DNA of 64,000 nucleotides from the sequence record PZ386951.1. One strand, 5' to 3'. Shown here piece after piece: positions 1 through 64,000 of this stretch (position 1 is the first letter of the stretch; each line of letters starts with the position of its first letter). The position numbers and the translations under genes were made by a program. The notes beneath the pieces are model-generated. The model had not been told where the DNA came from and did not search any database. It worked only from the letters and a program-made list of their open reading frames with translations. Origin of the DNA: a phage.

Positions 1-549
1 AGCATAACTACAATCAAGATATTTCAATTTCATCTTATTTGAGAGTTTAAGCTTTTTCTCATCGGTCCAGTGATTCTTCATTGAATTAGATATTTTGTAT
101 TTTACTTCAGAACTATGTTTGTAACCTTTACGAATACCGACATACTCAGGCGTAATTTCAGATTGCGAAAGCTTTACAATTTTTCCAGTTAAAACATTTT
201 TATATGTTCCATATCCTTTAGCACCAATTAAAGTATTTTCATCTGCGTATGCTTTATTAAAATATTTTATATTACTTTTTGCTTTAACTTTTAATTGAAA
301 AAATCTCTCCAATTTTCTTGGATCTAATATAGTTTCAGCTAAAATTTTGACGGTATATTTAGTGGTTTTAATAAGTTCAAAATATTCATCGCTATAACTC
401 GATGACACGCTTCCAGTATAAATCTTTCCAGCTGAATCAATTATATTTGTTCCATCGAAAATTGCGTTAATTTTTGAACCTATATAATAACACGGAAAAA
501 TATTTTTAGCTTCCCGCTCTGGAAAGCTAATAAGATATACTAAATTCAT
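1..549 (-). CDS. GIY-YIG (Seg-like) homing endonuclease-like protein, N-terminal ~183 codons; 3' end lies beyond the window start
   Basis: Own translation of the minus strand from ATG 549..547: [26 protein letters not shown]... (spacing fits GIY-(10)-YIG), later HWTDEKK. Start overlaps rpbA stop (ATGA). Absent from ORF track because truncated. Confidence 0.5.
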
Positions 550-935
550 TTATTAAACTCGGCCACAATTGTTTCCGCAACAATTTGTGCAGCAACAATC
601 AGACGTTCATCTGCATTACCACAATAATCATCTTCAAGGCGTTCACCGCATGAAGTCATAATAAATTTAGCACCGGCGTTTAGGGATTCTGTAGTATGTT
701 TGCGCATTAGTTCAATCCATTTATTACTTACTTCACGATCGATAGCTTCATAATACGCATGACGAGCAGGTGCAGATTTAATTTTGTTCTGAATAACTTC
801 CATTGCGTTATCAGAAAGAGACAAAACCCATGCTCGACGAATTTTATTTTGGTTTTGTGGATTTGATTCAGAACGCACGTGTTTTGGCTGAATATCTTTT
901 ACGTCAACAGTATAATTCACAGTAATTTTAGTCAT
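546..935 (-). CDS. rpbA: RNA polymerase-binding protein RpbA-like (129 aa)
   Basis: 129 aa ORF directly downstream of gene 46/45.2 in T4 order; size matches T4 RpbA as recalled. Assignment by synteny and length only. Confidence 0.6.
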
Positions 936-944
936 AATACACCT

Positions 945-1133
945 TTAGTCATAATAATCAGTAACAGTCCAAGCTTCATTTCTATTGGACATTATTTTTG
1001 TATATTCTGCTTTAAATGCATTCCTAAGCATAGATTCAGTAACTATATGCTCTTCATTAGAAAAATTATTTCTCAGAATATATCGTTTTATTTCAGGAAT
1101 AGTTAATAGATGCTGTCCAGTTGAATATTCCAT
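945..1133 (-). CDS. hypothetical protein (T4 45.2 position, 62 aa)
   Basis: 62 aa ORF between gene 46 and rpbA; synteny only. Confidence 0.5.
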   Translation of the reverse strand: MEYSTGQHLLTIPEIKRYILRNNFSNEEHIVTESMLRNAFKAEYTKIMSNRNEAWTVTDYYD

Positions 1134-1188
1134 GTTTTTCCTCCATAGAGATTATACTCTAATAAATTAAAGCATAATCTCTTATAAA

Positions 1189-2871
1189 TTAAACCATTAC
1201 AGTAAATCGACCGACTTTCTTCATTTGAAGATGCTGACCATATTCTTGCGGGTCATGGTCTTTATGCGAAATTATAAAAACATTAGTGTTTTTCATTGAA
1301 TTTATAATATTAGCTACACCTTTAATACCTTCGGCATCAAATGACCCATCAAACACTTCATCAAGAATTAATGTACTAATACTAACACCAGATACGATAG
1401 AAGCAATATCACGCCAAGTAAATAAAAGAGCAATATCGATTCGTGCCTTTTCACCTTCACTAAATGAAGCATAACTAAAATCTTCACGACCACGGGATTT
1501 AATTGTCTCATTAAATTCTTCATCTAATGTAAACACATAATCCGCTTCCATTATTTTAAGATAATGGTTAATCTGCTTATTAAATAATGGAATGTACTTT
1601 TTAATAATAGCACCTTTAATACCAGAATCTTTGAGCATATCAGTCAAAATTCCTCGGTGATATTTTTCCATTACTAAATTAGTTTTTGTCTTAACAATTT
1701 TATCAAGTTCTTCTTGAAGCAGTGCTATTTCGTCAGCATGGTCAATAAACTCAGAAGATGCTTTTTCTATAGCTGCTTTAACTTTTTTGGCTTTATCTAC
1801 CGTCGTGATTAGAGATTGCTTTTTATTGCGAATATCATTTGCCAACGACTGCTGGGTTTTAATATTATCTCGGTATTCATCAACAAGAACTTTTAAATTA
1901 TCACGATGTGTTGAAAGCTGTTCAAACGAATGCGTACATTCAGAAACTTTATCTTTAATTTTAGAAACAACTTTATCACCGGAACTCAATTGTGACAAAC
2001 AGGTTGGACATAATCCACCTTCGTGATACATATTAATGACTTTATTATATGAGTCAATTTTTGATTTAATTAAAAATGCTTCTTGACCGATTTTATTAAA
2101 TGCATCAGTCGGGTCTTCATCCAAAACAATATTAACTAATCTTTCATTAGCTTCTTCTATTTCCGATTTTAGCGTTCTAGCTTCTTTTGCCAAATCATCA
2201 TACATATTTTGTAGACGAGTAAGGTTGTCACCCGTTAATTTTTTCTGGCGTTCAACGTTATCATTATATATTTTAATTTGTTGGATAATACTATCTTTTT
2301 TAACATCAAGCACTTGGTTTTGTGAATTTAATTCACGTATTAGTGCTTTATTAAGCTTATCCATTTCAGCTAATGTTCCTACCTCAAGCAGGTCTTCCAC
2401 AAGCTTTCTTCGCGCAGGGGTCGACAAACCCATGAAAGGGGTATACCCTGCTGTACCAAGGACAACAATCTGCTTGAAACTGGCATATGACATTCCGATA
2501 AGCTGTTCAAATTCTGCTTGGAAATCTTTACTGCTGGCAGATTCATTAAGACGTGTACCGTTAACGGTGATTTCGAAAACGTTTGGTTTTTGTCCTCTTT
2601 TGATATAGTACTTTTTCTCATCATATTCCATCCACAGTTCAACTAAAAGTTCTTTCTTATTTGTGCTGTTTATTAATTGACCTTTCTTTACATCACGGAA
2701 TGGCTTGCCAAAAAGCCCAAATGTGATGGCTTCTAACATAGTAGACTTACCACCGCCATTTCGTCCAGTAATAAGAGTTTTTTGAACCTTATCTAATTGA
2801 ATGTCAATCCCATTTTGACCAACTGACATTATATTTTTATATTTTACTCTATTAAGTTTAAAATTCTTCAC
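1189..2871 (-). CDS. 46: recombination endonuclease subunit gp46 (Rad50/SbcC-like ATPase)
   Basis: 560 aa; Walker A GRNGGGKST near N-terminus, long central coiled coil, C-terminal ATPase half; length equals T4 gp46. Confidence 0.9.
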   Translation of the reverse strand: MKNFKLNRVKYKNIMSVGQNGIDIQLDKVQKTLITGRNGGGKSTMLEAITFGLFGKPFRDVKKGQLINSTNKKELLVELWMEYDEKKYYIKRGQKPNVFEITVNGTRLNESASSKDFQAEFEQLIGMSYASFKQIVVLGTAGYTPFMGLSTPARRKLVEDLLEVGTLAEMDKLNKALIRELNSQNQVLDVKKDSIIQQIKIYNDNVERQKKLTGDNLTRLQNMYDDLAKEARTLKSEIEEANERLVNIVLDEDPTDAFNKIGQEAFLIKSKIDSYNKVINMYHEGGLCPTCLSQLSSGDKVVSKIKDKVSECTHSFEQLSTHRDNLKVLVDEYRDNIKTQQSLANDIRNKKQSLITTVDKAKKVKAAIEKASSEFIDHADEIALLQEELDKIVKTKTNLVMEKYHRGILTDMLKDSGIKGAIIKKYIPLFNKQINHYLKIMEADYVFTLDEEFNETIKSRGREDFSYASFSEGEKARIDIALLFTWRDIASIVSGVSISTLILDEVFDGSFDAEGIKGVANIINSMKNTNVFIISHKDHDPQEYGQHLQMKKVGRFTVMV

Positions 2872-3131
2872 AAAAGATTCCTTTTAATGTATCTTTTAGA
2901 CCATTCTATCATATCATCATAATCTAAAAAGTATTCATCAAATTCAGCCATGCAAACAACGCCTTGTGCTGTTTTTGATGTGATATAAATTATTCCAACA
3001 TATCTAGAATCTTCTTCGGTATAATCAATGTTTGCTATGAATTCATCATTAATGTCAAATGTCGAAAACTTCACAGTATGCATCCTTAATACAAGATACA
3101 GCCATATCTCGTAATGATTTAGGTGTGTCAT
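2868..3131 (-). CDS. hypothetical protein (87 aa)
   Basis: ORF between genes 47 and 46; stop overlaps gene 46 start. Confidence 0.5.
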   Translation of the reverse strand: MTHLNHYEIWLYLVLRMHTVKFSTFDINDEFIANIDYTEEDSRYVGIIYITSKTAQGVVCMAEFDEYFLDYDDMIEWSKRYIKRNLL

Positions 3132-3318
3132 TATCTAAAATGTTGAAGTTAAAAGATACAGCCCAGTCAGTGCAGACTGTAACCTTTTTAATACAATTAT
3201 CTTCAACCTCTAACGGTTCAAACCAGTATTCAATAATTTCTTTATGCCCAATATCATCTTTTACTTCGCATTCAAAATGCTGACTCATCATAACATTTTT
3301 AAATTCATCAAAAGTCAT
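3055..3318 (-). CDS. hypothetical protein (87 aa)
   Basis: ORF overlapping neighbours by a few codons; start may be internal. Confidence 0.45.
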   Translation of the reverse strand: MTFDEFKNVMMSQHFECEVKDDIGHKEIIEYWFEPLEVEDNCIKKVTVCTDWAVSFNFNILDNDTPKSLRDMAVSCIKDAYCEVFDI

Positions 3319-4334
3319 TGTGTTGCCTCTACATATAACTGATTTGCATATTGAATAAGTGCTTCACGGTCAGAATCAGTGATGTCTGGAATTGCATTAA
3401 TATACTCTTCCATTAATGTCTGAAGCGATTGAACTTCAACTTCTTCACTGTCATCTGACTCGACAGAGTTATCAATCTTTGACACAACTCGTAATGAATG
3501 CACAACTTTTTCTAGTTCAGATTCGAACTTCGTCAGATTTTTGTCTACCTCAGTTACTATAACACGTACTGATAGATTTGTAAAATCTTTATAGTCAATT
3601 TTTCCTTTAAATGGATAATGAATTCTACGATGCCAGGTAGTGTTGTTTGGAATAAATTCCATTCGTTCTGTTTCTGTATCAAACATCCAGAACCCACGAG
3701 GGTCATTCTCGTCACCTGCAGTTAGTGTCCATGGTGTACCAATATATCTGACGTTAGCAGCCTCAGAGATAGTATGGAAGTGACCAGACCACACTTCTTT
3801 ATAAGTCTTAAGGAAATCAGGTTCAAGACCGTGAGATTTCATTCCTTTATAAAAATAAAATCCATTCAGCTCCCAGTGACCAACACAAAAAGAAGCAGAT
3901 GAAGTTTTGATGTGTTCAAGAATTTCACCAGTATTTTCTTCACACATCCAAGGAATTAAATCAATTAAACATCCGTCAAAATCTACTGTAGTAGGCTTAT
4001 CATATACTTTAACATTAGGATATTTAGCCAAAAGCTCAGTAGAGGCATTTGGATGCATTACATTTTTGTAGTGGAGATCGTGATTTCCTACAATAGTATG
4101 TAATGTGATTCCAGCACCATCAAGCATTTGAACTATTTCACGGGCAAACTCCATAGTTTTATGCGTGATTGCTTTTCGCACATCAAAAATATCACCATAT
4201 TGAATCCATACAGTAATTCCATTTTTCTTAGAATATTCTATCGCTTGCTTAATTCCATCAATTTGAATACCGCGAATCCACTCATCATCAGCTTTAACGC
4301 CTAAATGCCAATCACCTAAATTTAAAATTTTCAT
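3315..4334 (-). CDS. 47: recombination endonuclease subunit gp47 (Mre11/SbcD-like phosphoesterase)
   Basis: 339 aa; calcineurin-like motifs GDWHLG, GDIFD, GNHD, GHWE/GHFH; length equals T4 gp47. Confidence 0.9.
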   Translation of the reverse strand: MKILNLGDWHLGVKADDEWIRGIQIDGIKQAIEYSKKNGITVWIQYGDIFDVRKAITHKTMEFAREIVQMLDGAGITLHTIVGNHDLHYKNVMHPNASTELLAKYPNVKVYDKPTTVDFDGCLIDLIPWMCEENTGEILEHIKTSSASFCVGHWELNGFYFYKGMKSHGLEPDFLKTYKEVWSGHFHTISEAANVRYIGTPWTLTAGDENDPRGFWMFDTETERMEFIPNNTTWHRRIHYPFKGKIDYKDFTNLSVRVIVTEVDKNLTKFESELEKVVHSLRVVSKIDNSVESDDSEEVEVQSLQTLMEEYINAIPDITDSDREALIQYANQLYVEATQ

Positions 4335-4469
4335 ATATCAAGAACCGTCATTGAAATGCAAAATAAAATTATTGAAATAAACCCATCTGGGGTGCTAAAG
4401 AACCCAATCCAACATGCTCTAGTGAATAGATAAAATGCGAGAAAAAGTATCACATATCCAAGAAATATC

Positions 4470-4497
4470 ATTATATCAAACTCCGTATAAAGCTAAA
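4470..4497 (-). promoter_or_regulatory. candidate MotA-type middle promoter upstream of gene 47
   Basis: Minus strand reads tttaGCTTTAtacggagtttgaTATAATga: MotA-box-like AGCTTTA about 12 nt upstream of TATAAT. Confidence 0.3.
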
Positions 4498-4511
4498 GGG
4501 CCGAAGCCCTT
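4496..4511 (-). terminator. stem-loop aagggc-cgaa-gccctt immediately after the a-gt stop (UUCG loop on minus-strand RNA)
   Basis: Perfect 6-bp GC-rich stem with tetraloop; identical 16-mer recurs at 7873..7888. Confidence 0.5.
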
Positions 4512-5713
4512 TATTTTGTAATAATGTCAAACTGCTCTTTAAAGCAGAAGCTTGAATCTTGATGCTGATACAAAAATTCATATGCTTTTTCTCGCTCACG
4601 GTCATAAAGAGCTCGGTCAGATGACAGTTCTTTAATACGCTCGAATGTTGATTCCATGTCATTTTCATCAAACCAAATGATACCGCTATCATGAGAAATT
4701 AATGGAGTGTTATCAACACGGAATTTTAAATTTTCGCCCGTAGATTTCCAAAATACCGGAATTGTTCCACATGCACCAAGCTCGAGATGAGTATATTCTA
4801 AAGAGCGCTGTAGATATTTTTTATCCAACTTACTCAACTGATAACCAAAACCGGATTTACTCATACGTTCAAGCATTTCGCTATTTACATAACGGTCAAG
4901 AATTTGCGTTGGCAAATTAGGAGCAATTTTAATTTGGTCTACTTGATGAAGACGATAATACTCGTATGGAATTCCTTTTTCTTTAATAGGAATGAACGCT
5001 GGAGAACGTTCTAGACCTTCCATAATAGTACTTAGTCCTGCAGGTTTAAGATATTTTTCATGAAAATCAAACATCTGATAAAAACCTTTCCATGTAGTCG
5101 TACGACCAATCCAACGATTGATATTCATGTTAATTTCAGAAACATCTTTCCAGTATGTTGATCGAACCTTTGCAATATCCATCGGAGGCTGAAAGTTATA
5201 TACGGTCGGTGCTTCTTCAATATCATCAAACAGAGAAACAGTTTCTGGATACCACTCTTTCATCAGAACTTTATTAAAATCACCATTATCAGAATGGCTA
5301 AAAATAACATCAGCCCGACGAACAGTTTCTTCTAATCCCAAATTTCGACGCAAAGAAAGAGAAGAATGGTCATGCTGATAAACTACAACACGAACCGAAG
5401 GTTTAATGTTATCAATAATTTTTTTATAGTTATTAATTGTGTCTTCTTCAACTGAAGTAGCAGGAACTGAATTGATAATTAGAATATCACAATCATTTAC
5501 CAGCTTAAGTGTTTTATCGTATTCTTTTGCCAATAAAACAGGAATTGAAAATGATTTATAATCATGTGCACAGTTACGAGTAAATGATTTATCTTTAGCA
5601 TAAACCAAAGTTACTTCATGACCATTTTTAATAAACCAATCACGTTGCTCAAGAGAAAATTTAGTTACACCACAACCTTCAAGACCTCGAGCCATAAAAA
5701 TACATACTTTCAT
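4511..5713 (-). CDS. a-gt: DNA alpha-glucosyltransferase-like (hydroxymethylcytosine glucosylation)
   Basis: 400 aa, same length and position as T4 a-gt between 47 and 55; N-terminus MKVCIFMARGLEGCGVTKF resembles recalled T4 AGT. Confidence 0.75.
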   Translation of the reverse strand: MKVCIFMARGLEGCGVTKFSLEQRDWFIKNGHEVTLVYAKDKSFTRNCAHDYKSFSIPVLLAKEYDKTLKLVNDCDILIINSVPATSVEEDTINNYKKIIDNIKPSVRVVVYQHDHSSLSLRRNLGLEETVRRADVIFSHSDNGDFNKVLMKEWYPETVSLFDDIEEAPTVYNFQPPMDIAKVRSTYWKDVSEINMNINRWIGRTTTWKGFYQMFDFHEKYLKPAGLSTIMEGLERSPAFIPIKEKGIPYEYYRLHQVDQIKIAPNLPTQILDRYVNSEMLERMSKSGFGYQLSKLDKKYLQRSLEYTHLELGACGTIPVFWKSTGENLKFRVDNTPLISHDSGIIWFDENDMESTFERIKELSSDRALYDREREKAYEFLYQHQDSSFCFKEQFDIITK

Positions 5714-5734
5714 TTAATATCCTCTTTGTTTTGG

Positions 5735-5758
5735 TTTATTTTACCAAAAATTTATAAA
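5735..5758 (-). promoter_or_regulatory. candidate MotA-type middle promoter upstream of a-gt
   Basis: Minus strand: TGCTTTA (exact MotA-box core, plus 5752..5758), 11 nt, TAAAAT. Confidence 0.35.
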
Positions 5759-5763
5759 GCAAT

Positions 5764-5783
5764 ATAGGAGCCGAAGCTCCTAT
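5764..5783 (-). terminator. stem-loop ataggagc-cgaa-gctcctat
   Basis: 8-bp stem with tetraloop in the intergenic region upstream of a-gt. Confidence 0.4.
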
Positions 5784-5956
5784 CCACATAATACACCGTA
5801 TAGAGGCTCATTAGAGCTTCTAAATTTTCTGCGCTTATATGTTATAGTTCCTTCTGCTTTAGCTTTATCATGAGACTCTTTAAAGCGTCTCATCATTTCC
5901 TCTTTAGAGGAACGAATTTTATTATAATCTATTTCAGAAGTCTGGGTGTTCATCTT

Positions 5957-6163
5957 TCATAACTGCCACCATTTTTTGACTTGATAAGAATCAACCCACA
6001 CTTTCATATTAGGGTTTGCTCTTACAATAGGAGGATTAACTTCTTTAATTGAACTATCGTGGTATTCTTTTTCAGAAATTTTCACACAAAGATGACCATT
6101 CAAAGATTCAGTAAATCCTGCATTAATTTTAAGACGCTTGAATTTTACGTGTGTAAGCATCAA
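5957..6163 (-). CDS. hypothetical protein (68 aa)
   Basis: ORF in the a-gt/55 interval. Confidence 0.45.
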   Translation of the reverse strand: MMLTHVKFKRLKINAGFTESLNGHLCVKISEKEYHDSSIKEVNPPIVRANPNMKVWVDSYQVKKWWQL

Positions 6164-6446
6164 TCATATCCTCAATCTGCGATCTAGTAGTCTTCCAAAG
6201 AATACTGATGAGTTCATCGTTATATGGCTGTTTTAGAATATCCCGACTTTTCTTGATAGCATATTCGTATTGAGCAAAATTATTATTTTCAGCTGCAATC
6301 TGAGCGTGCTTATAAAGACGATTCAGTTCACGTTTGTTTTTAGACAATAACTTATTTGCTTTTCTTTCTGCTTCAAGACGGTTCTTTTCTTCAATAGAAG
6401 AAATAAGCTTTTCCACTTCATCATTAATTTCGGGTTTATCAGTCAT
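6129..6446 (-). CDS. hypothetical protein (105 aa, charged/helical)
   Basis: ORF in the a-gt/55 interval. Confidence 0.5.
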   Translation of the reverse strand: MTDKPEINDEVEKLISSIEEKNRLEAERKANKLLSKNKRELNRLYKHAQIAAENNNFAQYEYAIKKSRDILKQPYNDELISILWKTTRSQIEDMIDAYTRKIQAS

Positions 6447-6447
6447 A

Positions 6448-6666
6448 TTATTTCTCTAATATAAAATAAAAATCATCATCTGTTAAATGATACCGATAGT
6501 TTAATTCTACACCATTAGATTTAAAAGCGGTATCATACGGATTTTCTGGATCAATATCAATGTCAAGAGCTAAAACTTCCCTGAGATACATTTTAAGTAA
6601 ATAGGGAATAGCTTCAACTTCAGGTATTTCTTCCAAGAATCCGGAGAGGTTAATCGTTAGCCTCAT
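6448..6666 (-). CDS. hypothetical protein (72 aa)
   Basis: ORF directly downstream of gene 55. Confidence 0.45.
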
Positions 6667-7207
6667 ATAAAAAATCCAAACTAGGAGAATCGTCTACAAC
6701 ACTTTTCTTTTCAGCCCCCGGTGTTCTATAAGTTGATTCTTCGTAATGCGTCATTTTATCGTAGATGTCTTGAATAAAAGTTTCATCTACTAACGCAACC
6801 ATATCGTCGTCACGACTGTCATAGACATTGTGAACGAAGTAACTATATTTCTTTGCAACTTCCTTACGTTCTTTTTTAATACGTTGGACGAATGCATTAA
6901 AACAAGCTTGAGTTATATATGCATGTGGGTTTTTATATTTCGTTTCATCAAAATTATGAAGCCCCTTAATAGAAGCTTCTATACCGTCTGCAATCATTTC
7001 TTGTTTCCAAGACTGGGTGTATCCTGAAAAGTTGAAACGTTTAGATAAGCCTTCTGCAATAAGCATAATGGCTAATCCGATAGTATCATTCTGACGAACT
7101 ACTTTATTTGGGTCTTTATTATTTGCTAATTCTGTTTTCCAATCAATAATAGCTTGTAAAAGCTCTTTATTGTTTACGTAATTATATTTAGGCTTAGTTT
7201 CTGACAT
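6650..7207 (-). CDS. 55: late-transcription sigma factor gp55
   Basis: Sequence from [16 protein letters not shown] matches recalled T4 gp55 N-terminus; 185 aa when started at the second Met of the track ORF. Confidence 0.85.
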
Positions 7208-7289
7208 TTTCACCTCTTAGCTCAATTCATAGATCTATTATATCATAATATTTGAAGATCTATCTTAAAGCATAGAGGATGAATCAATT

Positions 7290-7505
7290 TCAAGAATTCA
7301 TCAGCTTAGCCGCTCCAAGAGCTGCATCTAGTGAATCAAATTGGTCAACATATTCAATCAATTCGCCGTAATTAGCGTATAACCACCATTGGCTAAATTC
7401 ATACTCAAGGATGAATCCATTTCCTTCAATTTGAGTTAAACCATTGCCGTTTGTATTTACTTCATATCCGGCAAGACGTAAATCGTTAATAAGAGCTTCG
7501 TTCAT
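7290..7505 (-). CDS. hypothetical protein (71 aa)
   Basis: ORF in the 55/nrdH interval. Confidence 0.45.
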   Translation of the reverse strand: MNEALINDLRLAGYEVNTNGNGLTQIEGNGFILEYEFSQWWLYANYGELIEYVDQFDSLDAALGAAKLMNS

Positions 7506-7507
7506 AA

Positions 7508-7834
7508 TTATACCTTAGTAATTTTCAGGTCTGCAAATTTTTTCTTGCGTTGATTTTTCATGCGACGAATAGTTTTATCGGAAATTTCATGCTTTTGATA
7601 AGCTTTAGATTCTACACCAAAAGCTTTAACATCAAATTCTGACAAGATATATTGAACCAACAATTCACGGACAGTATTGCGTCCAATCTTCTGATCATTC
7701 TGTTTCATCGTCTGATGAAGCTCTTTTTCCCATTTATCCAAAATTTGAGGAGTTACAATATCGCCTTTTTCTAGCAAAGAAACTACTTTATCATATGCGT
7801 AAGAATTGATGGCGTTTTTAATTTGAATAGTCAT
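7508..7834 (-). CDS. hypothetical protein (108 aa)
   Basis: ORF in the 55/nrdH interval. Confidence 0.5.
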   Translation of the reverse strand: MTIQIKNAINSYAYDKVVSLLEKGDIVTPQILDKWEKELHQTMKQNDQKIGRNTVRELLVQYILSEFDVKAFGVESKAYQKHEISDKTIRRMKNQRKKKFADLKITKV

Positions 7835-7872
7835 ACATTATCCTCAATTACGTTAAAATTTTATTATCCAAA

Positions 7873-7888
7873 AAGGGCCGAAGCCCTT
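7873..7888 (-). terminator. stem-loop aagggc-cgaa-gccctt (same 16-mer as 4496..4511)
   Basis: Overlaps the stop of ORF 7887..8087. Confidence 0.45.
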
Positions 7889-8087
7889 AGCTAAACTTTT
7901 TGGCACCCTTCCAGCCTTCATACATCATTGCGGCTGATATTAATATTGCTCCTGAGCAACTTGAATATTTGTGATTCCAAAACCAGTTTAGAAAAACTTC
8001 ATCGTCAATACCTTGGGCTATCATATTTTCAAAGAACTGACGACGAGATTCGGCAATTCGTTGTGATAATTTAGATTCAGGATTCAT
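7887..8087 (-). CDS. hypothetical protein (66 aa)
   Basis: ORF. Confidence 0.45.
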   Translation of the reverse strand: MNPESKLSQRIAESRRQFFENMIAQGIDDEVFLNWFWNHKYSSCSGAILISAAMMYEGWKGAKKFS

Positions 8088-8303
8088 TTAAATTTTCCAG
8101 TTACCGTTTTCATCAATAAATTTAATCCAGTCATTTACTGACCACTTAGTTGTATCACCTTTTGGAGTAACATTTAAAGTGTATAACCCCTGCTTAAAAA
8201 GCATTCGTTTGATATTCATATTTTCCTCAGCTGTAACGATAACACTCGTTTGATTTACGTTTAGCAACTCGTTGAGAAGTATTATAATCAAAATCATCGT
8301 CAA
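8088..8303 (-). CDS. hypothetical small protein; start uncertain (internal Met would give 44 aa)
   Basis: ORF overlaps 8227..8565 by about 25 codons; internal MNIKRM start preceded by GAGGAA. Confidence 0.35.
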   Translation of the reverse strand: MTMILIIILLNELLNVNQTSVIVTAEENMNIKRMLFKQGLYTLNVTPKGDTTKWSVNDWIKFIDENGNWKI

Positions 8304-8520
8304 TGTAAACTGATTTTTTCAACTTTCTTACTTCACCACGTAATTGGCGATTTAGCTCATCTTTAACTTCTGAATCAATGCCTTTCATTCTACGCCATTT
8401 ATCCGAGCGAAAAATGTTTTCAACCATATCTTTATGACTTACCCCATCAGGAGCTTTACGCTTTCCGAAATAGTCATAATCACGCACTTTTAAGTCTTTA
8501 CGACGATACGTTTTACCCAT
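8227..8520 (-). CDS. hypothetical basic protein (~98 aa)
   Basis: Track ORF 8227..8565; likely start at MGKTYRRKD. Confidence 0.45.
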   Translation of the reverse strand: MGKTYRRKDLKVRDYDYFGKRKAPDGVSHKDMVENIFRSDKWRRMKGIDSEVKDELNRQLRGEVRKLKKSVYIDDDFDYNTSQRVAKRKSNECYRYS

Positions 8521-8695
8521 GGAGTTTAATTTCCTTAGCAACTGAACTAAATACAGCACGATCACAAATCATGCGTTTATGTAACTTGAGTATAATATAG
8601 CAAACTTCAAAACTATTTACATGAATAACACGAACAGCATTACCATTAATGAGATAATACTGTCCCTTTTTAATTTCTTTATCAACCACAACCAT
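8513..8695 (-). CDS. hypothetical protein (60 aa)
   Basis: First ORF after the early promoter at 8726..8755. Confidence 0.4.
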   Translation of the reverse strand: MVVVDKEIKKGQYYLINGNAVRVIHVNSFEVCYIILKLHKRMICDRAVFSSVAKEIKLHG

Positions 8696-8725
8696 ATCAA
8701 TTCCTCAAAGGTAATTCATATGTTA

Positions 8726-8755
8726 ATAATACCACGGTTTGAACTTGTTGTAAAC
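8726..8755 (-). promoter_or_regulatory. T4-type early promoter (-35 GTTTAC, extended -10 TGgTATTAT)
   Basis: Minus strand: GTTTACaacaagttcaaaccgTGGTATTAT; upstream ttttcacaaagtt element shared with other copies. Confidence 0.6.
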
Positions 8756-8836
8756 AACTTTGTGAAAAATATTTTAGGGAATGACAAGAAGGGAACGATA
8801 GCTTAGAATGGTAATATACAGAATGCGAGAAAGAAA

Positions 8837-8849
8837 GGCCCAGAGGGCC
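8837..8849 (-). terminator. GC stem-loop ggccc-aga-gggcc after nrdH stop
   Basis: Hairpin followed on minus strand by a T-rich run. Confidence 0.4.
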
Positions 8850-8853
8850 CGTC

Positions 8854-9162
8854 TTAATCTTCTATGATATCTCTATCATATCCAAGTGAAATGAGAGTTT
8901 CTTTGAAGTGTTTAATGTTCTTTTGTCTAGAATCATTAATGAAAATGACCGGATAACGAATGTTAAGAGATGTGAATCCAGCGCGTTTAGCAAGAGATAC
9001 AATCAGCGGACGATCATACTCAATCTTACCATTATTTGTAAGAACTTTATAGAAAGTAAAAGGAGCATTGAGCTCCTTTAGAAGTTTTGTAACTGATTGA
9101 CATCCAGGACAACGACCTACTTCATCTGGAATTCCATAGACTTCAATCTTATTTTGTTTCAC
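8854..9162 (-). CDS. nrdH: NrdH-like glutaredoxin (redoxin for anaerobic/class I RNR)
   Basis: 102 aa, CPGC redox motif (GRCPGCQ), adjacent to nrdG/nrdD. Confidence 0.7.
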   Translation of the reverse strand: MKQNKIEVYGIPDEVGRCPGCQSVTKLLKELNAPFTFYKVLTNNGKIEYDRPLIVSLAKRAGFTSLNIRYPVIFINDSRQKNIKHFKETLISLGYDRDIIED

Positions 9163-9164
9163 AA

Positions 9165-9377
9165 CTATTCCTTACTAAGAGCAGCATTCAGCTTGTTAGT
9201 AATTTTATCCAGACGCTTATTGAACTCACTAGAAGATAAGCCCTTTTCTGGAGAAATTAAACTAATAACGAAAAATACAACAATAAAAGGAATAAGGAAA
9301 ATAGCTCCAACTGCCATAAACAGAAAGAATGTTACAGTTGTAAGAAAATCAGCTAAACCTTTACGAAATTTATACAT
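9165..9377 (-). CDS. small membrane protein (70 aa)
   Basis: Single hydrophobic helix TVTFFLFMAVGAIFLIPFIVVFFVISL. Confidence 0.5.
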   Translation of the reverse strand: MYKFRKGLADFLTTVTFFLFMAVGAIFLIPFIVVFFVISLISPEKGLSSSEFNKRLDKITNKLNAALSKE

Positions 9378-9492
9378 ATTTTACCCTTAATTGATTAACC
9401 AAGCATTGATAAGCACTAAACTATATTGCGAATAAAATTCTGGACCAAAATGAAAAATCATATCATTTATAGTATCCATAATGTAATTCAAT

Positions 9493-9963
9493 TTAATCAT
9501 GTGTCCACACCCCATCGGTATTTGACCAAAGTCGCTGATTATCTGATCCTCGCCACAGCTTTTTAGTCGGAAGATTTTTCTCATACTTCCCATCAATAAT
9601 AACATCAACATATTTAAGCATTTCTAGTTGTTTAATATCTTCAAACTTATATCCTGTCCACAACCAAATGCTTTTATTGGGATAAAGATTTTTAATAGTT
9701 TGAACCACAGAGTGAATCACGTCTCTGTTATCAGGATAAAGAGGGTCACCTCCGGTTATAGTTAATCCTTCTATATAATCATTATTCAAACATTCAATTA
9801 ATTGTTCTAGTGTTTCACCAGTGAATGGAATACCATTTCTAGCATTCCATGTTGATTTATTATAACACCCTTCACATTTATGCAAACAACCTGTAACGAA
9901 AAGAACGACCCTGCAACCAGGGCCATTAACAAAATCGCAAGGATAAAATCTATCATAATTCAT
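9493..9963 (-). CDS. nrdG: anaerobic ribonucleotide reductase activating protein (radical SAM)
   Basis: 156 aa; CLHKCEGC (CX3CX2C) cluster motif; stop overlaps nrdD. Confidence 0.9.
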   Translation of the reverse strand: MNYDRFYPCDFVNGPGCRVVLFVTGCLHKCEGCYNKSTWNARNGIPFTGETLEQLIECLNNDYIEGLTITGGDPLYPDNRDVIHSVVQTIKNLYPNKSIWLWTGYKFEDIKQLEMLKYVDVIIDGKYEKNLPTKKLWRGSDNQRLWSNTDGVWTHD

Positions 9964-11777
9964 TGGTGTTTAACCCTATGCATGATTTCTTTATTTTTGC
10001 CAAGATTAAATCCGCGTTCGTTCGGATTTCCCAAATAACCACATGTTCTTCTTATTGTGTTCATCTTTTTAGGATCAGTTTCTCCACAAATAGAACAAAC
10101 AAATCCGTTTTCAGTAGGAGTCATTTCATGGGTACTTCCGCATGTAAAACATTTATCTACTGGCATATTAACACCAAAATAATCTAAATGTTGTGCGGCA
10201 TAATCCCATACAGCCTCAAGACCTTTTAAGTTATTTTTCATATCAGGAAGTTCAACATAAGAAATGTGACCACCTGTCGCAATGAAATGATATGGCGCTT
10301 CACGAGAAATCTTTTCAAACGGAGTAATATTTTCTTCTACTGAAACATGGAAACTGTTAGTGTACCAGCCTTTATCAGTAACATCCTTTACACTTCCATA
10401 TTTTTCAGTATCAAGTTTACAGAAACGATAACAAAGGTTTTCAGCAGGAGTCGAATATAAACTAAAAGCAAATCCAGTTCTTTCAGTCCACTGTTTAAGA
10501 TGAGCATTCATTTTAGTTAAAATTTCTTGTCCAATATCACGACCGACAAGAATATTCAATTCGTGAATACCAATGTATCCTAGGGACACTGAACTTCTAC
10601 CGTTTTTAAATAACTCAATTATATCATCATCAGGTTTAAGACGAACCCCAAATGCACCTTCTTGGTAAAGAATAGGAGCAACAGTTGCTTTAACTCCTTT
10701 TAAGGAACTAATTCTACACATCAAAGCTTCAAAACATAAATCCATTCGTTCATTGAACAATTCAGTAAATTTCTGTTCATTGAACTGTGTTCCAATATAA
10801 GAATCTAATGCGATACGAGGAAGATTCAGTGTTACAACACCAAGATTATTACGTCCATCAAGAATTTCATTACCAGTCGAATCTTTCCATACGCTCAAGA
10901 AACTACGGCAACCCATCGGAGAAACAGGAACAGATGAACCAGTGATAGCTTTATTGTTCTTAGCTGAAATAATATCAGGATACATCCTTTTGCTTGCGCA
11001 CTCTAGAGCAAGCTGTTTAATATCATAGTTCGGATCGTCTTTGTAAAGATTAACACCTTCTTCAACGAACATAACAAGCTTAGGGAAAATAGGAGTTATC
11101 CCATCACGACCGAGACCTTTAATACGATTTTTCAGAATTGCTTTCTGAATCATTCGTTCAGTCCAGTCAGTTCCCGTACCAAATGTAATTGTTACAAAAG
11201 GCGTTTGTCCGTTTGAACTAAAGAGAGTATTTACTTCATATTCATAAGCTTGGAATGCATCGTATACGTCTTTTTCTGTTTTAGATTGAGCATAATTCAA
11301 CGCATCGGCGATTTGCCATTTTTCTGCATCCTCAATATGTTTTGCATAGGTGCGTTTAACATAAGGAGAAAGTACTTTATCTACATTCGCAAAAGTCGTT
11401 CCGCCGTATTGATGGGAAGCAACCTGTGCAGTAATTTGTGCCATAATTGCAGTAGCAACACCGATTGATTTAGGAGTTTCAATCTGTGCATTACCAAGCT
11501 TAAATCCGTTCTCAAGCATTCCTTTTAAATCTACTAAACAACAATTAGTAAATGGAAGAGCAGGGGAATAATCAATATCATGGAAATGAATAATTCCGCT
11601 TTCATGTGCTTTCATAATAAAAGACGGGACCATATTTTTGGCAATGTGTTTAGACACAATACCAGCCATAAGGTCCCGTTGAGTTGGAAAAACACGAGAA
11701 TCTTTATTAGCATTCTCGTTCAAAAGGTCTTTATTAGTTTTATGAATCAATCCTTCAATTTCTTTTTCAATTGTCAT
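9960..11777 (-). CDS. nrdD: anaerobic ribonucleoside-triphosphate reductase (class III), uninterrupted
   Basis: 605 aa; C-terminal glycyl-radical motif RTCGYLG and Zn-ribbon cysteines; single continuous ORF. Confidence 0.95.
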   Translation of the reverse strand: MTIEKEIEGLIHKTNKDLLNENANKDSRVFPTQRDLMAGIVSKHIAKNMVPSFIMKAHESGIIHFHDIDYSPALPFTNCCLVDLKGMLENGFKLGNAQIETPKSIGVATAIMAQITAQVASHQYGGTTFANVDKVLSPYVKRTYAKHIEDAEKWQIADALNYAQSKTEKDVYDAFQAYEYEVNTLFSSNGQTPFVTITFGTGTDWTERMIQKAILKNRIKGLGRDGITPIFPKLVMFVEEGVNLYKDDPNYDIKQLALECASKRMYPDIISAKNNKAITGSSVPVSPMGCRSFLSVWKDSTGNEILDGRNNLGVVTLNLPRIALDSYIGTQFNEQKFTELFNERMDLCFEALMCRISSLKGVKATVAPILYQEGAFGVRLKPDDDIIELFKNGRSSVSLGYIGIHELNILVGRDIGQEILTKMNAHLKQWTERTGFAFSLYSTPAENLCYRFCKLDTEKYGSVKDVTDKGWYTNSFHVSVEENITPFEKISREAPYHFIATGGHISYVELPDMKNNLKGLEAVWDYAAQHLDYFGVNMPVDKCFTCGSTHEMTPTENGFVCSICGETDPKKMNTIRRTCGYLGNPNERGFNLGKNKEIMHRVKHQ

Positions 11778-12247
11778 TTTAAACTCTTTCTAAGCTGCTT
11801 CTTAAATGAAGCTATTAATTGTGTTTTGGTGTCAGATTCATTATATTCAAATCCTCTTTGAAGCATCTCGGCCATCATTTCCTCTTTTCCTAAACGAGAA
11901 AATTCCTTTGATTTATCTCCAACAAAGTTAGGGTGAATATTATTTTGGGTGTAATCGGATTTTAAATAAGTAAGTAAATTTTCTAACCATTCAAGATAAT
12001 CAACACCTTGTCCCTTTAAGCCAGAACGATTAAATTTATGCTTCATTTGACCTTCTGCAGCATTGCATAGATTACAAAGCAATCCACGTACCTTTCCTGC
12101 TTTTGGTCCATTTAATTCATGGTCATGGTCGAGGTGATTAGCTTGAACATCAGGATTTAGTTCTCGTTGGCAAATTAAGCATTTACCGTTTTGTGCATCA
12201 TAAAATTTCTGTTTTTCTTCTTTATATAATTTGCCAGTCAATAACAT
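11774..12247 (-). CDS. 49: endonuclease VII (Holliday junction resolvase)
   Basis: 157 aa; zinc-binding CLICQ...CNLCN; length equals T4 gp49. Confidence 0.9.
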   Translation of the reverse strand: MLLTGKLYKEEKQKFYDAQNGKCLICQRELNPDVQANHLDHDHELNGPKAGKVRGLLCNLCNAAEGQMKHKFNRSGLKGQGVDYLEWLENLLTYLKSDYTQNNIHPNFVGDKSKEFSRLGKEEMMAEMLQRGFEYNESDTKTQLIASFKKQLRKSLK

Positions 12248-12289
12248 AATAAAACCCTTACCTTAAATAGATAAGGGTATTTATTATTT

Positions 12290-12775
12290 TCAAGTATTGT
12301 AAAACATTTGATTCAATCGCTTATATTGCCGAATCTTTTGGTCAGAAAAAGAAATTTGAGTTTCAAGCCATTCAATATATTCTGCCGCAGCTTGCATCAA
12401 ATTTCCTTCATAGCCATCGTTATTTTCTTGTGCAGCTAATTTAGCTAATGCATATGAAATACGTTCACCTTGAAAATCGGCTTTAGGCTTCTGAACAACT
12501 TGATTAGTTCGCTCTACAACTTCTTCAATTTCGCCATTTTCGACTGATTCAGTATTCCACAAGCACCAATACGTAATTGGCTTATCGTAGATGTTAATAA
12601 TCTTTCCATCAGAAAGTTCAATTTCAATAATTCCAGTATCAGGCTCTATATCATCTTCGCATTCTTTTGCAAGTTCACGAACTTTAAAGACGGTGCCTGC
12701 ACTAAGTTCCGGCCAGTAATTACACAGCCCTGTATCAGCACGATTAATTCTAAACCACTTATCTACTGTAATCAT
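12290..12775 (-). CDS. pin: protease inhibitor Pin-like (by position and length)
   Basis: Track ORF begins with a TTG codon; first ATG (MITVDKW) gives 161 aa, the T4 Pin length. Synteny 49-pin. Confidence 0.5.
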   Translation of the reverse strand: MITVDKWFRINRADTGLCNYWPELSAGTVFKVRELAKECEDDIEPDTGIIEIELSDGKIINIYDKPITYWCLWNTESVENGEIEEVVERTNQVVQKPKADFQGERISYALAKLAAQENNDGYEGNLMQAAAEYIEWLETQISFSDQKIRQYKRLNQMFYNT

Positions 12776-12898
12776 GTCCCATCTCCATATCAATTAAGTC
12801 ATTTATCGTTGGTTCATTATATACTGTTTCTTCATCAGTGTAAACCGGTTCTTCCGGCTCTGACTCTACAGTTTCCCATCTAGCCGCCCACCAAGGTT

Positions 12899-13219
12899 TT
12901 ATAGCGTAATCCATTCTCGTACTGTCTGAGTTACTACACGTTCACGGGGCTCGACTAGTTCAACAGTCGGAACTGCATAATACCAGTCAGAATGATAAGA
13001 ACCTGACCGAGATTCATTTACCGCTACATGTACATTATGTTTTGGACTAAAGTAAACACACTGACGATATTGGCATTTACCATCTTGCACCCAGTCTTCT
13101 ATTTCAACAGGTTTAAGATAATCGGAAAAATCGAAATCATAGTTTTCCGAAAATGCATCATGGTCTTCAATGATTTCGCTCAGAACTGCATCAACATCTA
13201 ATTTATTTTCAATAGTCAT
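12899..13219 (-). CDS. hypothetical acidic protein (106 aa)
   Basis: ORF. Confidence 0.5.
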   Translation of the reverse strand: MTIENKLDVDAVLSEIIEDHDAFSENYDFDFSDYLKPVEIEDWVQDGKCQYRQCVYFSPKHNVHVAVNESRSGSYHSDWYYAVPTVELVEPRERVVTQTVREWITL

Positions 13220-13232
13220 TTTTCACCAATTA

Positions 13233-13400
13233 ATTTCGCAATTTATTAAGTTCTTCATCATCAATCCAGGATTCTAGTCCTGATGGCAGGGCACATTCAA
13301 TTTCCCAAAGAAGTTCTTCAATTTTATGAAGACGATCTAGTTCTTCAGCAGGAATAGTAACCATTGACGGAGCTCGTGATACATTAATATCGTAAATCAT
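13233..13400 (-). CDS. hypothetical small protein (~56 aa), below track cutoff
   Basis: Own translation: MIYDINVSRAPSMVTIPAEELDRLHKIEELLWEIECALPSGLESWIDDEELNKLRN; fills an otherwise ORF-free 180 bp gap. Confidence 0.3.
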
Positions 13401-13402
13401 AT

Positions 13403-13618
13403 TTACCCCAATTTAACCATACAATCGCCGTATTTCCACTTAGAAATAGACTTTTCACCATTAGAATAATAAACTTCGAGTTTAGCACGATTATTTTTAA
13501 TTTGAATAACCTTTGCTGTCATCAAAGTTCCATACCCATAATAAACTGCAACTTCATCACCTACATATACCGCGCTTCCGCGGTAATCATGAATATAGTC
13601 ATTTCCTTCGAGCATCAT
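13403..13618 (-). CDS. hypothetical protein (71 aa)
   Basis: ORF abutting nrdC stop. Confidence 0.5.
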   Translation of the reverse strand: MMLEGNDYIHDYRGSAVYVGDEVAVYYGYGTLMTAKVIQIKNNRAKLEVYYSNGEKSISKWKYGDCMVKLG

Positions 13619-13878
13619 TTAAAATATTCTCGCAGTTGGTCAAATCCACCAATATGACTTCCATCAGGAGCAAATACTTGAGGCATCGTCAAGCCGATTT
13701 GAGTATCACGACCTAGTTTAGTCAGAAGCTCAGCAATTTTCTCATCATCAAAAACACCTTTTTCCGGCATAATGTTGATAAATTCAAACGGCTGTTTCTT
13801 CACGGTCAAAAGACGTTTTGCATTATCACAATACACACATTTGTGGATGTTGCTATCATAACCATATACTTTAAACAT
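13615..13878 (-). CDS. nrdC: thioredoxin/glutaredoxin NrdC
   Basis: 87 aa; CVYC active site; matches recalled T4 NrdC length and N-terminus. Confidence 0.9.
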   Translation of the reverse strand: MFKVYGYDSNIHKCVYCDNAKRLLTVKKQPFEFINIMPEKGVFDDEKIAELLTKLGRDTQIGLTMPQVFAPDGSHIGGFDQLREYFK

Positions 13879-13879
13879 A

Positions 13880-14122
13880 TTATTCCTTAATTCCTAGTAC
13901 TTGTTTAAAAGTCTCGTCGTAATCAAGACTTTGGCCCGTTTGTTCTTTATGTTTGTATATAATATCACTTACTTCTGATAGCATATTTTTATATGAACGA
14001 GTTAAAGCAGATTTAAGCACGCTGTATCTATCAGGAAATTTACCATGTTCATTATAATAAGCTATTACTAATTCACGGACTGCCTTTTCAGCAGTCTCCA
14101 TATATTCTTTACGCTTGGTCAT
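13880..14122 (-). CDS. hypothetical protein (~81 aa; start chosen at internal Met)
   Basis: Track ORF 13880..14281 overlaps the Zn-ribbon ORF in another frame; N-terminal part is likely not translated. Confidence 0.4.
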
Positions 14123-14405
14123 TTTCTTCTCGGTCAAATCGGTGTTTACAATGGCGACATTTATAACGAAGATTATTAGTCTGCCAATGGACCAATTGCA
14201 CCTGTTCAGTTCCACATTCAGGGCAATTAGGAACGTTTTTAGAAGCCCTTTCGCGACGCTTAACCATAGCCATAATGGCATCCCATGCTGGAGGTTTAAA
14301 ATCTAAATCGTCAGTAACTAGCAGTCCTTTATCAAACCCAGCGCATGGAGTCCATTCAGGAAAATCTGAAGCTTCGGCAATATCTTCTAATAAACGCTTT
14401 TTCAT
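14109..14405 (-). CDS. small zinc-ribbon protein (98 aa)
   Basis: CPECG...(14)...CRHC four-cysteine motif. Confidence 0.55.
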
Positions 14406-15328
14406 TTCAGTATCTCAATAGCATCACGTAAACCATTTGCTTTGGCGGTTAAAGCCTTAAGAACTTTAGTATGCTCTTCAATCTGTTTTTCAACTTCAAT
14501 CAAACGAGCATTGAGATATTCGCGTTCTTCTTTCATAGTATCATTCCCATGATTGGATTTTGGTGTAGGTTTAAATTCACTAGGGTCCTTTAATTTAATA
14601 ACAAATTTAGTTTCAAACAGTGAAAGACCATAATTCGTATTATCATCAAAGGATTTGACTACATCCATATCAGATAATAACACGCGTAAATTATAAGCCA
14701 AAGAACTAATAGTTTCATTGTGTTTATTAGCTTCGCGTGGTTTCATATACGGAAGATTTTTATATATCTCGTGCGGAGCACAAACAATAATTGACAATTC
14801 AAATTGCCCATTCTGGGACGATGGAGTGAATTTAGCCGTAACCCAGTCTTTTACATTCACATTAATAGTACGGTTATCACCATGACAAAACAGTCTACGA
14901 GAATGCTTAAAAAGCATATTCACGTTATTATTGAATTCGTGTGAAAATTCACTAGCAAATTTTTCTTTACTATCTTTAGAAAACCATTCTTCTAAATAAG
15001 TTCTTTTCACGTCGTTAATAATATTAAATGTAACAACACTAGCATTTGATACATTAGTCTCAATGTAGCTTGGATACATAAATTTTTTAACATTATTAAC
15101 AGCTATCACAGAAGATAGTAATCGGGAACGTTTGAACCACTCTAGCAAAGAACCAAGAGAATGTGAATATGCATTTTGTGTATCTTTACAAATATGGTTT
15201 TCCCATCCAATATAGTCTAAAAAATCACGAAGAATATTATTGATTACTGCTCTGTGTCCAATCTGATAATTACGGTGTTTAGTAATAAGACTGTCAAAAT
15301 AATCAATATAATGTTTACGAGTTTTCAT
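14402..15328 (-). CDS. hypothetical protein, paralog family member A (308 aa, C-terminal coiled coil)
   Basis: N-terminus MKTRKHYIDYFDSLI resembles B (TRNEYIKSFNSVI) and C (MKTRSQIED); C-terminal ~45 aa heptad-rich helix. Confidence 0.65.
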   Translation of the reverse strand: MKTRKHYIDYFDSLITKHRNYQIGHRAVINNILRDFLDYIGWENHICKDTQNAYSHSLGSLLEWFKRSRLLSSVIAVNNVKKFMYPSYIETNVSNASVVTFNIINDVKRTYLEEWFSKDSKEKFASEFSHEFNNNVNMLFKHSRRLFCHGDNRTINVNVKDWVTAKFTPSSQNGQFELSIIVCAPHEIYKNLPYMKPREANKHNETISSLAYNLRVLLSDMDVVKSFDDNTNYGLSLFETKFVIKLKDPSEFKPTPKSNHGNDTMKEEREYLNARLIEVEKQIEEHTKVLKALTAKANGLRDAIEILK

Positions 15329-15380
15329 GTTCTTCTCACTTGGTTAATGATTTATACTCCGAGCCATCCTTGGCTTTAAA

Positions 15381-16383
15381 TTACTTAATTAACTGTAAAG
15401 CTTGTTCAAGACGATCAAGACGATTAACGGATTCTTCCCAAATCTTTTTAGCCTGCTCATATTCTTTCTGCGCTTTATTAGAAATTTCTAGAGCTTCTTT
15501 ATAAGCTTTTTCTAGTGCAATAACTTCTGGACGAATTTCTATCGGTTCAGGTGAATCGTCAAGACATTCCATTAGTTCCTCAAGGGTAGTTTCTTCTTTA
15601 GGAGTATTCACAATTTCATCACATTTTTGTTGATAAATTTCTTTATCAGTAGGTGAGTACGCGCACTTTACTTCACGAAGACTAATTACAATTTTATATC
15701 CTTCCCAACCGCATATATTCTTAAAAGGATAAGTATGAATATTTTCTACTGTTTCCATACAAAGTAATGCGGTCTCTAATTGACGAGTTATAGTGCTAGC
15801 AATTGAGAAAAATTTATTAATATTCTTTTGGTTAGTTTCTGGTGTAAAAAATCCATAATTCACAAAAATAGATACTTTATTTTTATCAAGTTCATATTCT
15901 TTTATGATAATCATATCAGAAGCCAAAGGATGAATTTGACGATAATCGCCATAACATAATTTAGAAGCTGATTTTAGAATCTGTCCTTTGAAAAGTCTGA
16001 AATTACTAATCCAACGACGAGTAAAAATATTCTCAGGGTCTTCTTTATTATTAAGATGATAAGAATTAACATCACCGAACCAATTATATCCTACTACATC
16101 TTTGGTTCGTTTAATTTCTTTCCCAAAATTACCAAGAATATCCCGATTAACCAAATATGAAAGAAGACGAGACTCTTTAAAGGTTTTCTTGATAAGATCT
16201 TTATCTACACGGCTAGAAATTTTACGAATTTCATGAATAAATTTAGTAGAAGAAACAATACTTGCATCAACACTATTGAGCCATTGATTGATAATAGAAA
16301 GAACGATATTTTGACCAAACATCGGTATAGCTTTATCATCAATAACGCTATTGAATGATTTGATATATTCGTTACGAGTCATA
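15381..16383 (-). CDS. hypothetical protein, paralog family member B (~333 aa, C-terminal coiled coil)
   Basis: Start placed at MTRNEYIK (RBS GAGGAG); the longer track start would overlap the promoter. Confidence 0.65.
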
Positions 16384-16411
16384 TTAATCTCCTCAGTAGA
16401 AAGTAAGAACA

Positions 16412-16441
16412 TTATACCACATCCTTGTGGCAAAGTAAACT
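16412..16441 (-). promoter_or_regulatory. T4-type early promoter (GTTTAC ... TGgTATAAT)
   Basis: Minus strand: GTTTACtttgccacaaggatgTGGTATAAT, immediately upstream of paralog B. Confidence 0.6.
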
Positions 16442-17468
16442 AGTTCAGTGCATTTAGTGCATTGTTCAGTTTAGAACGTTGCTTTGTCAGATTTTGAACC
16501 CTTGACTGAGCTTGTTCTAACACCTTTTCAGCTTCTAGCACTTCATTAGTTGCTTTAACGAGTTCATCATCTACTGCCTTAAGAGACTTCTCAATCGCGT
16601 CAGCGTGCCATTTTTCTACAGGTTTAAAATTTGAATTTTCAGTAGGAAGAAAACTCACTTTATTAAGTTTACATGCATCTATATTGCTTGAGCTATACAT
16701 CCAAAATTTAGGATCGTTTGATAAGTAATTGGATAAATTTAAATTTAAGTTATCTTGTACTTCCTGCTTTTTCTCTTGCGGGACTTCGTCCTTTCTCAAA
16801 AAATCGTATTTAAATGAAACGATCATATCAAGTTCATATGATGTTGTATCTAATTTAAATCGTTCAAAACGAGGTAAAATCTTAGATTGAACAGCAGCAA
16901 CAACATCCATATACTTAAATGCTTCTGTCAACTGTGATTTAAGGCATTCACAAATTGAAAGAGAATTTTTTGTATTAGGTTTAAAACTAATTCGCGCAGT
17001 TCTATTATTTTCTTTTAACGGTCTTACTTCCATCTGAAGAGTATAACCATCAAATTTCAGATTCTTTAAGTTAATATCAGAGCCTTTTAATCGACTAGAA
17101 GTAGACAAAATTTGCTTTAATTGTTTACGGAATAGAGCAATAAATCTCCATTCAATACGATAATGATTTGGATTGAAAAATCCAGATGATAAATCGACCT
17201 TACTCTGACCAACACCTTGAACAAATAGAGGATTTTTATAATCAATAGTTTTACAGAAATCGGTGAGCTGCTCACGAGCAGTCATTTGCGTAATATACCC
17301 TGCTTTACTAAAATTACGCACCCATTCACTGCTATTCGTATACTTAAAGTGATGAATAACACGATTAACTTTATCAGGGTCTAAATTATTTTCACACAAA
17401 AATGTCATAACATCACGAGTATAACTGGCATTACGAACCATATCTTCAATTTGAGAACGAGTTTTCAT
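16440..17468 (-). CDS. hypothetical protein, paralog family member C (342 aa, C-terminal coiled coil)
   Basis: RBS AAGGAA 5 nt before ATG. Confidence 0.65.
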   Translation of the reverse strand: MKTRSQIEDMVRNASYTRDVMTFLCENNLDPDKVNRVIHHFKYTNSSEWVRNFSKAGYITQMTAREQLTDFCKTIDYKNPLFVQGVGQSKVDLSSGFFNPNHYRIEWRFIALFRKQLKQILSTSSRLKGSDINLKNLKFDGYTLQMEVRPLKENNRTARISFKPNTKNSLSICECLKSQLTEAFKYMDVVAAVQSKILPRFERFKLDTTSYELDMIVSFKYDFLRKDEVPQEKKQEVQDNLNLNLSNYLSNDPKFWMYSSSNIDACKLNKVSFLPTENSNFKPVEKWHADAIEKSLKAVDDELVKATNEVLEAEKVLEQAQSRVQNLTKQRSKLNNALNALN

Positions 17469-17476
17469 AGTGTTCC

Positions 17477-18385
17477 TTAAGATTTAAGTAAATCAACAAT
17501 TTTAATTAACTTTTCACGCTCAGATTTAGCTTTACTACTCAATCCAGATAGTCTGAAAATTTCATCGTCATACTGTTGAATAGAAATATTCAGCTCTTCA
17601 ATTTGCTTATTAAAATAATCAATTTGTTCAGAATGTTTTTCGTTACTACGAACTGGTACATGTTTTGTAGGTAATTTAGATGAACTGGATTCATCCGGGC
17701 GATAAATTAAAATACAACTTGAACCAATCGGGCATTTTGCACCAGACGAATATTCTAATGTTCCGGCTTCTTTTAAAACTTCAAAAGCTAAACAGAGATG
17801 ATGTCCCATATTAACATAATCTGTAGAGCGAGCTCTGATATAATAATCATCGCCGCGAATACTAAATTTAAAGCATTTAAGGTCTTCTGTATTATTGGTC
17901 TTAAAAATCATTTGTTTATCTAGACCTTTAGCTAATCGAGCGCCTAATGCTAATAATCGTCGTTGATTTTCCCACAAATCTGCGATCATTTGGTCAAATG
18001 ATAATTTCGGCATTAGTCGACCGTAAAGATCATAGCCTTTATTATAATTGCGAAGGATTTCACTCGCATTAATACGAGACAACGCTCCAATTTTATTAAG
18101 GGCTTTCATAATGCGATTAGATAAACCCATTCCAGACCCGTTTGTTCGTTGTAAATGTTTATCTAATCCAAACCCAATATCAACTTTAAATTTATCTAAA
18201 ATTTCAGCATGAACATCTCTGTCAATAACATTCAAATCCAAAGTTGGGTTAAATCTATGAAAAAATTTATCTGGCTCTCCACGACGAAGTACAGTCCATT
18301 CATTCAATTTTTTATTAACTAAAGATTTAATTACTGCATTGACATTATTAATTACGACTGACATATTTTCCTCACTCAATTTCAA
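17477..18385 (-). CDS. hypothetical protein, paralog family member D (302 aa, C-terminal coiled coil)
   Basis: Same architecture (globular N-terminal region plus helical tail); start may be the internal MSVVINN. Confidence 0.6.
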   Translation of the reverse strand: MKLSEENMSVVINNVNAVIKSLVNKKLNEWTVLRRGEPDKFFHRFNPTLDLNVIDRDVHAEILDKFKVDIGFGLDKHLQRTNGSGMGLSNRIMKALNKIGALSRINASEILRNYNKGYDLYGRLMPKLSFDQMIADLWENQRRLLALGARLAKGLDKQMIFKTNNTEDLKCFKFSIRGDDYYIRARSTDYVNMGHHLCLAFEVLKEAGTLEYSSGAKCPIGSSCILIYRPDESSSSKLPTKHVPVRSNEKHSEQIDYFNKQIEELNISIQQYDDEIFRLSGLSSKAKSEREKLIKIVDLLKS

Positions 18386-18779
18386 TTTTACTAAATATAC
18401 AGAATAAGATGGAACAGACTATATAAGCACCACACACAGATTGAACTAATACCATTCCAAAGAACCAAATAATATTATCAAACAATGTCTGTTTTACGTC
18501 GAAAGGACGTAAACTTACAGTAATATTATCACCTTTTTCTATTGAAGAATACATCTCTGGGGAAATATATTCACTAAATCTATAACCGTCTTTGAGTTCA
18601 TATACAGCAATAAATGATAAACTAGACCCCTTTCCTTGAGTTCCTGTAATGGTATTAACTACAGTAACATCATAATCTTTATAATGCATATAATCATTAA
18701 TTGCGTAATAACCATATGCAATTACTATACATAAACAACATATCAATAAATTCAATCTTTTAATTATCAACCGTTTCAT
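18372..18779 (-). CDS. membrane protein (135 aa, two predicted TM helices)
   Basis: Hydrophobic segments LICCLCIVIAYGYYAI and IIWFFGMVLVQSVCGAYIVCSILFCIF. Confidence 0.55.
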   Translation of the reverse strand: MKRLIIKRLNLLICCLCIVIAYGYYAINDYMHYKDYDVTVVNTITGTQGKGSSLSFIAVYELKDGYRFSEYISPEMYSSIEKGDNITVSLRPFDVKQTLFDNIIWFFGMVLVQSVCGAYIVCSILFCIFSKIEIE

Positions 18780-18808
18780 AATAATCTCAATTAAAAGGGC
18801 TTAGAACC

Positions 18809-18817
18809 ATTATACCA
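18809..18817 (-). promoter_or_regulatory. extended -10 element TGgTATAAT within a short inverted repeat (candidate early promoter)
   Basis: Minus strand TGGTATAAT flanked by ttatacc/ggtataa inverted repeat; no clear GTTTAC. Confidence 0.3.
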
Positions 18818-18834
18818 TCCTTGGTATAAAGCGG

Positions 18835-19362
18835 TTATGCGAGTACCGTCTTTAACCGTTCTTCAAACTTCCGAAGAGTATTTTGGCGTTCAGCTCTTTG
18901 CTTTTTGTAAGTTTCAATACGCTCTGAAATGAGAGTGTATCGTTCATTTACTGATTCTTTCATAAAATCAGGAATTTCACGAGAAGTTTTAATCTCGTCA
19001 AATTTATCAATAACAGCTTGCTCTTCAGCAATTAAGTTATCATACATCAAAATATCTTTCTTGATGAACTCAATATCTTCTTGAGTTACACGAGATAATT
19101 TAGATGCTTTATCCTTTTTGTACTGTTCGTTAGTATCACGAGACCAGTGTAATGTACGATTTTTATTCGTATTCTTGTAAATTTCTACAATACCAATCTC
19201 ATCGATAATAACGATCCAATTCCAACGGGATTTGTAAATTTGTCCTCCATCAACAGTGATTTCACCTCCGATTGAGATGTCATTAAAGAACTTGCTTTGT
19301 GCTTCTGATTTAAATTTACCATCGTTGTAATTTACCAGGTTGAAAATATCTTTAGCGTTCAT
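18835..19362 (-). CDS. hypothetical protein (175 aa)
   Basis: RBS GGAGG 8 nt upstream of ATG. Confidence 0.6.
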   Translation of the reverse strand: MNAKDIFNLVNYNDGKFKSEAQSKFFNDISIGGEITVDGGQIYKSRWNWIVIIDEIGIVEIYKNTNKNRTLHWSRDTNEQYKKDKASKLSRVTQEDIEFIKKDILMYDNLIAEEQAVIDKFDEIKTSREIPDFMKESVNERYTLISERIETYKKQRAERQNTLRKFEERLKTVLA

Positions 19363-19390
19363 TTTGTGTTCCTCCGTAGTTGATAGTTGT

Positions 19391-19420
19391 ATAGTACCAC
19401 AGAGGAACAGTCTTGTAAAC
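19391..19420 (-). promoter_or_regulatory. T4-type early promoter cassette
   Basis: Minus strand GTTTACaagactgttcctctgTGGTACTAT; leader caactatcaactac shared with copies at 20835 and 36211. Confidence 0.55.
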
Positions 19421-19422
19421 CA

Positions 19423-19737
19423 CTAAAAGAAACTTCTTTCACAATTTTTTCCACTGAACCATGCGCTCACTGCTTTCTTAGTCTCAGGAGCGGTGTTATC
19501 CATAAACCATTCAAAGGCAGCCTTTTTATGATTCTGGAGGGCTTCTCGGGCTTTAATCTGCTCACGGTCTATTAACACTAACATATGAGCCTTTCTTGTC
19601 ACCAAGGGCTTCTTATGATTTTTTGAATACTCCCAATCATTTGTCCATCGCATCGTTGTTGCGAATTGAAATACAGCTTCTTTAATTTTAGTTTCGTAAA
19701 TTTCACGAGCCTTTGAGTATAACATCACTACCTCCAT
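19423..19737 (-). CDS. hypothetical protein (~100-104 aa)
   Basis: ORF; start may be the second Met. Confidence 0.5.
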   Translation of the reverse strand: MEVVMLYSKAREIYETKIKEAVFQFATTMRWTNDWEYSKNHKKPLVTRKAHMLVLIDREQIKAREALQNHKKAAFEWFMDNTAPETKKAVSAWFSGKNCERSFF

Positions 19738-19827
19738 TTACCAGTTTAATTCTAATCATCTTTTTGATGGCAGTCCATATAATCTATTTCTGAACTGCCT
19801 TTTTGTCATAGAAGTCCTCTTATGAAT

Positions 19828-20796
19828 TTATTTCAGAAGAGTAACCTCAGCAATTTCTTCCCAACCGTTTTTGTCGGTCATAATAAAGTCAGCAAGATAA
19901 AGTGCAGTACGCAGTGAAACATTGCGTAAACGATTAACATTGACTTTCATCCATGATAATGCTTTATAAGTTTCTTCATCAGAAAGACCGCGCTTTTGCA
20001 TCATGTCAGTTGAAAGAATAACATCTTCAACCCTGACCATAATTTCTTCATTAGTGTGAACACCCAAATCCAAATAAACTGAGCGGGACACTAATGCTTG
20101 TAAATGTGGAGCAAGTTTAGTACCACGGTCTAATTCGCGGTCAATGTCAACGTTTGTGATAAAAACAATCGTTCCTTTAAATTCAAACTCACGCTCAATG
20201 CCTTTTTCTTCTAAGTAAGAAGATGCAGTGCTCCAGCAGACTTTACGGGTCTCTCCGGTGTCCAGAGCAGCTTTCAGAAGATTAAGAATGTCCATATCAG
20301 AGAAAACATCCACATCATCAATCAAAAGGACAGAATTCTCTTCACGATTATTCCAGAGCTGTTCATAAAGACCGATACCAGAGATTTTACCGTTAATGCT
20401 TTTATACTCAATGTATCCAATATCATTTGCTTTATTTAAAGCTTTATCTAAAGAATACGTTTTACCAATACCCGCCGCACCAGAGATAATTAATGAACGA
20501 ATGTTTCCGTTAATAATACCATTCGTCATCATTCCCATAACATTAAATCTTTTATTAATGCGGGTTTTCATATCTTCATATGATTCTTTAACTTCTTCAA
20601 CTTTTACACCATCATATGAAATGTCTGATTTGTAAACCCAAACACCACGACGTTTACCGTCAATTTCAACAAAAACTTTACCATCTCCTTGTGCATCTAC
20701 CGGAGCATTATCTGGGAACCATTCGCCTAAGAGCTCAAAAGTTCCAGAGATTTCTTTACCGAAGTAGATACCCTTATTGATAGTTACAGTTTTCAT
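19828..20796 (-). CDS. AAA+ family ATPase (~322 aa)
   Basis: Walker A GAAGIGKT, Walker B VLLIDDVD, sensor-like TIVFITN; start at MKTVTINKG (RBS GGAG), since the longer track start runs into the promoter. Confidence 0.7.
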   Translation of the reverse strand: MKTVTINKGIYFGKEISGTFELLGEWFPDNAPVDAQGDGKVFVEIDGKRRGVWVYKSDISYDGVKVEEVKESYEDMKTRINKRFNVMGMMTNGIINGNIRSLIISGAAGIGKTYSLDKALNKANDIGYIEYKSINGKISGIGLYEQLWNNREENSVLLIDDVDVFSDMDILNLLKAALDTGETRKVCWSTASSYLEEKGIEREFEFKGTIVFITNVDIDRELDRGTKLAPHLQALVSRSVYLDLGVHTNEEIMVRVEDVILSTDMMQKRGLSDEETYKALSWMKVNVNRLRNVSLRTALYLADFIMTDKNGWEEIAEVTLLK

Positions 20797-20834
20797 TTTT
20801 ATTCTCCAAATCTGTATCAGTAGTTGATAGTTGT

Positions 20835-20864
20835 ATAGTACCATAAAGCTTTATGCTTGTAAAC
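20835..20864 (-). promoter_or_regulatory. T4-type early promoter cassette
   Basis: Minus strand GTTTACaagcataaagctttatgGTACTATAC with conserved upstream ttttcacaaagtt. Confidence 0.55.
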
Positions 20865-20913
20865 AACTTTGTGAAAAATTTTTGAAATAAAAATGGAGCC
20901 CGAAGGCTCCCTA

Positions 20914-21927
20914 TCATTTATAATAACTTCGGTGGTTTTCAAGATAGACCTTCTCAAGGAAGTCATCCCAGAAACTCATGTCTACTTTTTGCTGCATACC
21001 GTTCTTAGAAGCTTCAGTAGATGCTGCTTCTACTTGATCGACCACATCTTCCAAAAACTCTTGAACCGTTTTAAATGGATGTTTACCCAACTTCACGTCG
21101 AGAATAAATGGAGCATCTTGGAGTGGATAAACTAAGTCGCCAGTTTTGTAAATTTCCAATAGTTGGAGTCCACCACGGCAAGCATGACTCAGAGCTTTCC
21201 AGTCAATACCTTCATTGGCTTCGGCCTTACGAGCACGTTCACCATATTCAGCATCTAATTTGTTCAGTGACTGCTTAAGCTCAATAAGAGAAAGCGTTGT
21301 CTGATATTTACGACCCAACACAGTGTAGAACGTTTGTGGGCCTGTTTTCTCATGATTATGGAACACCCATTCACAGAATTCGTTTTCTGGAAGACGATGC
21401 TTAATATCTTCAACTTTAGTGCGACGCTGCTTAATGGAACCGTCTTCTTGGTAATCAACCCATTGCTCGGGGATTTGATTAACTACTTTCAATACATCAC
21501 GTAATGCAGCCAAACGAGAACCCTTGACACCGTATTTAGAAGCTTGCTTGCGGACATATCCTAAATAGGATTTCATGTTAGTCGTATAAAAACGAGAACG
21601 GTTGTCTTGAATAAACTTCCACACGTCAGGCAAATCAGATTTAACAACTAGTTCAGGTGGAGTGTGGAGCATATCCAATGCTACAGTTTCACCATCTGCT
21701 GCTAATTTAAAGAAATACTTAAGACTATACAATTCGTGGTCAATATCATCTTTAGTGTTTTTAGATGATGTGTTGTTGGTATTTTTACTCATATGCTCTT
21801 TAACATTTCCGATAAGAATATCGCGAGCAGGAGGAATAAAGATTTCTTTAAAATCTACATCAGATTCTGGAGTAGAAGTTCCATAAAGATGACTACCAAA
21901 ATAGCTTTTCATTACTGTTTTCATCAT
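20914..21927 (-). CDS. predicted nucleotidyltransferase (pol-beta fold minimal NTase signature)
   Basis: 337 aa; N-terminal GSHLYGTSTPESDVDF fits the GS-x(9-13)-DxD nucleotidyltransferase signature. Confidence 0.6.
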   Translation of the reverse strand: MMKTVMKSYFGSHLYGTSTPESDVDFKEIFIPPARDILIGNVKEHMSKNTNNTSSKNTKDDIDHELYSLKYFFKLAADGETVALDMLHTPPELVVKSDLPDVWKFIQDNRSRFYTTNMKSYLGYVRKQASKYGVKGSRLAALRDVLKVVNQIPEQWVDYQEDGSIKQRRTKVEDIKHRLPENEFCEWVFHNHEKTGPQTFYTVLGRKYQTTLSLIELKQSLNKLDAEYGERARKAEANEGIDWKALSHACRGGLQLLEIYKTGDLVYPLQDAPFILDVKLGKHPFKTVQEFLEDVVDQVEAASTEASKNGMQQKVDMSFWDDFLEKVYLENHRSYYK

Positions 21928-22385
21928 TCAGCCTTATATTCAATAACAGGACATACTTTAGCTTTACGCGCTTTTAAAAATTCGACGATAACCGATTTCT
22001 TGGGTTGAATAGGAGGTAAACCCTTATACGCCCTATCAATATTTTCTACATGTAAAGCATAATCCTTTTTCCATTTATAATCTTTATATTTTTCATGCAG
22101 TTGTGCAGGAATAACAAATGAACCAATAATAAGTAAAACAAGCAAAATGGCAAGTATAAATGCTGATGGAATAAGAGTCCATAAACTACCAAAAATAAGC
22201 CATTTCTGTATGATTTCTGCGCAGATAATAGTTAGACCTGCGAGTATAGTACATCCGAAAAAAGAAACGAAAAATGTAGGAATAACAATAGACCAAAAGT
22301 ATGCACACAGTGTCTTAGGTCGTTTCCATTCGTCGTTAAACATTTTGAATAATTTATAATGCCAAGAGCTTTCATTAATAATCAT
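21924..22385 (-). CDS. membrane protein (153 aa, 3 predicted TM helices)
   Basis: Hydrophobic segments in own reading. Confidence 0.55.
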   Translation of the reverse strand: MIINESSWHYKLFKMFNDEWKRPKTLCAYFWSIVIPTFFVSFFGCTILAGLTIICAEIIQKWLIFGSLWTLIPSAFILAILLVLLIIGSFVIPAQLHEKYKDYKWKKDYALHVENIDRAYKGLPPIQPKKSVIVEFLKARKAKVCPVIEYKAE

Positions 22386-22387
22386 AA

Positions 22388-22909
22388 TTATCCTTTCATT
22401 GAAGGTGTAACAGTTGTTAAATACTTAATCATAGCTTCAGCTTCTGATTTTGACAATGAAATTTCTCCATTGTTTTGACGAATAGAAATAAAATCCGGAT
22501 GACGGTCACCACCAGCTTTTAAAACACACATATAAGTATCAGTTTCATCTTCAATATCTGAAATGATTGAAGCAGTTCCGCATGAATGTGGTTTTTGATA
22601 AATCAATGCAGCTTTTCTTCCACCGTTTGACTGTTCATAAACTTTTAACACATCAAACAAATCACTTCTTTTATCAATAGCTAAGATGTTGTTTTCATCT
22701 TCAATGTTAAATCCTTCGGATACTTCATAAAGTGTCACCCATAAATCGCCAATATCAATGACAGCATTCACCTTTCCATGATTTTCAAGAGCATTACAAA
22801 TTTTCTTAATTTCATCATAACTCATTTTAATAATATCATCTCCTTGAATAAAGAAGATGTCATTTTTAAATTCAACGCGAATTAAACCACTTTCACTTGA
22901 AATAAACAT
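22388..22909 (-). CDS. hypothetical protein (173 aa), paralog of 22916..23473
   Basis: C-terminus SKSEAEAMIKYLTTVTPSM aligns with TKDEAIALKTYLDSVIPTM of the neighbour. Confidence 0.55.
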   Translation of the reverse strand: MFISSESGLIRVEFKNDIFFIQGDDIIKMSYDEIKKICNALENHGKVNAVIDIGDLWVTLYEVSEGFNIEDENNILAIDKRSDLFDVLKVYEQSNGGRKAALIYQKPHSCGTASIISDIEDETDTYMCVLKAGGDRHPDFISIRQNNGEISLSKSEAEAMIKYLTTVTPSMKG

Positions 22910-22915
22910 ATTTCC

Positions 22916-23473
22916 TCACTTTGAAATCATAGTTGGAATGACAGAATCAAGATAAGTCTTTAGCGCAATAGCTTCGTCTTTGGTAAATGTGACAATATGC
23001 GATCGAAAATCGTCAATTTGACGAATAGTTAAGACATCTCCCTCTTCATAACATTTTGATACATTTAAAAGAGTTTCATCATTCTGATTGCAAGCGTTAG
23101 TAATAATAGCATTGCAATTTTTGAGCCATTTTAAACTATGTTTTCTTTCATTAGAATAATAAAAATATTTAATCTTAGCTATAAAACTATCCCAATGGAT
23201 AACTGATAAACACATTGACTCACTTTTAATATTAAATCCTGGGCATGAAGAATAAAAATGAATTTTGTGCTCATCATTGATGCTTACTATTTTATCAGTA
23301 TAAGGATATTCAATTTGGGTTAAATGAATAATTTCACTAGGTGTAAAATACATCATATCGTCTTCTTGCGTCAAACGATACATATTATTTACTTTTTCTA
23401 TAGCCAATTCACCAAAAAGTGGACTAACTTCTAATACTAATCGTTTCATATTGATTCTCTTCGACTCGCTCAC
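22916..23473 (-). CDS. hypothetical protein (185 aa), paralog of 22388..22909
   Basis: Shared C-terminal motif EAxAxKxYLxxVxPxM. Confidence 0.55.
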   Translation of the reverse strand: MSESKRINMKRLVLEVSPLFGELAIEKVNNMYRLTQEDDMMYFTPSEIIHLTQIEYPYTDKIVSINDEHKIHFYSSCPGFNIKSESMCLSVIHWDSFIAKIKYFYYSNERKHSLKWLKNCNAIITNACNQNDETLLNVSKCYEEGDVLTIRQIDDFRSHIVTFTKDEAIALKTYLDSVIPTMISK

Positions 23474-23608
23474 AATTACATACTCCTTTGAATCATATCA
23501 ATAATATTGTTCACCAAATTATAAGTAAACATTGGGTAATTATATTGAATCATCACATACACAACAAACAAAATTTTCATTCTCTTCTCCTTGACAGTTG
23601 GCAAGATT

Positions 23609-23638
23609 ACTATACCATAACCTTGCCAACTTGTAAAC
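23609..23638 (-). promoter_or_regulatory. early promoter embedded in a 9-bp inverted repeat (promoter/stem-loop cassette)
   Basis: gttggcaag-attactatacca-taa-ccttgccaac; minus strand GTTTAC ... TGGTATAGT. Confidence 0.5.
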
Positions 23639-23640
23639 CA

Positions 23641-23813
23641 TTAAATGACGTTTTCAATAAAATTCTGAAGCTTTGTATGAGCATCAACCATGATTTTCAT
23701 TTCTTCCTTTGCGAAAGCTGTACCTCTTTCCCGAGCAGAATACTCATAGTCAGAAACTGCATTAGCATATTCTTCAATTAGTTTCATTAAAAACATCTGC
23801 TTTTCAGTTTTCA
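23641..23813 (-). CDS. hypothetical small protein (~57 aa), below track cutoff
   Basis: Own translation MKTEKQMFLMKLIEEYANAVSDYEYSAREGT...; RBS GGTGG 5 nt upstream. Confidence 0.35.
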
Positions 23814-23998
23814 TTATTCCACCTAATCATTTCAAGGTATTGAACTAACTTAGCTTTGGATTTATCCAAATCCTTTTTAGCTGCTTCTATACCGTCGTAT
23901 GAATATCCTTCACAATGCTCAACTGCTAATTGATATGAATCTATTTCAATATCACGTGCTAATTTAATGATTTTTTCAAACTGTTCGCGTGTTAGCAT
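23804..23998 (-). CDS. hypothetical protein (64 aa)
   Basis: ORF. Confidence 0.45.
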   Translation of the reverse strand: MLTREQFEKIIKLARDIEIDSYQLAVEHCEGYSYDGIEAAKKDLDKSKAKLVQYLEMIRWNNEN

Positions 23999-24000
23999 AC

Positions 24001-24204
24001 TTAAACTCTCGTATTATGATCGATAATTTCATCAAGAAACATATCTAACGCTTCTAAAGCATTATCAACTTTAGCTTCAAGTTCATCAATACCTTTATTT
24101 GCAATGCCTGACGAAAACCAAGCAAAGTCACTAAGTTCCTCATCTGCTTTACGAATTGAAGCCACTAATTCCTTGATTTTATCTGCTTGCTCTATACTAA
24201 TCAT
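24001..24204 (-). CDS. hypothetical protein (~67 aa)
   Basis: Start at internal Met giving a TAATG stop/start overlap with the upstream ORF. Confidence 0.45.
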   Translation of the reverse strand: MISIEQADKIKELVASIRKADEELSDFAWFSSGIANKGIDELEAKVDNALEALDMFLDEIIDHNTRV

Positions 24205-24392
24205 TATTCCACCACATATGAAAGAGAGAATATTGCACACGCCATGTGAGTTGCAACTTCATCACACATATTATAACGTTTCTTAAGAAGTTCTACAAGT
24301 TCTTCACTAGTGACTTCATCCATGTCGACGAAAAAATCGCCATTAATGATGACATAGATATTTCCTTCTTGATTAAGTGCTTCAATTTTCAT
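24204..24392 (-). CDS. hypothetical acidic protein (62 aa)
   Basis: RBS GAGGAG upstream of ATG. Confidence 0.5.
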
Positions 24393-24420
24393 GATGTTCT
24401 CCTCTTTATCCGATGGTTGT

Positions 24421-24450
24421 ATAGTACCGCGGCTCAGACGGAAAGTAAAC
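24421..24450 (-). promoter_or_regulatory. T4-type early promoter
   Basis: Minus strand GTTTACtttccgtctgagccgcGGTACTAT. Confidence 0.45.
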
Positions 24451-24465
24451 CGGTAAAATGAAAAA

Positions 24466-24483
24466 AGTCTCCCGAAGGAGACT
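24466..24483 (-). terminator. stem-loop agtctcc-cgaa-ggagact followed by a T run on the minus strand
   Basis: 7-bp stem, tetraloop, 6 T downstream; sits 4 nt after the stop of ORF 24488..24874. Confidence 0.55.
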
Positions 24484-24487
24484 AATG

Positions 24488-24874
24488 TTATTCGAGGGAA
24501 AGAAGATACTTACTCTGGTAAAACATTCCAGTAATATCATCTATCGTGCTTTGGATGGCTGGAGGCATTTCTTTATAAATGCTGTTAGATTGGTCTAGTA
24601 TGCGATCAATCATTTTAATTGTGTCGGTAGGAAGTTTACTGGCATCTGGAATTGAAGGCGTGTATTTTCTACCAGAATACCCCAAATATTGCTCACCAAA
24701 TTTATCAATCAAATCTGGCAACTCGGAGAAAATAAAATCGTATGCTTTGTGTCTAGCATAACTTTTAGTTTCAAAATGTGCAGAATGAAAATAAGCTTGT
24801 GCAGCCATTAATAAACCTAAGTATTCATCTGCCTTTGAAGGTTTTCCACTTTGTGAAAAGTCGCTGAATTTCAT
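24488..24874 (-). CDS. hypothetical protein (128 aa; rI.1 position)
   Basis: Stop overlaps rI start region; synteny only. Confidence 0.5.
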
Positions 24875-25164
24875 TCAGTCTCCAATTTAATGTTCATAAT
24901 TCTAGCGTATGATTGTGCCATCTCCGCGCCTCGTTCTATACATTCAAAATCAGAAGAGCACGGGTCATTTTTATAGGTCGTTCTCATAAAACTATAGAAT
25001 TGTTCAGACGATTCTACGCTTTTATTTTCAAAAAGCATATAAACGTGCCTAATACCAGATTCCATAAATTTATCAAAATGAGGATCGACATTCGCTTCAA
25101 TCGATGGAGATAAAACAAATGACAATCCTAGCATGGCAAATAGTGCCGTTGCTTTTAAGGCCAT
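24871..25164 (-). CDS. rI: lysis inhibition regulator rI-like (signal-anchor periplasmic protein)
   Basis: 97 aa (T4 RI length) with N-terminal hydrophobic signal ALKATALFAMLGLSFVLSPSIEA; position upstream of tk. Confidence 0.7.
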   Translation of the reverse strand: MALKATALFAMLGLSFVLSPSIEANVDPHFDKFMESGIRHVYMLFENKSVESSEQFYSFMRTTYKNDPCSSDFECIERGAEMAQSYARIMNIKLETE

Positions 25165-25176
25165 AAAGGCCTCCTA

Positions 25177-25389
25177 TCATTTTTGCCCTGTATTTACTTT
25201 ATGCCGATGCACGGCCTTAACTTTATCAAGGTATTTTTCAAAATTTCGCAATCTAGTATAGTCTGCCGGAGATTGGTTGAGTGATACTTCTCGACGCAAA
25301 GCTGAAATGATATTTCCAACTTCCCTACGAATTTCATCTAATTGAAGAACAGTAAGATTGCGAAGTTGCTTTTCAGTTAATTGTAGCAT
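25177..25389 (-). CDS. hypothetical protein (70 aa)
   Basis: ORF between tk and rI. Confidence 0.5.
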
Positions 25390-25431
25390 ATATACCCCTT
25401 TAGTTAGATAAACTTATTTATAACTTTTGCA

Positions 25432-26013
25432 CTAACCGAGCTTTTTAGTTAATTCATTCCAATGTTTTCTACACAAAGAAACATAAATTTCATCACCAAT
25501 ACAGATTTGATTACCTTCTTTAACGGGTGTTCCATCTTCCATTAATCGAGCTGTCATAATCGCTTTTTTTCCGCAATGACAAACTGCCTTCAGTTCAATA
25601 AGTTTATCTGCAATCGCTAAAAGTTCTTTAGAACCTTCAAATAATTTTCCGGCGAAATCAGTCCTTAATCCATAAGCCATAACAGGAACATTATATGTAT
25701 CAACAATTCGGCTCAATTGATGCACTTGTTCAGTTTTTAAAAACTGAGCTTCATCTACAAATACGCAATGAATATCTTTTTGTGCTTCAGCCCATTTATA
25801 GAACTCGAAAATATCCATATCATCTGTAATAATATTCGCTTCCTGTTTAATTCCAATGCGAGAAACAACTTCACAGACAGAATCGCGAGTATCAATAGCA
25901 GGCTTAAGAACTAATACACTCATTCCACGCTCTTTATAATTATGAGCAGCAGTCAAAAGAGAAGCAGATTTTCCAGCATTCATTGCTGCATAAGTAAAAA
26001 TTAAACTCGCCAT
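25432..26013 (-). CDS. tk: thymidine kinase
   Basis: 193 aa; P-loop AMNAGKSASLL; C-terminal zinc cysteines (CHCG...C...C). Confidence 0.9.
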   Translation of the reverse strand: MASLIFTYAAMNAGKSASLLTAAHNYKERGMSVLVLKPAIDTRDSVCEVVSRIGIKQEANIITDDMDIFEFYKWAEAQKDIHCVFVDEAQFLKTEQVHQLSRIVDTYNVPVMAYGLRTDFAGKLFEGSKELLAIADKLIELKAVCHCGKKAIMTARLMEDGTPVKEGNQICIGDEIYVSLCRKHWNELTKKLG

Positions 26014-26022
26014 ATCACCTTC

Positions 26023-26229
26023 TTAAAGCGTATTCACATAAGCTATTAATTCATTTTCTTTCTTATCAAACCGATCAGCAAATTCTTCCTGCTGTTCGGG
26101 AGATAGCGGGCCGTATTCATCATAAAAGGTGTTTGCTTCTGTATGCTCATCTAGAAGTTCATGGATAAGCTCAAACAATTTATCTTTTTGTTCTTTACTC
26201 AGACTCATAACCATGTCACCTTTAAGCAA
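26023..26229 (-). CDS. hypothetical acidic protein (68 aa)
   Basis: ORF. Confidence 0.45.
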   Translation of the reverse strand: MLKGDMVMSLSKEQKDKLFELIHELLDEHTEANTFYDEYGPLSPEQQEEFADRFDKKENELIAYVNTL

Positions 26230-26417
26230 TATTCTTCTACATGTTGTTTACGACCTTTCTTATCAATAAAGGTATATTCAACGAATGTTCCAATGTAGTC
26301 TTTATCTACATCATGTGGACTATTAATTGGACATTTAGTACGGCAAATGCGTTCCCATTGACGAATAATTACTGCTTTGTTTTTAGGATCAAACGGATGT
26401 GGGTAATGTACTTTCAT
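26205..26417 (-). CDS. hypothetical protein (70 aa)
   Basis: ORF. Confidence 0.45.
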   Translation of the reverse strand: MKVHYPHPFDPKNKAVIIRQWERICRTKCPINSPHDVDKDYIGTFVEYTFIDKKGRKQHVEEYCLKVTWL

Positions 26418-26868
26418 AATCCACCACTATTAAATCAATATCAGGAGTAAACATGTCGATTAATTTAGAAACCTTATCCCAATCACCGCCAGCAATACCA
26501 CAACCTATGCGTGGAATGTAAATTACCGGTTTAAACAAAAGGGTTTCTGCCTGTAGATTTAATTCTATCATGCAGTTTACTAAAGCACCATAATCAAGAT
26601 TAGGACCTGGTTCGTATTGCGTATACAAGTTATAACATATGCCAAAACCATTAGGTTTATGTTTAAAAACAATAGACATATCGCCTAATTTATCACGAGA
26701 ACCGTACTCAGTAGTGGTTTTATCTATTTCTAAAATTTTGGGATAGGCTCTTGCTAATTGACCCGCTACACCTGAACCCATAGTATGAAAACAATTGCAC
26801 CCGTGCGCAATAATATTACCTTCAAGAAAGAGGGCGACAATATCGCCCTTGATATATTTTACAATCAT
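26389..26868 (-). CDS. macro-domain-like protein (putative ADP-ribose binding/hydrolysis)
   Basis: 159 aa; KGDIVAL...IAHGCNC...MGSGVAGQLARAYP and later PRIGCGIAGG resemble the macro-domain diphosphate-binding loops. Confidence 0.5.
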   Translation of the reverse strand: MIVKYIKGDIVALFLEGNIIAHGCNCFHTMGSGVAGQLARAYPKILEIDKTTTEYGSRDKLGDMSIVFKHKPNGFGICYNLYTQYEPGPNLDYGALVNCMIELNLQAETLLFKPVIYIPRIGCGIAGGDWDKVSKLIDMFTPDIDLIVVDYESTLPTSV

Positions 26869-27212
26869 CTAGTACTCAATCCTCGATTATAAGAATCTAC
26901 CAAACGGTCAACCATTGAATGACAAGCGGCTTTATCTTTCTCCTCCGCAACTGAACATTCTAAAGTATTCCACTTTTTAGCATATCGTTTTAATAATGTA
27001 TCGTTTTTGTATCTGCTTGATTTATCTCTTTCTCCGTCTTTATATGCATATATTAATTTCTGTGCAAATTCAGCTTGGCATGCTTTATTTTTCCCACAAT
27101 AATCTGCCGCAGTGCGGTTTACATATTCTCTAATTTCAGTATATGATGTATCTGCTGACGCAGAAGCAGAAAATGAAATTAATCCTATACATAAAACCAA
27201 AATTTTAGTCAT
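26865..27212 (-). CDS. secreted small protein with Sec signal peptide (115 aa)
   Basis: N-terminus MTKILVLCIGLISFSASASA then mature domain with 4 Cys. Confidence 0.55.
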   Translation of the reverse strand: MTKILVLCIGLISFSASASADTSYTEIREYVNRTAADYCGKNKACQAEFAQKLIYAYKDGERDKSSRYKNDTLLKRYAKKWNTLECSVAEEKDKAACHSMVDRLVDSYNRGLSTR

Positions 27213-27750
27213 TTACTATTTCCAAAAGTTTATTATTTTTAAGGTAATTAGCCTTTTCTAGGACTTCAGAAGCATATTTAGAACCAGCTTTAACATTCCA
27301 TCCCGAATTATAAGAGGATATTGCTTTTCTTATATCGCCCTTATGTATATTTAACCAATAAGAAAGTTCAATGTACGCCCAGGAAGCTGAATTGGATCGT
27401 TTATTCAACATTCTTTTTATTTCAGCATCGGTCATATTATAACCAAGTTCCTTAACTCTTGCTCGCATAGTAGGCAAATAATTTTGGAACATTCCATAAG
27501 CGTGATGCTTTGGTTTAGATTTTAAATTAACTCCGCCAGAGCTTTCTTGCCATAAAATAGCAGCCATTATATGACCTAATCCGCTCTTGTGGATATTTTT
27601 ATGTGTTTTATATTTTCCATCCTTAGAAAACTGTTCCCCGAATTGATACGCGTAACGCATGTTATCGAGTTGGACATTACTGAAAGTATGCTCGGAGCTA
27701 TGTGCCATCATTGAAATGGCCAATAGACCAGCGAGTAGTGCTTTTCTCAT
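27205..27750 (-). CDS. secreted lytic-transglycosylase-like (SLT-domain) protein
   Basis: 181 aa; signal peptide; SLT-like motifs WQESSGG, AYGMFQ, SSYNSG. Confidence 0.55.
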   Translation of the reverse strand: MRKALLAGLLAISMMAHSSEHTFSNVQLDNMRYAYQFGEQFSKDGKYKTHKNIHKSGLGHIMAAILWQESSGGVNLKSKPKHHAYGMFQNYLPTMRARVKELGYNMTDAEIKRMLNKRSNSASWAYIELSYWLNIHKGDIRKAISSYNSGWNVKAGSKYASEVLEKANYLKNNKLLEIVND

Positions 27751-27757
27751 GCTTACC

Positions 27758-28219
27758 TCATTGAGTTTTAATTACTGCTTTAGAAGCCTTTCCTGGTAAA
27801 CGACGACTGTTGATAATTGCCATCCTACATTGAAGTGACGGGTTTTTGAACTTCTCATTAGGTTTACAAACCGTAAATCCAAGCCAAAGATTTCCATCTG
27901 TGATTTCTAAACGTCCAGGACGATATTCAACCCCATCAATAAAATCCTCGTCAATGTCAGGACGTGGAGGCATACTCAGGAATTCATTAACTTCTAAAAC
28001 ATGGTCTTTTATTTTATGGAATAATTCAAAAACATATGTCTCATCAATCTCCCGTTGAATTGCACGATCAAGAAGATGCTGAGAATATTTTAGATGAAAC
28101 GATGAGACCCCTGCTGCTTTTGATGCCTCACGAATCTCATTGTTAATTTGACGAAACTCCGACTCAAAGTGACGACGGAGCTTATTTCGACGGATAAAAA
28201 CTTCTGTGTTGATAGTCAT
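27758..28219 (-). CDS. regB: endoribonuclease RegB
   Basis: 153 aa beginning MTINTEVFIRRNKLRRHFESEF, matching recalled T4 RegB. Confidence 0.85.
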   Translation of the reverse strand: MTINTEVFIRRNKLRRHFESEFRQINNEIREASKAAGVSSFHLKYSQHLLDRAIQREIDETYVFELFHKIKDHVLEVNEFLSMPPRPDIDEDFIDGVEYRPGRLEITDGNLWLGFTVCKPNEKFKNPSLQCRMAIINSRRLPGKASKAVIKTQ

Positions 28220-28246
28220 GTTATTCTCCTCTTAACTGATAGAAAA

Positions 28247-28276
28247 ATTATACCACAGTCAAGAGGAAAAGTAAAC
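28247..28276 (-). promoter_or_regulatory. T4-type early promoter upstream of regB
   Basis: Minus strand GTTTACttttcctcttgactgTGGTATAAT. Confidence 0.6.
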
Positions 28277-28278
28277 AG

Positions 28279-28557
28279 TTATTCTTTAAATCTGATTAAT
28301 TTATTCATAGACTTTGAAACTTCTGCACGAACCTCATGTAGATTTTTGAGCTGTTCAAGACGCTGCGCATAGTAAGCAATTTCATCTTCTTCGAGACAGT
28401 CCTGTGAATCTTCTTTAAGATAACGTGCATAGTCCTGAAAAGCGTTACGAACTACTTCCTGGAAATCATCAAGACTTTGAATTTTCTTAGGAGTAACAGA
28501 TATGCGGCGGTCTGCTGTAAAATAATGAGTCCCAAAACCTGATAAAATTTGAGCCAT
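28279..28557 (-). CDS. hypothetical protein (~92 aa)
   Basis: Start at MAQILSG overlapping the upstream stop. Confidence 0.45.
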
Positions 28558-28823
28558 TAGTATTTTTCCTCTGGTTGAAACACTGCACGACAAGCCCACA
28601 TACTTGCTTCTTTGAGTTTCGTTTTAGCAATAGTTAACTGATCGAGGCTTTCAGCATAATTCTTCGCGAATTCACAGTCTTCACAATTATCTAGTGCTTC
28701 CCAGAATTCATCATACAAAGCATCAAAGATAAGTCCTAAACGAACTTCAGCGTCTTTGATAGCATTCACTTTACCGATTTTCTCTTTAGTATGTGGTTTA
28801 TAACCCTTAATATCTTCAATCAT
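28557..28823 (-). CDS. hypothetical protein (~88 aa)
   Basis: Start at MIEDIKGYK. Confidence 0.45.
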
Positions 28824-29037
28824 ATTTGACTTCCTCACCAGTACATAAATCATATTCAACTAAACGAATAGGTTCATGAATGCCATATCCCTGAACAGAA
28901 ATTTCTGTCGTAGGATAAATTCCACTAATATCACCCATGTTCCATGCTTCATTAAATTGCTGTTCGCCTGAATTACTAAACCATTCGGCGAAAGCATTTA
29001 GCACATCTTCAGAACCTTCAATAATTATCTTTGCCAT
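28816..29037 (-). CDS. hypothetical acidic protein (73 aa)
   Basis: ORF. Confidence 0.45.
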   Translation of the reverse strand: MAKIIIEGSEDVLNAFAEWFSNSGEQQFNEAWNMGDISGIYPTTEISVQGYGIHEPIRLVEYDLCTGEEVKYD

Positions 29038-29399
29038 TACAAACTCTCGGTAAAGGTACGAGCGATAACGTCGCGCTGCTGTTCCGGAGTCAGAGAGTTA
29101 AAGCGAACTGCATAACCGGATACACGGATGGTCAGTTGCGGATATTTTTCCGGATGCTTAACTGCATCTTCCAGAGTTTCACGACGCAGAACGTTAACGT
29201 TCAGGTGTTGACCACCTTCAATTTTAACTGTAGGCTGTTGCTCAATTTCAATTTCACGGGCATGCAAACCATAGAAAATTTCTGGGTCTACAAAAGAGTC
29301 CTCTTTAAAGGTTTTAGAGACAATAATTCGTGCTTGAATACCATCTTCAAAATAAATAGTACCTTTATGTGTGCCTTCAAGAATTTGATATGCTTTCAT
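29037..29399 (-). CDS. autonomous glycyl-radical cofactor (GrcA/YfiD-like; T4 Y06I-type)
   Basis: 120 aa; C-terminal half ...[60 protein letters not shown] carries the RVSGY glycyl-radical motif and matches E. coli GrcA as recalled. Confidence 0.85.
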
Positions 29400-29406
29400 A
29401 TAAACC

Positions 29407-29736
29407 TCAATTAGAAAATAAATTTATCCAAGATTGTTCTTTAATTAAAAATGGCTCAGAATCATATGCCATTAAACTTTGCGTAATTAGTCCTTTTAAA
29501 GGACCATCAATAAATTCCATGGTAAAATATGGAATTTTATTCATTAGCCGTGCATTAGGAGCAGTACACAAAACTCTGCATCCTTTGAATACGCCTTTTT
29601 GTAATTTGTATTGCTTAGGATAAAATTCGCTCAAAATGTTGTTATTTGCCAAAATTTCAAAATGATTCACCAATTTATTTTTAATAGTTTTTGGCGAAAA
29701 ATAAAGATATTCGAAAAGCTGAGTGTCTGTCATCAT
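29407..29736 (-). CDS. hypothetical protein (~110 aa)
   Basis: Start at the second in-frame Met cluster (MMTDTQ). Confidence 0.45.
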
Positions 29737-30320
29737 TGCATTCCGATTACGAAAAACTGTGGACGAGTAATACCACCAATACAACATTTACTATTACAGC
29801 AGTACTGCACAGTGTCAATATGGGCACTATAAATCTTATCCATATCAGGAGATTTGACAGGCTCATCAATTATATACAAAATTCGCGAAAGCGATAAACC
29901 TCTGAACTTGCTTCCTTTATTACCGATAAAACTGCGCACAGAATCAGTAAATAAGCGGAATCGAATATCATCATTAGAATAACGCGAAAATTCCTTTTTA
30001 ATGTTATTTGCAGAAATTTTAGCGTAAGCTGAAGTATTAGAAAGAACAATAACTGTTCCGCCGTCATACAACCAATTAGCGGCAAAATTAGTTACTGCAG
30101 TTGATTTACCGGATTGACGTCCACCATCTAGTCGAAGTGTGCAATACTGCTTAAGTAAGTCTTCAAATGGTGGGATATAATCGTTTTTACAAATTTCTTC
30201 TACTCTAGCATCAGAATGGTGTGTAAAAGCATTCATCAGGGATAGATAAGGACCAGTTAAAAATGTTCTCATTTTATTCTCTCTAAATTTGGGCCATTCC
30301 GTGGCGCATGAATTGTCCAT
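29733..30320 (-). CDS. small P-loop NTPase (195 aa or shorter)
   Basis: Walker A GGRQSGKST and Walker B-like ILYIIDEP; start uncertain (no clear RBS at the first ATG). Confidence 0.55.
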   Translation of the reverse strand: MDNSCATEWPKFRENKMRTFLTGPYLSLMNAFTHHSDARVEEICKNDYIPPFEDLLKQYCTLRLDGGRQSGKSTAVTNFAANWLYDGGTVIVLSNTSAYAKISANNIKKEFSRYSNDDIRFRLFTDSVRSFIGNKGSKFRGLSLSRILYIIDEPVKSPDMDKIYSAHIDTVQYCCNSKCCIGGITRPQFFVIGMQ

Positions 30321-30425
30321 TTCTGTATTTACCCATTACCGCACTTGGGCTCGACCTTATTACAGGTTGGCGGGAATCCCTCATAGAATCATGAGGTCCA
30401 GGTTGTTCCCATATTTCTTATTTGC

Positions 30426-30899
30426 TTATTTGAACGATTTAACGTACTGAATAGAACCTTTACTATTCACGAAAGCGATTTTACCATTTTTATTATACAT
30501 GGTAGCAGTACGCTGATAACCATAAGTTTGCTTACCAGATTGATAACCAACTAATGCAAAATTATCTTCACCCATTTTATTCTGTTTAGCACGAATGCGT
30601 TCATGACCATGTGCCATAAGAACCTTAGCATCACCAGTTGCAATGGATCGACGAGTTTTTTCATCTTCAACTGTATTAACAAAATCGTCAAATGAATCAA
30701 ATTTAGCGTGAGATTTATTATACAGTTTTCCATCTACTGCATAATTATATCCCTGTACATCCATCTCAACTTCTGTACCATCATCCAGTACAGCAGTGAT
30801 TTTTTGACCTTTTTTAAATTTCAAAAGATCAGTAAAAGATTCAGCAATAATTTGAGATTTAATAGCTGCTTCAGTGATAAATTCTTGATATGTTTTCAT
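30426..30899 (-). CDS. internal-protein-like gene with capsid-targeting signal (157 aa), not one of ipI/ipII/ipIII
   Basis: N-terminus MKTYQEFITEA is the CTS/gp21-protease cleavage leader shared with ipII and ipIII; same conserved 5' UTR. Confidence 0.6.
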   Translation of the reverse strand: MKTYQEFITEAAIKSQIIAESFTDLLKFKKGQKITAVLDDGTEVEMDVQGYNYAVDGKLYNKSHAKFDSFDDFVNTVEDEKTRRSIATGDAKVLMAHGHERIRAKQNKMGEDNFALVGYQSGKQTYGYQRTATMYNKNGKIAFVNSKGSIQYVKSFK

Positions 30900-30924
30900 A
30901 TGTTTCCTTTAAATGTAAATATTT
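30876..30924 (-). repeat. ~48 bp direct repeat (CTS codons plus 5' UTR), copy 1 of 3
   Basis: gataaattcttgatatgttttcatatgtttcctttaaatgtaaata also at 31662..31707 and 32282..32330. Confidence 0.8.
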
Positions 30925-31325
30925 TTGCCGTAATACTTATACCAGTGCGGCTTCATTAAAATTTTTTCATCGAGTCGTTGTTGACTCAACCTAATAGCTG
31001 ATTTGCATGGATTATAATCATTTTTCCATTCTACTGGAATATCACTGATGTCAGGAACTTCAGTATCTTTTATACTAAACCTGCGTTTTAAGCATTCCGT
31101 TATAATGTCTGATTGACGCTTTCGCAAAAATTCTAACTTATCGTAAAAGAACGTAACATGACCAGAACCTAAAATAAACTCGGAAGATATTTTAAAATCT
31201 TTAACCCGTTTACCATTTGCCACGTGTTTACGAATTATACCAAAAACACGTGGCAATTCACGGTATTCCGCGATTAAATGTTGATCAGCAAGTTCAGATA
31301 CTAAAGTCAAATTAATACGAGTCAT
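30909..31325 (-). CDS. denV: endonuclease V (pyrimidine-dimer DNA glycosylase)
   Basis: 138 aa beginning [17 protein letters not shown], matching recalled T4 endoV. Confidence 0.9.
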
Positions 31326-31350
31326 TTTACCCCTCCAAGTAATTATGAAT

Positions 31351-31380
31351 ATACTATCACAATTCTAGGAGAAAGTAAAC
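31351..31380 (-). promoter_or_regulatory. early promoter in a stem-loop cassette upstream of denV
   Basis: ~40 bp near-identical to 32355..32394; 8-bp inverted repeat around the -10 (TGaTAGTAT), GTTTAC -35. Confidence 0.5.
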
Positions 31381-31382
31381 TG

Positions 31383-31685
31383 TTATTTACCTTTAATTAC
31401 TTTAGCTGCTTCGATAGCCGCTTGCTGAAGGTCATCCATAGACATACCGAATTTAGAAGCAAAGTTATCAATTTTCTTTTCGACAGCATTCAAAGGCTTG
31501 GCCTGTTTACCTTCATTAGCGCCAGGAAGAGCGAGAATACGCTCTTTGTCAATATAAAGGCTTACAAGTTTCTTACGGTCTTTATCGGACAAATCATGAA
31601 ATGAATGGGCCTTTTTATTTATAGCGGCTTCTAATTTACCTGCACTCACTCGCGCTTCAGTAATAAATTCTTGATATGTTTTCAT
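31383..31685 (-). CDS. ipII: internal protein II
   Basis: 100 aa, N-terminal CTS MKTYQEFITEA; position denV-ipII-ipIII-e as in T4. Confidence 0.8.
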   Translation of the reverse strand: MKTYQEFITEARVSAGKLEAAINKKAHSFHDLSDKDRKKLVSLYIDKERILALPGANEGKQAKPLNAVEKKIDNFASKFGMSMDDLQQAAIEAAKVIKGK

Positions 31686-31707
31686 ATGTTTCCTTTAAAT
31701 GTAAATA
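31662..31707 (-). repeat. direct repeat (CTS plus 5' UTR), copy 2 of 3
   Basis: See 30876..30924. Confidence 0.8.
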
Positions 31708-31726
31708 GGTCTGAGTATTAGCTTTA

Positions 31727-32305
31727 TTAGGAATTACGGGCTGCATTAGCAACGGCATACGCGTACTGAACATTAGCGTCTTTAAACGTACCTTTAGAGG
31801 TATCTATTTCTGCCTTAAAGCCGCCTTTAGTCATAACATCGGCAAATTCTTTACGGAAAGCCATTGCATCAAGACCTTTCCATGATGATTTATGCTTGGC
31901 GAATTCAAGACCAGCGTAGTTGACAGCCTTAGCTAATTTATTATCAATAACCCATTTACCAGCTTTAGGCACAAACTTCGGGCCTTTCTGTTTAGAGAAC
32001 AGTTTTAAATTCCAGCGGCGAAGGTCACTGTCGGCTTTAACAAAAGCTGCGTCTAAGTTACTAGCAACAACATCTTCAATATGAGCAAATTTAAGTCCGT
32101 CAACTTCAATATTTAGATCGGTACGCCAGCGAAGTCCTTCCCAAGCGAAGGCTTTAAAGTCGGAAGCCTTTGTAGCTAAGTACCGTTCAATAGGAGCTGT
32201 TTTAGGGTCAAAGCCGTTTCCTGATCGGTAGGTCCACTCATCTTTGTTAATGCCTTTGGCCTTTACTACAGAAACTTCGGCAATAAATTCTTGATATGTT
32301 TTCAT
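31727..32305 (-). CDS. ipIII: internal protein III
   Basis: 192 aa, CTS MKTYQEFIAEV; basic Lys/Ala-rich; position before e. Confidence 0.8.
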   Translation of the reverse strand: MKTYQEFIAEVSVVKAKGINKDEWTYRSGNGFDPKTAPIERYLATKASDFKAFAWEGLRWRTDLNIEVDGLKFAHIEDVVASNLDAAFVKADSDLRRWNLKLFSKQKGPKFVPKAGKWVIDNKLAKAVNYAGLEFAKHKSSWKGLDAMAFRKEFADVMTKGGFKAEIDTSKGTFKDANVQYAYAVANAARNS

Positions 32306-32330
32306 ATGTTTCCTTTAAATGTAAATATTT
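32282..32330 (-). repeat. direct repeat (CTS plus 5' UTR), copy 3 of 3
   Basis: See 30876..30924. Confidence 0.8.
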
Positions 32331-32364
32331 TAATTAGTAATTGTCTATTCAAGTAATTGTGAAT

Positions 32365-32394
32365 ATACTATCACAATTCCAAGAGAAAGTAAAC
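32365..32394 (-). promoter_or_regulatory. early promoter in a stem-loop cassette upstream of ipIII
   Basis: Near-identical copy of the 31341..31380 cassette. Confidence 0.5.
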
Positions 32395-32398
32395 AACT

Positions 32399-33367
<969 letters not shown>

Positions 33368-33386
<19 letters not shown>

Positions 33387-33856
33387 TCAGTGATAAAGTT
33401 ATTTAAATTTTGAGTATATTTCTTTTCATCAAAAATCTTTTGTTGTCTGCGTAAACGCCATGGCATTTCAATGAACACGCACCATATCCCAGATAATATT
33501 GCTGCTGTAAAAATATTAACAAGTATGGTTAAAAGAATCCAATCTCCTATTCTGTCCATTGGATTTTTTATAAAAAAGTAAAATACGAATGATGTCACAG
33601 GAAGACTAATAATATACCACAGAATCATAATTTTATCTGTGAACCAATCAGCGTTCGTTAACTTAGCGCGACCATTATGAATACACACGAATTTATCATC
33701 TGTTATAATAGATGGCTTAGCTGCTTGATATCCCATTCTAAACTCCCTAATCAACAAATTTTTCATATCTTCGGAACAACCATTCCAGTCAACTCTATCA
33801 ACTGGAATGCCATCATCCCCATCATCTAAATCGTACCAGCGAGTTTTTAAAATCAT
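33368..33856 (-). CDS. membrane protein (162 aa; soluble N-domain, 2 TM, basic C-tail)
   Basis: C-terminus ...FITECRKLK shared with the next two ORFs. Confidence 0.55.
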
Positions 33857-34215
33857 TTAATTTTCCTACAATCACTCACAAACTCTTCCATTGATTCTTT
33901 TTCAATATAAGACATGTAGCTATTATATTCTTTTAATTGTATTTTGTAATCTTTTTTTCTTTGCCAATTTATTTTAAAATTATCATAATGAAAATATAAC
34001 ATGGTACCAAAGAATGAAAATAATGAAATAATTTTAGTATAGTGAAGTTCACTCCAAACTTCTATTATATTTACTGTGCCGTCAATGTTTAAAATAAGAC
34101 AGTCAATTAACAATCCAAAAAGACTACCCGCAAGAGCTGCAGCCAACGCCACAGCAAAAATTAAAAATGACTCAGGAAGCGAATATTTGACTTTATTTAG
34201 TTTTGGCTTTTGCAT
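33853..34215 (-). CDS. small membrane protein (120 aa)
   Basis: 2 TM helices then ...EEFVSDCRKIK. Confidence 0.55.
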   Translation of the reverse strand: MQKPKLNKVKYSLPESFLIFAVALAAALAGSLFGLLIDCLILNIDGTVNIIEVWSELHYTKIISLFSFFGTMLYFHYDNFKINWQRKKDYKIQLKEYNSYMSYIEKESMEEFVSDCRKIK

Positions 34216-34589
34216 CGTGATTCCTTAACAAATTTCATAATTTCATCAAATTCATACGCAGCAAGTTTAAGCTGGTGTTCCTTTTTAATCTTTTCACACT
34301 GTGCTTTCCAATCACGTACGCGTTTACGATAATGTCTTCCTTGATACCAGTATCCTACCCAATTTACAGGTACTAACAAAAGTGGAACTATTAATGGAAG
34401 AATTAGCATTAATACCAGTATTTCGCCAGAATCAATATCAGTCATAACATCTAAAACACCTCCAATAATCAATAGAATTACAAATGATATGAGTATAACA
34501 GGACCTATTAATACATCAGTAGAAATTATCTGACGCTTTAATTCATACTTTAAGGGTTTACTTGGAAGATACATTGATGGCTTTGACAT
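34197..34589 (-). CDS. small membrane protein (~130 aa; start uncertain)
   Basis: 2 TM helices then ...MKFVKESRCKSQN. Confidence 0.5.
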   Translation of the reverse strand: MSKPSMYLPSKPLKYELKRQIISTDVLIGPVILISFVILLIIGGVLDVMTDIDSGEILVLMLILPLIVPLLLVPVNWVGYWYQGRHYRKRVRDWKAQCEKIKKEHQLKLAAYEFDEIMKFVKESRCKSQN

Positions 34590-35166
34590 ATTCTCTACAT
34601 TCCTTAACAAATTTTTCTAGTAATAAATCACTTTCAAAATTAGGATTTTCCACTAATTTATCAAAAAGATCATCAACAATATTCAAGATATTTCTTTTAC
34701 TAAGAATACGTTTATTTTCATGCTTCGTTTCAGAATCAACTATAAGAGTAAAGAAATATTTCTTTCCCTGAAATTTTACTGTAGTATCAATATAGAATAA
34801 ATTTGACTTTTGTAAGTTACGTTTAAACCATGCGTCACTTAAACTATAAACACCGAGATAATCAAAATCGTCGTTTAAATAACATACTGTCCATTCAGGA
34901 GAAATGAAATCAGTAAATTCAACATCAAAATCACACGTCAATGAATGAATTGATTCAATGCTGTTAATAAGTATTCCAGGACGTATTAAAGACTTTTTAC
35001 CTCTAGAAAATCTTCCAGAAAGACTTTCATCAGTTTCATATGAAGAACCCCAATAATAATTACGTCCTTCTGCCATACGTTTAAGAGCATTTAATAATTG
35101 GTCTGGAACATCAACATGTCTTTGGAACTCTTCAAACATTGAATTGAAATCACTTTGCATTTTCAC
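34558..35166 (-). CDS. hypothetical protein (202 aa)
   Basis: ORF. Confidence 0.55.
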   Translation of the reverse strand: MKMQSDFNSMFEEFQRHVDVPDQLLNALKRMAEGRNYYWGSSYETDESLSGRFSRGKKSLIRPGILINSIESIHSLTCDFDVEFTDFISPEWTVCYLNDDFDYLGVYSLSDAWFKRNLQKSNLFYIDTTVKFQGKKYFFTLIVDSETKHENKRILSKRNILNIVDDLFDKLVENPNFESDLLLEKFVKECREYVKAINVSSK

Positions 35167-35207
35167 TCCTATTTACTCCAAGTAATAGGGGCCGAAGCCC
35201 CTTATCA

Positions 35208-35801
35208 TTATTTCAGAGAATTAATATATTCCTGAACATCGGCAGAGGTAGTTTCAACCCCAGAAATATTACCATTAAAGGTTTCAACTCGAGCAAGTGT
35301 GTCTTCAATATCAACCTTAGTCAGTGCTGCAATTTCAACTACATCATCAGCAGTACTAATTCCAAGGGCATTTGCTGCACGAGTTTCACGGATATATTCC
35401 AATTTAACTGCAAGTTCTTGGCGAGCATCATCTAACTCAACTACTTTCTTGGCGATTTCAATTCGCATTTCAGCATAACCATCAGCTTTAGTAGTCAGCT
35501 GTTCAGCTGTTCGACGATATAGCAAACCGAGTTTAGCATGCATTGTTACATCTTGACCTTCGGAAAGAAGCTTGCGAATTTCACGCTCTTTTGATTCGGC
35601 CTGTCGATTCTTTTCGGCAATAAGTTCACGAATACGTTTTTCTTCATTAATAGATTTAACAGAAGCAGTTTTTAGATCTTTAATTTTATCAAGTAGCTTT
35701 GCTGCTGCAGCAGTATACTGTTCTTCAACAGATAGATTTTTAGCCATAGCAGAACCAAGTTTAGTGCGAATAAACTCAACAATTTTCTTCAGTGTGTTCA
35801 T
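35208..35801 (-). CDS. PspA/IM30-like coiled-coil protein (tentative)
   Basis: 197 aa, almost entirely helical; segment DTLARVETF resembles the PspA DEAMARFESF region. Low-complexity similarity only. Confidence 0.4.
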
Positions 35802-35865
35802 AGTATTTCCTTAGGTTGATTAAGATTTAAAATCTGTAAAAATTATTATATTCTATCATCAAATT

Positions 35866-35897
35866 ATAGGCTCATAATATCTCAATCATGAGCCTAT
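35866..35897 (-). terminator. 10-bp stem-loop ataggctcat ... atgagcctat downstream of ORF 35904..36179
   Basis: Strong hairpin; downstream tail is A/T-rich but not a clean U run. Confidence 0.35.
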
Positions 35898-35903
35898 GCA
35901 AAC

Positions 35904-36179
35904 TTATTTCATATTATTGAAATATTCTTCTGCGATTTCGTCGTTATCATGGTAAACTTTAGAAGACAGTTTAACATAACCTTCAGCAGTGAACATGTTA
36001 ATCACAACCTTTACAGTATACCACTGACCATCTTCATTACCCATTACTGCGTAAGTTTCAAACATTGGATGATCAGGACCGATAACTTTAATATCATTCA
36101 CTGTACGACCGAAATCTTCTGAAACGCATTTCATAAAGAAGTTGAACAGTTCGCCGTAATTATCCATTTCATTCTCCAA
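35904..36179 (-). CDS. hypothetical acidic protein (91 aa)
   Basis: First gene downstream of the early promoter at 36211..36240. Confidence 0.5.
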   Translation of the reverse strand: MENEMDNYGELFNFFMKCVSEDFGRTVNDIKVIGPDHPMFETYAVMGNEDGQWYTVKVVINMFTAEGYVKLSSKVYHDNDEIAEEYFNNMK

Positions 36180-36210
36180 GTTGTTTTCTGTATCAGTAGT
36201 TGATAGTTGT

Positions 36211-36240
36211 ATAGTACCATGGAAGAACAGAGATGTAAAC
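36211..36240 (-). promoter_or_regulatory. T4-type early promoter cassette
   Basis: Minus strand GTTTACatctctgttcttccaTGGTACTAT; ~65 bp near-identical to the 19375 and 20820 copies. Confidence 0.55.
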
Positions 36241-36374
36241 CGTTTTGTGAAAAAATTTTAAAAATTTTTAGGGAATTCTAGGGTCAGGAGGGGCAATTAA
36301 AAGGTAGGATAATATATTATAAAGGGTATAAACTAAATGATGCCTAGAGAGGCCAAGAAAGGCCTAGATACAAA

Positions 36375-36401
36375 AAATCCCTATCATTTAGATAGGGATT
36401 T
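36375..36401 (-). terminator. intrinsic terminator (11-bp stem aaatccctatc/gatagggattt, then T run on minus strand)
   Basis: Directly after the stop of CDS 36406..36969. Confidence 0.6.
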
Positions 36402-36405
36402 AAAA

Positions 36406-36969
36406 TTATTTACCCAGTTTAGTTATTATAGCTTCGGCAGCAGCTTTTAGCTTAGATGCAGTGTTAATACGATTTTTAATTTCAGTATACGCATCGCCAA
36501 GAACATCAAGGCTATCTGAATAAACACTTACACTATTGCGTTCACTATTTGAAATAGAACCTTTAGTTTTACGATCAAAATCGGTGTACACGTCTTGAAG
36601 ATCGCGGGCTGCCTTCTTTGCATCATCCAATGCATCAAGAGCTTTATTTAAAGCATTAACATATTTTTTAGTGTCAAACATATTCTTAGAAATTTTGACG
36701 GGTGCGCGTTCAGGAGTAGCTAAGGCAGATTTAGGAACCTGAGCGCCTGATGCCAGTTTCTTAGAAATTTTGAAAAATGCTTTATTGAATTTATTTTCTT
36801 GACTCATCGTAAAAGAACTATTATCGATGTTATACATTTCAATAGCTTTAGCTTTCCACTTAAGAAAATCGCCCCGGTCTTTTGGGTCCAAGTGGAAGAA
36901 TACTTTAGTAAGATCTGCTTCAGATGGTAATTTTGCTGCTTCGGTTAAAAATTCGGCATAGGTTTTCAT
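36406..36969 (-). CDS. internal-protein-like gene with capsid-targeting signal (187 aa)
   Basis: N-terminus MKTYAEFLTEAAK (CTS-like, predicted gp21 cleavage after LTE); RBS AAGGA. Confidence 0.55.
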   Translation of the reverse strand: MKTYAEFLTEAAKLPSEADLTKVFFHLDPKDRGDFLKWKAKAIEMYNIDNSSFTMSQENKFNKAFFKISKKLASGAQVPKSALATPERAPVKISKNMFDTKKYVNALNKALDALDDAKKAARDLQDVYTDFDRKTKGSISNSERNSVSVYSDSLDVLGDAYTEIKNRINTASKLKAAAEAIITKLGK

Positions 36970-37062
36970 TTAAAATCCTTGAAATAATTTATCGGTTGGT
37001 TATTAATTATTTATTACTTTGTTATTATCCGTAACAGCATTCTCTATGCGATTCAAACTAAA

Positions 37063-37088
37063 AAGCCCCAACCTTTCGGTCGGGGCTA
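37063..37088 (-). terminator. intrinsic terminator closing the tRNA/stable-RNA transcription unit
   Basis: Minus strand agccccgacc-GAAA-ggttggggct followed by TTTTT. Confidence 0.6.
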
Positions 37089-37089
37089 A

Positions 37090-37400
37090 GCCTTGCGGCA
37101 ACCTTGTCGGGGTTCCACCTGCTAAGGCAAGTGTTTGTACGAAACGCCGGGATTCGAACCCGGTTATTAAGTAGTTGACGCTACTCAATATTTTTAAAAG
37201 GCCATATCTCGACCATATCCGAACGTTCCGTCAAAAACGCTACTCGGCTTACGGCAAAGATATTTCCTCGAATCGATAATTCGGTGCGCCGTTTCTGCTG
37301 TGATGTAAGGGGGCATTAACCGATCGTAAAGATTTGTTAATGCCAGTCCTTACCCAGGGAACATCAGTCCGACGACTTACCGGTAGCGACCCGGTTTCTT
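37090..37400 (-). ncRNA. structured non-coding region with an orphan tRNA-like T-arm (possibly equivalent to T4 stable RNA species C/D)
   Basis: No ORF; canonical T-arm CCGGGTTCGAATCCCGG (plus 37149..37165) but no complete cloverleaf could be folded; 9-bp hairpin attgagtag/ctacttaat nearby. Confidence 0.3.
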
Positions 37401-37403
37401 GTT

Positions 37404-37479
37404 TGGTCGAGGCAGTAGGGATCGAACCTACGACCTAGGACTTAGAAGGTCCTTGCTCTTCCTTCTGAGCTATGCCTCG
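37404..37479 (-). tRNA. tRNA-Arg: tRNA-Arg (anticodon UCU), CCA encoded
   Basis: Manual cloverleaf: acceptor CGAGGCA/TGCCTCG, D-stem GCTC/GAGC, anticodon loop CUUCUAA, T-arm GTAGG-TTCGATC-CCTAC. Confidence 0.85.
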
Positions 37480-37483
37480 GATT

Positions 37484-37558
37484 TGGCGGACGTGATAGGA
37501 TTCGAACCTATAACCAATCGCTTAACAGGCGATCGCTCTGCCATTGAGCTACACATCC
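37484..37558 (-). tRNA. tRNA-Asn: tRNA-Asn (anticodon GUU), CCA encoded
   Basis: Manual cloverleaf: acceptor GGATGTG/CACGTCC, anticodon stem ATCGC/GCGAT, loop CUGUUAA, T-loop TTCGAAT. Confidence 0.8.
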
Positions 37559-37562
37559 AAAT

Positions 37563-37649
37563 TGGTGGGGAGTGATGGAGTCGAACCACCCGAGTCGCAA
37601 TGACAATGGATTTACAGTCCACACCGCTACCTCTACGGGATAACTCCCC
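37563..37649 (-). tRNA. tRNA-Tyr: tRNA-Tyr (anticodon GUA), type II long variable arm, CCA encoded
   Basis: Acceptor GGGGAGT/ACTCCCC; anticodon arm GTGGA-CUGUAAA-TCCAT; variable arm resembles E. coli tRNA-Tyr. Confidence 0.8.
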
Positions 37650-37661
37650 TAATTCATAATT

Positions 37662-37736
37662 TGGTGGCCCTGGGTGGAATTGAACCACCATCTGGCGATT
37701 ATGAGTCGCTTGCTTGAACCTTCCAGCTACAGGGCC
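37662..37736 (-). tRNA. tRNA-Ile: tRNA with CAU anticodon (Ile2/lysidine-type or Met)
   Basis: Acceptor GGCCCTG/CAGGGCC; anticodon arm GCGACUCAUAAUCGC as in E. coli tRNA-Ile2. Confidence 0.75.
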
Positions 37737-37745
37737 AAATTTTTC

Positions 37746-38231
37746 TTATTTTATGTAATATTTATTTAAAAACTTTCTAGCTTGAGTGTGGCTAACATTT
37801 ATAGCATTTGCATAATTTTTAATAAAACCTCGTTCATCCATATTAAAATTTTCTAATATTTTTAATCGTCTAGTTATCTCATCTTGACTTAAAGTACTTG
37901 CATTATTTTTAGAAATTTTTTCTAAGGACTGAACTGAGTGTTTTCGACCACTAAAATTAAAATTTTTAGATTTTGGAGGAAATCTATCATTTAGTCTGGC
38001 ATCTTTTGTATTTTGATTATTGGTTGCGCAATATATGTTATTTAATGAATACGGTCCTTTATCACCAAAACGACACATGCAGTATTCATGACCCTTTCTT
38101 CCACGCTTATCATAATTTCCCGTTGATTTCCACCAATGCAACCACTCATCAAAAGTTAAATTCCATTCAATGTTTCTACGTATAGCAGAATTCCGCTGAG
38201 AAATATATTTTGCATAATCTTCTTTCATCAC
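37746..38231 (-). CDS. HNH-family endonuclease-like protein (161 aa) between the two tRNA sub-clusters
   Basis: Central CRFGDKGPYSLNNIYCATNNQN resembles the HNH_3 core (first His not obvious); C-terminal helix-turn-helix-like tail. Confidence 0.45.
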   Translation of the reverse strand: MMKEDYAKYISQRNSAIRRNIEWNLTFDEWLHWWKSTGNYDKRGRKGHEYCMCRFGDKGPYSLNNIYCATNNQNTKDARLNDRFPPKSKNFNFSGRKHSVQSLEKISKNNASTLSQDEITRRLKILENFNMDERGFIKNYANAINVSHTQARKFLNKYYIK

Positions 38232-38275
38232 AAATTTCTCTACTTATTACATACACTAAGCTAAATCAGCAAAAC

Positions 38276-38365
38276 TGGCGGAGGCGATAGGATTTGAACC
38301 TATGAGTCGCCGGAGCGACTGCCGGTTTTCAAGACCGGTGCATTAAACCACTCTGCCACGCCTCC
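38276..38365 (-). tRNA. tRNA-Ser: tRNA-Ser (anticodon UGA), type II
   Basis: Acceptor GGAGGCG/CGCCTCC; anticodon arm CCGGU-CUUGAAA-ACCGG; long variable arm; T-loop TTCAAAT. Confidence 0.85.
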
Positions 38366-38367
38366 AG

Positions 38368-38441
38368 TCTCCACGGCAGGATTTGAACCTGCGACATTCT
38401 GCTCCCAAAGCAGACGCTCTACCAAACTGAGCTACACGGAG
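38368..38441 (-). tRNA. tRNA-Pro: tRNA-Pro (anticodon UGG), no encoded CCA, 2 nt from tRNA-Ser
   Basis: Acceptor CTCCGTG/CGTGGAG (two G-U pairs); D-arm GCTCAGTTTGGTAGAGC; anticodon loop UUUGGGA. Confidence 0.85.
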
Positions 38442-38451
38442 TAAATTAAAT

Positions 38452-38525
<74 letters not shown>

Positions 38526-38530
38526 AAATT

Positions 38531-38617
38531 TGGTGCGAGAAGTGGGACTCGAACCCACAAGGAAATCATTCCGCAGCATTTTAAGTGCTGTGCCTTTACC
38601 AATTTGACCATTCTCGC
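38531..38617 (-). tRNA. tRNA-Leu: tRNA-Leu (anticodon UAA), type II, CCA encoded
   Basis: Acceptor GCGAGAA/TTCTCGC; anticodon arm CAGCA-CUUAAAA-TGCTG; T-arm GTGGG-TTCGAGT-CCCAC. Confidence 0.85.
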
Positions 38618-38618
38618 G

Positions 38619-38691
38619 CTGGGAATAAAGGACTCGAACCTTTGCATCTAGCAGTCAAAGTGCTATGCCTTACCAACTTGGCTAATTCCCA
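38619..38691 (-). tRNA. tRNA-Gln: tRNA-Gln (anticodon UUG), no encoded CCA, 1 nt from tRNA-Leu
   Basis: Acceptor TGGGAAT/ATTCCCA; anticodon arm TAGCA-CUUUGAC-TGCTA; T-arm AAAGG-TTCGAGT-CCTTT. Confidence 0.8.
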
Positions 38692-38788
38692 ATTATTAAC
38701 AAAGGCTCTTAAGCAAGAACCCTTGATGATAGAGGGTATTAATCAGTGCGATATGAGTTAATAATAACAAATAATTCTTAAAGCATAT

Positions 38789-39076
38789 TTACCATTTATG
38801 ATAATACATATTTACGATGCATTCAAGACCCAAAGGATTCTTGAAAATATCATATTCAAGAGGACCTTTTTCCGTTTCAATAAAGAAATCAAAGTTAACT
38901 GTATTAAATTTACGGTCTTCCTTCACTAATTTAACTTGAGAAGATGAACGGTCAATGTAAACCTTTTCAACTTCAAAACATGTTAAAACGCCATAATCAT
39001 CAATCAAGGCTTTAGCCGCGTCTTGATCATATTTATATCCATTTTCAATGGACGATACTTTAGCATAAAGAATCAT
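38789..39076 (-). CDS. hypothetical protein (95 aa)
   Basis: ORF upstream of the tRNA cluster. Confidence 0.5.
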   Translation of the reverse strand: MILYAKVSSIENGYKYDQDAAKALIDDYGVLTCFEVEKVYIDRSSSQVKLVKEDRKFNTVNFDFFIETEKGPLEYDIFKNPLGLECIVNMYYHKW

Positions 39077-39079
39077 TAT

Positions 39080-39460
39080 TTACCCTTCATCAACAATAGT
39101 ATGAGTGTGGGCATTTACAATTTGCCACCAATCAAAGCGATTAGAACCATACATTGGTTTGTTCTCATTTTCTTTGATAATGTCACGGAGTTCATCTTCG
39201 GTAGCGGCTTTCGCGATTAAATCAGCATATCCACCGCGAGGATAATAATTATCACCTGCAAAAAGTAAAAAGTTCGGTTTAATATTATTGAACTCTTCAA
39301 GAGTAATAACTTTTCCTGTCGGTTGAACAATCTCTACATATTTATATCCTAATTTTTGAGCAGCATCTACTGCTTCAAGCAAAGTATCATGAGCCCATCC
39401 AATTTGACAACCTGGCTTTTCAGATGGATTAGCCTGATAATCCGCGTACACTTTATACAT
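39080..39460 (-). CDS. hypothetical protein (~126 aa)
   Basis: Start at MYKVYADY, abutting the upstream stop. Confidence 0.5.
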   Translation of the reverse strand: MYKVYADYQANPSEKPGCQIGWAHDTLLEAVDAAQKLGYKYVEIVQPTGKVITLEEFNNIKPNFLLFAGDNYYPRGGYADLIAKAATEDELRDIIKENENKPMYGSNRFDWWQIVNAHTHTIVDEG

Positions 39461-39461
39461 T

Positions 39462-39647
39462 CTATTCACCTTTAGAAATTTTATCCATAACGATAGCAAT
39501 TAAACCAATTAAAAATGCTACTACAAGTGAAAAAACATTTTCTGCTGTAGTCAATAATCCGCATATAAATCCAACAAACATTGAAAAACTAAAAGCAGAA
39601 GCAGAAATTGCAATAGCAACATTTCGAATTAATTCACAACGTTTCAT
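39462..39647 (-). CDS. small membrane protein (61 aa)
   Basis: Two short hydrophobic helices. Confidence 0.4.
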   Translation of the reverse strand: MKRCELIRNVAIAISASAFSFSMFVGFICGLLTTAENVFSLVVAFLIGLIAIVMDKISKGE

Positions 39648-39675
39648 TTTATTCTCCTCAGTAGTTGATAGGGTA

Positions 39676-39705
39676 ATAGTATCACTACCCTATCTAAAAG
39701 TAAAC
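39676..39705 (-). promoter_or_regulatory. early promoter in a stem-loop cassette (downstream flank of the ipI-locus gene)
   Basis: Inverted repeat gataggg/ccctatc around -10 TGaTACTAT; GTTTAC -35; contains the 16-bp direct repeat taatagtatcactacc. Confidence 0.5.
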
Positions 39706-39939
39706 TCATTTTTTACGAAAAATTGATTTATTTTCTGCTGCCCATTTTTCAATAACTGCAGCCGGACCAGTAACAACAATTTTATCACCGTAATCTTCTG
39801 CGGCGAGTTGACCGAAATTATCTAATGCATCACGAAGAACTCCATGAGGCATTTCACCCATTTTATCTTTCTTGCCAGTGTAAATAAACTCAACTTTTAC
39901 ATCAGAAGATTCAGCGATAAATTCTTTAAACGTTTTCAT
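39706..39939 (-). CDS. internal protein at the ipI locus (77 aa precursor with CTS)
   Basis: N-terminus MKTFKEFIAES (CTS); position between 57B and the tRNA region as for T4 ipI; body does not obviously match recalled IPI. Confidence 0.6.
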   Translation of the reverse strand: MKTFKEFIAESSDVKVEFIYTGKKDKMGEMPHGVLRDALDNFGQLAAEDYGDKIVVTGPAAVIEKWAAENKSIFRKK

Positions 39940-39969
39940 TTTATTTTCCTAATTAATTTTGATGAGATA

Positions 39970-39999
39970 ATAGTATCACTACCTCATCAGCATGTAAAC
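39970..39999 (-). promoter_or_regulatory. early promoter in a stem-loop cassette (upstream flank of the ipI-locus gene)
   Basis: Inverted repeat gatgag/ctcatc around TGaTACTAT; GTTTAC -35; second copy of taatagtatcactacc. Confidence 0.5.
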
Positions 40000-40011
40000 A
40001 ACTTTGTGAAA

Positions 40012-40708
<697 letters not shown>

Positions 40709-40709
<1 letters not shown>

Positions 40710-41434
40710 TATAGTACCTTTAGTGTATTTTTAATTTTAGAAAAAAGTTCTTCAAGAGAACCATCGTTTGTAATTACTAAATCGCCATCACGAATTGGCA
40801 ATCCAGCTTCTGTAATATGTTTATCATTGGATTTTTGACCAGGACGAACTACATGAATTACTGTAGCACCCATCGCCCTAGCCGCATCCATTTCATGATC
40901 TTGACGAGTATCAGGAACGATATAATAATCATAACCTGAGTTAAATTTATCAAGATAATCTAAAGCAAATAATTTTACCCAGTACATGCGATCGAAGTTA
41001 TTAACAATCAAATCCGTACCTAGGGCTTGCATCAGACGACGGACTGACCATTGATCTTCAATATTATTTATAACGTCAGTAATCTTGTTAAATGCTACGA
41101 AATTAACTGATTCTTTTCCTTCGTCATTAAAAACAAACACACCTTTAATTGGGCTTTTACCATTAAGATAGCAAAATGCTTGTTCCATAATCGTGATTAC
41201 TTCTAATTTAGTCAGATTTAAATTAGTCTCACGATCATAGTCAATTCCTTCAAACTCTTTACGAGTTAAGCAAGGATAGTCAGTGTTTGCTGCAAATACT
41301 CCCCATGCATAAGCCAATGCATCCTTAATAGGACCAGCAAGTTGGTATTTAACTGCAGAATAATTGCTCATGATAAAATCAGCAGTAGTATCTTTTCCAC
41401 TACGCTTTACACCGCTTAAAAAGATTAGTTTCAT
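40709..41434 (-). CDS. 1: deoxynucleoside monophosphate kinase
   Basis: 241 aa from MKLIFLSGVKRSGKDTT (P-loop); the track ORF extends 13 codons further upstream. Confidence 0.9.
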
Positions 41435-41483
41435 GTGTTTCTCCTCAAATTTAATTAAGATTATAACACACAAAACTGAAGCA

Positions 41484-42014
41484 TTAAACTTCCGCTATAA
41501 TTTTTCCGTCTTTTTCTACTTGAAAATAGGTGTAAGGAATCGTTGCAGTACATACTAAAGCCGGGTCTGAATCTTCTGTGTAGCTAAATTCTACTTCAGA
41601 TAGGTCAGAAACCCAAGGCTTATAAAAATTTATTGACATCACGATTTCAGTTTTACTATTATCTAAAATGTAAAGCGTAATGTACTCAGGACCTGTTTTT
41701 TGGGCAGTATTTTCACCTGTAAGATAGTTGCTAGTTCCTAGCATCCATTCATACATTCCTATCCACGACTTAAGTTCTTCATCAACTATAAATCTCACGA
41801 TGAGTGGATCATACTCAAATGTAACACCTGGACGTTGCGCTCGGCCCAGTCCAAACGGCCCAGTCACGGTATCAGTAACAGGTATTCTAATTCCTGGAAT
41901 AGGAACTGACTGAGCATTTAAAGTAAAAGCAGATGTAGTATTACTATGTGGTATTGATACTACAAAGTTAGTTGTATTTGCTTGGTTAAAAATTTGTTGC
42001 AGAGCTTGCGACAT
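41484..42014 (-). CDS. 3: tail completion / sheath stabiliser protein gp3
   Basis: 176 aa from MSQALQQIFNQ; synteny 1-3-2-4. Confidence 0.75.
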   Translation of the reverse strand: MSQALQQIFNQANTTNFVVSIPHSNTTSAFTLNAQSVPIPGIRIPVTDTVTGPFGLGRAQRPGVTFEYDPLIVRFIVDEELKSWIGMYEWMLGTSNYLTGENTAQKTGPEYITLYILDNSKTEIVMSINFYKPWVSDLSEVEFSYTEDSDPALVCTATIPYTYFQVEKDGKIIAEV

Positions 42015-42120
42015 ATATTCCTCATAATGCTTTATAACTGTTGGTGGTATAATGGGTCTAAGTCCCTTCCATTCAATTCCATTTAGAACAAACAACAGAA
42101 AAGAATGGAAGATAATAGAA

Positions 42121-42945
42121 TTAGATATTTGACCAGACTTTGTTTGCAGAGAAACGTTTTCCTTTTGAAACGAACTGCTGAAGTGGCATCAACACAACGT
42201 TCGCCCAGTCTTTCGGGGCGATTTCAACAAGGCTACCCATAATATTACCAGGTATATATGCCTTAATCATTTGGTCTGCACCCCTAAATCCTTTCACTTG
42301 ACTCCAATCAATTTTTAATTTCGTTTTATTAGTAATAGTAGGTGTATTTGAATATTGCTTTAAAAGCTCTTCTAGAAATTGCTGACGAGCTTTAGGTGGA
42401 ATATAGTGCAAGTTTAATCCGTACATTAAATTATGCTTACCTAAACCAAGGTAAATTATCAAAGGAAATTTATCCCAGTAAGGAAGAGTTTCCTTGTGTT
42501 TAGCATCATAAGCAAAAGCATATATTCGTCCCGGCTGCGGGCGAACAACTTTGTGTCCTTTTACTTGCTTAATAGTTTCAGCAAACCATTTTCTGGTTTT
42601 ATTATTAATTGCTGCGCCTTCATTACGAATTTTATCACGCAATGTTTGTCTGAATGAATTTATCATAAGCAGTTGTCTTTCTTGCTTATTGAGCTTATTC
42701 ATTGGTTTTGATTCAAGCTTTTGAATCTTTTCAGCTGTTTTAATTCCTGAAGCATATTTTGACATTGCTGAAGTAAACGTAGAGTATTTGATTCCTCTTT
42801 CTTCAGCAAATTGCTTTCCTGTCATTCCTTTTGCTTTGGCCTTTTTATATTCAAGACCTATCTGAATCCATTTCTTTTCGTTTAATGATTGCTTAACCTT
42901 TGGAACTTGGGGAGTGCTTTCATTAATTATTTGAAAAATAGCCAT
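42121..42945 (-). CDS. 2: DNA end protector protein gp2
   Basis: 274 aa basic protein, T4 gp2 length; synteny. Confidence 0.75.
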
Positions 42946-43397
42946 TATGCCCCCTTAAAGCCAAGAGCTCGTAATCCATCTTCTGTTAGAATTCTAAATT
43001 TTATTCCACGCTTTTCAGCTAAAGATTGTGCTGCTTTCCATTTGTCAGTGTTCACAGACCAGGTATAAATTTCATTCATAAATCTTTTCTTCGCTGCGGT
43101 TGTTAGATGTGCCGGTTTAACTGGTGGTTGTGTTTCTTTTTTAGGTTTTATTTCAATAAAAAATTCTTGTCCAGAAGAATCTTTCATCCAAATATCCATG
43201 AAGTATCTACGTTTTTTCCCTTCTGCATTGCAAAAATACGGAATTACTGCTGTTTCACTACCCCATGCAATAATTTCTGGATTTTTATCTAACCATTCAA
43301 AAAAGAATTTTTCCCAATTTGATCTATACGTAATTTTTTTAGGGTCACCTCTATACTTTGATATATTTTTAGGAACCCATTTTCCAGAATATGCCAT
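42945..43397 (-). CDS. 4: head completion protein gp4
   Basis: 150 aa; synteny; RBS AAGGAG. Confidence 0.75.
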
Positions 43398-43408
43398 TGG
43401 ATTCTCCT

Positions 43409-43416
43409 TATAAATA
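43409..43416 (+). promoter_or_regulatory. late promoter TATAAATA for gene 53
   Basis: Exact TATAAATA 29 nt upstream of the gene 53 ATG. Confidence 0.6.
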
Positions 43417-43423
43417 GATAATA

Positions 43424-43431
43424 TATTTATA
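43424..43431 (-). promoter_or_regulatory. late promoter TATAAATA (minus strand) for gene 4, divergent from the gene 53 promoter
   Basis: Plus-strand tatttata; RBS AAGGAG between it and the gene 4 ATG. Confidence 0.55.
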
Positions 43432-43444
43432 AACAGGAGGGCCC

Positions 43445-44035
43445 ATGCTCTTTACATTTTTTGATCCGATTGAATATGCGGCCAAAACGGTGAATAAAAA
43501 CGCGCCGACTATTCCTATGACAGATATTTTTAGAAACTATAAAGACTATTTTAAACGCGCTCTTGCGGGATACCGCTTACGTACTTATTATATTAAAGGT
43601 TCACCCCGCCCAGAAGAATTAGCAAATGCTATATATGGAAATCCGCAGTTGTATTGGGTTTTATTGATGTGTAATGATAATTACGATCCGTATTATGGAT
43701 GGATTACTTCACAGGAAGCTGCTTATCAAGCATCTATACAAAAATACAAAAATGTAGGTGGAGACCAAATAGTATATCATGTAAATGAAAACGGTGAAAA
43801 ATTTTATAATTTAATATCATACGATGATGATCCATATGTTTGGTATGATAAAGGCGATAAAGCTAGAAAATATCCTCAATATGAAGGAGCACTTGCTGCG
43901 GTCGATACGTATGAAGCGGCTGTTCTTGAAAATGAAAAACTTCGTCAAATAAAAATAATAGCAAAATCAGACATCAATTCATTTATGAACGACCTTATAC
44001 GTATAATGGAGAAATCTTATGGAAATGATAAGTAA
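43445..44035 (+). CDS. 53: baseplate wedge protein gp53
   Basis: 196 aa; synteny. Confidence 0.8.
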   Translation: MLFTFFDPIEYAAKTVNKNAPTIPMTDIFRNYKDYFKRALAGYRLRTYYIKGSPRPEELANAIYGNPQLYWVLLMCNDNYDPYYGWITSQEAAYQASIQKYKNVGGDQIVYHVNENGEKFYNLISYDDDPYVWYDKGDKARKYPQYEGALAAVDTYEAAVLENEKLRQIKIIAKSDINSFMNDLIRIMEKSYGNDK

Positions 44036-45746
44036 TAACCTTAATTGGTTTGTTGGTGTTGTTGAAGATAGAATGGACCCATTAAAATTAGGTCGTGTTC
44101 GCGTTCGTGTGGTTGGTCTGCATCCACCACAAAGAGCACAAGGTGATGTAATGGGTATTCCAACTGAAAAATTACCATGGATGTCAGTTATTCAACCTAT
44201 AACTTCTGCAGCGATGTCAGGAATTGGAGGTTCTGTTACAGGGCCAGTAGAAGGAACTAGAGTTTATGGTCATTTTTTAGACAAATGGAAAACTAACGGA
44301 ATTGTCCTTGGCACGTATGGTGGAATAGTTCGCGAAAAACCGAATAGACTTGAAGGATTTTCTGACCCAACTGGGCAGTATCCTAGACGTTTAGGAAATG
44401 ATACTAACGTACTAAACCAAGGCGGAGAAGTAGGATATGATTCCTCTTCTAACGTTATTCAAGATAGTAACTTAGACACTGCAATAAATCCCGATGATAG
44501 ACCGCTATCAGAGATTCCAACCGATGATAATCCAAATATGTCAATGGCTGAAATGCTTCGCCGTGATGAAGGATTAAGACTAAAAGTTTATTGGGATACC
44601 GAAGGATATCCGACAATTGGTATTGGTCATCTTATCATGAAGCAGCCAGTTCGTGATATGGCTCAAATTAATAAAGTTTTATCGAAACAAGTTGGTCGTG
44701 AAATTACTGGAAACCCAGGTTCTATTACAATGGAAGAAGCGACGACTTTATTTGAACGTGATTTGGCTGATATGCAACGCGACATTAAATCACATTCTAA
44801 AGTAGGACCAGTCTGGCAAGCTGTCAACCGTTCTCGCCAAATGGCATTAGAAAATATGGCATTTCAGATGGGTGTTGGCGGTGTAGCTAAATTTAACACA
44901 ATGTTAACTGCTATGTTAGCAGGAGATTGGGAAAAAGCATATAAAGCCGGTCGTGATTCATTGTGGTATCAACAAACAAAAGGCCGTGCATCCCGTGTTA
45001 CTATGATTATTCTTACGGGAAATTTAGAATCATATGGTGTTGAAGTAAAAACCCCAGCTAGGTCTCTATCAGCAATGGCTGCTACTGTAGCTAAATCTTC
45101 TGACCCTGCTGACCCTCCTATTCCAAATGACTCGAGAATTTTATTCAAAGAACCAGTTTCTTCATATAAAGGTGAATATCCTTATGTGCATACAATGGAA
45201 ACTGAAAGCGGACATATTCAGGAATTTGATGATACCCCTGGGCAAGAACGATACAGATTAGTTCATCCAACTGGAACTTATGAAGAAGTATCACCGTCAG
45301 GAAGAAGAACAAGAAAAACTGTTGATAATTTGTATGATATAACCAACGCTGATGGTAATTTTTTGGTAGCCGGCGATAAAAAGACTAACGTCGGTGGATC
45401 AGAAATTTATTACAACATGGATAATCGTCTTCACCAAATAGATGGAAGCAATACAATATTTGTACGTGGCGATGAAACTAAGACGGTTGAAGGTAATGGA
45501 ACTATCCTAGTTAAAGGTAATGTTACTATTGTAGTTGAAGGTAATGCTGACATTACAGTTAAAGGAGATGCTACCACTTTAGTTGAAGGAAATCAAACTA
45601 ATACAGTAAATGGAAATCTTTCTTGGAAAGTTGCTGGGACAGTTGATTGGGACGTTGGTGGTGATTGGACAGAAAAAATGGCATCTATGAGTTCTATTTC
45701 ATCTGGTCAATACACAATTGATGGATCGAGGATTGACATTGGCTAA
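44019..45746 (+). CDS. 5: baseplate hub / cell-puncturing protein gp5 with lysozyme domain
   Basis: 575 aa; lysozyme domain MLRRDEGLRLKVYWDTEGYPTIGIGHL (e-like); C-terminal VxGxVxV beta-helix repeats. Confidence 0.95.
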   Translation: MEMISNNLNWFVGVVEDRMDPLKLGRVRVRVVGLHPPQRAQGDVMGIPTEKLPWMSVIQPITSAAMSGIGGSVTGPVEGTRVYGHFLDKWKTNGIVLGTYGGIVREKPNRLEGFSDPTGQYPRRLGNDTNVLNQGGEVGYDSSSNVIQDSNLDTAINPDDRPLSEIPTDDNPNMSMAEMLRRDEGLRLKVYWDTEGYPTIGIGHLIMKQPVRDMAQINKVLSKQVGREITGNPGSITMEEATTLFERDLADMQRDIKSHSKVGPVWQAVNRSRQMALENMAFQMGVGGVAKFNTMLTAMLAGDWEKAYKAGRDSLWYQQTKGRASRVTMIILTGNLESYGVEVKTPARSLSAMAATVAKSSDPADPPIPNDSRILFKEPVSSYKGEYPYVHTMETESGHIQEFDDTPGQERYRLVHPTGTYEEVSPSGRRTRKTVDNLYDITNADGNFLVAGDKKTNVGGSEIYYNMDNRLHQIDGSNTIFVRGDETKTVEGNGTILVKGNVTIVVEGNADITVKGDATTLVEGNQTNTVNGNLSWKVAGTVDWDVGGDWTEKMASMSSISSGQYTIDGSRIDIG

Positions 45747-45780
45747 TATACTTCCAATGAGCGCTGATTTAGGAGAATCC

Positions 45781-46275
45781 ATGGAAGGTTCTTCTATCGA
45801 CGTCACCTTTACCGCTCAATTAGAAACAGGTGAAACGTTAGTATCTATAAATATAACTAGTTACGAAGAAACTCCTGGAGTTTTAGTAGAAGAAAATCGC
45901 TTATATGGAACATATGAATCTGTATTTGGTTTCGGAAATGACGCATTGAAATATCGTTTAGGCGATGAATTTAAAACTGCTGCTTCATGGGAAGAACTTC
46001 CTACTGATTCTGATACTCAGTTGTATTTGTGGAAAGCTCCTCAAAATCTCCAGAAGACATTCACTTACGAAGTAACATTAATATATGACTACCAAGAACA
46101 AAGTGAATCTGGAGGTTCTGGCAGTAATTCTAGGTCATCTTCTGATACTACTGAACCGACGGTTCCTCCTGCTCCAATAAGAAAAACTCTCGTTAAAAAT
46201 TATACTAAAACTATAGTTGGAAATTGGAGTCGTTGGGCTAATAAATTGAGAAGCTACGTGTATGAGAGGCCATAA
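45781..46275 (+). CDS. hypothetical protein (gp5.1 position, ~164 aa)
   Basis: Start at MEGSS with AGGAG RBS; the track ORF starts earlier inside gene 5. Confidence 0.55.
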
Positions 46276-46569
46276 ATGTCAGGATTAAGTTATGATAAGT
46301 GTGTTACTGCTGGCCATGAAGCGTGGCCTCCAACAGTTGTGAATGCTACACAAAGTAAAGTATTCACTGGAGGAATTGCTGTTCTTGTAGCAGGCGATCC
46401 AATTACAGAACATACAGAAATCAAAAAGCCATATGAAACACATGGCGGAGTGACACAACCTAGAACATCTAAGGTATATGTCACTGGAAAGAAAGCTGTT
46501 CAAATGGCTGATCCAATATCATGCGGTGATACTGTGGCTCAGGCATCATCTAAAGTATTCATTAAATAG
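46276..46569 (+). CDS. 5.4: baseplate spike-tip protein gp5.4 (PAAR-like)
   Basis: 97 aa; position between gene 5 and gene 6. Confidence 0.7.
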
Positions 46570-46577
46570 GATTTAAA

Positions 46578-48560
46578 ATGGCAAATACCCCTGTAAATTA
46601 TCAATTAACAAGAACAGCAAATGCTATTCCCGAGATATTCGTCGGGGGTACGTTTGCTGAAATAAAACAAAACCTCATTGAATGGCTTAATGGCCAAAAT
46701 GAATTTTTGGATTATGATTTTGAAGGCTCAAGATTAAACGTTCTTTGTGACCTTTTGGCTTATAATACGCTGTACATTCAGCAGTTTGGTAATGCTGCTG
46801 TGTATGAAAGCTTTATGCGTACTGCTAACTTACGAAGTTCAGTTGTTCAAGCTGCACAAGATAACGGATATTTACCTACTTCAAAATCCGCTGCGCAGAC
46901 CGAAATTATGTTAACATGCACCGACGCATTGAATAGGAATTACATTACTATTCCTCGCGGAACTCGCTTTTTAGCATATGCAAAAGATACTTCTGTTAAT
47001 CCATATAACTTCGTTTCTACCGAAGACGTTATTGCTATTCGTGATAAAAATAACCAATATTTTCCACGTTTAAAATTAGCTCAGGGACGTATAGTAAGAA
47101 CTGAAATCATTTATGATAAATTAACACCTATTATCATTTATGATAAAAATATTGATAGAAACCAGGTTAAATTATATGTTGATGGAGCGGAATGGATTAA
47201 CTGGACGAGAAAGTCAATGGTTCATGCTGGTTCAACATCAACGATTTACTATATGCGTGAAACTATTGATGGAAACACTGAATTCTATTTTGGCGAAGGT
47301 GAAATTTCTGTTAATGCTTCTGAAGGAGCTTTGACCGCTAATTACATCGGAGGTCTTAAACCTACCCAGAACTCTACTATTGTTATTGAGTACATCAGTA
47401 CTAACGGTGCAGATGCGAATGGCGCAGTTGGATTTTCATATGCAGATACATTAACAAATATAACTGTCATCAATATTAATGAAAATCCAAACGACGACCC
47501 AGATTTTGTCGGAGCAGATGGCGGTGGTGATCCAGAAGATATTGAACGTATTCGCGAATTGGGTACTATTAAGCGTGAAACTCAGCAGCGATGTGTAACT
47601 GCGACAGATTATGATACATTTGTCTCAGAAAGATTTGGTTCTATTATTCAAGCCGTTCAGACTTTCACTGATTCTACTAAACCTGGTTATGCATTTATTG
47701 CTGCTAAACCTAAATCAGGATTGTATTTAACTACTGTGCAGCGTGAAGATATTAAAAATTATCTCAAAGATTATAATTTAGCACCTATTACACCATCAAT
47801 TATTTCTCCTAATTATCTTTTCATTAAGACTAATTTAAAAGTCACATATGCTTTAAATAAGCTGCAAGAATCTGAACAGTGGCTTGAAGGTCAAATAATT
47901 GATAAAATTGACCGCTATTATACTGAAGATGTAGAAATTTTTAACTCATCTTTCGCTAAGTCTAAGATGTTAACTTATGTAGATGATGCAGATCATTCTA
48001 TCATTGGTTCATCAGCGACTATTCAAATGGTTCGTGAAGTACAAAACTTCTATAAAACGCCTGAAGCTGGTATTAAATACAATAATCAAATAAAAGACCG
48101 TTCTATGGAATCTAATACGTTTTCATTTAATTCTGGACGAAAAGTTGTAAATCCTGATACTGGTTTAGAAGAAGATGTATTATATGACGTTCGTATAGTA
48201 TCAACAGACCGAGATTCTAAAGGAATTGGTAAAGTTATTATTGGTCCATTTGCTTCTGGCGATGTTACAGAAAATGAAAACATTCAGCCGTATACAGGCA
48301 ACGATTTTAACAAATTAGCAAATTCTGATGGACGCGACAAATACTATGTTATCGGTGAAATAAATTATCCAGCTGACATGATTTATTGGAATATCGCTAA
48401 AATTAATTTAACATCTGAAAAATTTGAAGTTCAGACTATTGAATTATATTCTGACCCAACCGATGATGTTATCTTTACTCGCGATGGTTCACTGATTGTA
48501 TTTGAAAATGACTTACGTCCACAATACTTAACTATCGATTTGGAGCCTATATCACAATGA
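46578..48560 (+). CDS. 6: baseplate wedge protein gp6
   Basis: 660 aa; synteny and length. Confidence 0.85.
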   Translation: MANTPVNYQLTRTANAIPEIFVGGTFAEIKQNLIEWLNGQNEFLDYDFEGSRLNVLCDLLAYNTLYIQQFGNAAVYESFMRTANLRSSVVQAAQDNGYLPTSKSAAQTEIMLTCTDALNRNYITIPRGTRFLAYAKDTSVNPYNFVSTEDVIAIRDKNNQYFPRLKLAQGRIVRTEIIYDKLTPIIIYDKNIDRNQVKLYVDGAEWINWTRKSMVHAGSTSTIYYMRETIDGNTEFYFGEGEISVNASEGALTANYIGGLKPTQNSTIVIEYISTNGADANGAVGFSYADTLTNITVININENPNDDPDFVGADGGGDPEDIERIRELGTIKRETQQRCVTATDYDTFVSERFGSIIQAVQTFTDSTKPGYAFIAAKPKSGLYLTTVQREDIKNYLKDYNLAPITPSIISPNYLFIKTNLKVTYALNKLQESEQWLEGQIIDKIDRYYTEDVEIFNSSFAKSKMLTYVDDADHSIIGSSATIQMVREVQNFYKTPEAGIKYNNQIKDRSMESNTFSFNSGRKVVNPDTGLEEDVLYDVRIVSTDRDSKGIGKVIIGPFASGDVTENENIQPYTGNDFNKLANSDGRDKYYVIGEINYPADMIYWNIAKINLTSEKFEVQTIELYSDPTDDVIFTRDGSLIVFENDLRPQYLTIDLEPISQ

Positions 48561-51500
48561 CAGTAAAAGCACCTTCAGTCACTAGTCTCAGAATTTCCAA
48601 GTTATCCGCAAATCAGGTGCAAGTACGCTGGGATGACGTTGGTGCTAATTTCTACTATTTTGTAGAAATCGCTGAGACAAAAACAGACTCGGGGGAAAAT
48701 CTCCCGAGTGATCAATATCGTTGGATTAATTTAGGATATACAGCAAATAATAGTTTCTTTTTTGATGATGCTGATCCATTGACATCATATGTTATTAGAG
48801 TAGCTACGGCGGCTCAAGATTTTGAGCAGTCTGACTGGATTTATACCGAAGAGTTTGAAACTTTTGCTACGAATGCTTACACATTTCAAAATATGATTGA
48901 AATGCAATTAGCTAATAAATTCATTCAGGAAAAGTTCACTCTTAATAATTCTGATTATGTTAATTTTAATAATGATACTATAATGGCTGCATTGATGAAT
49001 GAATCGTTTCAATTCAGCCCATCATATGTTGATGTTTCATCAATCAGTAATTTTATTATTGGTGAAAATGAGTATCATGAAATACAAGGTTCTATTCAGC
49101 AAGTATGTAAGGATATTAACCGAGTTTATTTGATGGAATCAGAAGGGATTCTATATCTTTTTGAGCGCTATCAACCCGTAGTTAAAGTATCCAATGATAA
49201 AGGACAAACTTGGAAAGCTGTAAAGCTCTTCAATGACCGCGTAGGATATCCTTTATCTAAGACTGTATATTACCAATCTGCGAACACTACATACGTTCTA
49301 GGATACGACAAGATTTTCTATGGCCGTAAATCTACTGATGTTAGATGGTCAGCCGATGATGTCAGATTCAGTTCACAGGATATAACATTCGCTAAACTTG
49401 GCGACCAATTACATCTAGGATTTGATGTAGAAATTTTTGCCACTTACGCAACTTTACCAGCGAATGTATACCGTATAGCTGAGGCTATTACTTGCACGGA
49501 TGATTATATCTATGTTGTTGCCAGAGATAAAGTTAGATACATAAAAACGAGTAATGCACCTATAGATTCTGATCCATTATCTCCAACATATTCGGAAAGA
49601 CTTTTTGAACCTGATACCATGACTATAACCGGAAATCCTAAAGCAGTATGCTATAAAATGGATTCTATCGGTGGCAAAGTTTTTGCTCTTATTATTGGTG
49701 AAGTTGAAACATTAAATGCTAATCCTAGAACATCAAAAATAATTGATTCTGCTGATAAAGGAATATATGTTTTAAATCATGACACAAAAACATGGAAAAG
49801 AGTTTTTGGCAACACTGAAGAAGAAAGAAGACGTATTCAACCGGGGTACGCTAATATGTCAACTGATGGTAAATTAGTTTCTCTGTCTTCGAGTAATTTT
49901 AAATTTTTAAGTGATAATGTTGTTAATGACCCTGAAACTGCAGCAAAATATCAGTTAATTGGTGCTGTTAAATATGAATTTCCTCGCGAATGGTTAGCTG
50001 ATAAACATTATCATATGATGGCGTTTATAGCGGATGAAAAATCTGACTGGGAGACTTTTACTCCTCAACCGATGAAATACTACGCAGAACCGTTCTTTAA
50101 CTGGTCTAAAAAATCTAACACACGTTGTTGGATAAACAACTCCGATAGGGTTGTAGTAGTTTATGCTGATTTAAAATATACTAAAGTTATTGAAAATTTT
50201 CCGGAAACATCACCAGATAGATTAGTTCATGAATACTGGGATGACGGCGATTGCACTATAGTAATGCCAAATGTTAAATTCACTGGATTTAAAAAATACG
50301 CATCTGGGATGCTTTTCTATAAAGCCTCCGGTGAAATAATTTCTTACTATGATTTTAACTATCGTGTTAGAGATACAGTAGAAATTATTTGGAAGCCAAC
50401 TGAAGTATTTTTAAAAGCATTTTTACAAAACCAAGAACATGAAACCCCTTGGTCACCCGAAGAAGAGCGTGGATTAGCTGACCCTGATTTAAGACCACTG
50501 ATTGGCACAATGATGCCTGATTCTTATTTGCTACAGGATTCGAATTTTGAGGCATTTTGCGAAGCATATATTCAGTATCTTTCTGATGGATATGGAACTC
50601 AGTATAACAATTTACGAAATTTAATTCGTAACAAATATCCACGAGAAGAGCATGCGTGGGAATATTTGTGGTCAGAGATATATAAAAGAAACATTTATTT
50701 AAACGCTGACAAACGTGATGCTGTTGCAAGATTTTTCGAATCACGTAGCTATGATTTTTATTCTACTAAAGGAATTGAAGCATCATACAAATTTCTTTTT
50801 AAAGTTCTTTATAATGAAGAGGTTGAAATTGAAATTGAATCTGGGGCTGGTACTGAATATGATATAATCGTTCAATCTGATTCTTTGACTGAAGACTTAG
50901 TAGGACAAACGATTTATACAGCTACAGGAAGATGTAATGTTACTTATATAGAAAGAAGCTATTCTAACGGTAAATTGCAATGGACCGTAACTATTCATAA
51001 TCTTTTGGGACGATTAATTGCTGGTCAAGAAGTTAAAGCAGAAAGACTTCCTAGTTTTGAAGGCGAAATTATTCGTGGGGTTAAAGGAAAGGATTTGCTT
51101 CAAAATAATATAGACTATATTAATAGAAGTCGATCATATTATGTAATGAAAATTAAATCCAATTTACCTTCTTCTCGTTGGAAATCTGACGTTATTCGTT
51201 TTGTTCATCCAGTAGGATTTGGATTTATAGCAATTACCCTTTTAACGATGTTTATTAATGTTGGTTTAACTCTTAAACATACAGAGACTATAATTAATAA
51301 ATACAAAAACTATAAATGGGATTCTGGATTACCTACTGAATATGCTGATAGAGTAGCTAAATTGACTCCGACTGGTGAAATCGAGCATGATTCAGTAACA
51401 GGCGAAGCAATTTATGAACCCGGTCCAAAGGCTGGTGTAAAATATCCTCTTCCTGATGACTATAATGCTGAAAATAACAATTCAATATTTCAAGGTCAAT

Positions 51501-51655
51501 TGCCGTCTGAACGACGTAAATTACTGAGTCCTCTATTTGACGCATCTGGAACAACATTTGCACAATTTAGGGATTTAGTTAATAAACGTCTAAAAGACAA
51601 TATAGGAAATCCAAGAGACCCTGAAAATCCAACACAGGTTAAAATAGATGAATGA
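48557..51655 (+). CDS. 7: baseplate wedge protein gp7
   Basis: 1032 aa; synteny and length. Confidence 0.85.
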   Translation: MTVKAPSVTSLRISKLSANQVQVRWDDVGANFYYFVEIAETKTDSGENLPSDQYRWINLGYTANNSFFFDDADPLTSYVIRVATAAQDFEQSDWIYTEEFETFATNAYTFQNMIEMQLANKFIQEKFTLNNSDYVNFNNDTIMAALMNESFQFSPSYVDVSSISNFIIGENEYHEIQGSIQQVCKDINRVYLMESEGILYLFERYQPVVKVSNDKGQTWKAVKLFNDRVGYPLSKTVYYQSANTTYVLGYDKIFYGRKSTDVRWSADDVRFSSQDITFAKLGDQLHLGFDVEIFATYATLPANVYRIAEAITCTDDYIYVVARDKVRYIKTSNAPIDSDPLSPTYSERLFEPDTMTITGNPKAVCYKMDSIGGKVFALIIGEVETLNANPRTSKIIDSADKGIYVLNHDTKTWKRVFGNTEEERRRIQPGYANMSTDGKLVSLSSSNFKFLSDNVVNDPETAAKYQLIGAVKYEFPREWLADKHYHMMAFIADEKSDWETFTPQPMKYYAEPFFNWSKKSNTRCWINNSDRVVVVYADLKYTKVIENFPETSPDRLVHEYWDDGDCTIVMPNVKFTGFKKYASGMLFYKASGEIISYYDFNYRVRDTVEIIWKPTEVFLKAFLQNQEHETPWSPEEERGLADPDLRPLIGTMMPDSYLLQDSNFEAFCEAYIQYLSDGYGTQYNNLRNLIRNKYPREEHAWEYLWSEIYKRNIYLNADKRDAVARFFESRSYDFYSTKGIEASYKFLFKVLYNEEVEIEIESGAGTEYDIIVQSDSLTEDLVGQTIYTATGRCNVTYIERSYSNGKLQWTVTIHNLLGRLIAGQEVKAERLPSFEGEIIRGVKGKDLLQNNIDYINRSRSYYVMKIKSNLPSSRWKSDVIRFVHPVGFGFIAITLLTMFINVGLTLKHTETIINKYKNYKWDSGLPTEYADRVAKLTPTGEIEHDSVTGEAIYEPGPKAGVKYPLPDDYNAENNNSIFQGQLPSERRKLLSPLFDASGTTFAQFRDLVNKRLKDNIGNPRDPENPTQVKIDE

Positions 51656-52652
51656 TTCAAGTGTTATCTATCGTGCGATAGTTACTTCAAAATTTAGAAC
51701 AGAAAAAATGTTGAATTTTTATAATTCAATTGGAAGTGGTCCGGATAAAAACACTATCTTTATCACATTTGGAAGATCAGAACCGTGGTCATCAAATGAA
51801 AATGAGGTGGGCTTTGCCCCACCTTATCCTACCGATTCTGTATTAGGTGTAACTGACATGTGGACTCATATGATGGGAACAGTAAAGGTTCTTCCATCAA
51901 TGCTTGATGCTGTTATTCCTCGCAGAGATTGGGGAGATACTAGATATCCGGATCCATACACATTTAGAATTAATGATATTGTAGTGTGTAACTCAGCTCC
52001 TTACAACGCTACTGAATCAGGCGCAGGCTGGTTAGTATATCGTTGTTTAGATGTTCCTGATACCGGAATGTGTTCAATCGCATCTTTAACTGATAAGGAT
52101 GAATGCCTTAAGTTAGGTGGAAAATGGACTCCTTCTGCTAGGTCAATGACTCCTCCTGAAGGTCGAGGAGATGCTGAAGGAACAATTGAGCCCGGAGACG
52201 GGTATGTGTGGGAATATCTATTTGAGATTCCGCCTGATGTATCTATAAATAGATGCACGAATGAATATATCGTGGTTCCTTGGCCTGAGGAATTAAAAGA
52301 AGACCCGACTAGATGGGGATATGAAGATAATCTCACTTGGCAACAAGATGATTTTGGATTAATTTACCGTGTTAAGGCAAATACTATCCGTTTTAAAGCA
52401 TATTTAGATTCAGTTTATTTTCCTGAAGCTGCATTGCCAGGAAATAAAGGATTTAGACAAATATCAATAATCACGAATCCTCTTGAAGCTAAAGCTCATC
52501 CAAATGACCCAAATGTTAAAGCTGAAAAGGATTATTATGATCCGGAAGATTTAATGAGGCATTCGGGCGAAATGATTTATATGGAAAATAGGCCACCTAT
52601 TATTATGGCAATGGATCAGACAGAAGAAATCAATATTCTGTTTACATTTTAA
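51648..52652 (+). CDS. 8: baseplate wedge protein gp8
   Basis: 334 aa; synteny and length. Confidence 0.85.
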   Translation: MNDSSVIYRAIVTSKFRTEKMLNFYNSIGSGPDKNTIFITFGRSEPWSSNENEVGFAPPYPTDSVLGVTDMWTHMMGTVKVLPSMLDAVIPRRDWGDTRYPDPYTFRINDIVVCNSAPYNATESGAGWLVYRCLDVPDTGMCSIASLTDKDECLKLGGKWTPSARSMTPPEGRGDAEGTIEPGDGYVWEYLFEIPPDVSINRCTNEYIVVPWPEELKEDPTRWGYEDNLTWQQDDFGLIYRVKANTIRFKAYLDSVYFPEAALPGNKGFRQISIITNPLEAKAHPNDPNVKAEKDYYDPEDLMRHSGEMIYMENRPPIIMAMDQTEEINILFTF

Positions 52653-52655
52653 ATT

Positions 52656-52680
52656 AAGGGAGCCCATGGGCTCCCTTTTT
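52656..52680 (+). terminator. intrinsic terminator after gene 8
   Basis: gggagccc-atg-gggctccc followed by TTTTT. Confidence 0.6.
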
Positions 52681-52683
52681 CTT

Positions 52684-52691
52684 TATAAATA
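52684..52691 (+). promoter_or_regulatory. late promoter TATAAATA for gene 9
   Basis: Exact TATAAATA 25 nt upstream of the gene 9 ATG. Confidence 0.6.
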
Positions 52692-52715
52692 CTATAAACT
52701 CATAAGGAAACCGCT

Positions 52716-53582
52716 ATGTTCATTCAAGAACCAAAGAAATTGATTGATACCGGCGAAATTGGTAACGCTTCTACTGGTGATATCTTATTCGACGGTGGTA
52801 ATAAAATTAATAGTGATTTTAACGCAATTTATAATGCGTTTGGCGATCAACGTAAAATGGCAGTAGCAAATGGCACCGGAGCAGATGGTCAAATTATCCA
52901 TGCTACTGGATATTATCAAAAACACTCTATTGCAGAGTATGCAACTCCAGTGAAAGTTGGCACTAGACATGATATTGATACATCTACTGTAGGTGTTAAA
53001 GTTATCATTGAAAGAGGCGAACTTGGTGACTGCGTTGAATTTATTAACTCTAATGGTTCAATATCAGTTACTAATCCTCTAACAATTCAAGCTATTGATT
53101 CAATTAAAGGTGTTTCAGGTAATTTAGTAGTAACTAGCCCATATAGTAAAGTTACTTTACGCTGTATTTCATCTGATAATTCTACATCGGTTTGGAATTA
53201 TTCTATTGAAAGCATGTTTGGACAAAAGGAATCACCAGCTGAAGGTACATGGAATATTTCTACATCTGGATCAGTTGATATTTCACTATTTCATCGTACT
53301 GAATACAATATGGCTAAATTGCTAGTTACGTGCCAATCGGTAGATGGAAGAAAAATTAAAACAGCAGAAATAAATATTCTTGTGGATACTGTTAATTCAG
53401 AGGTAATTTCTTCTGAATATGCTGTCATGCGAGTTGGGAATGAAACCGAAGAAGACGAAATCGCTAATATTGCATTTAGTATTAAAGAAAATTACGTAAC
53501 GGCGACTATAAGTTCTTCAACTGTCGGTATGAGAGCAGCAGTTAAAGTTATCGCTACGCAGAAAATCGGGGTGGCTCAATAA
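52716..53582 (+). CDS. 9: baseplate protein gp9 (long tail fibre socket)
   Basis: 288 aa; synteny and length. Confidence 0.85.
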   Translation: MFIQEPKKLIDTGEIGNASTGDILFDGGNKINSDFNAIYNAFGDQRKMAVANGTGADGQIIHATGYYQKHSIAEYATPVKVGTRHDIDTSTVGVKVIIERGELGDCVEFINSNGSISVTNPLTIQAIDSIKGVSGNLVVTSPYSKVTLRCISSDNSTSVWNYSIESMFGQKESPAEGTWNISTSGSVDISLFHRTEYNMAKLLVTCQSVDGRKIKTAEINILVDTVNSEVISSEYAVMRVGNETEEDEIANIAFSIKENYVTATISSSTVGMRAAVKVIATQKIGVAQ

Positions 53583-55390
53583 TGAAACAAAATATTAATA
53601 TCGGTAATGTTGTAGATGATGGTACCGGTGACTACCTGCGTAAAGGTGGTATAAAAATAAATGAAAACTTTGATGAGCTTTATTACGAGCTCGGTGATGG
53701 AGACGTTCCATATTCAGCCGGTGCCTGGAAAACTTATGATGCTTCATCTGGGCAAACATTAAAAGCTGAATGGGGAAAATCATACGCTATTAATACATCT
53801 TCTGGAAGAGTGACTATAAATCTTCCAAAGGGCACAGTTAATGATTACAACAAGGTAATTAGAGCCAGAGACGTATTTGCTACATGGAACGTTAATCCAG
53901 TTACACTGGTAGCTGCTTCTGGTGATACGATTAAAGGGTCTGCAGTACCAGTTGAAATTAATGTTCAATTCAGCGATTTAGAATTAGTGTATTGTGCCCC
54001 AGGACGTTGGGAATATGTCAAAAATAAACAAATTGACAAAATTACTAGTTCAGACATTAGTAATGTAGCTCGTAAAGAATTTTTAGTCGAAGTCCAAGGA
54101 CAAACAGACTTTTTAGATGTTTTCCGTGGAACCAGTTATAATGTAAATAACATCAGAGTAAAACATCGTGGTAACGAATTGTATTACGGTGATGTGTTTA
54201 GCGAAAACAGTGATTTTGGCTCTCCGGGCGAAAATGAAGGAGAACTAGTTCCTCTTGATGGATTTAATATTCGATTAAGACAGCCTTGTAATATTGGTGA
54301 CACTGTTCAAATTGAAACATTTATGGATGGTGTATCGCAGTGGAGAAGTTCATATACAAGACGTCAAATTAGATTGTTAGATTCAAAATTAACGTCAAAA
54401 ACTTCTTTAGAAGGAAGTATTTACGTTACTGATTTATCAACAATGAAATCAATTCCGTTTTCTGCTTTTGGATTAATTCCAGGAGAACCTATTAATCCTA
54501 ACTCTCTTGAGGTTCGTTTTAACGGGATTTTACAGGAATTGGCTGGCACAGTTGGAATGCCATTATTTCATTGTGTTGGTGCAGATTCAGACGATGAAGT
54601 AGAATGCTCTGTTTTAGGTGGAACTTGGGAACAATCACATACTGATTATTCAGTTGAAACTAATGAAAACGGCATACCAGAAACTTTACATTTTGATAGA
54701 GTATTTGAGCATGGTGACATTATCAATATCACCTGGTTTAATAATGATTTGGGTACATTATTAACGAAAGATGAGATTATTGATGAAACTGATAATCTCT
54801 ATGTATCGCAAGGACCGGGAGTAGATATTTCTGGTGATGTAAATTTAACAGACTTTGATAAAATTGGTTGGCCAAATGTAGAAGCAGTTCAATCTTATCA
54901 ACGCGAATTTACTGCTGTTTCAAATATCTTTGATACGATTTATCCTATTGGAACTATATATGAAAACGCTGTTAATCCAAATAACCCTGTTACATATATG
55001 GGATTCGGCTCATGGAAATTATTTGGGCAAGGAAAAGTTTTAGTTGGGTGGAATGAAGATATTTCGGATCCGAATTTTGCTCTAAATAACAACGATTTAG
55101 ATTCTGGTGGAAATCCTTCGCATACTGCAGGCGGAACAGGTGGTTCTACTTCTGTTACATTGGAAAATGCTAATCTTCCTGCAACCGAGACAGATGAAGA
55201 AGTTCTAATAGTTGATGAAAATGGATCAGTCATTGTTGGTGGATGTCAATACGATCCAGATGAATCCGGTCCAATTTATACTAAATACCGTGAAGCTAAA
55301 GCATCTACTAACTCTACTCACACTCCGCCAACATCAATAACTAACATTCAACCATATATTACAGTTTATCGTTGGATAAGGATTGCATAA
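53582..55390 (+). CDS. 10: baseplate wedge protein gp10
   Basis: 602 aa; synteny and length. Confidence 0.85.
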
Positions 55391-56045
55391 TGAGTTTACT
55401 TAATAATAAAGCGGGAGTTATTTCCCGCTTAGCCGATTTTCTTGGTTTTAGACCTAAAGCTGGTAATATAGATGTAATGAATCATCAATCAGTTGGGTCA
55501 GTGACAATTTCTCAATTAGCGAAAGGATTTTATGAACCAAACGTAGAATCAGCTATTAATGACGTTCATAATTTTTCTATAAAAGACGTTGGTACAATTA
55601 TTACTAATAAAACTGGTGTTTCTCCTGAGGGTGTTTCTCAAACTGATTATTGGGCATTTTCTGGAACTGTAACAGACGATTCTCTTCCTCCGGGTTCTCC
55701 TGTTACGGTATTAGTATTTGGTCTTCCAGTTTCAGCAACAACTGGAATGACGGCAATTGAGTTTGTTGCAAAAGTTCGTGTTGCCCTTCAAGAAGCTATT
55801 GCGTCATTTACTGCTATCAACTCATATAAAGACCATCCAACAGATGGTAGTAAATTAGAAGTTACTTATTTAGATAATCAAAAACATGTATTAAGCACAT
55901 ATTCTACATATGGAATAACTATTTCGCAGGAAATTATTTCTGAGTCTAAACCCGGCTATGGTACATGGAATTTATTAGGCGCACAAACTGTAACTTTGGA
56001 TAATCAGCAGACTCCTACAGTATTTTATCATTTTGAGAGAACAGC

Positions 56046-56049
<4 letters not shown>
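55390..56049 (+). CDS. 11: baseplate wedge protein gp11 (short tail fibre attachment)
   Basis: 219 aa from [10 protein letters not shown]; the track ORF starts 6 codons upstream. Confidence 0.8.
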
Positions 56050-59089
<3,040 letters not shown>

Positions 59090-59092
59090 CAT

Positions 59093-59108
59093 GGGGCCGC
59101 AAGGCCCC
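59093..59108 (+). terminator. stem-loop ggggcc-gcaa-ggcccc after wac
   Basis: 6-bp GC stem with GNRA loop; weak U tail. Confidence 0.4.
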
Positions 59109-59120
59109 AAAGGATTTTAA

Positions 59121-60822
<1,702 letters not shown>

Positions 60823-60863
60823 TAAATATTATAAACTAATTAAAGCCCAGATTAGGAGAAATC

Positions 60864-64000
<3,137 letters not shown>

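Follow-up and report, generated by a model that had tools for sequence, protein, structure and literature searches.

The early promoters of phage T4 were reportedly treated by Liebig and Rueger in 1989 and by Miller and colleagues in 2003. They are "uber" sigma-70 promoters composed of an UP element, a -35 element, TGn and a -10 element (Hinton 2010, PMC2988021), and regB of T4 has been described with a "typical early promoter" (PMC3014915). Closely related are the promoter-early stem-loop (PeSL) cassettes (Arbiol et al. 2010, PMC2839356; Comeau et al. 2014, PMC4122927), in which an AT-rich region, an early promoter and a stem-loop are combined with the Shine-Dalgarno sequence (SD) and ATG of the next gene. 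Promoter/stem-loop repeats are also known from the internal-protein (IP) genes of T-even phages (Repoila et al. 1994, via PMC2839356). In T4 e, soc, 49 and I-TevI, a helix pairing with the ribosome-binding site (RBS) has its 5' arm upstream of the promoter start, so that long transcripts are masked and promoter-proximal ones remain open (Uzan & Miller 2010, PMC3014915).

We analysed 64,000 nucleotides of phage DNA (PZ386951.1; hereafter the window). The window is a segment of a Tequatrovirus (T4-like coliphage), shares 95-98% DNA identity with many Tequatrovirus genomes and is colinear with T4 from 33 to 78 kb. The original prediction listed twelve minus-strand elements, and all of them are present (Table 1), the one given at 16412 being counted here as 16411. 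Every site possesses a -35 element GTTTAC(A/T), a 17-bp hexamer spacer, a -10 element TAnnnT with the TG extension (TG at -15/-14 in eleven sites, CG at 24421), a conserved leader and, within 25-60 nt downstream of the -10, an SD (mostly GGAG) and ATG. The strict pattern GTTTAC-N15-TGGTAYTAT occurs at four sites only (0.00 expected) and a looser form at eight (0.01 expected), the deviating extended -10 elements being CGGTACTAT at 24421, TGGTATAGT at 23609 and TGATAGTAT at 31351 and 32365. An A/T-rich UP element is clear in cassettes 8726, 20835, 36211 and 39970 (AAAATnTTTTTCACAAAGTT, repeat family D6); the UP regions of the remaining cassettes are A/T-rich and more diverse.

A position-weight matrix was built from the twelve sites and both strands of the whole 64 kb were scanned with it. 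The scan returned exactly the twelve sites at 23.7-32.5 bits, the next best scoring 13.4 and 12.7 bits, a gap that is partly circular because these sites had also served as the training set. No hit above 14 bits was found on the plus strand of the 64 kb (shuffles give 0-1), and a relaxed pattern matched 17 times on the minus strand and twice on the plus strand. All twelve elements point the same way as the early genes, the strong hits being twelve on the minus strand and none on the plus strand. A scan with the generic sigma-70 consensus did not separate sites from background (92 found, 86.9 expected); the T4-specific extended motif is therefore needed. The predicted list of twelve is complete for full-consensus sites but misses further early-promoter candidates. 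Three TTTACA-N17-TAnnnT sites lie inside ORFs, one at 12816-12844 and two entered as candidates in Table 1.

Each of the twelve sites has a positional orthologue in T4, T2, RB27, RB9, PP01, REP2, EC121, G8 and VIPECOOM01. Since the T4 orthologues include documented early promoters, namely that of regB and Pe57954, whose name (PMC6024815) agrees with the calculated start of T4 57961-57990, the orthologue of 23609, the elements correspond to the known sigma-70 early promoters (Pe). Pe41 (PMC6024815) probably matches the T4 orthologue of 8726. Promoter features are absent from the T4 GenBank and RefSeq records, so orthology with named promoters rests on coordinates and a few names (PMC6024815, PMC3014915). 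The make-up of the elements agrees with the published UP/-35/TGn/-10 description (PMC2988021). Their designation as early-promoter cassettes was indeed correct: none of the sigma-70 promoter elements is missing, and the sites are oriented uniformly with the early genes, located just upstream of an SD and ATG and matched by positional orthologues in T4 and eight further relatives.

It is therefore very probable that the twelve elements are the sigma-70 early promoters of a T4-like coliphage, with a hairpin at every cassette and with cassettes acting as opportunistic homology patches. Activity of the promoters in this phage is predicted from orthology and consensus. Just after infection, unmodified host RNA polymerase would bind the UP element, the GTTTAC -35, the TG-extended -10 and the conserved start region, and would then transcribe leftwards into the adjacent early gene. 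Promoters and stem-loop architecture of this kind are already known and well described. A CRISPR array, which the original prediction had likewise discounted, was rejected because of the irregular spacing (294 to about 7,700 bp); the copies are 60-93% identical and each is followed by a gene.

Table 1. Cassettes, terminator-like hairpins, repeats and promoter candidates in the window (z, fold score against shuffles)
Feature	Position	Strand	Associated gene and remarks
Candidate early promoter	3556-3584	-	TTTACA-N17-TATAGT with TG; gene 47 region; positional equivalent of T4 Pe35.3 (PMC6024815)
Candidate early promoter	8281-8309	-	GTTTACA-N17-TATAAT without TG; in ORF; positional equivalent of T4 Pe40.4 (PMC6024815)
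Cassette 8726	8693-8777	-	Gene 55.6 homologue; UP element, GTTTAC, TGGTATTAT, SD, ATG 8695; T4 orthologue 41677-41706; no promoter-embedded hairpin, z=-0.36
Terminator-like GC hairpin + T-run	8836-8850	-	Between nrdH stop codon and promoter 8726
Cassette 16411	16380-16462	-	nrdC.4 homologue; spacer/-10 hairpin, z=-2.3
Leader hairpin of cassette 16411		-	Pairs SD; 5' arm upstream of +1
Cassette 19391	19360-19442	-	nrdC.8 homologue; spacer TGTTCCTC pairs SD GAGGAACA
Cassette 20835	20794-20886	-	nrdC.10 homologue; 12-bp palindrome ATAAAGCTTTAT in spacer
Terminator-like hairpin GGAGCCTTCGGGCTCC + T-run	20895-20910	-	After nrdC.11, just upstream of promoter 20835
Cassette 23609	23578-23660	-	mobD.2 homologue; 15-bp hairpin round -10, z=-6.8
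Cassette 24421	24390-24472	-	mobD.5 homologue; CGGTACTAT extended -10
Terminator-like hairpin AGTCTCCTTCGGGAGACT + T6	24466-24483	-	After rI.-1, adjoins promoter 24421
Cassette 28247	28217-28298	-	regB; 12-bp stem (one G.U), spacer TCCTCTTGACTG with SD-containing CAGTTAAGAGGA
57-nt leader + IP N-terminus repeat, copy 1	30869-30925	-	ip4-like gene
Cassette 31351	31323-31402	-	denV; hairpin takes in SD, z=-3.9
57-nt leader + N-terminus repeat, further copies	31655-31711, 32275-32331		Copies 93-95% identical (family D1)
Cassette 32365	32303-32416	-	ipIII; 8-bp inverted repeat AATTGTGA/TCACAATT round -10, z=-2.2
Cassette 36211	36165-36262	-	e.8; repeat families D3, D6
Terminator-like hairpin	36375-36401	-	135 nt upstream of promoter 36211; breakpoints 36389-36397 coincide
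Cassette 39676	39645-39727	-	trna.4; 9-bp inverted repeat GATAGGGTA/TACCCTATC round -10, z=-3.2
Cassette 39970	39937-40021	-	IP gene 39706-39939; 13-bp hairpin, -10 at tip, z=-3.5

Next, we examined similarity among the cassettes and its relation to rearrangements. Near-identical stretches of 25-110 nt are common to cassettes, which suggests that these act as opportunistic homology patches for the phage recombination system. The three copies predicted to share about 65 bp form repeat family D3 (19373, 20817, 36193), which extends over 77 nt at 68-75% identity. Cassettes 20835 and 36211 contain an identical 33-nt stretch of -10 and leader, and cassettes 31351 and 32365 are 93% identical over 45 nt (family D10).

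Several junctions with relatives fall within such stretches. The T2 insertion junction has a 49-nt overlap at 20848-20896, and on either side of the insert stands a direct repeat, some 33 nt long, made up of terminator tail, UP element and -35. A deletion in REP2 between cassettes 31351 and 32365 (ipII-ipIII) shows a 45-nt overlap with a junction at 31380, and the extra IP gene of VIPECOOM01 and REP2 comes with a junction duplicated over 109 nt (39919-40027). The ipI replacement has its boundary within cassette 39676, homology to T4 and five other relatives breaking at 39685-39705; junctions of the ipIII cassette region lie at 32275-32410, and an EC121 deletion junction (16363) lies near cassette 16411. 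Chimeric promoters and short conversion patches are seen between distant cassettes. Breakpoints are also located at copies of the 57-nt leader and N-terminal repeat (30908-30925, 31694-31721 and 32275), which serves as a junction as often as the promoter does. A further gene with an IP-like N-terminus is present at a third locus, 36406-36969.

The original prediction placed the cassettes at boundaries of variable ORFs and saw them as mediators of gene shuffling, a view that can be taken further: the cassettes would be mobile PeSL elements that chiefly drive the shuffling of accessory genes, neighbours recombining so as to excise or insert gene mini-circles, possibly with help from a structure-specific protein. 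Such mini-circles were demonstrated for RB49/phi1 (PMC2839356), and PeSLs were reported near indels in the comparison of phages PST and T4 (PMC4122927). The duplicated cassette sequence at the T2 insertion, the REP2 deletion and the extra IP genes, as well as the chimeric promoters and conversion patches, fit this view. Mapping of breakpoints between the window and nine relatives gave 48 clusters, ten of them in cassettes, whose share of the sequence is 5.1% (uniform null, p=1.3e-4). However, eight of these ten belong to two IP loci, where the 57-nt repeat is at least equally involved. Gene boundaries in general attract breakpoints (40 of the 48), and boundaries with a cassette show no enrichment compared with those lacking one (7/12 versus 27/58, Fisher p=0.34), five of the former being devoid of any breakpoint among the nine relatives. 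Many of the other indels are homing-endonuclease genes gained or lost, and there is no sign of a dedicated recombinase. A driving role of this kind is hence rather unlikely. The predicted role in shuffling is only partly supported: the cassettes join some gene swaps, mainly of IP genes, and are not a general rearrangement site. The mechanism we infer, use of cassettes as homology patches, would be visible at the two IP loci and at one T2 insertion.

The predicted resemblance to PeSLs is borne out by a stem-loop in all twelve cassettes, four lying upstream and terminator-like and eight overlapping the -10, in agreement with published descriptions (PMC2839356, PMC4122927). The latter eight fold as sense RNA with z < -2 against shuffles and with the -10 in the loop. 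In precisely these eight the -35 lies directly against the stop codon of the preceding gene. In the remaining four, intergenic space is available, and a separate GC hairpin with a T-run occupies it between that stop codon and the UP element. Within the window the split is perfect, an embedded hairpin being found in 8/8 cassettes without an upstream terminator and in 0/4 with one. Exceptions outside the window, with weak hairpins and no upstream terminator, are the T4 e.6 promoter, G8 25380 and VIPECOOM01 33066.

In the embedded layout, the spacer supplies the 5' arm and the leader the 3' arm, and the loop contains the -10 and the start site. The 3' arm pairs with the SD in four of the eight hairpins (16411, 19391, 28247 and 31351), and the geometry for SD pairing is absent from 23609, 32365, 39676 and 39970; it is weakly present at cassette 24421, which belongs to the group with an upstream hairpin. 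Inverted repeats around the -10 had been predicted at 23609, 31351, 32365, 39676 and 39970, and all five exist, folding being wider than was claimed. The repeats are perfect over 10 bp at 23609, 8 bp at 32365, 9 bp at 39676 and 7 bp at 39970, and 31351 carries the repeat of 32365 with one mismatch; in random 60-mers from the region the probability of an inverted repeat of at least 7 bp is 0.084. As the inverted-repeat finder under-reports short stems, energy-based tests were used in its place.

Duplexes between a spacer and its own leader average -12.4 kcal/mol versus -7.6 for non-cognate pairs (0/20,000 permutations), reaching -20.8 kcal/mol at 19391 (fold z=-6.2) and -22.3 at regB, cassette 28247 (z=-5.4). 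The sense RNA folds more stably than the antisense (-14.4 versus -9.8, Wilcoxon p=0.005), which indicates that G.U pairs are used on the sense strand. Ribosome-binding regions (64 nt ending at ATG+6) have a mean z of -0.45 without a Pe and -2.3 with one, and the same screen picks up the known e and 49 hairpins. In two stems all variation among orthologues remains paired (U-A/U.G/C-G and G-C/G.U/A-U; 72/72 and 105/105 cells). Formal covariation tests on the two orthologue alignments fell short of significance, the observed score being equalled by 203/500 and 427/500 shuffles; the orthologues are too alike and the variable pairs go through G.U. A scan of viral contigs for orthologues of the 23609 cassette gave four loci only, too few for covariation.

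What might these embedded hairpins do? Transcripts from a cassette's own promoter lack the 5' arm, so the hairpin would form only in RNA reading through from an upstream promoter. There it may mark the boundary of a transcription unit by masking the RBS downstream, by protecting or attenuating the 3' end upstream, or by both, and promoter-proximal mRNA would be left open for translation. Predicted SD accessibility in six cassettes is lower in read-through than in own transcripts, a comparison made without a length-matched control. Masking of the RBS cannot be the sole role, since half of the embedded hairpins leave the SD uncovered. That read-through RNA is masked and promoter-proximal RNA left open has already been shown for T4 e, soc, 49 and I-TevI, where the promoters are late ones (PMC3014915). 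We tentatively suggest, as a possibility and not as the probable case, that the hairpins constitute a systematic transcript-origin filter for early genes, spacers having evolved to pair with their own leader where the promoter abuts the upstream gene. Translation of the gene, or exposure of its SD to RegB, would then be confined to the immediate-early transcript that starts at its own promoter, and RNA reading through from upstream would be masked or 3'-protected.

Alternatively, the embedded hairpins might be terminators or attenuators that stop upstream read-through, as proposed for PeSL stem-loops. Their occurrence in the window precisely where a separate terminator is absent speaks for this, as does the finding that an RB49/phi1 PeSL stem-loop cut downstream lacZ expression like rrnB T1 (PMC2839356). 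The tested RB49 stem, however, is G/C-rich, and T-even versions were called weaker and more AT-rich in the same work (PMC2839356). Termination is not predicted for the embedded hairpins, all eight of which lack a following U-tract, and their stems are AT-rich with G.U pairs, in contrast to the four upstream hairpins with their canonical T-run. Canonical intrinsic termination by the embedded hairpins was thus rejected, and we judge a terminator or attenuator function in general to be unlikely.

Less probable still is that the complementarity is a mere by-product, pyrimidine-rich spacers facing purine-rich SDs by composition and cassette similarity reflecting the promoter consensus only. Several spacers are CT-rich and the SDs are of GGAG type, the non-cognate energy is already considerable, and formal covariation is not significant. 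Yet cognate pairs are far stronger at equal composition, the SD is uninvolved in four hairpins, hairpins and upstream terminators are perfectly complementary in distribution, and identity over 33-57 nt reaches past the functional motifs. Action of the inverted repeats as DNA, be it as cruciforms, recombination hot spots or sites for an early-promoter shut-off factor, is very improbable: some repeats do contain recombination junctions and the shut-off mechanism is still unexplained (PMC2988021, PMC3014915), but the arms vary by promoter and offer no common operator, the sense strand folds better through G.U pairs, for which a cruciform would have C.A mismatches in its opposite strand, and T2 and RB9 keep chimeric promoters with weakened pairing.

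The main value of identifying these elements as early promoters lies in correct annotation, as it supplies transcription-unit starts for Tequatrovirus genomes that carry no promoter features. Gene cassettes such as the IP genes and the T2 insert are shown to arrive with their own expression signals. The PeSL shuffling idea is tempered for T-even phages, exchange via cassettes being real at a few loci and indistinguishable from a general preference of breakpoints for gene boundaries. The complementary distribution of hairpins and terminators leads to a simple hypothesis on how T4 insulates tightly packed early transcription units. A transcript-origin filter, if true, would widen the late-promoter principle of e, soc and 49 to an entire class of early promoters and would account for the missing terminator features of the stem-loops.

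In comparison with T4 Pe, nothing essential differs: GTTTAC, the 17-bp spacer, the TG-extended -10, the A/T-rich UP element, the conserved start region and the orientation are shared, as is the location upstream of 55.6, nrdC.4, nrdC.8, nrdC.10, mobD.2, mobD.5, regB, denV, ipIII, e.8, trna.4 and ipI homologues. Unlike T4, the window is devoid of the e.6 promoter, which accompanies e.7, and the promoters of its denV and trna.4 are recombinant, with spacer halves other than those of T4.

The cassettes have the PeSL composition, with the stem-loop upstream of the promoter or overlapping the -10; some mark the junctions of indels or replacements, and two of them enclose the gene inserted in T2. 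In contrast to the GGGG...CCCC stems of RB49/phi1, the embedded stems are AT-rich, contain G.U pairs and lack a U-tract, and breakpoints are not generally enriched over other gene boundaries. Like the promoter/stem-loop repeats of T-even IP genes, 31351, 32365, 39676 and 39970 flank ipII/ipIII and the gene of the ipI locus, and IP genes are swapped, lost and added among relatives with junctions in these elements; here, however, a repeat of leader and N-terminal targeting sequence (three copies) is a junction equally often.

With T4 e, soc, 49 and I-TevI, cassettes 16411, 19391, 28247 and 31351 share the RBS-pairing helix whose 5' arm lies upstream of the promoter start. Those genes use late promoters and delay expression, whereas the internal promoter here is a predicted early promoter, and half of the eight hairpins exclude the SD. 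Finally, the T2 insert resembles the morons of lambdoid phages (Hendrix et al. 2000, via PMC2839356) in that one gene brings along a promoter and a terminator of its own. In contrast to morons, it is sense-oriented between direct repeats of cassette sequence, which indicates homologous rather than illegitimate recombination.

Segments of the window are 95-98% identical to hundreds of Tequatrovirus (T4-like) coliphage genomes, and its colinear counterpart in T4 extends from ~32.7 to 78 kb. Up to ~43,400, early and middle genes (46, 47, a-gt, 55, nrdH, nrdD, the nrdC.x and mobD.x series, rI, tk, vs, regB, denV, ipII, ipIII, e, tRNAs, 57B/A, 1, 3, 2 and 4) lie on the minus strand; beyond this point baseplate genes follow on the plus strand. 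Nine tRNA genes form two minus-strand blocks, 37404-37736 (Arg, Asn, Tyr, Met) and 38276-38691 (Ser, Pro, Gly, Leu, Gln). A 161-aa ORF lies between them, at the position where T4 has segB, tRNA-Ile and tRNA-Thr.

All twelve promoter cassettes of the original prediction were found in the window. GTTTAC and its spacing are kept by every one of them, but the strict motif that had been proposed fits only four; the remaining sites differ in the extended -10, with variants such as TGGTATAAT, TGGTATAGT, CGGTACTAT, TGATAGTAT and TGATACTAT. A weight-matrix scan of both strands returned exactly these twelve sites (23.7-32.5 bits, next best matches 13.4 and 12.7 bits), a gap that is partly circular because the matrix was trained on the same sites. 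No strong matrix matches were found on the plus strand of the whole window, and shuffles yield 0-1. With a relaxed independent pattern, the strand bias was 17 minus to 2 plus. This pattern adds three sites inside ORFs, so that "at least twelve" was correct and the list comprises the full-consensus intergenic members. T4 Pe35.3 and Pe40.4, the positional counterparts of two of the added sites, were mapped by primer extension (PMC6024815); for the third site no named counterpart was found. The similarity reported for three of the cassettes (19391, 20835, 36211) extends over 77 nt at 68-75% identity, the latter two having an identical 33-nt stretch of -10 plus leader. The spacer of the nrdC.10 promoter (20841-20852, minus strand) is taken up by a perfect palindrome of 12 bp, ATAAAGCTTTAT, which is identical in 9/9 relatives examined.

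Early-promoter (Pe) cassettes and promoter-like sites of the window, all on the minus strand. SD, Shine-Dalgarno sequence.
Window position	Downstream gene or location	T4 counterpart	Stem-loop	3' arm and SD
8726	55.6	41677	upstream, <=100 nt	
16411	nrdC.4	50944	embedded, z < -2	SD paired
19391	nrdC.8	53914	embedded, z < -2	SD paired
20835	nrdC.10	55355	upstream, <=100 nt	
23609	mobD.2	57961	embedded, z < -2	5-15 nt short of SD
24421	mobD.5	58751	upstream, <=100 nt	
28247	regB	62768	embedded, z < -2	SD paired
31351	denV	65384	embedded, z < -2	SD paired
32365	ipIII	66469	embedded, z < -2	5-15 nt short of SD
36211	e.8	70667	upstream, 135 nt	
39676	trna.4	73543	embedded, z < -2	5-15 nt short of SD
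39970	internal-protein gene 39706-39939	73910	embedded, z < -2	5-15 nt short of SD
3556-3584	within coding sequence; relaxed pattern, not predicted originally	Pe35.3 (by position)		
8281-8309	within coding sequence; relaxed pattern, not predicted originally	Pe40.4 (by position)		
12816-12844	within coding sequence, pin/49.1 region; relaxed pattern, not predicted originally			

The same matrix was applied to the corresponding regions of nine relatives (T4, T2, RB27, RB9, PP01, REP2, EC121, G8 and VIPECOOM01). Each yields 11-14 sites, all of which share strand and gene junctions with those of the window. The start calculated for the T4 orthologue of cassette 23609, ~7 nt below the -10 ending at T4 57961, is that of Pe57954 (PMC6024815). 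From the same paper, Pe69.9 corresponds by position to T4 site 69938 upstream of e.6, a site missing from the window, and Pe41 is probably the orthologue of 8726. The elements match the published composition of T4 early promoters, "UP/-35/TGn/-10" (PMC2988021). Given the orthologous positions, the named T4 promoters and this composition, we therefore take these elements as known sigma-70 early promoters and infer that initiation occurs at them in this phage.

Inverted repeats around the -10, originally predicted at five cassettes, are perfect over 10, 8, 9 and 7 bp at 23609, 32365, 39676 and 39970, respectively, and 31351 carries a one-mismatch copy. The hairpin feature is broader than this. 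Folded as sense RNA from GTTTAC to +64, eight cassettes reach z < -2; for the ribosome-binding regions of 55 genes without Pe the mean z is -0.45. That the latter screen also recovers the masked regions already known for genes e and 49 validates the method. Four of the 55 starts are strongly structured (z < -2.5; ATG at 41434, 1133, 12247 and 32893, minus strand): the last two belong to 49 and e, whose starts are known to be masked; 41434 is probably gene 1 by position and 1133 probably 45.2. Spacers from -35 to -10 pair more strongly with their own leader than with the other eleven (mean duplex energy -12.4 versus -7.6 kcal/mol; 0/20,000 permutations). Sense strands fold better than antisense strands (-14.4 versus -9.8 kcal/mol, p=0.005) since the stems use G.U pairs, which favours an RNA structure over a DNA cruciform. 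In the predicted folds, the -10 and the start site occupy the loop or the 3' arm; the 5' arm is upstream of the start in every case, and the hairpin is therefore possible only in RNA from an upstream promoter. The 3' arm pairs with the SD in four cassettes and stops short of it in the other four.

Intergenic space of 37-165 nt exists at just four cassettes, the same four that lack an embedded hairpin, and a GC-rich hairpin with a T-run precedes the promoter in each. In the eight others, at most 12 nt lie between the -35 and the preceding stop codon (-1 to +12 nt), and a separate terminator is missing. Each of the twelve cassettes is thus a promoter with a stem-loop. Embedded hairpins are present in 8/8 cassettes without and 0/4 with an upstream terminator (Fisher p ~0.002 for the 12-site table, 1 in 495). 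This split is a tendency, not a law; in relatives, three cassettes (T4 e.6 promoter, G8 25380, VIPECOOM01 33066) have a weak hairpin despite having no upstream terminator. A U-tract follows none of the eight embedded hairpins (0/8), making them unlikely canonical terminators. A role distinct from termination is suggested by the spacer-leader complementarity of cognate pairs and by its occurrence where upstream terminators are lacking.

Two stems vary among orthologues, always with standard pairs kept (72/72 and 105/105 cells paired). The variants are U-A, U.G or C-G at one position of the ipIII/denV stem and G-C, G.U or A-U at one position of the mobD.2 stem. Pairing conservation in these two stems is not significant against shuffling controls (203/500 and 427/500), as the sequences are highly similar and the substitutions run through G.U. 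The kept pairing fits selection without proving it. In the trna.4 promoter, two spacer halves, ATAGGGT and GATAGGGTA, pair in different registers with one 3' arm, TACCCTATC. Chimeric promoters of T2 and RB9 combine the 5' arm of one type with the 3' arm of another and fold weakly, which shows that recombination occurs within the -10 core and that the hairpin can be dispensed with.

Host polymerase would initiate at the twelve sites right after infection, and the stem-loop may then act as a unit boundary on read-through RNA. With the SD in the stem, read-through RNA would be translated poorly and promoter-proximal RNA well. Predicted SD-AUG accessibility in read-through RNA is 0.37-0.65 of the own-transcript value for six cassettes, in a comparison without a length-matched control. 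For the four hairpins with a free SD, our best guess is upstream 3'-end protection or attenuation. A general transcript-origin filter for early genes seems to us a rather unlikely extension.

Cassettes had also been proposed to mediate gene shuffling. Chained BLAST alignments of the window with the nine relatives, from roughly 500 available Tequatrovirus genomes, yielded 48 clusters of breakpoints in the 8-41 kb interval, their coordinates being HSP ends accurate to a few nucleotides. Judged from these alignments, clear cassette-mediated events are present among the nine relatives. In T2, an additional gene separates nrdC.11 from nrdC.10; on either side it has a direct repeat of ~33 nt made of terminator tail, UP element and -35 (TTTATTTCAAAAATTTTTCACAAAGTTGTTTAC). 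REP2 is devoid of ipII-ipIII, the overlap of cassettes 31351 and 32365 being 45 nt, and an extra internal-protein gene in VIPECOOM01 and REP2 comes with a 109-nt duplicated cassette. Homology around the ipI-locus gene is broken in seven relatives, within cassette 39676 and, below cassette 39970, ~20 nt into the coding sequence. Short conversion patches occur between cassettes 15-20 kb apart.

The T2 insert (16888-17506 of the compared sequence L004; window 20848-20896) is a module of terminator, UP, GTTTAC-N17-TATAAT promoter, a 161-aa ORF annotated "RNA polymerase ADP-ribosylase" and terminator. Conversion between distant cassettes is patchy. The nrdC.10 leader (window 20796-20835; RB27, RB9) equals the e.8 leader (36167-36211), CAACTACTGATACAGA; T4 and others have CAACTGATACGGA. 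In VIPECOOM01 and EC121 (L003 15554, L009 14437), the nrdC.8 promoter contains TATTATTACCCTATC, which is the -10/start segment of the trna.4 promoter.

Ten breakpoint clusters are in cassettes, and the two internal-protein loci account for eight of them. In these loci, the promoter serves as a junction no more often than a 57-nt repeat that comprises leader and N-terminal targeting sequence (three copies, 93-95% identical). At five of the twelve cassette boundaries no breakpoint was found in the nine relatives. Gene boundaries, taken from a list hand-curated from the ORF table and T4 colinearity, account for 40/48 breakpoints, without excess at cassettes (7/12 boundaries with and 27/58 without a cassette hit, p=0.34). 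Cassettes have been used, as at the T2, REP2 and VIPECOOM01 junctions, but in this sample are not preferred over other gene boundaries, and the expected coincidence of breakpoints with cassettes was half borne out.

Many of the remaining differences consist of homing-endonuclease genes that were gained or lost (mobB, mobC/segH/segD, I-TevII, mobD, segB and one more). T4 mobB, mobC, I-TevII, mobD and segB are missing from the window (sites 5704-5729, 9943-9963, 11239-11242, 21928-22891 and 37449-38255), and its nrdD has no intron; other relatives have different endonucleases at the same spots (segH, segD, one near 19820). A 187-aa ORF (36406-36969, minus strand) starts with MKTYAEFLTEA, like the T-even internal-protein targeting sequence; ipII, ipIII and ip4 of the window start with MKTYQEFI. 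It lies outside the two classical internal-protein loci, between terminator-like hairpins 36375-36401 and 37064-37087, and is missing in T4, T2 and RB9; other relatives have it in variable or duplicated form.

By class the elements are T4 early promoters, and they correspond to what has been described as promoter-early stem-loop (PeSL) cassettes; they are already known and represent no new kind of element. The copies at the internal-protein loci are those that Repoila et al. 1994 were the first to note (summarised in PMC2839356). PeSLs are defined as promoter plus stem-loop (Arbiol et al., Comeau et al.; PMC2839356, PMC4122927), which applies to all twelve cassettes, and their subclasses have the stem-loop upstream of the promoter or over the -10. 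Two quantitative points, cognate spacer-leader complementarity and its distribution complementary to upstream terminators, go somewhat beyond what we found in the literature consulted. The masking logic is established for e, soc, 49 and I-TevI (PMC3014915), which have late promoters, whereas our proposal applies the same logic to early promoters.

Follow-up and report, generated by a model that had tools for sequence, protein, structure and literature searches.

Four tandem nrdC.x genes of a T4-like phage share a predicted architecture and include candidate early anti-defence factors

We analysed a stretch of phage DNA 64,000 nucleotides long (record PZ386951.1; hereafter the window), which is ~95% identical to phage T4 by megablast, and we take gene names from the T4 annotation. 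Judged by its sequence, the window is that of a Tequatrovirus, and the four genes considered here are the orthologues of nrdC.3, nrdC.4, nrdC.5 and nrdC.6. As the original prediction described, they are tandem genes of similar length (295-342 aa), lying as minus-strand open reading frames in a row and encoding 308, 333, 342 and 295 aa, respectively. The nrdC.3 orthologue occupies 14402..15328 and its product has 92% amino acid identity to T4 NrdC.3; nrdC.4 occupies 15381..16382 (98% identity to T4 NrdC.4); nrdC.5 occupies 16440..17468 (95% amino acid identity to T4 NrdC.5) and, as in T4, stands between nrdC.6 and nrdC.4; and nrdC.6 occupies 17477..18364. The nrdC.4 reading frame as listed (15381-16433) opens at a TTG, but the true start is most likely the ATG at 16382, itself preceded by GAGGAG, because the TTG extension runs into a promoter. 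The nrdC.6 frame as listed (17477-18385) likewise opens at a TTG, at 18385, with an ATG at 18364 from which its 295 residues are counted.

All four products fall into families that databases hold as three separate entries. Both nrdC.3 (E 2.2e-100) and nrdC.4 (E 1.6e-168) match the profile of phrog_1435 over its full length; PF26897 is found on all database relatives of nrdC.4 and on the nrdC.3-derived portion of the protein P0056, and is assigned to nrdC.3 by transfer. The nrdC.5 product matches DUF7235 (PF23882) over its full length (397 bits, E 7.9e-119), while nrdC.3, nrdC.4 and nrdC.6 all score below the PF23882 gathering score of 30 bits, the best being nrdC.3 at 10.1 bits. Finally, nrdC.6 is a full-length match to phrog_2257 (E 1.2e-151), and its relatives carry PF26899. 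Hundreds of GenBank labels would instead make these proteins thioredoxin-like or nucleotide-metabolism factors, a reading to which we give practically no credence: although many records call these genes 'thioredoxin' and the array adjoins nrdC, Pfam searches with an E cut-off of 1 return neither thioredoxin nor any other redox family, none of the four sequences contains a CxxC motif, and the models predict a helical bundle with an alpha/beta sandwich and a long helix. Sequence and predicted fold thus reject a thioredoxin identity, and the label comes from a misreading of the locus names nrdC.N that has spread between records.

The four proteins have a common predicted layout, in which an N-terminal helical bundle and an alpha/beta core, both basic, are followed by a variable linker modelled with low confidence and by an amphipathic C-terminal helix of 45-55 residues. 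The heads carry a strong positive charge (net +7 to +11, pI 9-10). No enzyme signature was matched in Pfam, NCBIfam or PDB sequences, and the searches found no known domain that binds DNA or RNA. Across the C-terminal 45 residues of every protein, 9-12 of 13 heptad a/d positions are L/I/V/M/A, an occupancy reached in 0-15 of 2000 sequences made by shuffling those residues; taking a coiled coil to be hydrophobic a/d periodicity over at least four heptads within a predicted helix, we predict one at every C-terminus. The tails, all on the minus strand, lie at 14405..14542 in nrdC.3 (aa 263-308; 11/13 a/d positions, 2/2000 shuffles), 15384..15530 in nrdC.4 (aa 285-333; 10/13, 5/2000), 16443..16613 in nrdC.5 (aa 286-342; 12/13, 0/2000) and 17480..17641 in nrdC.6 (aa 242-295; 9/13, 15/2000). 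The AlphaFold2 model of nrdC.4 has a single helix at 285-332, whereas that of nrdC.6 has helices at 242-271 and 277-294, the tail being interrupted by RLSGLS; the predicted terminal heptad helix of ~45 residues is therefore borne out in its periodicity throughout, but as an unbroken helix it fails for nrdC.6. This helix is the most conserved segment of the nrdC.4 (61-67% identity within the family vs 45-50% overall), nrdC.5 and nrdC.6 (61-69% vs 36-46%) families, and the nrdC.5 tail is kept in P0057, a relative of 38% identity. In the nrdC.3 family its conservation (67-78%, vs 56-62% overall) is second to that of the N-terminal helical domain (66-85%).

Whether the four genes are paralogues had to be settled by profiles and structure, since pairwise BLASTP is weak by itself, with only nrdC.3 vs nrdC.4 reaching E 0.003. 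Comparison of family profiles with hhalign aligns nrdC.3 with nrdC.4 at 98.6% probability (E 8e-16), and at 98.3% without the coiled coil, so that on profile evidence these two are clear homologues. With tails removed, the heads of nrdC.4 and nrdC.5 align at 84.7% (E 6.7e-6) and those of nrdC.3 and nrdC.4 together with nrdC.5 at 89.7% (E 1.8e-6); by the same kind of evidence nrdC.5 is a distant homologue of the other two, independently of its tail. These three share an N-terminal motif, M(K)TRxxYIxxF, that is kept in their families. The expectation of related N-termini and of four paralogues is accordingly upheld for nrdC.3-nrdC.5, but not in the same way for nrdC.6, which begins MSVVINNV, without the TRxxYI motif, and shows no significant similarity to any of the other three when profiles are compared (1-41% probability, 26-41% in the best comparisons; best E 2.9e-4), leaving predicted structure as its link.

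It is this gene that could be an unrelated protein, brought beside the others by chance and carrying an acquired or convergent C-terminal coiled coil. Besides its non-significant profile comparisons and deviant N-terminus, its broken tail helix and Foldseek TM-scores of just 0.41-0.48 fit that explanation, which we nevertheless regard as unlikely. Searching with the nrdC.4 model (pLDDT 81) retrieves NrdC.6 of phage JS10 with probability 1.0 and E 4.1e-5, albeit at TM 0.41/0.48, below 0.5 (NrdC.3 is retrieved at E 1.3e-8); the nrdC.6 model (pLDDT 75) and the nrdC.4 model retrieve the same five third-party proteins from other T4-like genera; and the two models have an identical order of secondary-structure elements over ~240 residues. 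The weak profile alignments of nrdC.6 are, moreover, colinear from residue 1 to ~220, one of them spanning 197 columns, and in Mosigvirus, Gaprivervirus and Dhakavirus the array likewise includes a nrdC.6-type gene. We therefore retain nrdC.6 as a probable family member, tied to the others weakly by sequence and mainly by predicted structure (two AlphaFold models of moderate confidence). On this profile and modelling evidence, phrog_1435/PF26897, phrog_2257/PF26899 and DUF7235 may be joined as one fold-level superfamily, with relatives in T4-like phages of Acinetobacter, Erwinia, Pectobacterium, Serratia, Enterobacter and Klebsiella. In Acinetobacter phage Acj61 the fold relatives p120 and p121, both with coiled-coil tails, stand in tandem just upstream of nrdC, which argues that the array is old and syntenic.

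An early-type promoter with an internal stem-loop precedes nrdC.4 (16411..16439, minus strand; GTTTACT..CCACAAGGATGTGG..TATAAT), as had been predicted for the second copy. Read from 16439 to 16411, it consists of GTTTACT, a 17-nt spacer and TGgTATAAT (score 10/12 plus TG), and it agrees with the consensus published for PST/T4-type promoters, TTTACW-N17-TAYWAT. T4 has the identical sequence, VR25, EcWhh-1 and RB69 conserve it, and in three other genera the promoter is conserved before nrdC.4 or nrdC.3. The stem-loop in its spacer was flagged as terminator-like by a sequence scan. Two further copies of this cassette bring the number in the array to three, and conserved copies occur in four other phages. 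One, decayed, precedes nrdC.3 (15351..15381, minus strand; ATTTAA..GCCAAGGATGGC..TATAAA); the other, truncated, precedes nrdC.7-nrdC.6-nrdC.5 (18809..18824, minus strand) and consists of CCAAGGATGG and an extended -10, TGGTATAAT. This extended -10, also anticipated by the original prediction, lies at 18817..18809, just outside the array on its high-coordinate side and upstream of nrdC.7, without a good -35; the genes nrdC.7, nrdC.6 and nrdC.5 are separated by 7-8 nt. The family probably originated by duplication of promoter-plus-gene cassettes, and we infer that recombination at these repeated promoter/stem-loop copies would reshuffle it.

The array varies in nature, with one to four copies of the gene and with deletions and fusions. 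Between genera its members are 23-55% identical (23-27% for nrdC.5), vs 66-92% for nrdC, nrdC.8 and nrdC.10. Within Tequatrovirus, nrdC.3 exists as two allele classes (92-99% and ~60%), the second of which shares 80% identity with its RB69 counterpart. Gene-wide dN/dS is no higher than about 0.3 in any of the four, ranging from 0.10 to 0.30 in nrdC.3-nrdC.5, compared with 0-0.08 (one value 0.15) in nrdC, nrdC.1, nrdC.9 and nrdC.10. By these sequence measures nrdC.3-nrdC.5 evolve faster than their neighbours, with allele replacement, deletions and fusions, whereas strong purifying selection acts on nrdC.6 (dN/dS 0.05-0.08; 95-99% identical across Tequatrovirus), which looks as conserved as its housekeeping-like neighbours, unlike a fast arms-race gene. 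The arms-race signal in these sequences is therefore a moderate one, limited to nrdC.3-nrdC.5. The proposal of an arms-race locus stands as far as the published counter-defence role of nrdC.5 and the copy number of 1-4 go, and is tempered by dN/dS <0.3 and by the conservation of nrdC.6.

That published role is a genetic rescue, in which T4 NrdC.5 counteracts Dsr1, restoring the plating of a deletion phage on Dsr1-carrying cells (Srikant, Guegler and Laub 2022, PMC9391042); the TPR sensor of Dsr1 is reported to recognise the major capsid protein (PMC12803255). Two neighbours have also been assigned roles, gp49.2 as an anti-OLD factor (PMC13096335) and nrdC.1 as an anti-Septu factor (bioRxiv 2025.11.20.689424). 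The genes nrdC.1-6 can be deleted as one block (PMC9825161), and the array is dispensable on laboratory hosts. The searchable literature yielded no function or defence phenotype for nrdC.3, nrdC.4 or nrdC.6. The array thus consists of known, annotated genes within a partly known anti-defence island, and the outcome that the original prediction had set against itself, ordinary nrdC.x genes of known function, is half realised: the genes are the annotated nrdC.3-nrdC.6, and nrdC.5 has a phenotype. Having the same design as the anti-Dsr1 protein NrdC.5, the other three are good candidates for anti-defence factors.

We consider it reasonably probable that the array is a tandem early accessory family, dispensable on laboratory hosts, that acts by inhibiting immune proteins. 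NrdC.3-NrdC.6 would be stoichiometric protein inhibitors, produced before the host sensor fires; the variable core and linker would recognise one particular host immune protein (for NrdC.5, putatively the SIR2-TPR protein Dsr1), and the conserved C-terminal helix would oligomerise the inhibitor or dock it on its target. The proteins of nrdC.3, nrdC.4 and nrdC.6 would act in the same way on other defence proteins or on variants of Dsr1/Avs7-type sensors. Basic heads would equally suit nucleic-acid binding, and the main competing explanation, to which we accord a minority but real share of belief, restricts counter-defence to nrdC.5 and gives the other three another early function, in which the coiled coil would pair their basic heads into dimers; nucleic-acid binding and modulation of host or phage transcription or replication are examples. 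The charge and pI of the heads are in keeping with this, nrdC.6 has the high conservation and low dN/dS of a housekeeping accessory gene, and nrdC.3, nrdC.4 and nrdC.6 have no published defence phenotype; yet all four genes are dispensable on laboratory hosts, the array sits among three published anti-defence genes (nrdC.5, gp49.2 and nrdC.1), and none of the four proteins contains a detected DNA- or RNA-binding domain.

A bolder version of the inhibitor reading, which we rate as a long shot, is that this array, together with the corresponding tandem genes upstream of nrdC across Straboviridae, is an ancient, cassette-shuffled family of modular immune antagonists whose alpha/beta core derives from a tail-terminator-like virion protein and serves as a decoy. 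The early-expressed core would then lure those receptors of the host that detect structural proteins of phages, the individual paralogues and nrdC.3 alleles might each be matched to a Dsr1/Avs7-type TPR sensor of their own, and the conserved C-terminal helix could be a shared docking or oligomerisation element.

Although T4 is a reference phage, most of its early accessory genes lack a function, and nrdC.5 already accounts for host range on an E. coli that carries Dsr1. If its three neighbours prove to be divergent versions of one design, they provide three concrete counter-defence candidates. If the proposal is true, the two nrdC.3 alleles and the nrdC.5 versions of different genera also form a natural specificity series for mapping target choice, and the locus is a worked example of repeated promoter cassettes duplicating and swapping anti-defence genes. 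What is new here is the proposed superfamily link, which connects three Pfam/PHROG families with one another and with relatives in other T4-like phages, and the common architecture; this is a modest, testable advance, which also corrects a widespread 'thioredoxin' mis-annotation.

Among known systems, the closest is T4 NrdC.5 (DUF7235) itself, of which the third array gene is the orthologue; the other three have its architecture and lie outside DUF7235, nrdC.3 and nrdC.4 being detectable homologues. The first, second and fourth genes are full-length members of the T4 NrdC.3/NrdC.4 (phrog_1435) and NrdC.6 (phrog_2257) families. A functional analogue is DSAD1 of an SPbeta-group phage, which is reported to bind and neutralise the SIR2 NADase defence protein DSR2 and to block DSR2 recognition of its structural-protein trigger; the targets differ, DSR2 there and, putatively, Dsr1 for NrdC.5. 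No sequence relationship to it emerged from profile searches against every PDB chain, a set in which any DSAD1 chains deposited from the DSR2-DSAD1 cryo-EM studies should be present. The alpha/beta core was compared with tail terminator and tail completion proteins (lambda gpU, SPP1 gp17-like, DUF3168); the array lacks the late expression and the morphogenesis-module location of gpU-like proteins, its promoters being of the early type and its place the nrdC hyperplastic region. The array cassette matches the PeSL (promoter-early stem-loop) cassettes of T4-type hyperplastic regions (Arbiol 2010; Comeau 2014) and like them lies beside accessory genes that vary, at the edges of deletions and replacements; unlike in PeSLs, its stem-loop (CCAAGGATGG) sits within the promoter spacer instead of serving as a separate terminator. 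The T4 dmd-tifA-adfA 'anti-TA island' is likewise an early, dispensable counter-defence cluster in one transcription unit (here with gp49.2, nrdC.1 and nrdC.5), but its genes are mutually unrelated, whereas those of the array are four adjacent and, with nrdC.6 placed by predicted structure, probably paralogous genes.

For the 4.8-kb stretch carrying the array (14000-18800), GenBank holds 510 matching phage records, nearly all of them Tequatrovirus, with nucleotide identities of 80-99%. T4 is ~95% identical, and its reference annotation names the four ORFs nrdC.3, nrdC.4, nrdC.5 and nrdC.6 and describes each as a 'conserved hypothetical protein'. All lie on the minus strand, where the transcription order is nrdC.7,.6,.5,.4,.3,.2,.1, nrdC. 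The gene models are nrdC.3 (14402-15328, 308 aa), nrdC.4 (15381-16382, 333 aa), nrdC.5 (16440-17468, 342 aa) and nrdC.6 (17477-18364, 295 aa), with 92, 98, 95 and 97% amino-acid identity to T4, respectively; the original prediction of proteins of 300-350 aa therefore holds (295-342 aa). TTG starts returned by the ORF lister for nrdC.4 and nrdC.6 are probably not those used, and that of nrdC.4 is doubtful because it would extend the gene into the promoter and because a GAGGAG stands just ahead of the ATG. In hundreds of the matching GenBank records, nrdC.3 to nrdC.6 (and also nrdC.7) carry the name 'thioredoxin', apparently by spread from the nrdC.N locus names; neither the sequence nor the predicted fold supports this label. 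Two reference copies are disrupted. T4 nrdC.6 (AF158101, locus L002, 7990-8900) is annotated at 275 aa and is frameshifted relative to 17477-18364, with its coiled-coil tail ...ISIQQYDDEIFRLSGLSSKAKSEREKLIKIVDLLKS present in another frame (unshifted lengths are 295 aa here and 296 aa in T4 GT7), the cause being an error in the old sequencing or else a mutation of the laboratory strain. The annotated 300-aa 'nrdC.5' of RB69 (NC_004928, locus L005, 5973-7000) ends in a non-helical segment while the canonical tail ...LRDAQSVVTNLQLQYSKLFNAMNALKS is encoded in the +2 frame, so that this gene is frameshifted, whether as a pseudogene or through sequencing error.

PHROG and Pfam divide the genes among three families: nrdC.3 and nrdC.4 in phrog_1435/PF26897, nrdC.5 in phrog_2351/DUF7235 and nrdC.6 in phrog_2257/PF26899. 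Pairwise BLASTP matched only nrdC.3 with nrdC.4 (E 0.003), other pairs being nearly silent, and as this was insufficient we used hhalign to compare profiles built from database relatives together with the RB69, VR25 and EcWhh-1 copies, leaving P0056, a natural nrdC.5::nrdC.3 fusion, out of the nrdC.5 set. Because coiled coils can give false similarity, the comparison was repeated on heads, with the last 55 residues deleted. The profiles joined nrdC.3 to nrdC.4 (98.6%, E 8e-16) and, end to end, nrdC.3 to nrdC.5 (87.5%, E 3.6e-6), the latter falling to only 2% without tails, where the signal depends on pooling nrdC.3 with nrdC.4 (nrdC.3+4 heads against the nrdC.5 head, 89.7%, E 1.8e-6; nrdC.3+4 against nrdC.5 with tails retained, 76%, E 2.2e-5). 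The similarity of nrdC.4 to nrdC.5 survives on heads (84.7%, E 6.7e-6), which rules out the tail as its source. By these profiles nrdC.3, nrdC.4 and nrdC.5 are homologous, and they share an N-terminal M(K)TRxxYIxxF motif that is invariant or nearly so inside each family. The original prediction of four paralogues with related N-termini thus stands for three; nrdC.6 lacks the motif, and its profile similarity to the others is below significance (against nrdC.4, 25.9%, E 7.3e-4 over 197 colinear columns; its head against the nrdC.3+4+5 heads, 40.7%, E 2.9e-4). Further candidate members were considered and rejected: nrdC.8, another protein with a helical tail at its end, nrdC.2, nrdC.7, nrdC.9, nrdC.10 and Acj61p118 all scored <1% by hhalign, and a tail HMM matched only the four array genes in the window.

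AlphaFold2 models of nrdC.4 (pLDDT 81) and nrdC.6 (pLDDT 75) have a common order of elements: an N-terminal helical bundle, three short strands, two helices, a hairpin, a long helix, a second hairpin, a low-confidence linker and a terminal helix. In Foldseek searches of BFVD the nrdC.4 model matched NrdC.3 of phage fPS-65 (E 1.3e-8), JS10 NrdC.6 (E 4.1e-5, probability 1.0, TM 0.41/0.48) and proteins of 300-375 aa from T4-like phages of Acinetobacter, Pectobacterium, Erwinia, Serratia, Enterobacter and Klebsiella; five matches were common to the nrdC.6 model. We consider it very probable that nrdC.6 is a more diverged member of the nrdC.3/.4/.5 family. No meaningful domain or enzyme signature was found for the four proteins in NCBIfam, Pfam or PDB sequences, and no solved structural relative among the latter.

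Each protein does end in a heptad-rich helix, as first proposed: over the last 45 residues, L/I/V/M/A fill 9-12 of 13 a/d positions, an occupancy reached by 0-15 of 2000 shuffles. The tail is modelled as one helix in nrdC.4 (285-332) and as two in nrdC.6 (242-271 and 277-294), and all four finish with a similar LxxA(I/L)xxLK-like motif. Conservation in each family is highest in the tail, or nearly so, and usually lowest in the linker and alpha/beta core. In the tails it extends to residues outside the core a/d positions (nearly invariant W315, E316, E317, R321, E326 and Q327 in nrdC.4; D266, D267, E268, K280, E282 and R283 in nrdC.6), which suggests that, instead of a generic zipper, the tails may form a surface for a specific interaction. 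The database protein P0231 (173 aa) has an unrelated head joined to an nrdC.5 tail. The heads carry a basic net charge of +7 to +11, the tails a slightly acidic one; a DNA mimic of the Ocr type, which would be acidic, was rejected on account of the basic heads.

By tblastn, the genes occur in 654 (nrdC.3), 554 (nrdC.4), 532 (nrdC.5) and 742 (nrdC.6) records of the GenBank phage set, which was used for nrdC.3 in place of IMG/VR, where a scan returned only 2 loci. The nrdC.5 family is very narrow: when all 1.84 billion representatives were searched by HMMER with its profile, only 13 clusters came up, which were all T4-like fragments or artefacts and gave no link to other families. Copy number varies across T4-like genomes: RB69 (Mosigvirus) has nrdC.6, nrdC.5 and nrdC.3; VR25 (Gaprivervirus) and EcWhh-1 (Dhakavirus) have nrdC.6, nrdC.5 and nrdC.4; and in the Tequatrovirus ACG-C40 (locus L007, 6802-7213) a deletion runs from codon ~72 of nrdC.5 to codon ~240 of nrdC.3, leaving nrdC.6 intact. 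In the Acinetobacter phage Acj61 (subfamily Twarogvirinae), the adjacent genes p120 (330 aa) and p121 (304 aa), both Foldseek matches with coiled-coil tails, form a tandem pair immediately upstream of nrdC. The same early region of Acj61 (locus L010, 1229-3938) holds nicotinamide phosphoribosyltransferase and ribose-phosphate pyrophosphokinase genes, whose products form an NAD+ salvage/reconstitution route known to counter NAD-depleting defences.

At the sequence level, the early promoter predicted ahead of nrdC.4 (16412-16441) is confirmed (GTTTACT, 17 nt, TGgTATAAT), with a small stem-loop, CCACAAGGATGTGG, inside its spacer. The extended -10 element past the array is TGGTATAAT at 18817-18809, upstream of nrdC.7. 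The whole cassette (GTTTACW, CCAAGGATGG, GGAGTATAAT) recurs ahead of nrdC.4 in VR25 and EcWhh-1 and of nrdC.3 in RB69, and the window has two further copies, one decayed ahead of nrdC.3 and one truncated, with the extended -10, ahead of nrdC.7; the gaps between nrdC.7, nrdC.6 and nrdC.5 are only 7-8 nt. Taken by itself, CCAAGGATGG shows no significant enrichment: the window has 4 matches where 1.9 are expected, and 12 of 100 shuffles give at least as many. The case for a cassette rests on position and whole-promoter conservation. The array cassettes match PeSL cassettes as described in the literature: repeats of an early promoter plus stem-loop in T4-type hyperplastic regions, through which accessory genes are deleted, duplicated and replaced, with a PST/T4-type promoter consensus of TTTACW-N17-TAYWAT (PMC2839356, PMC4122927). 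Recombination at these PeSL-like copies could have duplicated promoter-plus-gene units and swapped alleles.

All four are real genes and evolve under purifying selection, with gene-wide dN/dS against three Tequatrovirus relatives of 0.17-0.30 (nrdC.3), 0.10-0.21 (nrdC.4), 0.14-0.22 (nrdC.5) and 0.05-0.08 (nrdC.6), compared with 0-0.08 (one value 0.15) for nrdC, nrdC.1, nrdC.9 and nrdC.10. Between genera, the array proteins retain 23-55% identity as against 66-92% for nrdC, nrdC.8 and nrdC.10. Within Tequatrovirus nrdC.3 falls into two allele classes (92-99% and ~60% identity); the divergent allele has dS ~1.0 against 0.1-0.2 for neighbouring genes and shares 80% identity with the RB69 gene, which indicates allele replacement between genera. 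The gene nrdC.2 (14109-14405), which overlaps nrdC.1 at its 3' end and the end of nrdC.3 at its 5' end, is the most variable small gene nearby (63-87% amino-acid identity within Tequatrovirus, pairwise dN/dS up to 0.62) and may be another fast-evolving accessory factor. Upstream of the array and in contrast to it, nrdC.10 (19828-20844, 322-338 aa) is 99-100% conserved within Tequatrovirus and 78% between genera; its Walker-A-like GAAGIGKT motif makes it probably a P-loop ATPase.

Published genetics ties one member to defence. An evolved T4 clone with deletions lost plating on ECOR17 and regained it on ECOR17 without dsr1; plasmid-borne ECOR17 dsr1 protected MG1655 from this clone, and expression of T4 nrdC.5 restored infection (Srikant, Guegler and Laub, eLife 2022, PMC9391042). 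Dsr1 combines a SIR2 NADase with a TPR sensor reported to recognise the major capsid protein (PMC12803255). As an anti-Dsr1 mode, an NAD-regenerating enzyme was discarded, no enzyme family signature having been found. The same early region also encodes inhibitors of OLD (gp49.2, PMC13096335) and of Septu (nrdC.1, bioRxiv 10.1101/2025.11.20.689424), and T4 stays viable after loss of the nrdC.1-6 block (PMC9825161). The nrdC-pin stretch here (12290-13400 and 13403-13618), the region of the anti-OLD gp49.2 in T6, is unlike T4; its 71-aa ORF (13403-13618) has no T4 counterpart and is 99% conserved in four other Tequatroviruses. Our literature search found no studies of nrdC.3, nrdC.4 or nrdC.6, and the main rival account is that only nrdC.5 is anti-defence, nrdC.6 in particular having another early-infection role; that nrdC.6 is conserved and basic speaks for it.

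We favour an anti-defence role for the whole array, in which the four genes would encode a family of early-made, non-enzymatic binding proteins. The head, above all its variable core and linker, would pick the host target, and the conserved C-terminal helix would serve as an oligomerisation and/or docking element. By analogy with DSAD1 and DSR2, the target bound by NrdC.5 would most simply be Dsr1 itself, and nrdC.3, nrdC.4 and nrdC.6 would be counter-defence factors with other specificities. What is new is the link joining three database families, the common head-plus-tail design with its conserved tail, the deep synteny across Straboviridae with tandem copies upstream of nrdC, and the promoter-cassette context together with the nrdC.3 allele replacement. 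The genes themselves have long been known and the phenotype of one is published; nrdC.3, nrdC.4 and nrdC.6 are candidate phage anti-defence accessory genes, a kind of system already known.

Follow-up and report, generated by a model that had tools for sequence, protein, structure and literature searches.

The closest described relative of the gene reported here is tk.4 of phage T4. The tk.4 orthologues were matched to the A1pp domain by Nolan et al. (2006; PMC1524935), and the T4 RefSeq entry for Tk.4 reads 'phosphatase; contains A1pp phosphatase motif' (NC_000866), a 'phosphatase' label that stems from the old A1pp domain name and not from an assay (PMC1524935). T4 without adfA and adfN was still resistant to DarTG2, and a further factor was predicted (AdfN paper, PMC11825919). 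In the HIDEN-SEQ preprint, growth of a T4 transposon library on a DarTG2 host gave tk.4 as the sole significant hit, and a clean tk.4 knockout made T4 DarTG2-sensitive; the predicted structure of T4 Tk.4 was found to resemble Mtb DarG, and the gene was renamed adfM, for 'anti-DarT factor macrodomain' (bioRxiv 10.1101/2025.11.20.689424). The evidence for T4 AdfM is genetic, from a preprint, and concerns the T4 allele only, which is 58% identical to the one described here (10.1101/2025.11.20.689424). The gene is therefore already known, as an A1pp/macro domain since 2006 and with its function published in 2025, and the active-site and allele observations of this study are incremental.

Two further systems are relevant for comparison. 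PhiKZ gp104, also named AdfM, is a stand-alone phage macrodomain that counters DarTG2 and strips DarT2-made ADP-ribose from DNA in vitro (Cell Rep 2026, PMC13309987). SCO6735 of Streptomyces coelicolor outpaces DarG and TARG1 in removing thymidine-linked ADP-ribose from DNA, and it rescues cells from DarT; activity is lost in its Q85A and Q85E mutants, nearly lost in N27S and reduced in G128E (PMC9411070). As a Gln is unable to serve as nucleophile or base, the authors proposed a water-mediated mechanism positioned by Gln85 and Asn27 (PMC9411070). The same study equates Q85 with DarG K80 and TARG1 K84, describes the Asn at the position of Asn27 as conserved in 'almost all enzymatically active macrodomains', and uses a mobile loop, five residues longer than in DarG/TARG1, to mark the SCO6735/Bt_1257 subclass (PMC9411070). 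The active-site Asn of DarG has likewise been mutated, as N22A (PMC5179494).

The DNA analysed in this study (the window; 64,000 nucleotides of sequence record PZ386951.1) comes from a T4-like phage (Tequatrovirus). Alignment by blastn to T4 (NC_000866) identified tk (25432–26013), a tk.2 homologue (26023–26229), tk.3 (26205–26417), vs (26865–27212), vs.1 (27205–27750) and regB (27758–28219), all on the minus strand. A 159-aa ORF on the same strand (26389–26868), running from ATG to TGA with the stop codon (26389–26391) included in these coordinates, sits between tk.3 and vs and therefore fills the T4 tk.4 slot; an earlier note, made from the sequence without database searches, had given the same ORF and placed it correctly in the tk-regB interval. 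The ORF is the orthologue by position of T4 tk.4/adfM and, with the vs/tk.3 position in a Tequatrovirus genome and full-length homology, belongs to the Tk.4/AdfM orthologous group. Its 3' end overlaps the start of tk.3 by 29 nt (26389–26417), compared with a 4-nt ATGA overlap at this junction in T4, and the C-terminus is four residues longer than that of T4 Tk.4, with aa 156–159 being of low confidence in the structure model. T4 tk.1 (∼190 bp, NC_000866 60346–60534) has no counterpart at 26013–26032 of the window, where the tk.2 homologue follows almost directly after tk.

That the ORF encodes a protein with a macrodomain fold is virtually certain. The Pfam Macro profile PF01661 matched with 33.1 bits (E = 6.2e-8) against a curated gathering cutoff of 22 bits, covering profile positions 2–117 of 118, and PHROG 335 matched with E = 1.6e-71. 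Searching PDB sequences with phmmer returned Bt_1257 (1.9e-10) and Mtb DarG (1.4e-5), as well as yeast Poa1p, SCO6735 and TARG1. A profile built from 100 homologues matched solved structures of Bt_1257 (1.8e-19), TARG1 (3.3e-16), SCO6735 (7e-16), Poa1p (3.7e-14), Mtb DarG (1.4e-11) and Taq DarG (4.8e-10). An AlphaFold2 model from the single sequence was unusable (pLDDT 37.6), and the model from a 99-sequence alignment, in which the T4 Tk.4 row was left out, was taken instead (pLDDT 93.8, pTM 0.89). Fold comparison revealed the three-layer alpha/beta/alpha macro fold in this model, and the top Foldseek match was human TARG1/OARD1 (E 2.9e-10). The macro-domain call, which the earlier note had made by eye and for which it had proposed a Pfam search and a structure prediction with fold comparison, is thus borne out by PF01661, by the PDB sequence matches and by a confident model. 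The nearest sequence and structure neighbours are of the ALC1-like class (TARG1/DarG/SCO6735/Poa1p) and not of the MacroD, PARG or macroH2A types; from the PDB profile and fold matches, the protein is therefore placed in the ALC1-like (TARG1/DarG) class.

Across 99 homologues with 38–96% identity, residues H22, G23, N25, C26, G33, A35, D49, N80, Y82, Q84, P119 and W130 are invariant. These were mapped using profile-HMM alignments, which agree with one another, with the strand boundaries of the model and with published DarG numbering. The DarG sequences were taken from the PDB search, with the query being 100% identical to 5M3I, and the SCO6735 numbering agrees with the published mutants. A five-sequence MAFFT alignment and a pairwise phmmer alignment to Bt_1257 were both rejected, as each misplaced the central NMIGQ segment. 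The motif strings quoted in the earlier note are all present (GNIIAHGCNC at aa 17–26, MGSGVAGQL at aa 30–38 and PRIGCGIAGG at aa 119–128), and alignment with DarG shows its two motifs to be the pair of loops with which the macrodomain binds its ligand: the HGCNC and MGSGVAGQ loop aligns with DarG N22/V31/Q34, and the PRIGCGIAGG loop with DarG G117–G121. The published DarG contacts N22, V31, Q34, T79, G117 and G119 fall on identical residues at constant offsets, which supports the alignment register. By this mapping to the DarG contacts, the ADP-ribose-contacting residues of the window protein can be assigned, with binding itself being predicted.

The H22-G-C-N25-C26 segment (codons at 26791–26805, minus strand) was placed by the family alignment and by profile alignments to SCO6735 and DarG; His22 and Asn25 align with SCO6735 H24 and N27, and Asn25 also with DarG N22. 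The glycine-rich loop and helix start, M30-G-S-G33-V-A35-G-Q37 (26758–26781, minus strand), is a predicted ADP-ribose contact in which V34 and Q37 lie opposite V31 and Q34 of DarG. In N80-L-Y82-T83-Q84 (26617–26631, minus strand), profile-HMM alignments put Gln84 at the position of DarG catalytic K80, TARG1 K84 and the essential Gln85 of SCO6735. Profile alignments likewise delimit the phosphate-binding loop, P119-R-I-G122-C-G124-I-A126-G-G-D-W130 (26479–26514, minus strand), where G124 aligns with SCO6735 G128 and DarG G119, and A126 lies opposite TARG1 D125. Since H22, N25, Q84 and G124 of the window protein align with H24, N27, Q85 and G128 of SCO6735, the Tk.4 family, including T4 AdfM, has a catalytic set of the SCO6735 type in place of the lysine of DarG/TARG1, and the chemistry of the Tk.4 lineage probably differs from the lysine mechanism that those two enzymes use.

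Despite the shared catalytic set, the resemblance to SCO6735 is limited. SCO6735 and Bt_1257 are Gln-type ALC1-like macrodomains with only ∼26–29% identity to the window protein, and relative to the Tk.4 family profile they have a 5–6-residue insertion directly after the Gln, which the Tk.4 family does not. The basic K34 and K89 of SCO6735 are replaced by S32 and G88, and the net charge of the window protein is −5, compared with +5 for SCO6735 and +4 for Taq DarG. Lacking the longer mobile loop, K34 and K89, and being acidic, the Tk.4 family does not, on present alignments, fit neatly into the SCO6735/Bt_1257 subclass. The acidic charge would also not be expected of a DNA-binding surface and may count against a role as a DNA hydrolase. 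Human TARG1/OARD1 (profile E 3.3e-16) has the PRIGCG loop in common with the window protein, but its K84, D125 and S35 (the last written Ser26 in the SCO6735 paper) are replaced by Q84, A126 and N25, so the mechanism through a lysyl-ADP-ribose intermediate cannot apply.

DarG was the only PADLOC match to the protein (4.3e-7), restricted to profile positions 3–144 of 329, which is the N-terminal macro part only, and the best NCBIfam match, antitoxin_DarG, reached 27.8 bits against a cutoff of 250. In DarG (PDB 5M3I, 5M31; PMC5179494), N76-F-P-T79-K80 lies opposite N80-L-Y-T83-Q84; the catalytic lysine is absent from the window protein, whilst the active-site Asn N22 is kept as the invariant N25. 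DarG, at ∼330–340 aa, also has a C-terminal DarT-binding domain, whereas the 159-aa window protein has no such domain. No darT gene adjoins the ORF, its neighbours being vs and tk.3. Judged from sequence and context, the window protein is not a DarG copy. A tblastn search of plasmids for an annotated DarG found only generic stand-alone macrodomains and SLOG fusions. In the one cellular case, a Pelagimonas phthalicica chromosomal homologue with 40% identity, the gene stands alone among housekeeping genes with no darT nearby. This single homologue is a hint that the Tk.4 lineage does not come from a DarTG operon, and the nearest cellular relatives of T4-type AdfM could be stand-alone genes.

Unlike the window protein, PhiKZ gp104 is of the true DarG type and possesses the FPTK lysine motif. 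Its match to Mtb DarG reaches 90.6 bits, whereas its match to the window protein stops at 10.5 bits, which places the two 'AdfM' proteins in separate lineages of one class. The name was given twice, in independent 2025–2026 studies, to non-orthologous macrodomains, T4 Tk.4 of the Gln type and PhiKZ gp104 of the Lys type, and this is likely to be a source of annotation confusion.

Homologues of the protein were detected by tblastn in 2856 of 50,697 phage records, with an identical protein in phage vB_EcoM_IME340. By megablast, the DNA of the ORF was found in 572 phage records (best identity 99.2%), in which it is annotated as 'phosphatase', 'macro domain protein' or 'hypothetical protein'. Homologues also occur outside these phage records. 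On CP057073.1, a 137.6-kb E. coli 'plasmid', a 43%-identical homologue lies within the stretch 14856–25308, in a run of 21 same-strand hypothetical genes that lacks mobility genes; the record resembles a phage-plasmid or a large phage genome that was deposited as a plasmid. Macrodomain homologues also occur within 'SLOG family protein' annotations on Bacillus thuringiensis and Cytobacillus plasmids, which suggests macro-SLOG fusions, possibly with a role in nucleotide-signal or defence contexts.

Compared with T4 Tk.4 (NP_049723; 155 aa), the window protein shows 58% identity over 155 aligned residues without gaps (E = 4e-70). The first 14 N-terminal residues are identical and the H22/N25/Q84 set is held in common, and the differences, at 42% of residues, are concentrated in aa 54–83 and 114–151. 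The phosphate loop of the window protein, PRIGCGIAGGDW, agrees with the family consensus, compared with PRIGAGIGKGNW in T4 Tk.4; over the stretch IGCGIAGGDW, which reads IGAGIGKGNW in T4, the window allele is the nearer to that consensus. At the DNA level, sliding-window identity to T4 is 97–100% in tk.3, vs, vs.1 and regB but 38–75% in the body of the ORF (∼26392–26800), whilst the first ∼70 nt of the ORF are near-identical to T4. The boundary is sharp, with 26392–26800 being divergent and the flanks at 26200–26390 and 26830–28270 being 97–100% identical to T4, and this mosaic pattern indicates that recombination has replaced the allele at an anti-defence locus. Divergence from T4 is likewise strong in the tk.2 homologue (53–68% DNA identity over 26032–26200), making it a second hypervariable small gene in the same cluster.

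A protein with 90% or more identity to the window allele is encoded in ∼319 phage records, and DNA with 95% or more identity to that of the T4 allele is present in ∼217, which means that at least two alleles circulate at one locus. A 58%-identical allele within ∼99%-identical flanks could reflect arms-race diversification, with a target spectrum differing from that of the T4 allele; candidates for such shifted targets could be further variants of DarT2, or else ADP-ribose linked to RNA or protein. The joint reading, that T4-type AdfM is an independent Gln-type macrodomain lineage and not a captured DarG, and that the window allele has targets shifted by an arms race, is offered tentatively and is rather unlikely to hold in full.

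The likely explanation for these observations is that the ORF is an AdfM allele, encoding a stand-alone enzyme that hydrolyses DarT2-made thymidine-ADP-ribose on phage DNA. Host DarT2 would ADP-ribosylate thymidines in single-stranded phage DNA and so block replication; the cleft of the phage macrodomain would bind the ADP-ribose moiety on thymidine, and hydrolysis of the N-glycosidic thymidine-ribose bond would restore replicable DNA. In this scheme Q84, buttressed by N25 and H22, would position the distal ribose and a catalytic water, as in SCO6735, so that the protein would perform the chemistry of the antitoxin without the antitoxin's toxin-binding domain. We infer the same activity for this 58%-identical allele from the T4 gene, where the DarTG2 sensitivity of the tk.4 knockout matches the earlier note's suggestion that a phage macrodomain could reverse host ADP-ribosylation-based defences (10.1101/2025.11.20.689424). 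Against the explanation stand the lack in the Tk.4 family of the DarG/TARG1 catalytic Lys, its lack of the longer mobile loop, K34 and K89 of SCO6735, and the presence of Gln at this position also in the ALC1 macrodomain, a domain that binds poly(ADP-ribose) but does not hydrolyse it.

Three alternatives to DNA de-ADP-ribosylation were considered. The one that survives best, though still improbable, is that the enzyme acts on protein or RNA and not on DNA, removing marks made by phage Alt, ModA and ModB or by other host defence ADP-ribosyltransferases. T4 Alt, ModA and ModB modify arginine, however, and macrodomains of the ALC1-like class are not known to cleave arginine-linked ADP-ribose; the further suggestion of the earlier note, that a macrodomain could process the phage's own ADP-ribosylation products, found no support. 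The strong divergence between the alleles could mirror changing targets, ADP-ribose on protein glutamates is likewise removed by TARG1 and SCO6735 (PMC9411070; PMC5179494), and TARG1-class enzymes are reported to be active on uracil ADP-ribose in RNA (PMC13036486). Nevertheless, the T4 screen yielded no phenotype other than that with DarTG2 (10.1101/2025.11.20.689424), and T-even phages are reported to be still sensitive to the mRNA ADP-ribosyltransferase system CmdTAC (PMC11618068).

It is very unlikely that the macrodomain is non-catalytic, acting either as a stoichiometric inhibitor of DarT2 or as a binder that sequesters ADP-ribose-containing molecules. Neither the catalytic Lys nor the catalytic Asp of TARG1 is present, their places being taken by Q84 and A126, and the ALC1 macrodomain likewise carries Gln at the Q84 position. 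Catalytically dead SCO6735 Q85A moreover still inhibits DarT by interaction (PMC9411070), but the isolated K80A macrodomain of DarG fails to do so (PMC5179494). Every residue that inactivates SCO6735 on mutation is invariant here, including Asn25, and a small protein outnumbered by DNA lesions would be better suited by an enzyme. Equally little can be expected of a small-molecule enzyme, an ADP-ribose-1''-phosphate phosphatase (Poa1p type) or an O-acetyl-ADP-ribose deacetylase, as implied by the database labels 'phosphatase' and 'O-acetyl-ADP-ribose deacetylase', since no ADP-ribose-1''-phosphate source is known for T4 infection, and the DarTG2-specific T4 knockout phenotype would be left unexplained. 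DNA de-ADP-ribosylation accounts for that phenotype better than all three of these alternatives.

With regards to expression, the tight packing on one strand, the ATGA in which the vs stop overlaps the tk.4 start codon (26865–26868, minus strand, as read directly from the sequence and from the ORF coordinates), and a sigma-70-like promoter upstream of regB suggest that tk.4 probably shares a transcript with regB, vs.1 and vs. The ATGA overlap is consistent with co-transcription and translational coupling of vs and tk.4. The promoter (28247–28275, minus strand; TTTACT, a 17-nt spacer and TATAAT with a TG extension) was identified by consensus scan with 10 of 12 matches and is a candidate early promoter for a regB-vs.1-vs-tk.4 unit, from which early expression of the gene may follow. 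Promoter-like sites in the region, however, are not enriched, with 14 found compared with 16.2 expected from shuffles, so the promoter evidence is weak.

The MotA-box pattern TGCTTYA-N11-13-TANNNT occurs 17 times in the window, compared with 2.3 expected. One such middle-promoter motif lies within the ORF (26562–26587, minus strand) and points towards tk.3/tk.2/tk; it was dropped as evidence for expression, as it carries a mismatch in T4 (CGCTTTA) and is not conserved. A GC-rich hairpin with a perfect 8-bp stem, AGGGCGATATTGTCGCCCT, lies in codons 7–13 of the ORF, with a T-rich tract after it (26831–26849, minus strand). T4 has the identical hairpin despite the divergence elsewhere in the gene; the hairpin could act at the RNA level on translation or decay, or could simply belong to the conserved 5' segment.

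Whilst the finding is mainly confirmatory, it adds to the view of T-even phages as carrying layered enzymatic counter-defences to DNA ADP-ribosylation, with AdfA, the NADAR enzyme AdfN against DarTG1, and a macrodomain against DarTG2. The Gln site of T4-type AdfM, set against the lysine of DarG and PhiKZ AdfM, means that one name probably covers different chemistry, and the presence of at least two very different Tequatrovirus alleles at one locus amounts to a natural experiment on specificity.

Follow-up and report, generated by a model that had tools for sequence, protein, structure and literature searches.

The phage T4 genes vs.1 and vs: a candidate early periplasmic transglycosylase and its possible exported partner

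[quoted passage not shown] The question arises in a stretch of 64,000 nucleotides of phage DNA (PZ386951.1; hereafter the window), whose source is a T4-type genome with ~98% identity to Tequatrovirus records. The original prediction had placed two consecutive ORFs at 26865-27750, a cysteine-containing protein of 115 aa and an SLT-like one; both are found there, on the minus strand. Their sequences identify them as vs.1 and vs, two genes already known from phage T4. The vs.1 CDS (27205..27750, minus strand) encodes a 181-aa precursor, 100% identical to ORF 61.4 of T4 record X04567; the vs CDS (26865..27212, minus strand), T4 ORF 60.9, encodes a 115-aa precursor, also 100% identical to that of T4. 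Databases label the latter "valyl-tRNA synthetase modifier", which implies a role in the cytoplasm. The best reading in our view, held with moderate confidence, is that Vs.1 is an early periplasmic lytic transglycosylase and Vs its exported partner or modulator.

In the order of transcription the SLT-like vs.1 comes first, followed by the 115-aa vs. According to the ORF coordinates the two overlap by 8 nt (ATGACTAA, 27205..27212, minus strand), with the vs start codon within the vs.1 end; the corresponding junction reads TAATG, TAAATG or ATGA in five other lineages. Alone, this overlap is weak evidence, because T4 early regions are commonly tightly packed: vs overlaps tk.4 too, and gene overlap is the rule in this T4 region. 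Ahead of regB, a consensus scan finds a promoter-like site, TTTACT-17-TATAAT with an upstream TG (28247..28275, minus strand), which is probably the early promoter of a regB-vs.1-vs-tk.4 transcript. In T4, both vs and vs.1 are assigned to the early RNA / middle protein expression class, and both proteins have been detected by proteomics of infected cells.

The N-termini of Vs and Vs.1 each contain an n-region with K/R, 13-17 uncharged hydrophobic residues and a small-x-small site. Signal peptides were called with a home-made heuristic for n-, h- and c-regions, not with SignalP. The predicted signal peptide of Vs.1 spans aa 1-18 (MRKALLAGLLAISMMAHS, followed by SEHT; codons 27697..27750, minus strand) and offers a single cleavage site, after A-H-S18 and before S; that of Vs spans aa 1-20 (MTKILVLCIGLISFSASASA, followed by DTSY; codons 27153..27212, minus strand) and would be cut after A-S-A20, before D. 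The best 10-residue Kyte-Doolittle mean of the Vs h-region is 3.04. Across 100 non-overlapping ORFs of the window, the heuristic flags three, namely rI, vs and vs.1; rI has a known cleavable signal peptide (PMC8385771) and serves as a positive control. In the AF2 models, the N-termini of both proteins lie outside the confident folds: pLDDT is ~54 over residues 1-20 of Vs.1 and <50 for residues 1-5 and 7-20 of Vs.

These features persist across relatives. A signal-like N-terminus is present in 79 of 81 Vs.1 relatives, including those of Ackermannviridae and Felixounavirus, the two exceptions being truncated. The heuristic passes 15 of 18 Vs relatives, and the remaining three miss it because of a proline inside the h-region; by eye, all 18 have a signal-like N-terminus. 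One of them, P0096, carries the lipobox LSGC (MKKLFVLLIVFALSGC). Being kept across the relatives of both proteins, such N-termini are not a chance feature, and the Sec-type signal peptides originally proposed for the two proteins are borne out by the heuristic and by conservation. We infer export and cleavage of Vs and Vs.1 from these predicted signal peptides, and for Vs we consider export likely. A full-text literature search found no paper noting a Vs signal peptide.

Vs matches phrog_1256 (E 1.7e-39), and its relatives carry the precomputed Pfam entry PF26829, 'ValRS_modifier'; a Pfam scan with the Vs sequence gave no match. A profile search of 1.84 billion representatives returned eight proteins, all from the same small family. 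Of the five cysteines of Vs, one belongs to the predicted signal peptide. The four of the mature protein, C39 (27096-27098), C45 (27078-27080), C86 (26955-26957) and C97 (26922-26924), with codons spread over 26922..27098 on the minus strand, are invariant in 13 sequences and are kept in relatives at 19-35% identity. The AF2 model of Vs (pLDDT 84.6) is a confident four-helix bundle with helices 22-39, 43-63, 70-86 and 91-112, for which a fold search found no known relative. The cysteines, spaced CX5-6C and CX9-10C, are placed at the two helix-hairpin loops; they probably form two disulfides that staple the bundle.

The best-surviving alternative is that the standing annotation is right: Vs would be the tau peptide, which binds host ValRS in the cytoplasm and alters its stability and tRNA affinity. 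Adjacency to vs.1 would then reflect genome packing, the hydrophobic N-terminus would serve export partly or not at all, and the cysteines would be metal-binding or structural. We hold this to be possible but unlikely. T4 genetics and biochemistry of the 1960s-80s tied the vs locus to a ~10-kDa peptide binding cytoplasmic ValRS, and classical genetics provided in vivo links between vs and valS. Provided that vs was correctly assigned to ORF 60.9, tau and Vs are products of one and the same named gene; hundreds of records now carry the annotation, as do PHROG and Pfam PF26829. The basic mature Vs (pI 8.9) would suit the acidic synthetase-tRNA complex and would adhere easily to acidic ValRS or to tRNA; in the modelled up-down bundle, loops 1-2 and 3-4 are at the same end, where the four cysteines could form a metal site.

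Against this, Vs would need a cytoplasmic location to meet ValRS, and its sequence predicts export: the n/h/c signal and the AxA site are kept in 18 of 18 members despite sequence drift, the lipobox-bearing one included. Tau is classically cytoplasmic, whereas the sequence of Vs predicts export, oxidised cysteines and a place in a series of envelope genes. Their sizes fit, but it is the predicted mature Vs of 11.05 kDa, not the 13.06-kDa precursor, that matches the ~10 kDa of tau, a match that would imply passage through the membrane. The cysteine spacings are unlike those of zinc knuckles. Vs always adjoins a signal-peptide enzyme, and in five lineages another signal-peptide protein comes next. 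ORF 60.9 was left without a name in the 1986 T4 sequence record, and N-terminally His-tagged Vs is insoluble in the E. coli cytoplasm (PMC8076793).

Fitness data bear on both genes. In the HIDEN-SEQ transposon screen of T4 (2025), LB insertion counts are 26.6 for vs and 22.6 for vs.1, against 179-767 for their neighbours; they are the only genes of the neighbourhood with counts ~10-fold lower. The lower vs.1 counts could be due to polarity on vs. In M9Glc, log2FC is -2.19 for vs (q 0) and -0.87 for vs.1 (q 0.155); vs is the T4 gene most depleted in M9Glc against LB. A clean vs knockout plates poorly on M9Glc, read by the authors of the screen as a nutrient-dependent defect. The depletion and the knockout defect would suit a role in translation under nutrient limitation; the importance of vs in minimal medium nonetheless fits both the periplasmic and the ValRS readings, and this phenotype offers a simple genetic handle for deciding among them.

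What argues for a joint function of the two proteins is their linkage. At gene level, six lineages were examined (T4, L004, L005, L007/L008, L009 and an Acinetobacter phage). In each of them vs comes immediately after vs.1, stop and start overlapping or abutting, and this arrangement is kept while identity falls to 40-68% for Vs.1 and 19-35% for Vs. Conserved adjacency in these lineages and the shared expression class are as would be expected of genes for an enzyme and its cognate modulator. After vs, a third signal-peptide protein (phrog_4957) is encoded in five of the six lineages, T4 being the exception; a search for a phrog_4957 homologue in the window found none. Phage records matching the two Vs sub-clades number ~800 and ~365, and many of them carry the label "valyl-tRNA synthetase (modifier)". 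The ~365 records of the second sub-clade are additional to the others, and in several of them the match is bordered by an annotated lytic transglycosylase.

Exported SLT proteins like Vs.1 are more widespread still: they occur in ~2,000 phage records, distributed over Straboviridae, Ackermannviridae and Felixounavirus. Vs is no obligatory companion of such enzymes, since those of Ackermannviridae, Felixounavirus and Aeromonas phage 31.2 lack a recognisable Vs. Separately, L006 had looked like a case of vs.1 without Vs in a close relative, from which it would follow that Vs is no immunity protein; this was rejected, as vs is interrupted there by a stretch of Ns from a scaffold gap and has not been deleted.

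This distribution suits a second alternative, in which both proteins are periplasmic and act independently: Vs.1 would remodel or weaken peptidoglycan, and Vs would do another job in the envelope, such as superinfection exclusion, a part in lysis timing alongside rI, which is encoded nearby, or defence against an envelope system of the host. We find it improbable, though several observations are in its favour besides the Vs.1 homologues that lack Vs. Vs evolves much faster than Vs.1, as the identities above indicate. L007, L008 and L012 have the run vs.1, vs, phrog_4957, a gene for a 99-aa lipoprotein/TM protein, and the rI antiholin gene, an arrangement like an island of envelope genes. Both mature proteins are basic (pI 8.9 for Vs, 9.65 for Vs.1) and lack charge complementarity, so that a tight electrostatic complex is not favoured. 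On the other side, wherever Vs is present it comes directly after vs.1 in every lineage examined while the flanking genes vary, and insertion mutants of vs and vs.1 behave alike in LB, unlike those of their neighbours.

The original prediction had suggested that the small protein could be a partner or inhibitor of the enzyme. The conserved adjacency of vs.1 and vs speaks for the partner idea. A periplasmic partner or inhibitor at the same time contradicts the annotation of Vs as a cytoplasmic ValRS modifier, a point that the prediction had missed. That Vs works with Vs.1 we judge to be evenly poised.

The enzyme half of the pair is better defined. Vs.1 matches the Pfam SLT family (PF01464) with 25.1 bits (E 1.4e-5), above the gathering cut-off of 21.3 bits, and SLT is the sole Pfam family matched in 28 of 30 relatives (E <= 0.01, best 1.3e-7). 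The translation contains ILWQESSGG, AYGMFQ and SSYNSG, the motifs singled out in the original prediction, with core residues invariant in an alignment of 30 sequences down to 40% identity. In the 'ES' motif, Glu69-Ser70 (27541..27546, minus strand; codons verified), the putative single catalytic acid E69 is invariant and S70 nearly so. Motif II, G86-M-F88-Q89 (27484..27495, minus strand), is the counterpart of GLMQ, with G86, F88 and Q89 invariant; motif III, Y147-N148-S-G150 (27301..27312, minus strand), is the counterpart of AYNxG, with Y147, N148 and G150 invariant. Y159 is also invariant. The same alignment holds no invariant Asp, for which reason we expect a transglycosylase rather than a g-type lysozyme.

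The AF2 model of Vs.1 (pLDDT 88.7, pTM 0.83) agrees with this assignment. Its best Foldseek match in the PDB is MltD (E 7.7e-3, probability 1.0), and the best ~20 comprise MltD, g-type lysozyme, GH23 chitinase, Slt, LtgA and phi6 P5; T7 gp16 is also among the matches. Probabilities are 0.9-1.0, with marginal E-values of 8e-3 to 0.3 and TM of 0.4-0.54. By sequence the similarity is more distant. With hhalign against the C-domain of E. coli Slt70, WQES of Vs.1 is set over RQES and YGMFQ over SGLMQ, in a local alignment that is not significant. A PDB search with the single Vs.1 sequence gave no match, and in a PDB profile search the motif III stretch alone matched, weakly, goose-type lysozyme (E 0.49); an NCBIfam search yielded nothing meaningful. 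On the Pfam score, the invariant motifs and the fold matches of the model, Vs.1 is a divergent SLT/GH23 domain. The originally proposed homology of the 181-aa protein thus stands, all of its best fold matches being GH23, and Vs.1 is in all likelihood an exported, active GH23 enzyme.

The weakest alternative, that Vs.1 is not an active lytic transglycosylase and would instead be a hydrolytic g-type lysozyme, a chitinase-like GH23 protein or a non-catalytic peptidoglycan-binding protein, is very unlikely: the similarity is weak (Foldseek E at best 7.7e-3, TM 0.46-0.54, and the poor PDB profile and Slt70 alignments), with g-type lysozyme and GH23 chitinase among the best fold matches, but all three family-1 motifs are invariant, no invariant Asp is there to activate water, and Pfam gives SLT and no other family.

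On the gene identity, motifs, folds, conserved N-termini, four cysteines and adjacency established here, we build the preferred reading, of an early periplasmic transglycosylase with an exported partner. The genes regB, vs.1, vs and tk.4 would be transcribed early together, vs.1-vs forming a conserved two-gene unit with both products in the periplasm. The 181-aa Vs.1 precursor would be exported by Sec and cut after Ser18, releasing an 18.8-kDa basic, soluble SLT/GH23 enzyme. With Glu69 as the single catalytic acid, lytic transglycosylase chemistry is expected: the MurNAc-GlcNAc bond of peptidoglycan would be cut with formation of 1,6-anhydroMurNAc. Vs.1 is separate from both the endolysin e and the tail lysozyme gp5. 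The 115-aa Vs precursor would likewise be exported and cut after Ala20 to give an 11.05-kDa four-helix bundle, probably with two disulfides, which would partner or modulate Vs.1 in the periplasm rather than act on valyl-tRNA synthetase in the cytoplasm.

As for the direction of the effect, we lean towards Vs restraining or targeting Vs.1, in the way that Spackle acts on the gp5 lysozyme; that it restrains rather than aids the enzyme, perhaps through physical contact, is a tentative suggestion. In its fullest form, Vs would be a Sec-exported, disulfide-stapled four-helix protein, with a fold without known relatives, that controls Vs.1 in the periplasm, and the link of tau with ValRS would come either from assigning the genetic vs locus to ORF 60.9 by mistake or from a small basic protein associating with ValRS once cells are broken; this form is conceivable though doubtful. 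If it is true, the minimal-medium defect of vs would be an envelope phenotype of unrestrained Vs.1.

T4 is the reference phage, and its annotations have been copied into thousands of genomes. Because Vs has the hallmarks of export and accompanies Vs.1, the old ValRS label needs an experimental re-check. If Vs is periplasmic, the label "valyl-tRNA synthetase modifier" is wrong or incomplete, and one would have to return to the puzzle of what ValRS modification is for, its biological role being described as unknown to this day. For Vs.1, the original prediction of a notable new muralytic enzyme was overstated, for the gene is T4 vs.1 and its SLT/lysozyme similarity was already reported by Miller 2003 and Nolan 2006. 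T4 papers still give the count of lysozyme genes as two, and our full-text literature search found no paper testing Vs.1. Should the preferred reading hold, Vs.1 would add a third muralytic activity to T4, one that is early and exported on its own signal peptide, with a bearing on lysis timing, lysis inhibition, superinfection and the state of the infected-cell envelope. Since ~2,000 phage records have exported SLT proteins of this kind, the question is general.

Several known systems help to place the two proteins. Spackle (gp61.3), a small, early, signal-peptide-bearing helical periplasmic protein of T4, inhibits the gp5 tail lysozyme (PMC7650644); Vs, which is likewise small and early and is predicted to be helical and to bear a signal peptide, has in it a functional model. 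Ivy, MliC/PliC, PliG, PliI and LprI/DUF1311 are small and exported, as predicted for Vs, and some have conserved cysteines; LprI is helical and of similar size. Unlike them, Vs has no Pfam or fold match, and comparison with these known lysozyme/transglycosylase inhibitors, Spackle included, revealed no sequence or fold similarity. Vs was also considered as an LprI/DUF1311 inhibitor and rejected: E. coli YecT is a genuine LprI protein, but when profiles of Vs and YecT are compared, only the signal peptides align (probability 3%).

Vs.1 shares with the family-1 lytic transglycosylases (E. coli Slt70, P. aeruginosa MltD/Slt, Neisseria LtgA) the SLT domain, the ES, GLMQ-like and AYNxG-like motifs, the lysozyme-like helical fold and the predicted signal-peptide route to the periplasm. 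Unlike Slt70, MltD and LtgA, it consists of a catalytic domain of 163 aa alone, with neither a superhelical nor a LysM nor a lipid-anchor module. It is very divergent, clearing the Pfam cut-off by little and giving no PDB sequence match below E 0.1, and it comes from a virulent phage, which makes it early in infection. The SLT entry proteins T7 gp16 and phi6 P5, which are among its fold and PHROG matches, have the GH23-type fold in common with Vs.1. Both are virion components; Vs.1, unlike them, has its own predicted signal peptide and belongs to the early RNA / middle protein class.

The genome is that of a Tequatrovirus (T4-type), and the 2-kb stretch around the two consecutive ORFs of the original prediction shares 98-98.6% identity with many T4-like phages. 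Both ORFs are real and correspond to known T4 genes: vs.1 (T4 ORF 61.4; 27750..27205, minus strand, 181 aa) and vs (T4 ORF 60.9; 27212..26865, minus strand, 115 aa), each product being 100% identical to its T4 counterpart. The genes overlap by 8 nt, ATGACTAA, the end of vs.1 containing the start codon of vs. Upstream of vs.1 lies regB (28219..27758, minus strand; Pfam REGB_T4, E 6e-69); downstream of vs, and with its ATG overlapping the vs stop codon, lies tk.4 (26868..26389, minus strand; Macro domain, Pfam E 6e-8), described in a 2025 preprint as AdfM, an anti-DarTG2 macrodomain (doi 10.1101/2025.11.20.689424). A consensus scan placed a strong promoter-like site upstream of regB (28275..28247, minus strand; TTTACT, 17 nt, TATAAT, with the TG of an extended -10), probably an early promoter for regB-vs.1-vs-tk.4, and found no terminator-like site between vs.1 and vs. 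The two T4 genes fall into the early RNA / middle protein class; both products have therefore been detected. The scan alone also indicated a G+C-rich 8-bp hairpin, AGGGCGATATTGTCGCCCT (26831-26849, minus strand), 16 nt past the vs stop and within the first tk.4 codons, which may influence how tk.4 is translated or how stable the mRNA is.

The longer ORF is indeed SLT-like, and the transglycosylase motifs originally quoted for it are present. Vs.1 matches Pfam SLT with 25.1 bits (curated cut-off 21.3); 28 of 30 relatives match this family too, and no other. In 30 aligned sequences, the most distant at 40% identity, E69, G86-x-F88-Q89, Y147-N148-x-G150 and Y159 are invariant and S70, following E69, nearly so; the motifs correspond to ES, GLMQ and AYNxG in family-1 lytic transglycosylases (Slt70 family). 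The same alignment contains no invariant Asp, so a single-acid transglycosylase would fit better than a hydrolytic goose-type lysozyme. The AF2 model (pLDDT 88.7) is confident outside residues 1-20, and every one of its best PDB fold matches is a GH23 protein: MltD, ostrich g-type lysozyme, a GH23 chitinase, Slt, LtgA, phi6 P5 and T7 gp16, with modest E-values (8e-3 and above) and TM 0.4-0.54. Sequence searches of the PDB gave almost no matches, which makes Vs.1 a divergent family member.

Signal peptides were called with a home-made heuristic for n-, h- and c-regions, combined with conservation. Among 100 non-overlapping ORFs of the window, this simple heuristic flags three N-termini: rI, vs and vs.1. 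The rI signal peptide is known and cleavable (PMC8385771), hence a fair positive control. As had been predicted, Vs.1 (MRK-ALLAGLLAISMMA-HS/SEHT) and Vs (MTK-ILVLCIGLISFSASASA/DTSY) each have all three regions of a Sec signal. The heuristic is passed by 79 of 81 Vs.1 relatives, the other two being truncated entries. Of the 18 Vs relatives, every one is signal-like, 15 passing outright and three missing only through a Pro in the h-region. Signal character is thus kept in both proteins despite sequence drift, and a distant Vs member begins MKKLFVLLIVFALSGC, a canonical lipoprotein signal. In Aeromonas phage 31.2 (KY290951; L011:1489-2040), the deposited vs.1-like CDS of 139 aa probably lacks its true start: extending it to the in-frame ATG at locus position 1489 adds MRFLAILILLFTSHVFA... 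and restores the signal peptide found in all other members.

Vs.1 as an exported GH23 enzyme is well supported, a lytic transglycosylase being the most likely predicted type. This part of the original claim of a notable secreted muralytic enzyme stands, but the gene was already named and its SLT similarity already published, for six T4-like phages, by Nolan et al. (2006), who refer to PSI-BLAST matches already given in the 2003 review of the T4 genome. The 2020 Spackle paper still counts two T4 lysozyme genes, e and 5, and our literature search turned up no experimental work on Vs.1. About 2,000 phage records, among them T4-like phages of Aeromonas and Acinetobacter as well as Ackermannviridae and Felixounavirus, encode Vs.1-like proteins that carry a signal peptide of their own. 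Labels for Vs.1 vary between records: endoribonuclease, RegB, lytic tail protein, C-type lysozyme, putative lysin.

The database label of Vs is valyl-tRNA synthetase modifier; phage records often read 'valyl-tRNA synthetase', the name of the enzyme proper. Found only in phages, the family is very small, with 13 clusters at 90% identity and 8 representatives among 1.84 billion proteins. Cysteines C39, C45, C86 and C97 are invariant, retained in relatives at only 19-35% identity. The AF2 model is a confident four-helix bundle over residues 21-115, residues 1-20 being without structure; it places the cysteines at two hairpin loops (spacings CX5-6C and CX9-10C), an arrangement more suggestive of disulfide stapling than of a zinc knuckle. 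No fold relatives outside the family appeared among solved structures or predicted viral structures, and an assignment to the LprI-family lysozyme inhibitors was tested and failed. The predicted mature protein has 95 aa, 11.05 kDa and a pI of 8.9; the precursor is 13.06 kDa. His-tagged Vs is insoluble when produced in the E. coli cytoplasm (PMC8076793).

Several features make export of Vs, with oxidation in the periplasm, probable: a signal peptide in every member, the lipobox variant, four cysteines, the neighbouring genes and insolubility in the cytoplasm. Such export is hard to square with binding of ValRS in the cytoplasm. The classical ValRS-binding peptide, tau, is about 10 kDa, which fits processed Vs better than the precursor and makes the paradox sharper. 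ORF 60.9 was unnamed in the 1986 sequence record. What is new here is the documented conflict of the vs annotation with the sequence, structure and gene neighbourhood of Vs.

A cytoplasmic ValRS-binding role, though on balance improbable, is a serious rival because the minimal-medium phenotype suits it. In the 2025 HIDEN-SEQ preprint (doi 10.1101/2025.11.20.689424), vs is the most depleted T4 gene in M9-glucose relative to LB, a clean knockout plates poorly on M9Glc, confirming the screen, and the authors interpret the defect through ValRS and nutrient limitation. In its table S8, mean insertion counts in vs (32 TA sites) fall from 26.6 in LB to 5.0 in M9Glc (log2FC -2.19, q 0), and those in vs.1 (51 TA sites) from 22.6 to 11.9 (log2FC -0.87, q 0.155); on minimal medium, the phage suffers more from losing vs than from losing vs.1. 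The LB means of both genes are about 10-fold below those of all neighbouring non-essential genes (regB 179, vs.3 652, vs.4 265, tk.4 290, tk.3 767), so that, in this neighbourhood, only insertions in vs and vs.1 are scarce in LB as well. Losing either gene thus seems costly even in rich medium, a point absent from the preprint's discussion.

For an exported Vs, the most economical model from our analysis is that vs.1-vs would form an early periplasmic enzyme-plus-modulator unit, Vs modulating Vs.1; Spackle (gp61.3) and gp5 are an analogue for such a pairing. The insertion pattern is compatible with Vs restraining Vs.1, with one shared pathway, or with Vs acting alone and vs.1 insertions being partly polar, and does not decide between them.

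In every lineage examined (T4/window, the related loci L004, L005, L007/L008 and L009, and an Acinetobacter phage), vs lies directly 3' of vs.1, with stop and start overlapping or abutting, while identity is 40-68% for Vs.1 and only 19-35% for mature Vs. A second Vs sub-clade comprises about 365 further phage records, in several of which an annotated lytic transglycosylase touches the Vs match. No recognisable Vs was found beside the Vs.1-like genes of Ackermannviridae, Felixounavirus or Aeromonas phage 31.2. The metagenome scaffold L006 only appears to carry vs.1 without vs: an N run inside vs (L006:4520-4830) causes gene calling to miss it, an assembly artefact.

Five non-T4 lineages have another gene between vs and the tk.4 macro gene (L004:4724-5143, L005:778-1185, L007:4836-5246, L009:4894-5256, L012:2288-2713); its product, the third with a signal peptide, has 120-141 aa and two conserved Cys (phrog_4957; no Pfam match). 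The gene is absent from T4 and from the window. In two lineages it is followed by a small 99-aa lipoprotein/TM protein (phrog_6298; L007:5233-5532, L012:2713-3012) and then the rI antiholin (L008:1711-1983, L012:3009-3287), giving an unbroken envelope-targeted run of vs.1, vs, phrog_4957, the 99-aa protein and rI. In the L004 neighbourhood, genes for anti-defence, RNA and envelope functions are intermixed: L004:2800-3081, which lies two genes upstream of regB and occupies the place of T4 vs.4, matches Pfam Acb2_Tad1_hairpin, an anti-CBASS sponge domain, and the gene at the vs.6 position matches Pfam Gly_radical.

Follow-up and report, generated by a model that had tools for sequence, protein, structure and literature searches.

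What is the 157-amino acid (aa) open reading frame (ORF) that lies between denV and the vs.8 homologue of a T4-like phage, why does it begin with a leader resembling those of ipII and ipIII, and what might its product do? The stretch of DNA analyzed here (64,000 nt; hereafter, the window) is a segment of a Tequatrovirus (T4-like) genome, in which the genes of the locus follow one another on the minus strand in the order nudE, e, ipIII, ipII, denV, the 157-aa ORF, and the vs.8 homologue. The lysozyme gene e (32399..32893) and the vs.8 homologue (29733..30272 within a 195-aa ORF, 29733–30320; PHROG 1488) are the conserved upstream and downstream anchors of an array of cassettes, which comprises ipIII (31727..32305; Ip3, 192 aa, PHROG 5341, 95% identical to T4 ipIII), ipII (31383..31685; Ip2, 100 aa, PHROG 7857, 94% identical to T4 ipII), denV (30909..31325; endonuclease V, 76% aa identity to T4 denV), and the 157-aa ORF (30426..30899), all on the minus strand. 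The original prediction of three consecutive minus-strand genes with a common leader is accurate as to strand and leader, but not as to their being consecutive, since denV, a non-leader gene within the array, separates the 157-aa ORF from ipII.

The locus of reference T4 (NC_000866) reads e-ipIII-ipII-denV-vs.8, with only 26 nt separating denV and vs.8, which agrees with the earlier statement that T4 has only ipII and ipIII here. When the window is aligned with T4, the ORF corresponds to a clean indel of ~500 bp, flanked by sequences of ~80% identity toward denV and ~98% identity toward vs.8, and the gene is absent from this position in T4.

Both flanks of the indel have features of their own. 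The denV allele of the window shares 76% of aa (~80% of nt) with that of T4 and 94% to 97% with those of Kha5h, L006, and L008, and the vs.8 flank is 97% to 98% identical to T4, so that a sharp mosaic boundary lies at the ip4 site; the T2 locus lacks denV altogether. T4 vs.8 is annotated as a 219-aa gene, with its start inside a relatively GC-rich, 98%-conserved stretch (30272–30425 in the window), where the corresponding frame of the window contains an in-frame stop and an 8-nt indel. Because the T4 frame is broken in the window and the 195-aa ORF matches the PHROG 1488 profile only from residue 19 onward, the conserved start of vs.8 is probably the MRTFL at 30272. A structured RNA in the GC-richer ip4-vs.8 spacer was considered and rejected, given a fold z-score of 0.04 and no Rfam match in the region at gathering thresholds.

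Identity of the 157-aa ORF

Profile and structure searches converge on one assignment. The ORF is matched over its full length by PHROG 3155, “internal virion protein” (profile search, E = 1.7e-101), and by Pfam DUF7412 over residues 1–157 (318.4 bits against a cut-off of 27), whereas the top match to its structure model in BFVD is UniProt Q38388, “Ip4 [Enterobacteria phage K3]” (98% identity). The mature part is 100% identical to that of T2 “ipIV,” and the homologous gene is annotated as ipIV or ip4 in T2, Kha5h, ime09, Yersinia phage PST, Salmonella phage S16, and Klebsiella phage 311F. Judged by these sequence matches, the 157-aa ORF that follows denV is ip4, one of the T-even internal proteins already known. 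The novelty implied by the original prediction accordingly falls away: the gene is annotated in the T2 reference, is present in most Tequatroviruses, and bears a name that dates from the 1990s, and neither the gene nor its leader, likely role, or modular cassette exchange is new to the literature and genome annotations. The family designation DUF7412 was not named in the literature searched, and a search combining “Ip4,” “T4-like,” and “internal” likewise gave no result.

Structural comparisons add little to this identification. A sequence search of solved structures with Ip4 returned no meaningful match, the best being a designed repeat protein (E = 6e-4 over 40 residues); no fold similar to that of Ip4, beyond Ip4 itself, was found in the viral structure search (BFVD), and the Pfam, solved-structure, and viral-structure searches revealed neither a catalytic motif nor an enzyme fold. 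The modeled fold of Ip4 is uninformative as to function.

Leader and predicted processing and packaging

The ORF begins with MKTYQEFITE, as does ipII, and ipIII begins with MKTYQEFIAE. Codons 1–10 of ip4 (30870..30899, minus strand) encode this capsid-targeting sequence (CTS), which is identical to the T4 CTS MKTYQEFIAE at 9 of 10 positions and ends in the prohead-protease motif I-T-E; codons 11–20 (30840..30869, minus strand) encode AAIKSQIIAE, a possible second propeptide segment ending in I-A-E. Both ends conform to the hydrophobic-x-Glu motif of the protease (residues 8–10 and 18–20), and in all 14 Ip4 family members compared E10 and E20 are invariant and preceded by a hydrophobic residue at −3. 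The gene also lies in one of the two hotspots of internal protein genes (the e/denV region, the other being the ipI region), within the e-to-vs.8 interval beside ipII and ipIII. [quoted passage not shown] Residues 10–20 are disordered in the Ip4 model, with a pLDDT of <50 for the segment 11–20. Mature Ip4 would thus comprise 147 or, more likely, 137 residues, the latter product having a predicted mass of 15.5 kDa and a pI of 9.3 and being basic like Ip2 and Ip3.

The family to which the ORF is matched also includes a protein apparently reported from virions. VMC263_127 of Klebsiella phage ValerieMcCarty03 is a 70%-identical homologue of Ip4, encoded directly adjoining the lysozyme gene, and an “internal virion protein” designated gp127/119 gave 66/66 peptide-spectrum matches in CsCl-purified Klebsiella phage virions (PMC13119998); matching the gp number to the locus tag suggests that VMC263_127 is gp127 of that study. 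Together with the family matches, this report bears out the view that the ORF encodes an internal protein additional to those of T4. Internal proteins of T4 are injected into the host along with the DNA (PMC9026906, PMC12373910). We propose that ip4 would be translated from a Shine–Dalgarno/leader module shared with its neighbors, that the capsid-targeting first 10 residues would bring Ip4 into the prohead scaffolding core, and that the gp21 prohead protease would cleave after Glu10 to release the leader and probably make a second cut after Glu20, leaving a basic product of ~15.5 to 16.5 kDa in the DNA-filled head, to be injected with the genome. For the phage of the window, the processing sites, the injection, and an anti-restriction role are what we infer from these parallels.

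Distribution and selection on ip4

A tblastn search with mature Ip4 retrieved 471 phage records, 311 of them at ≥95% identity and 159, in Klebsiella, Salmonella, and Serratia phages, at 60% to 80% identity. As 512 records contain a Tequatrovirus-type e gene, the 311 close matches place ip4 in ~60% of Tequatrovirus-type genomes, and T4 belongs to the ip4-less minority (~40%). IMG/VR yielded only 5 ip4 loci. Compared with its T2 counterpart, the gene has a synonymous divergence of ~0.17 and a single amino acid change, located in the propeptide (dN/dS 0.015), whereas dN/dS is ~0.13 against both S16 and a Klebsiella phage; these values indicate that ip4 is a real gene under strong purifying selection. 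More than 290 genomes encode a mature Ip4 that is 100% identical, despite the dS of ~0.17, and the family alignment (14 cluster representatives) contains 64 invariant columns.

Among 1.84 billion representative proteins, a profile search recovered only four clusters at E <1e-10, all of them leader-bearing phage proteins, and thus no bacterial or enzymatic relatives of Ip4. The distant relatives carry their own, analogous leader variant, MNF..FLNE(S), and one of them sits on a 2.8-kb contig without annotation. The small number of clusters and the analogous leader of the distant ones suggest that the Ip4 family is old, narrow, and always leader-bearing.

Other leader-bearing ORFs in the window

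Two further minus-strand ORFs begin with leaders of this kind and, added to ip4, ipII, and ipIII, bring the leader-bearing ORFs of the phage to five. The first, of 77 aa (39706–39939), lies at the ipI locus, starts with MKTFKEFIAE, and matches PHROG 8111, “internal virion protein”; past the leader its product is near-neutral (pI 6.5), as opposed to the basic Ip2, Ip3, and Ip4. The second, of 187 aa (36406–36969), starts with MKTYAEFLTE, which resembles a capsid-targeting leader and contains the cleavage motif L-T-E; flanked by the e.x genes and the tRNA cluster, it falls in neither of the recognized Ip loci. It belongs to PHROG 2280, “unknown function,” and to no Pfam family, and its mature part is found in 165 phage records, being a “hypothetical protein” in every sampled one, including RefSeq ECML-134. 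The 187-aa product is the least-annotated item found in the window and a candidate unannotated internal protein, which may mark a third Ip site. The neighboring cluster comprises nine tRNA genes (Rfam RF00005; 37407–38691, minus strand), one of which (37568–37647) scores barely above threshold (30.2 versus 29 bits); the tRNAs, at 37.4–38.7 kb, were the only matches to Rfam across the window at gathering thresholds.

Leader repeats and proposed cassette exchange

The repeat search detected a direct-repeat family with three copies of 57 nt that are 93% to 95% identical, so that the three near-identical blocks of the original prediction were confirmed, although their length, given there as ~48 bp, is 57 nt. 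All three copies are on the minus strand. Copy 1 (ip4; 30869..30925) runs from the last codons and stop of denV, which its upstream end overlaps, through the Shine–Dalgarno sequence AAGGA and the ATG to the CTS codons; copies 2 (ipII; 31655..31711) and 3 (ipIII; 32275..32331) belong to the other two genes. Each block contains 26 nt of 5′ untranslated region (UTR; ATTTACATTTAAAGGAAACAT, including AAGGA) and the ten leader codons. The window contains a 34-mer spanning the ribosome-binding site and codons 1–7 in exactly three places; the expectation from 100 shuffles is 0.

Such repeats could be kept only for the targeting peptide and the ribosome-binding site and have no part in rearrangement. 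Functional constraint alone does explain much of the coding identity, because the 30-nt CTS block is conserved across 71 distinct leader contexts in many genera, with upstream sequences that vary between lineages. Yet constraint of this kind fits poorly with the 26-nt untranslated part, which is identical in all three copies of the window, whereas other phages use different UTRs in front of the same leader. The junctions point the same way. In T2, ip4 directly follows e, and the e-ip4 spacer matches the e-ipIII spacer of T4 and of the window up to the leader and ip4 past the leader, so that the partner switches exactly within the leader. The T2 junction has the form expected had leader copy 3 crossed over with copy 1 and, as read from the sequences, supports recombination there, in line with the original suggestion that the repeats offer a recombination substrate. 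In addition, a 6-nt UTR variant (presence or absence of TACATT) tracks genomic position rather than the gene body, and recombination at short homologies is known from T4 (PMC9391042). We therefore regard it as very unlikely that constraint is the whole explanation of the repeats.

Arrangements of the locus are correspondingly diverse, with nearly as many e-to-vs.8 orders as loci among the 28 T4-like loci compared. Examples include e-ipIII-ipII-denV (T4), e-ip4 (T2), e-denV-ip4, e-CTS93-denV-ip4, e-CTS105-ip4, e-CTS131-ipII-denV-ipIII-CTS104, and, in RefSeq ECML-134, e-ipIII-ip4; a Megablast count of e-ip4 junctions is confounded by pieces joined across ipIII. We suggest that the 57-nt repeat would supply all cassettes with one module for expression and targeting and would double as a homology patch, at which co-infecting T-even phages could delete, join, and exchange cassettes, and that this exchange would have generated the many different natural e-to-vs.8 arrays.

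Leader–leader recombination is not the sole route, and other mechanisms contribute, because the boundary between presence and absence of ip4, defined by comparison with T4 and L008, coincides with the upstream edge of the leader at one end and has no long homology at its 3′ end. Two denV allelic backgrounds share this boundary. On the minus strand, ip4 is flanked by a short, imperfect direct repeat, with GAAACATATGAAAACA at the start of the gene (30892–30907) and GAAATATGGGAACA after its stop (30410–30423), and the ip4-less loci of T4 and L008 read like hybrids at this point. The pair could be the mark of a microhomology deletion in T4 and L008, but is too short and AT-rich to tell from chance.

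A second direct repeat, of 45 nt and 93% identity, occurs at 31336–31380, directly following the ipII stop and upstream of denV, and at 32350–32394, directly following the e stop and upstream of ipIII. It reads GTTTAC-N18-TAGTAT, resembling a T4 early promoter, and includes an inverted repeat of 8 to 9 bp (GAATTGTGA/TCACAATT). The 45-nt repeat was not detected by a generic sigma-70 scan, and promoter and terminator consensus sequences showed no enrichment over shuffles in 30100–33000, a scan whose consensus does not capture T4-type promoters.

Possible function of Ip4

Precedents for the function of leader proteins come from type IV restriction. Each of T4 Ip1, Ip2, and Ip3 blocks one GmrSD type IV restriction enzyme of its own, with no cross-protection, and the authors proposed the same role for all proteins of both Ip loci (PMC12373910); IPIII without its CTS acts from the cytoplasm (PMC9391042), and Bas37_0260, a leader protein at the ipI locus, inhibits McrBC (bioRxiv 10.1101/2025.11.20.689424). 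Because 4/4 characterized leader proteins inhibit type IV enzymes, Ip4 is most likely another inhibitor of this class; by this analogy, injected Ip4 would bind and block one specific, modification-dependent host enzyme, and we give the assignment about an even chance of being correct. Beyond the leader, Ip4 has no sequence or fold similarity to Ip1*, Ip2, or Ip3. To call the ORF a candidate anti-defense effector was thus reasonable, and such a role is by now expected in print of the Ip proteins as a whole (PMC12373910; bioRxiv 2025.11.20.689424), but one published screen gave no reproducible target: “ip4-10” did not reproducibly inhibit active GmrSD variants (PMC12373910), a result that extends to the Ip4 family only insofar as the name is the same. 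The constancy of the Ip4 sequence, unusually static for an arms-race protein, also counts against an anti-restriction role.

Constancy of this degree (dN/dS 0.015) would suit a protein that is mainly structural or DNA-associated, a basic filler that neutralizes DNA charge or aids core assembly or DNA ejection and has no specific host target. Mature Ip4 is basic (pI 9.3), lysines of internal proteins touch DNA phosphates and IPIII mutants have head-assembly defects (PMC3012670, PMC9026906), and the failure of ip4-10 to find a GmrSD target (PMC12373910) could be read in the same way. However, Ip2 and Ip3 are just as basic and long had no assigned function, but turned out to inhibit restriction specifically; moreover, ip4 can be dispensed with in nature, as it is missing from T4 and ~40% of Tequatroviruses, and resides in a presence/absence cassette array typical for accessory counter-defense genes. 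A mainly structural or DNA-associated role consequently appears unlikely to us.

The negative GmrSD screen of ip4-10 would equally suit an injected effector with a target other than type IV enzymes, either another first-response defense or, as for the ADP-ribosyltransferase Alt, host takeover. Ip4 is kept across genera infecting Klebsiella, Salmonella, and Serratia, which suggests a conserved target, and T4 also packages proteins, such as Alt, that do not inhibit restriction (PMC9026906). Since all four of the characterized small leader proteins act on type IV restriction enzymes and the searches described above revealed no sign of an enzyme in Ip4, neither motif nor fold, this alternative, too, is improbable.

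More specifically, Ip4 may be an injected inhibitor of a defense system as yet unpaired with any phage protein, a proposal that we consider evenly poised between being right and wrong. Its target might be a type IV enzyme, of the GmrSD group or otherwise, that lies beyond the variants screened so far, or it might belong to another kind of first-response system. Were this proposal correct, the near-absolute constancy of Ip4 would reflect a conserved, widespread target, and the phage of the window would possess at least five differently targeted injected inhibitors, namely, Ip2, Ip3, Ip4, the 77-aa ipI-locus protein, and the 187-aa leader protein. Among Tequatrovirus internal proteins yet to be paired with a target, Ip4 is the most widespread, and T2 offers a clean background for finding its target, because Ip4 is the sole internal protein at the T2 locus and T2 lacks Ip2 and Ip3. 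More generally, injected counter-defense proteins could be mined from the e-to-vs.8 interval, whose cassettes form a compact array delimited by leaders. Overall, we are fairly confident that the observations are best explained by the combination of an ip4 gene, leader-targeted packaging of its product, and repeat-mediated exchange of the cassette, with inhibition of a type IV enzyme as a last step that has the even chance given above.

Comparison with known systems

Ip4/IpIV of the T-even phages (Q38388 of K3, and its T2 counterpart) is the same protein, with the same leader and at the same e-vs.8 locus, as that encoded in the window, and only the neighbors differ. In the window, ip4 follows denV in a full e-ipIII-ipII-denV-ip4 array, whereas elsewhere it is found after e (T2), after ipIII (ECML-134 and PST), or before ipII (Jiaodavirus). 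T4 Ip1 (IPI*), Ip2, and Ip3 resemble Ip4 in the N-terminal leader, protease motif, small size, genomic hotspot, and non-essential, presence/absence distribution, but show no sequence similarity to it past the leader and, unlike Ip4, have identified GmrSD targets. Bas37_0260 is, like Ip4, a non-T4 cassette with the same leader; it has been shown to be anti-restriction, resides in the other Ip locus, and was described by its authors as unrelated in sequence (bioRxiv 10.1101/2025.11.20.689424).

At least 10 Ips have been reported in T-even phages (PMC3012670, PMC12373910). That these are diverse defense proteins sharing just the leader was put forward in a 2010 review citing Repoila et al. 1994 (PMC3012670) and restated in 2025 (PMC12373910). 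As far as the work of Repoila et al. is represented in those two articles, the polymorphic T-even internal-protein cassettes encode diverse proteins that have the leader alone in common and are swapped among phages.
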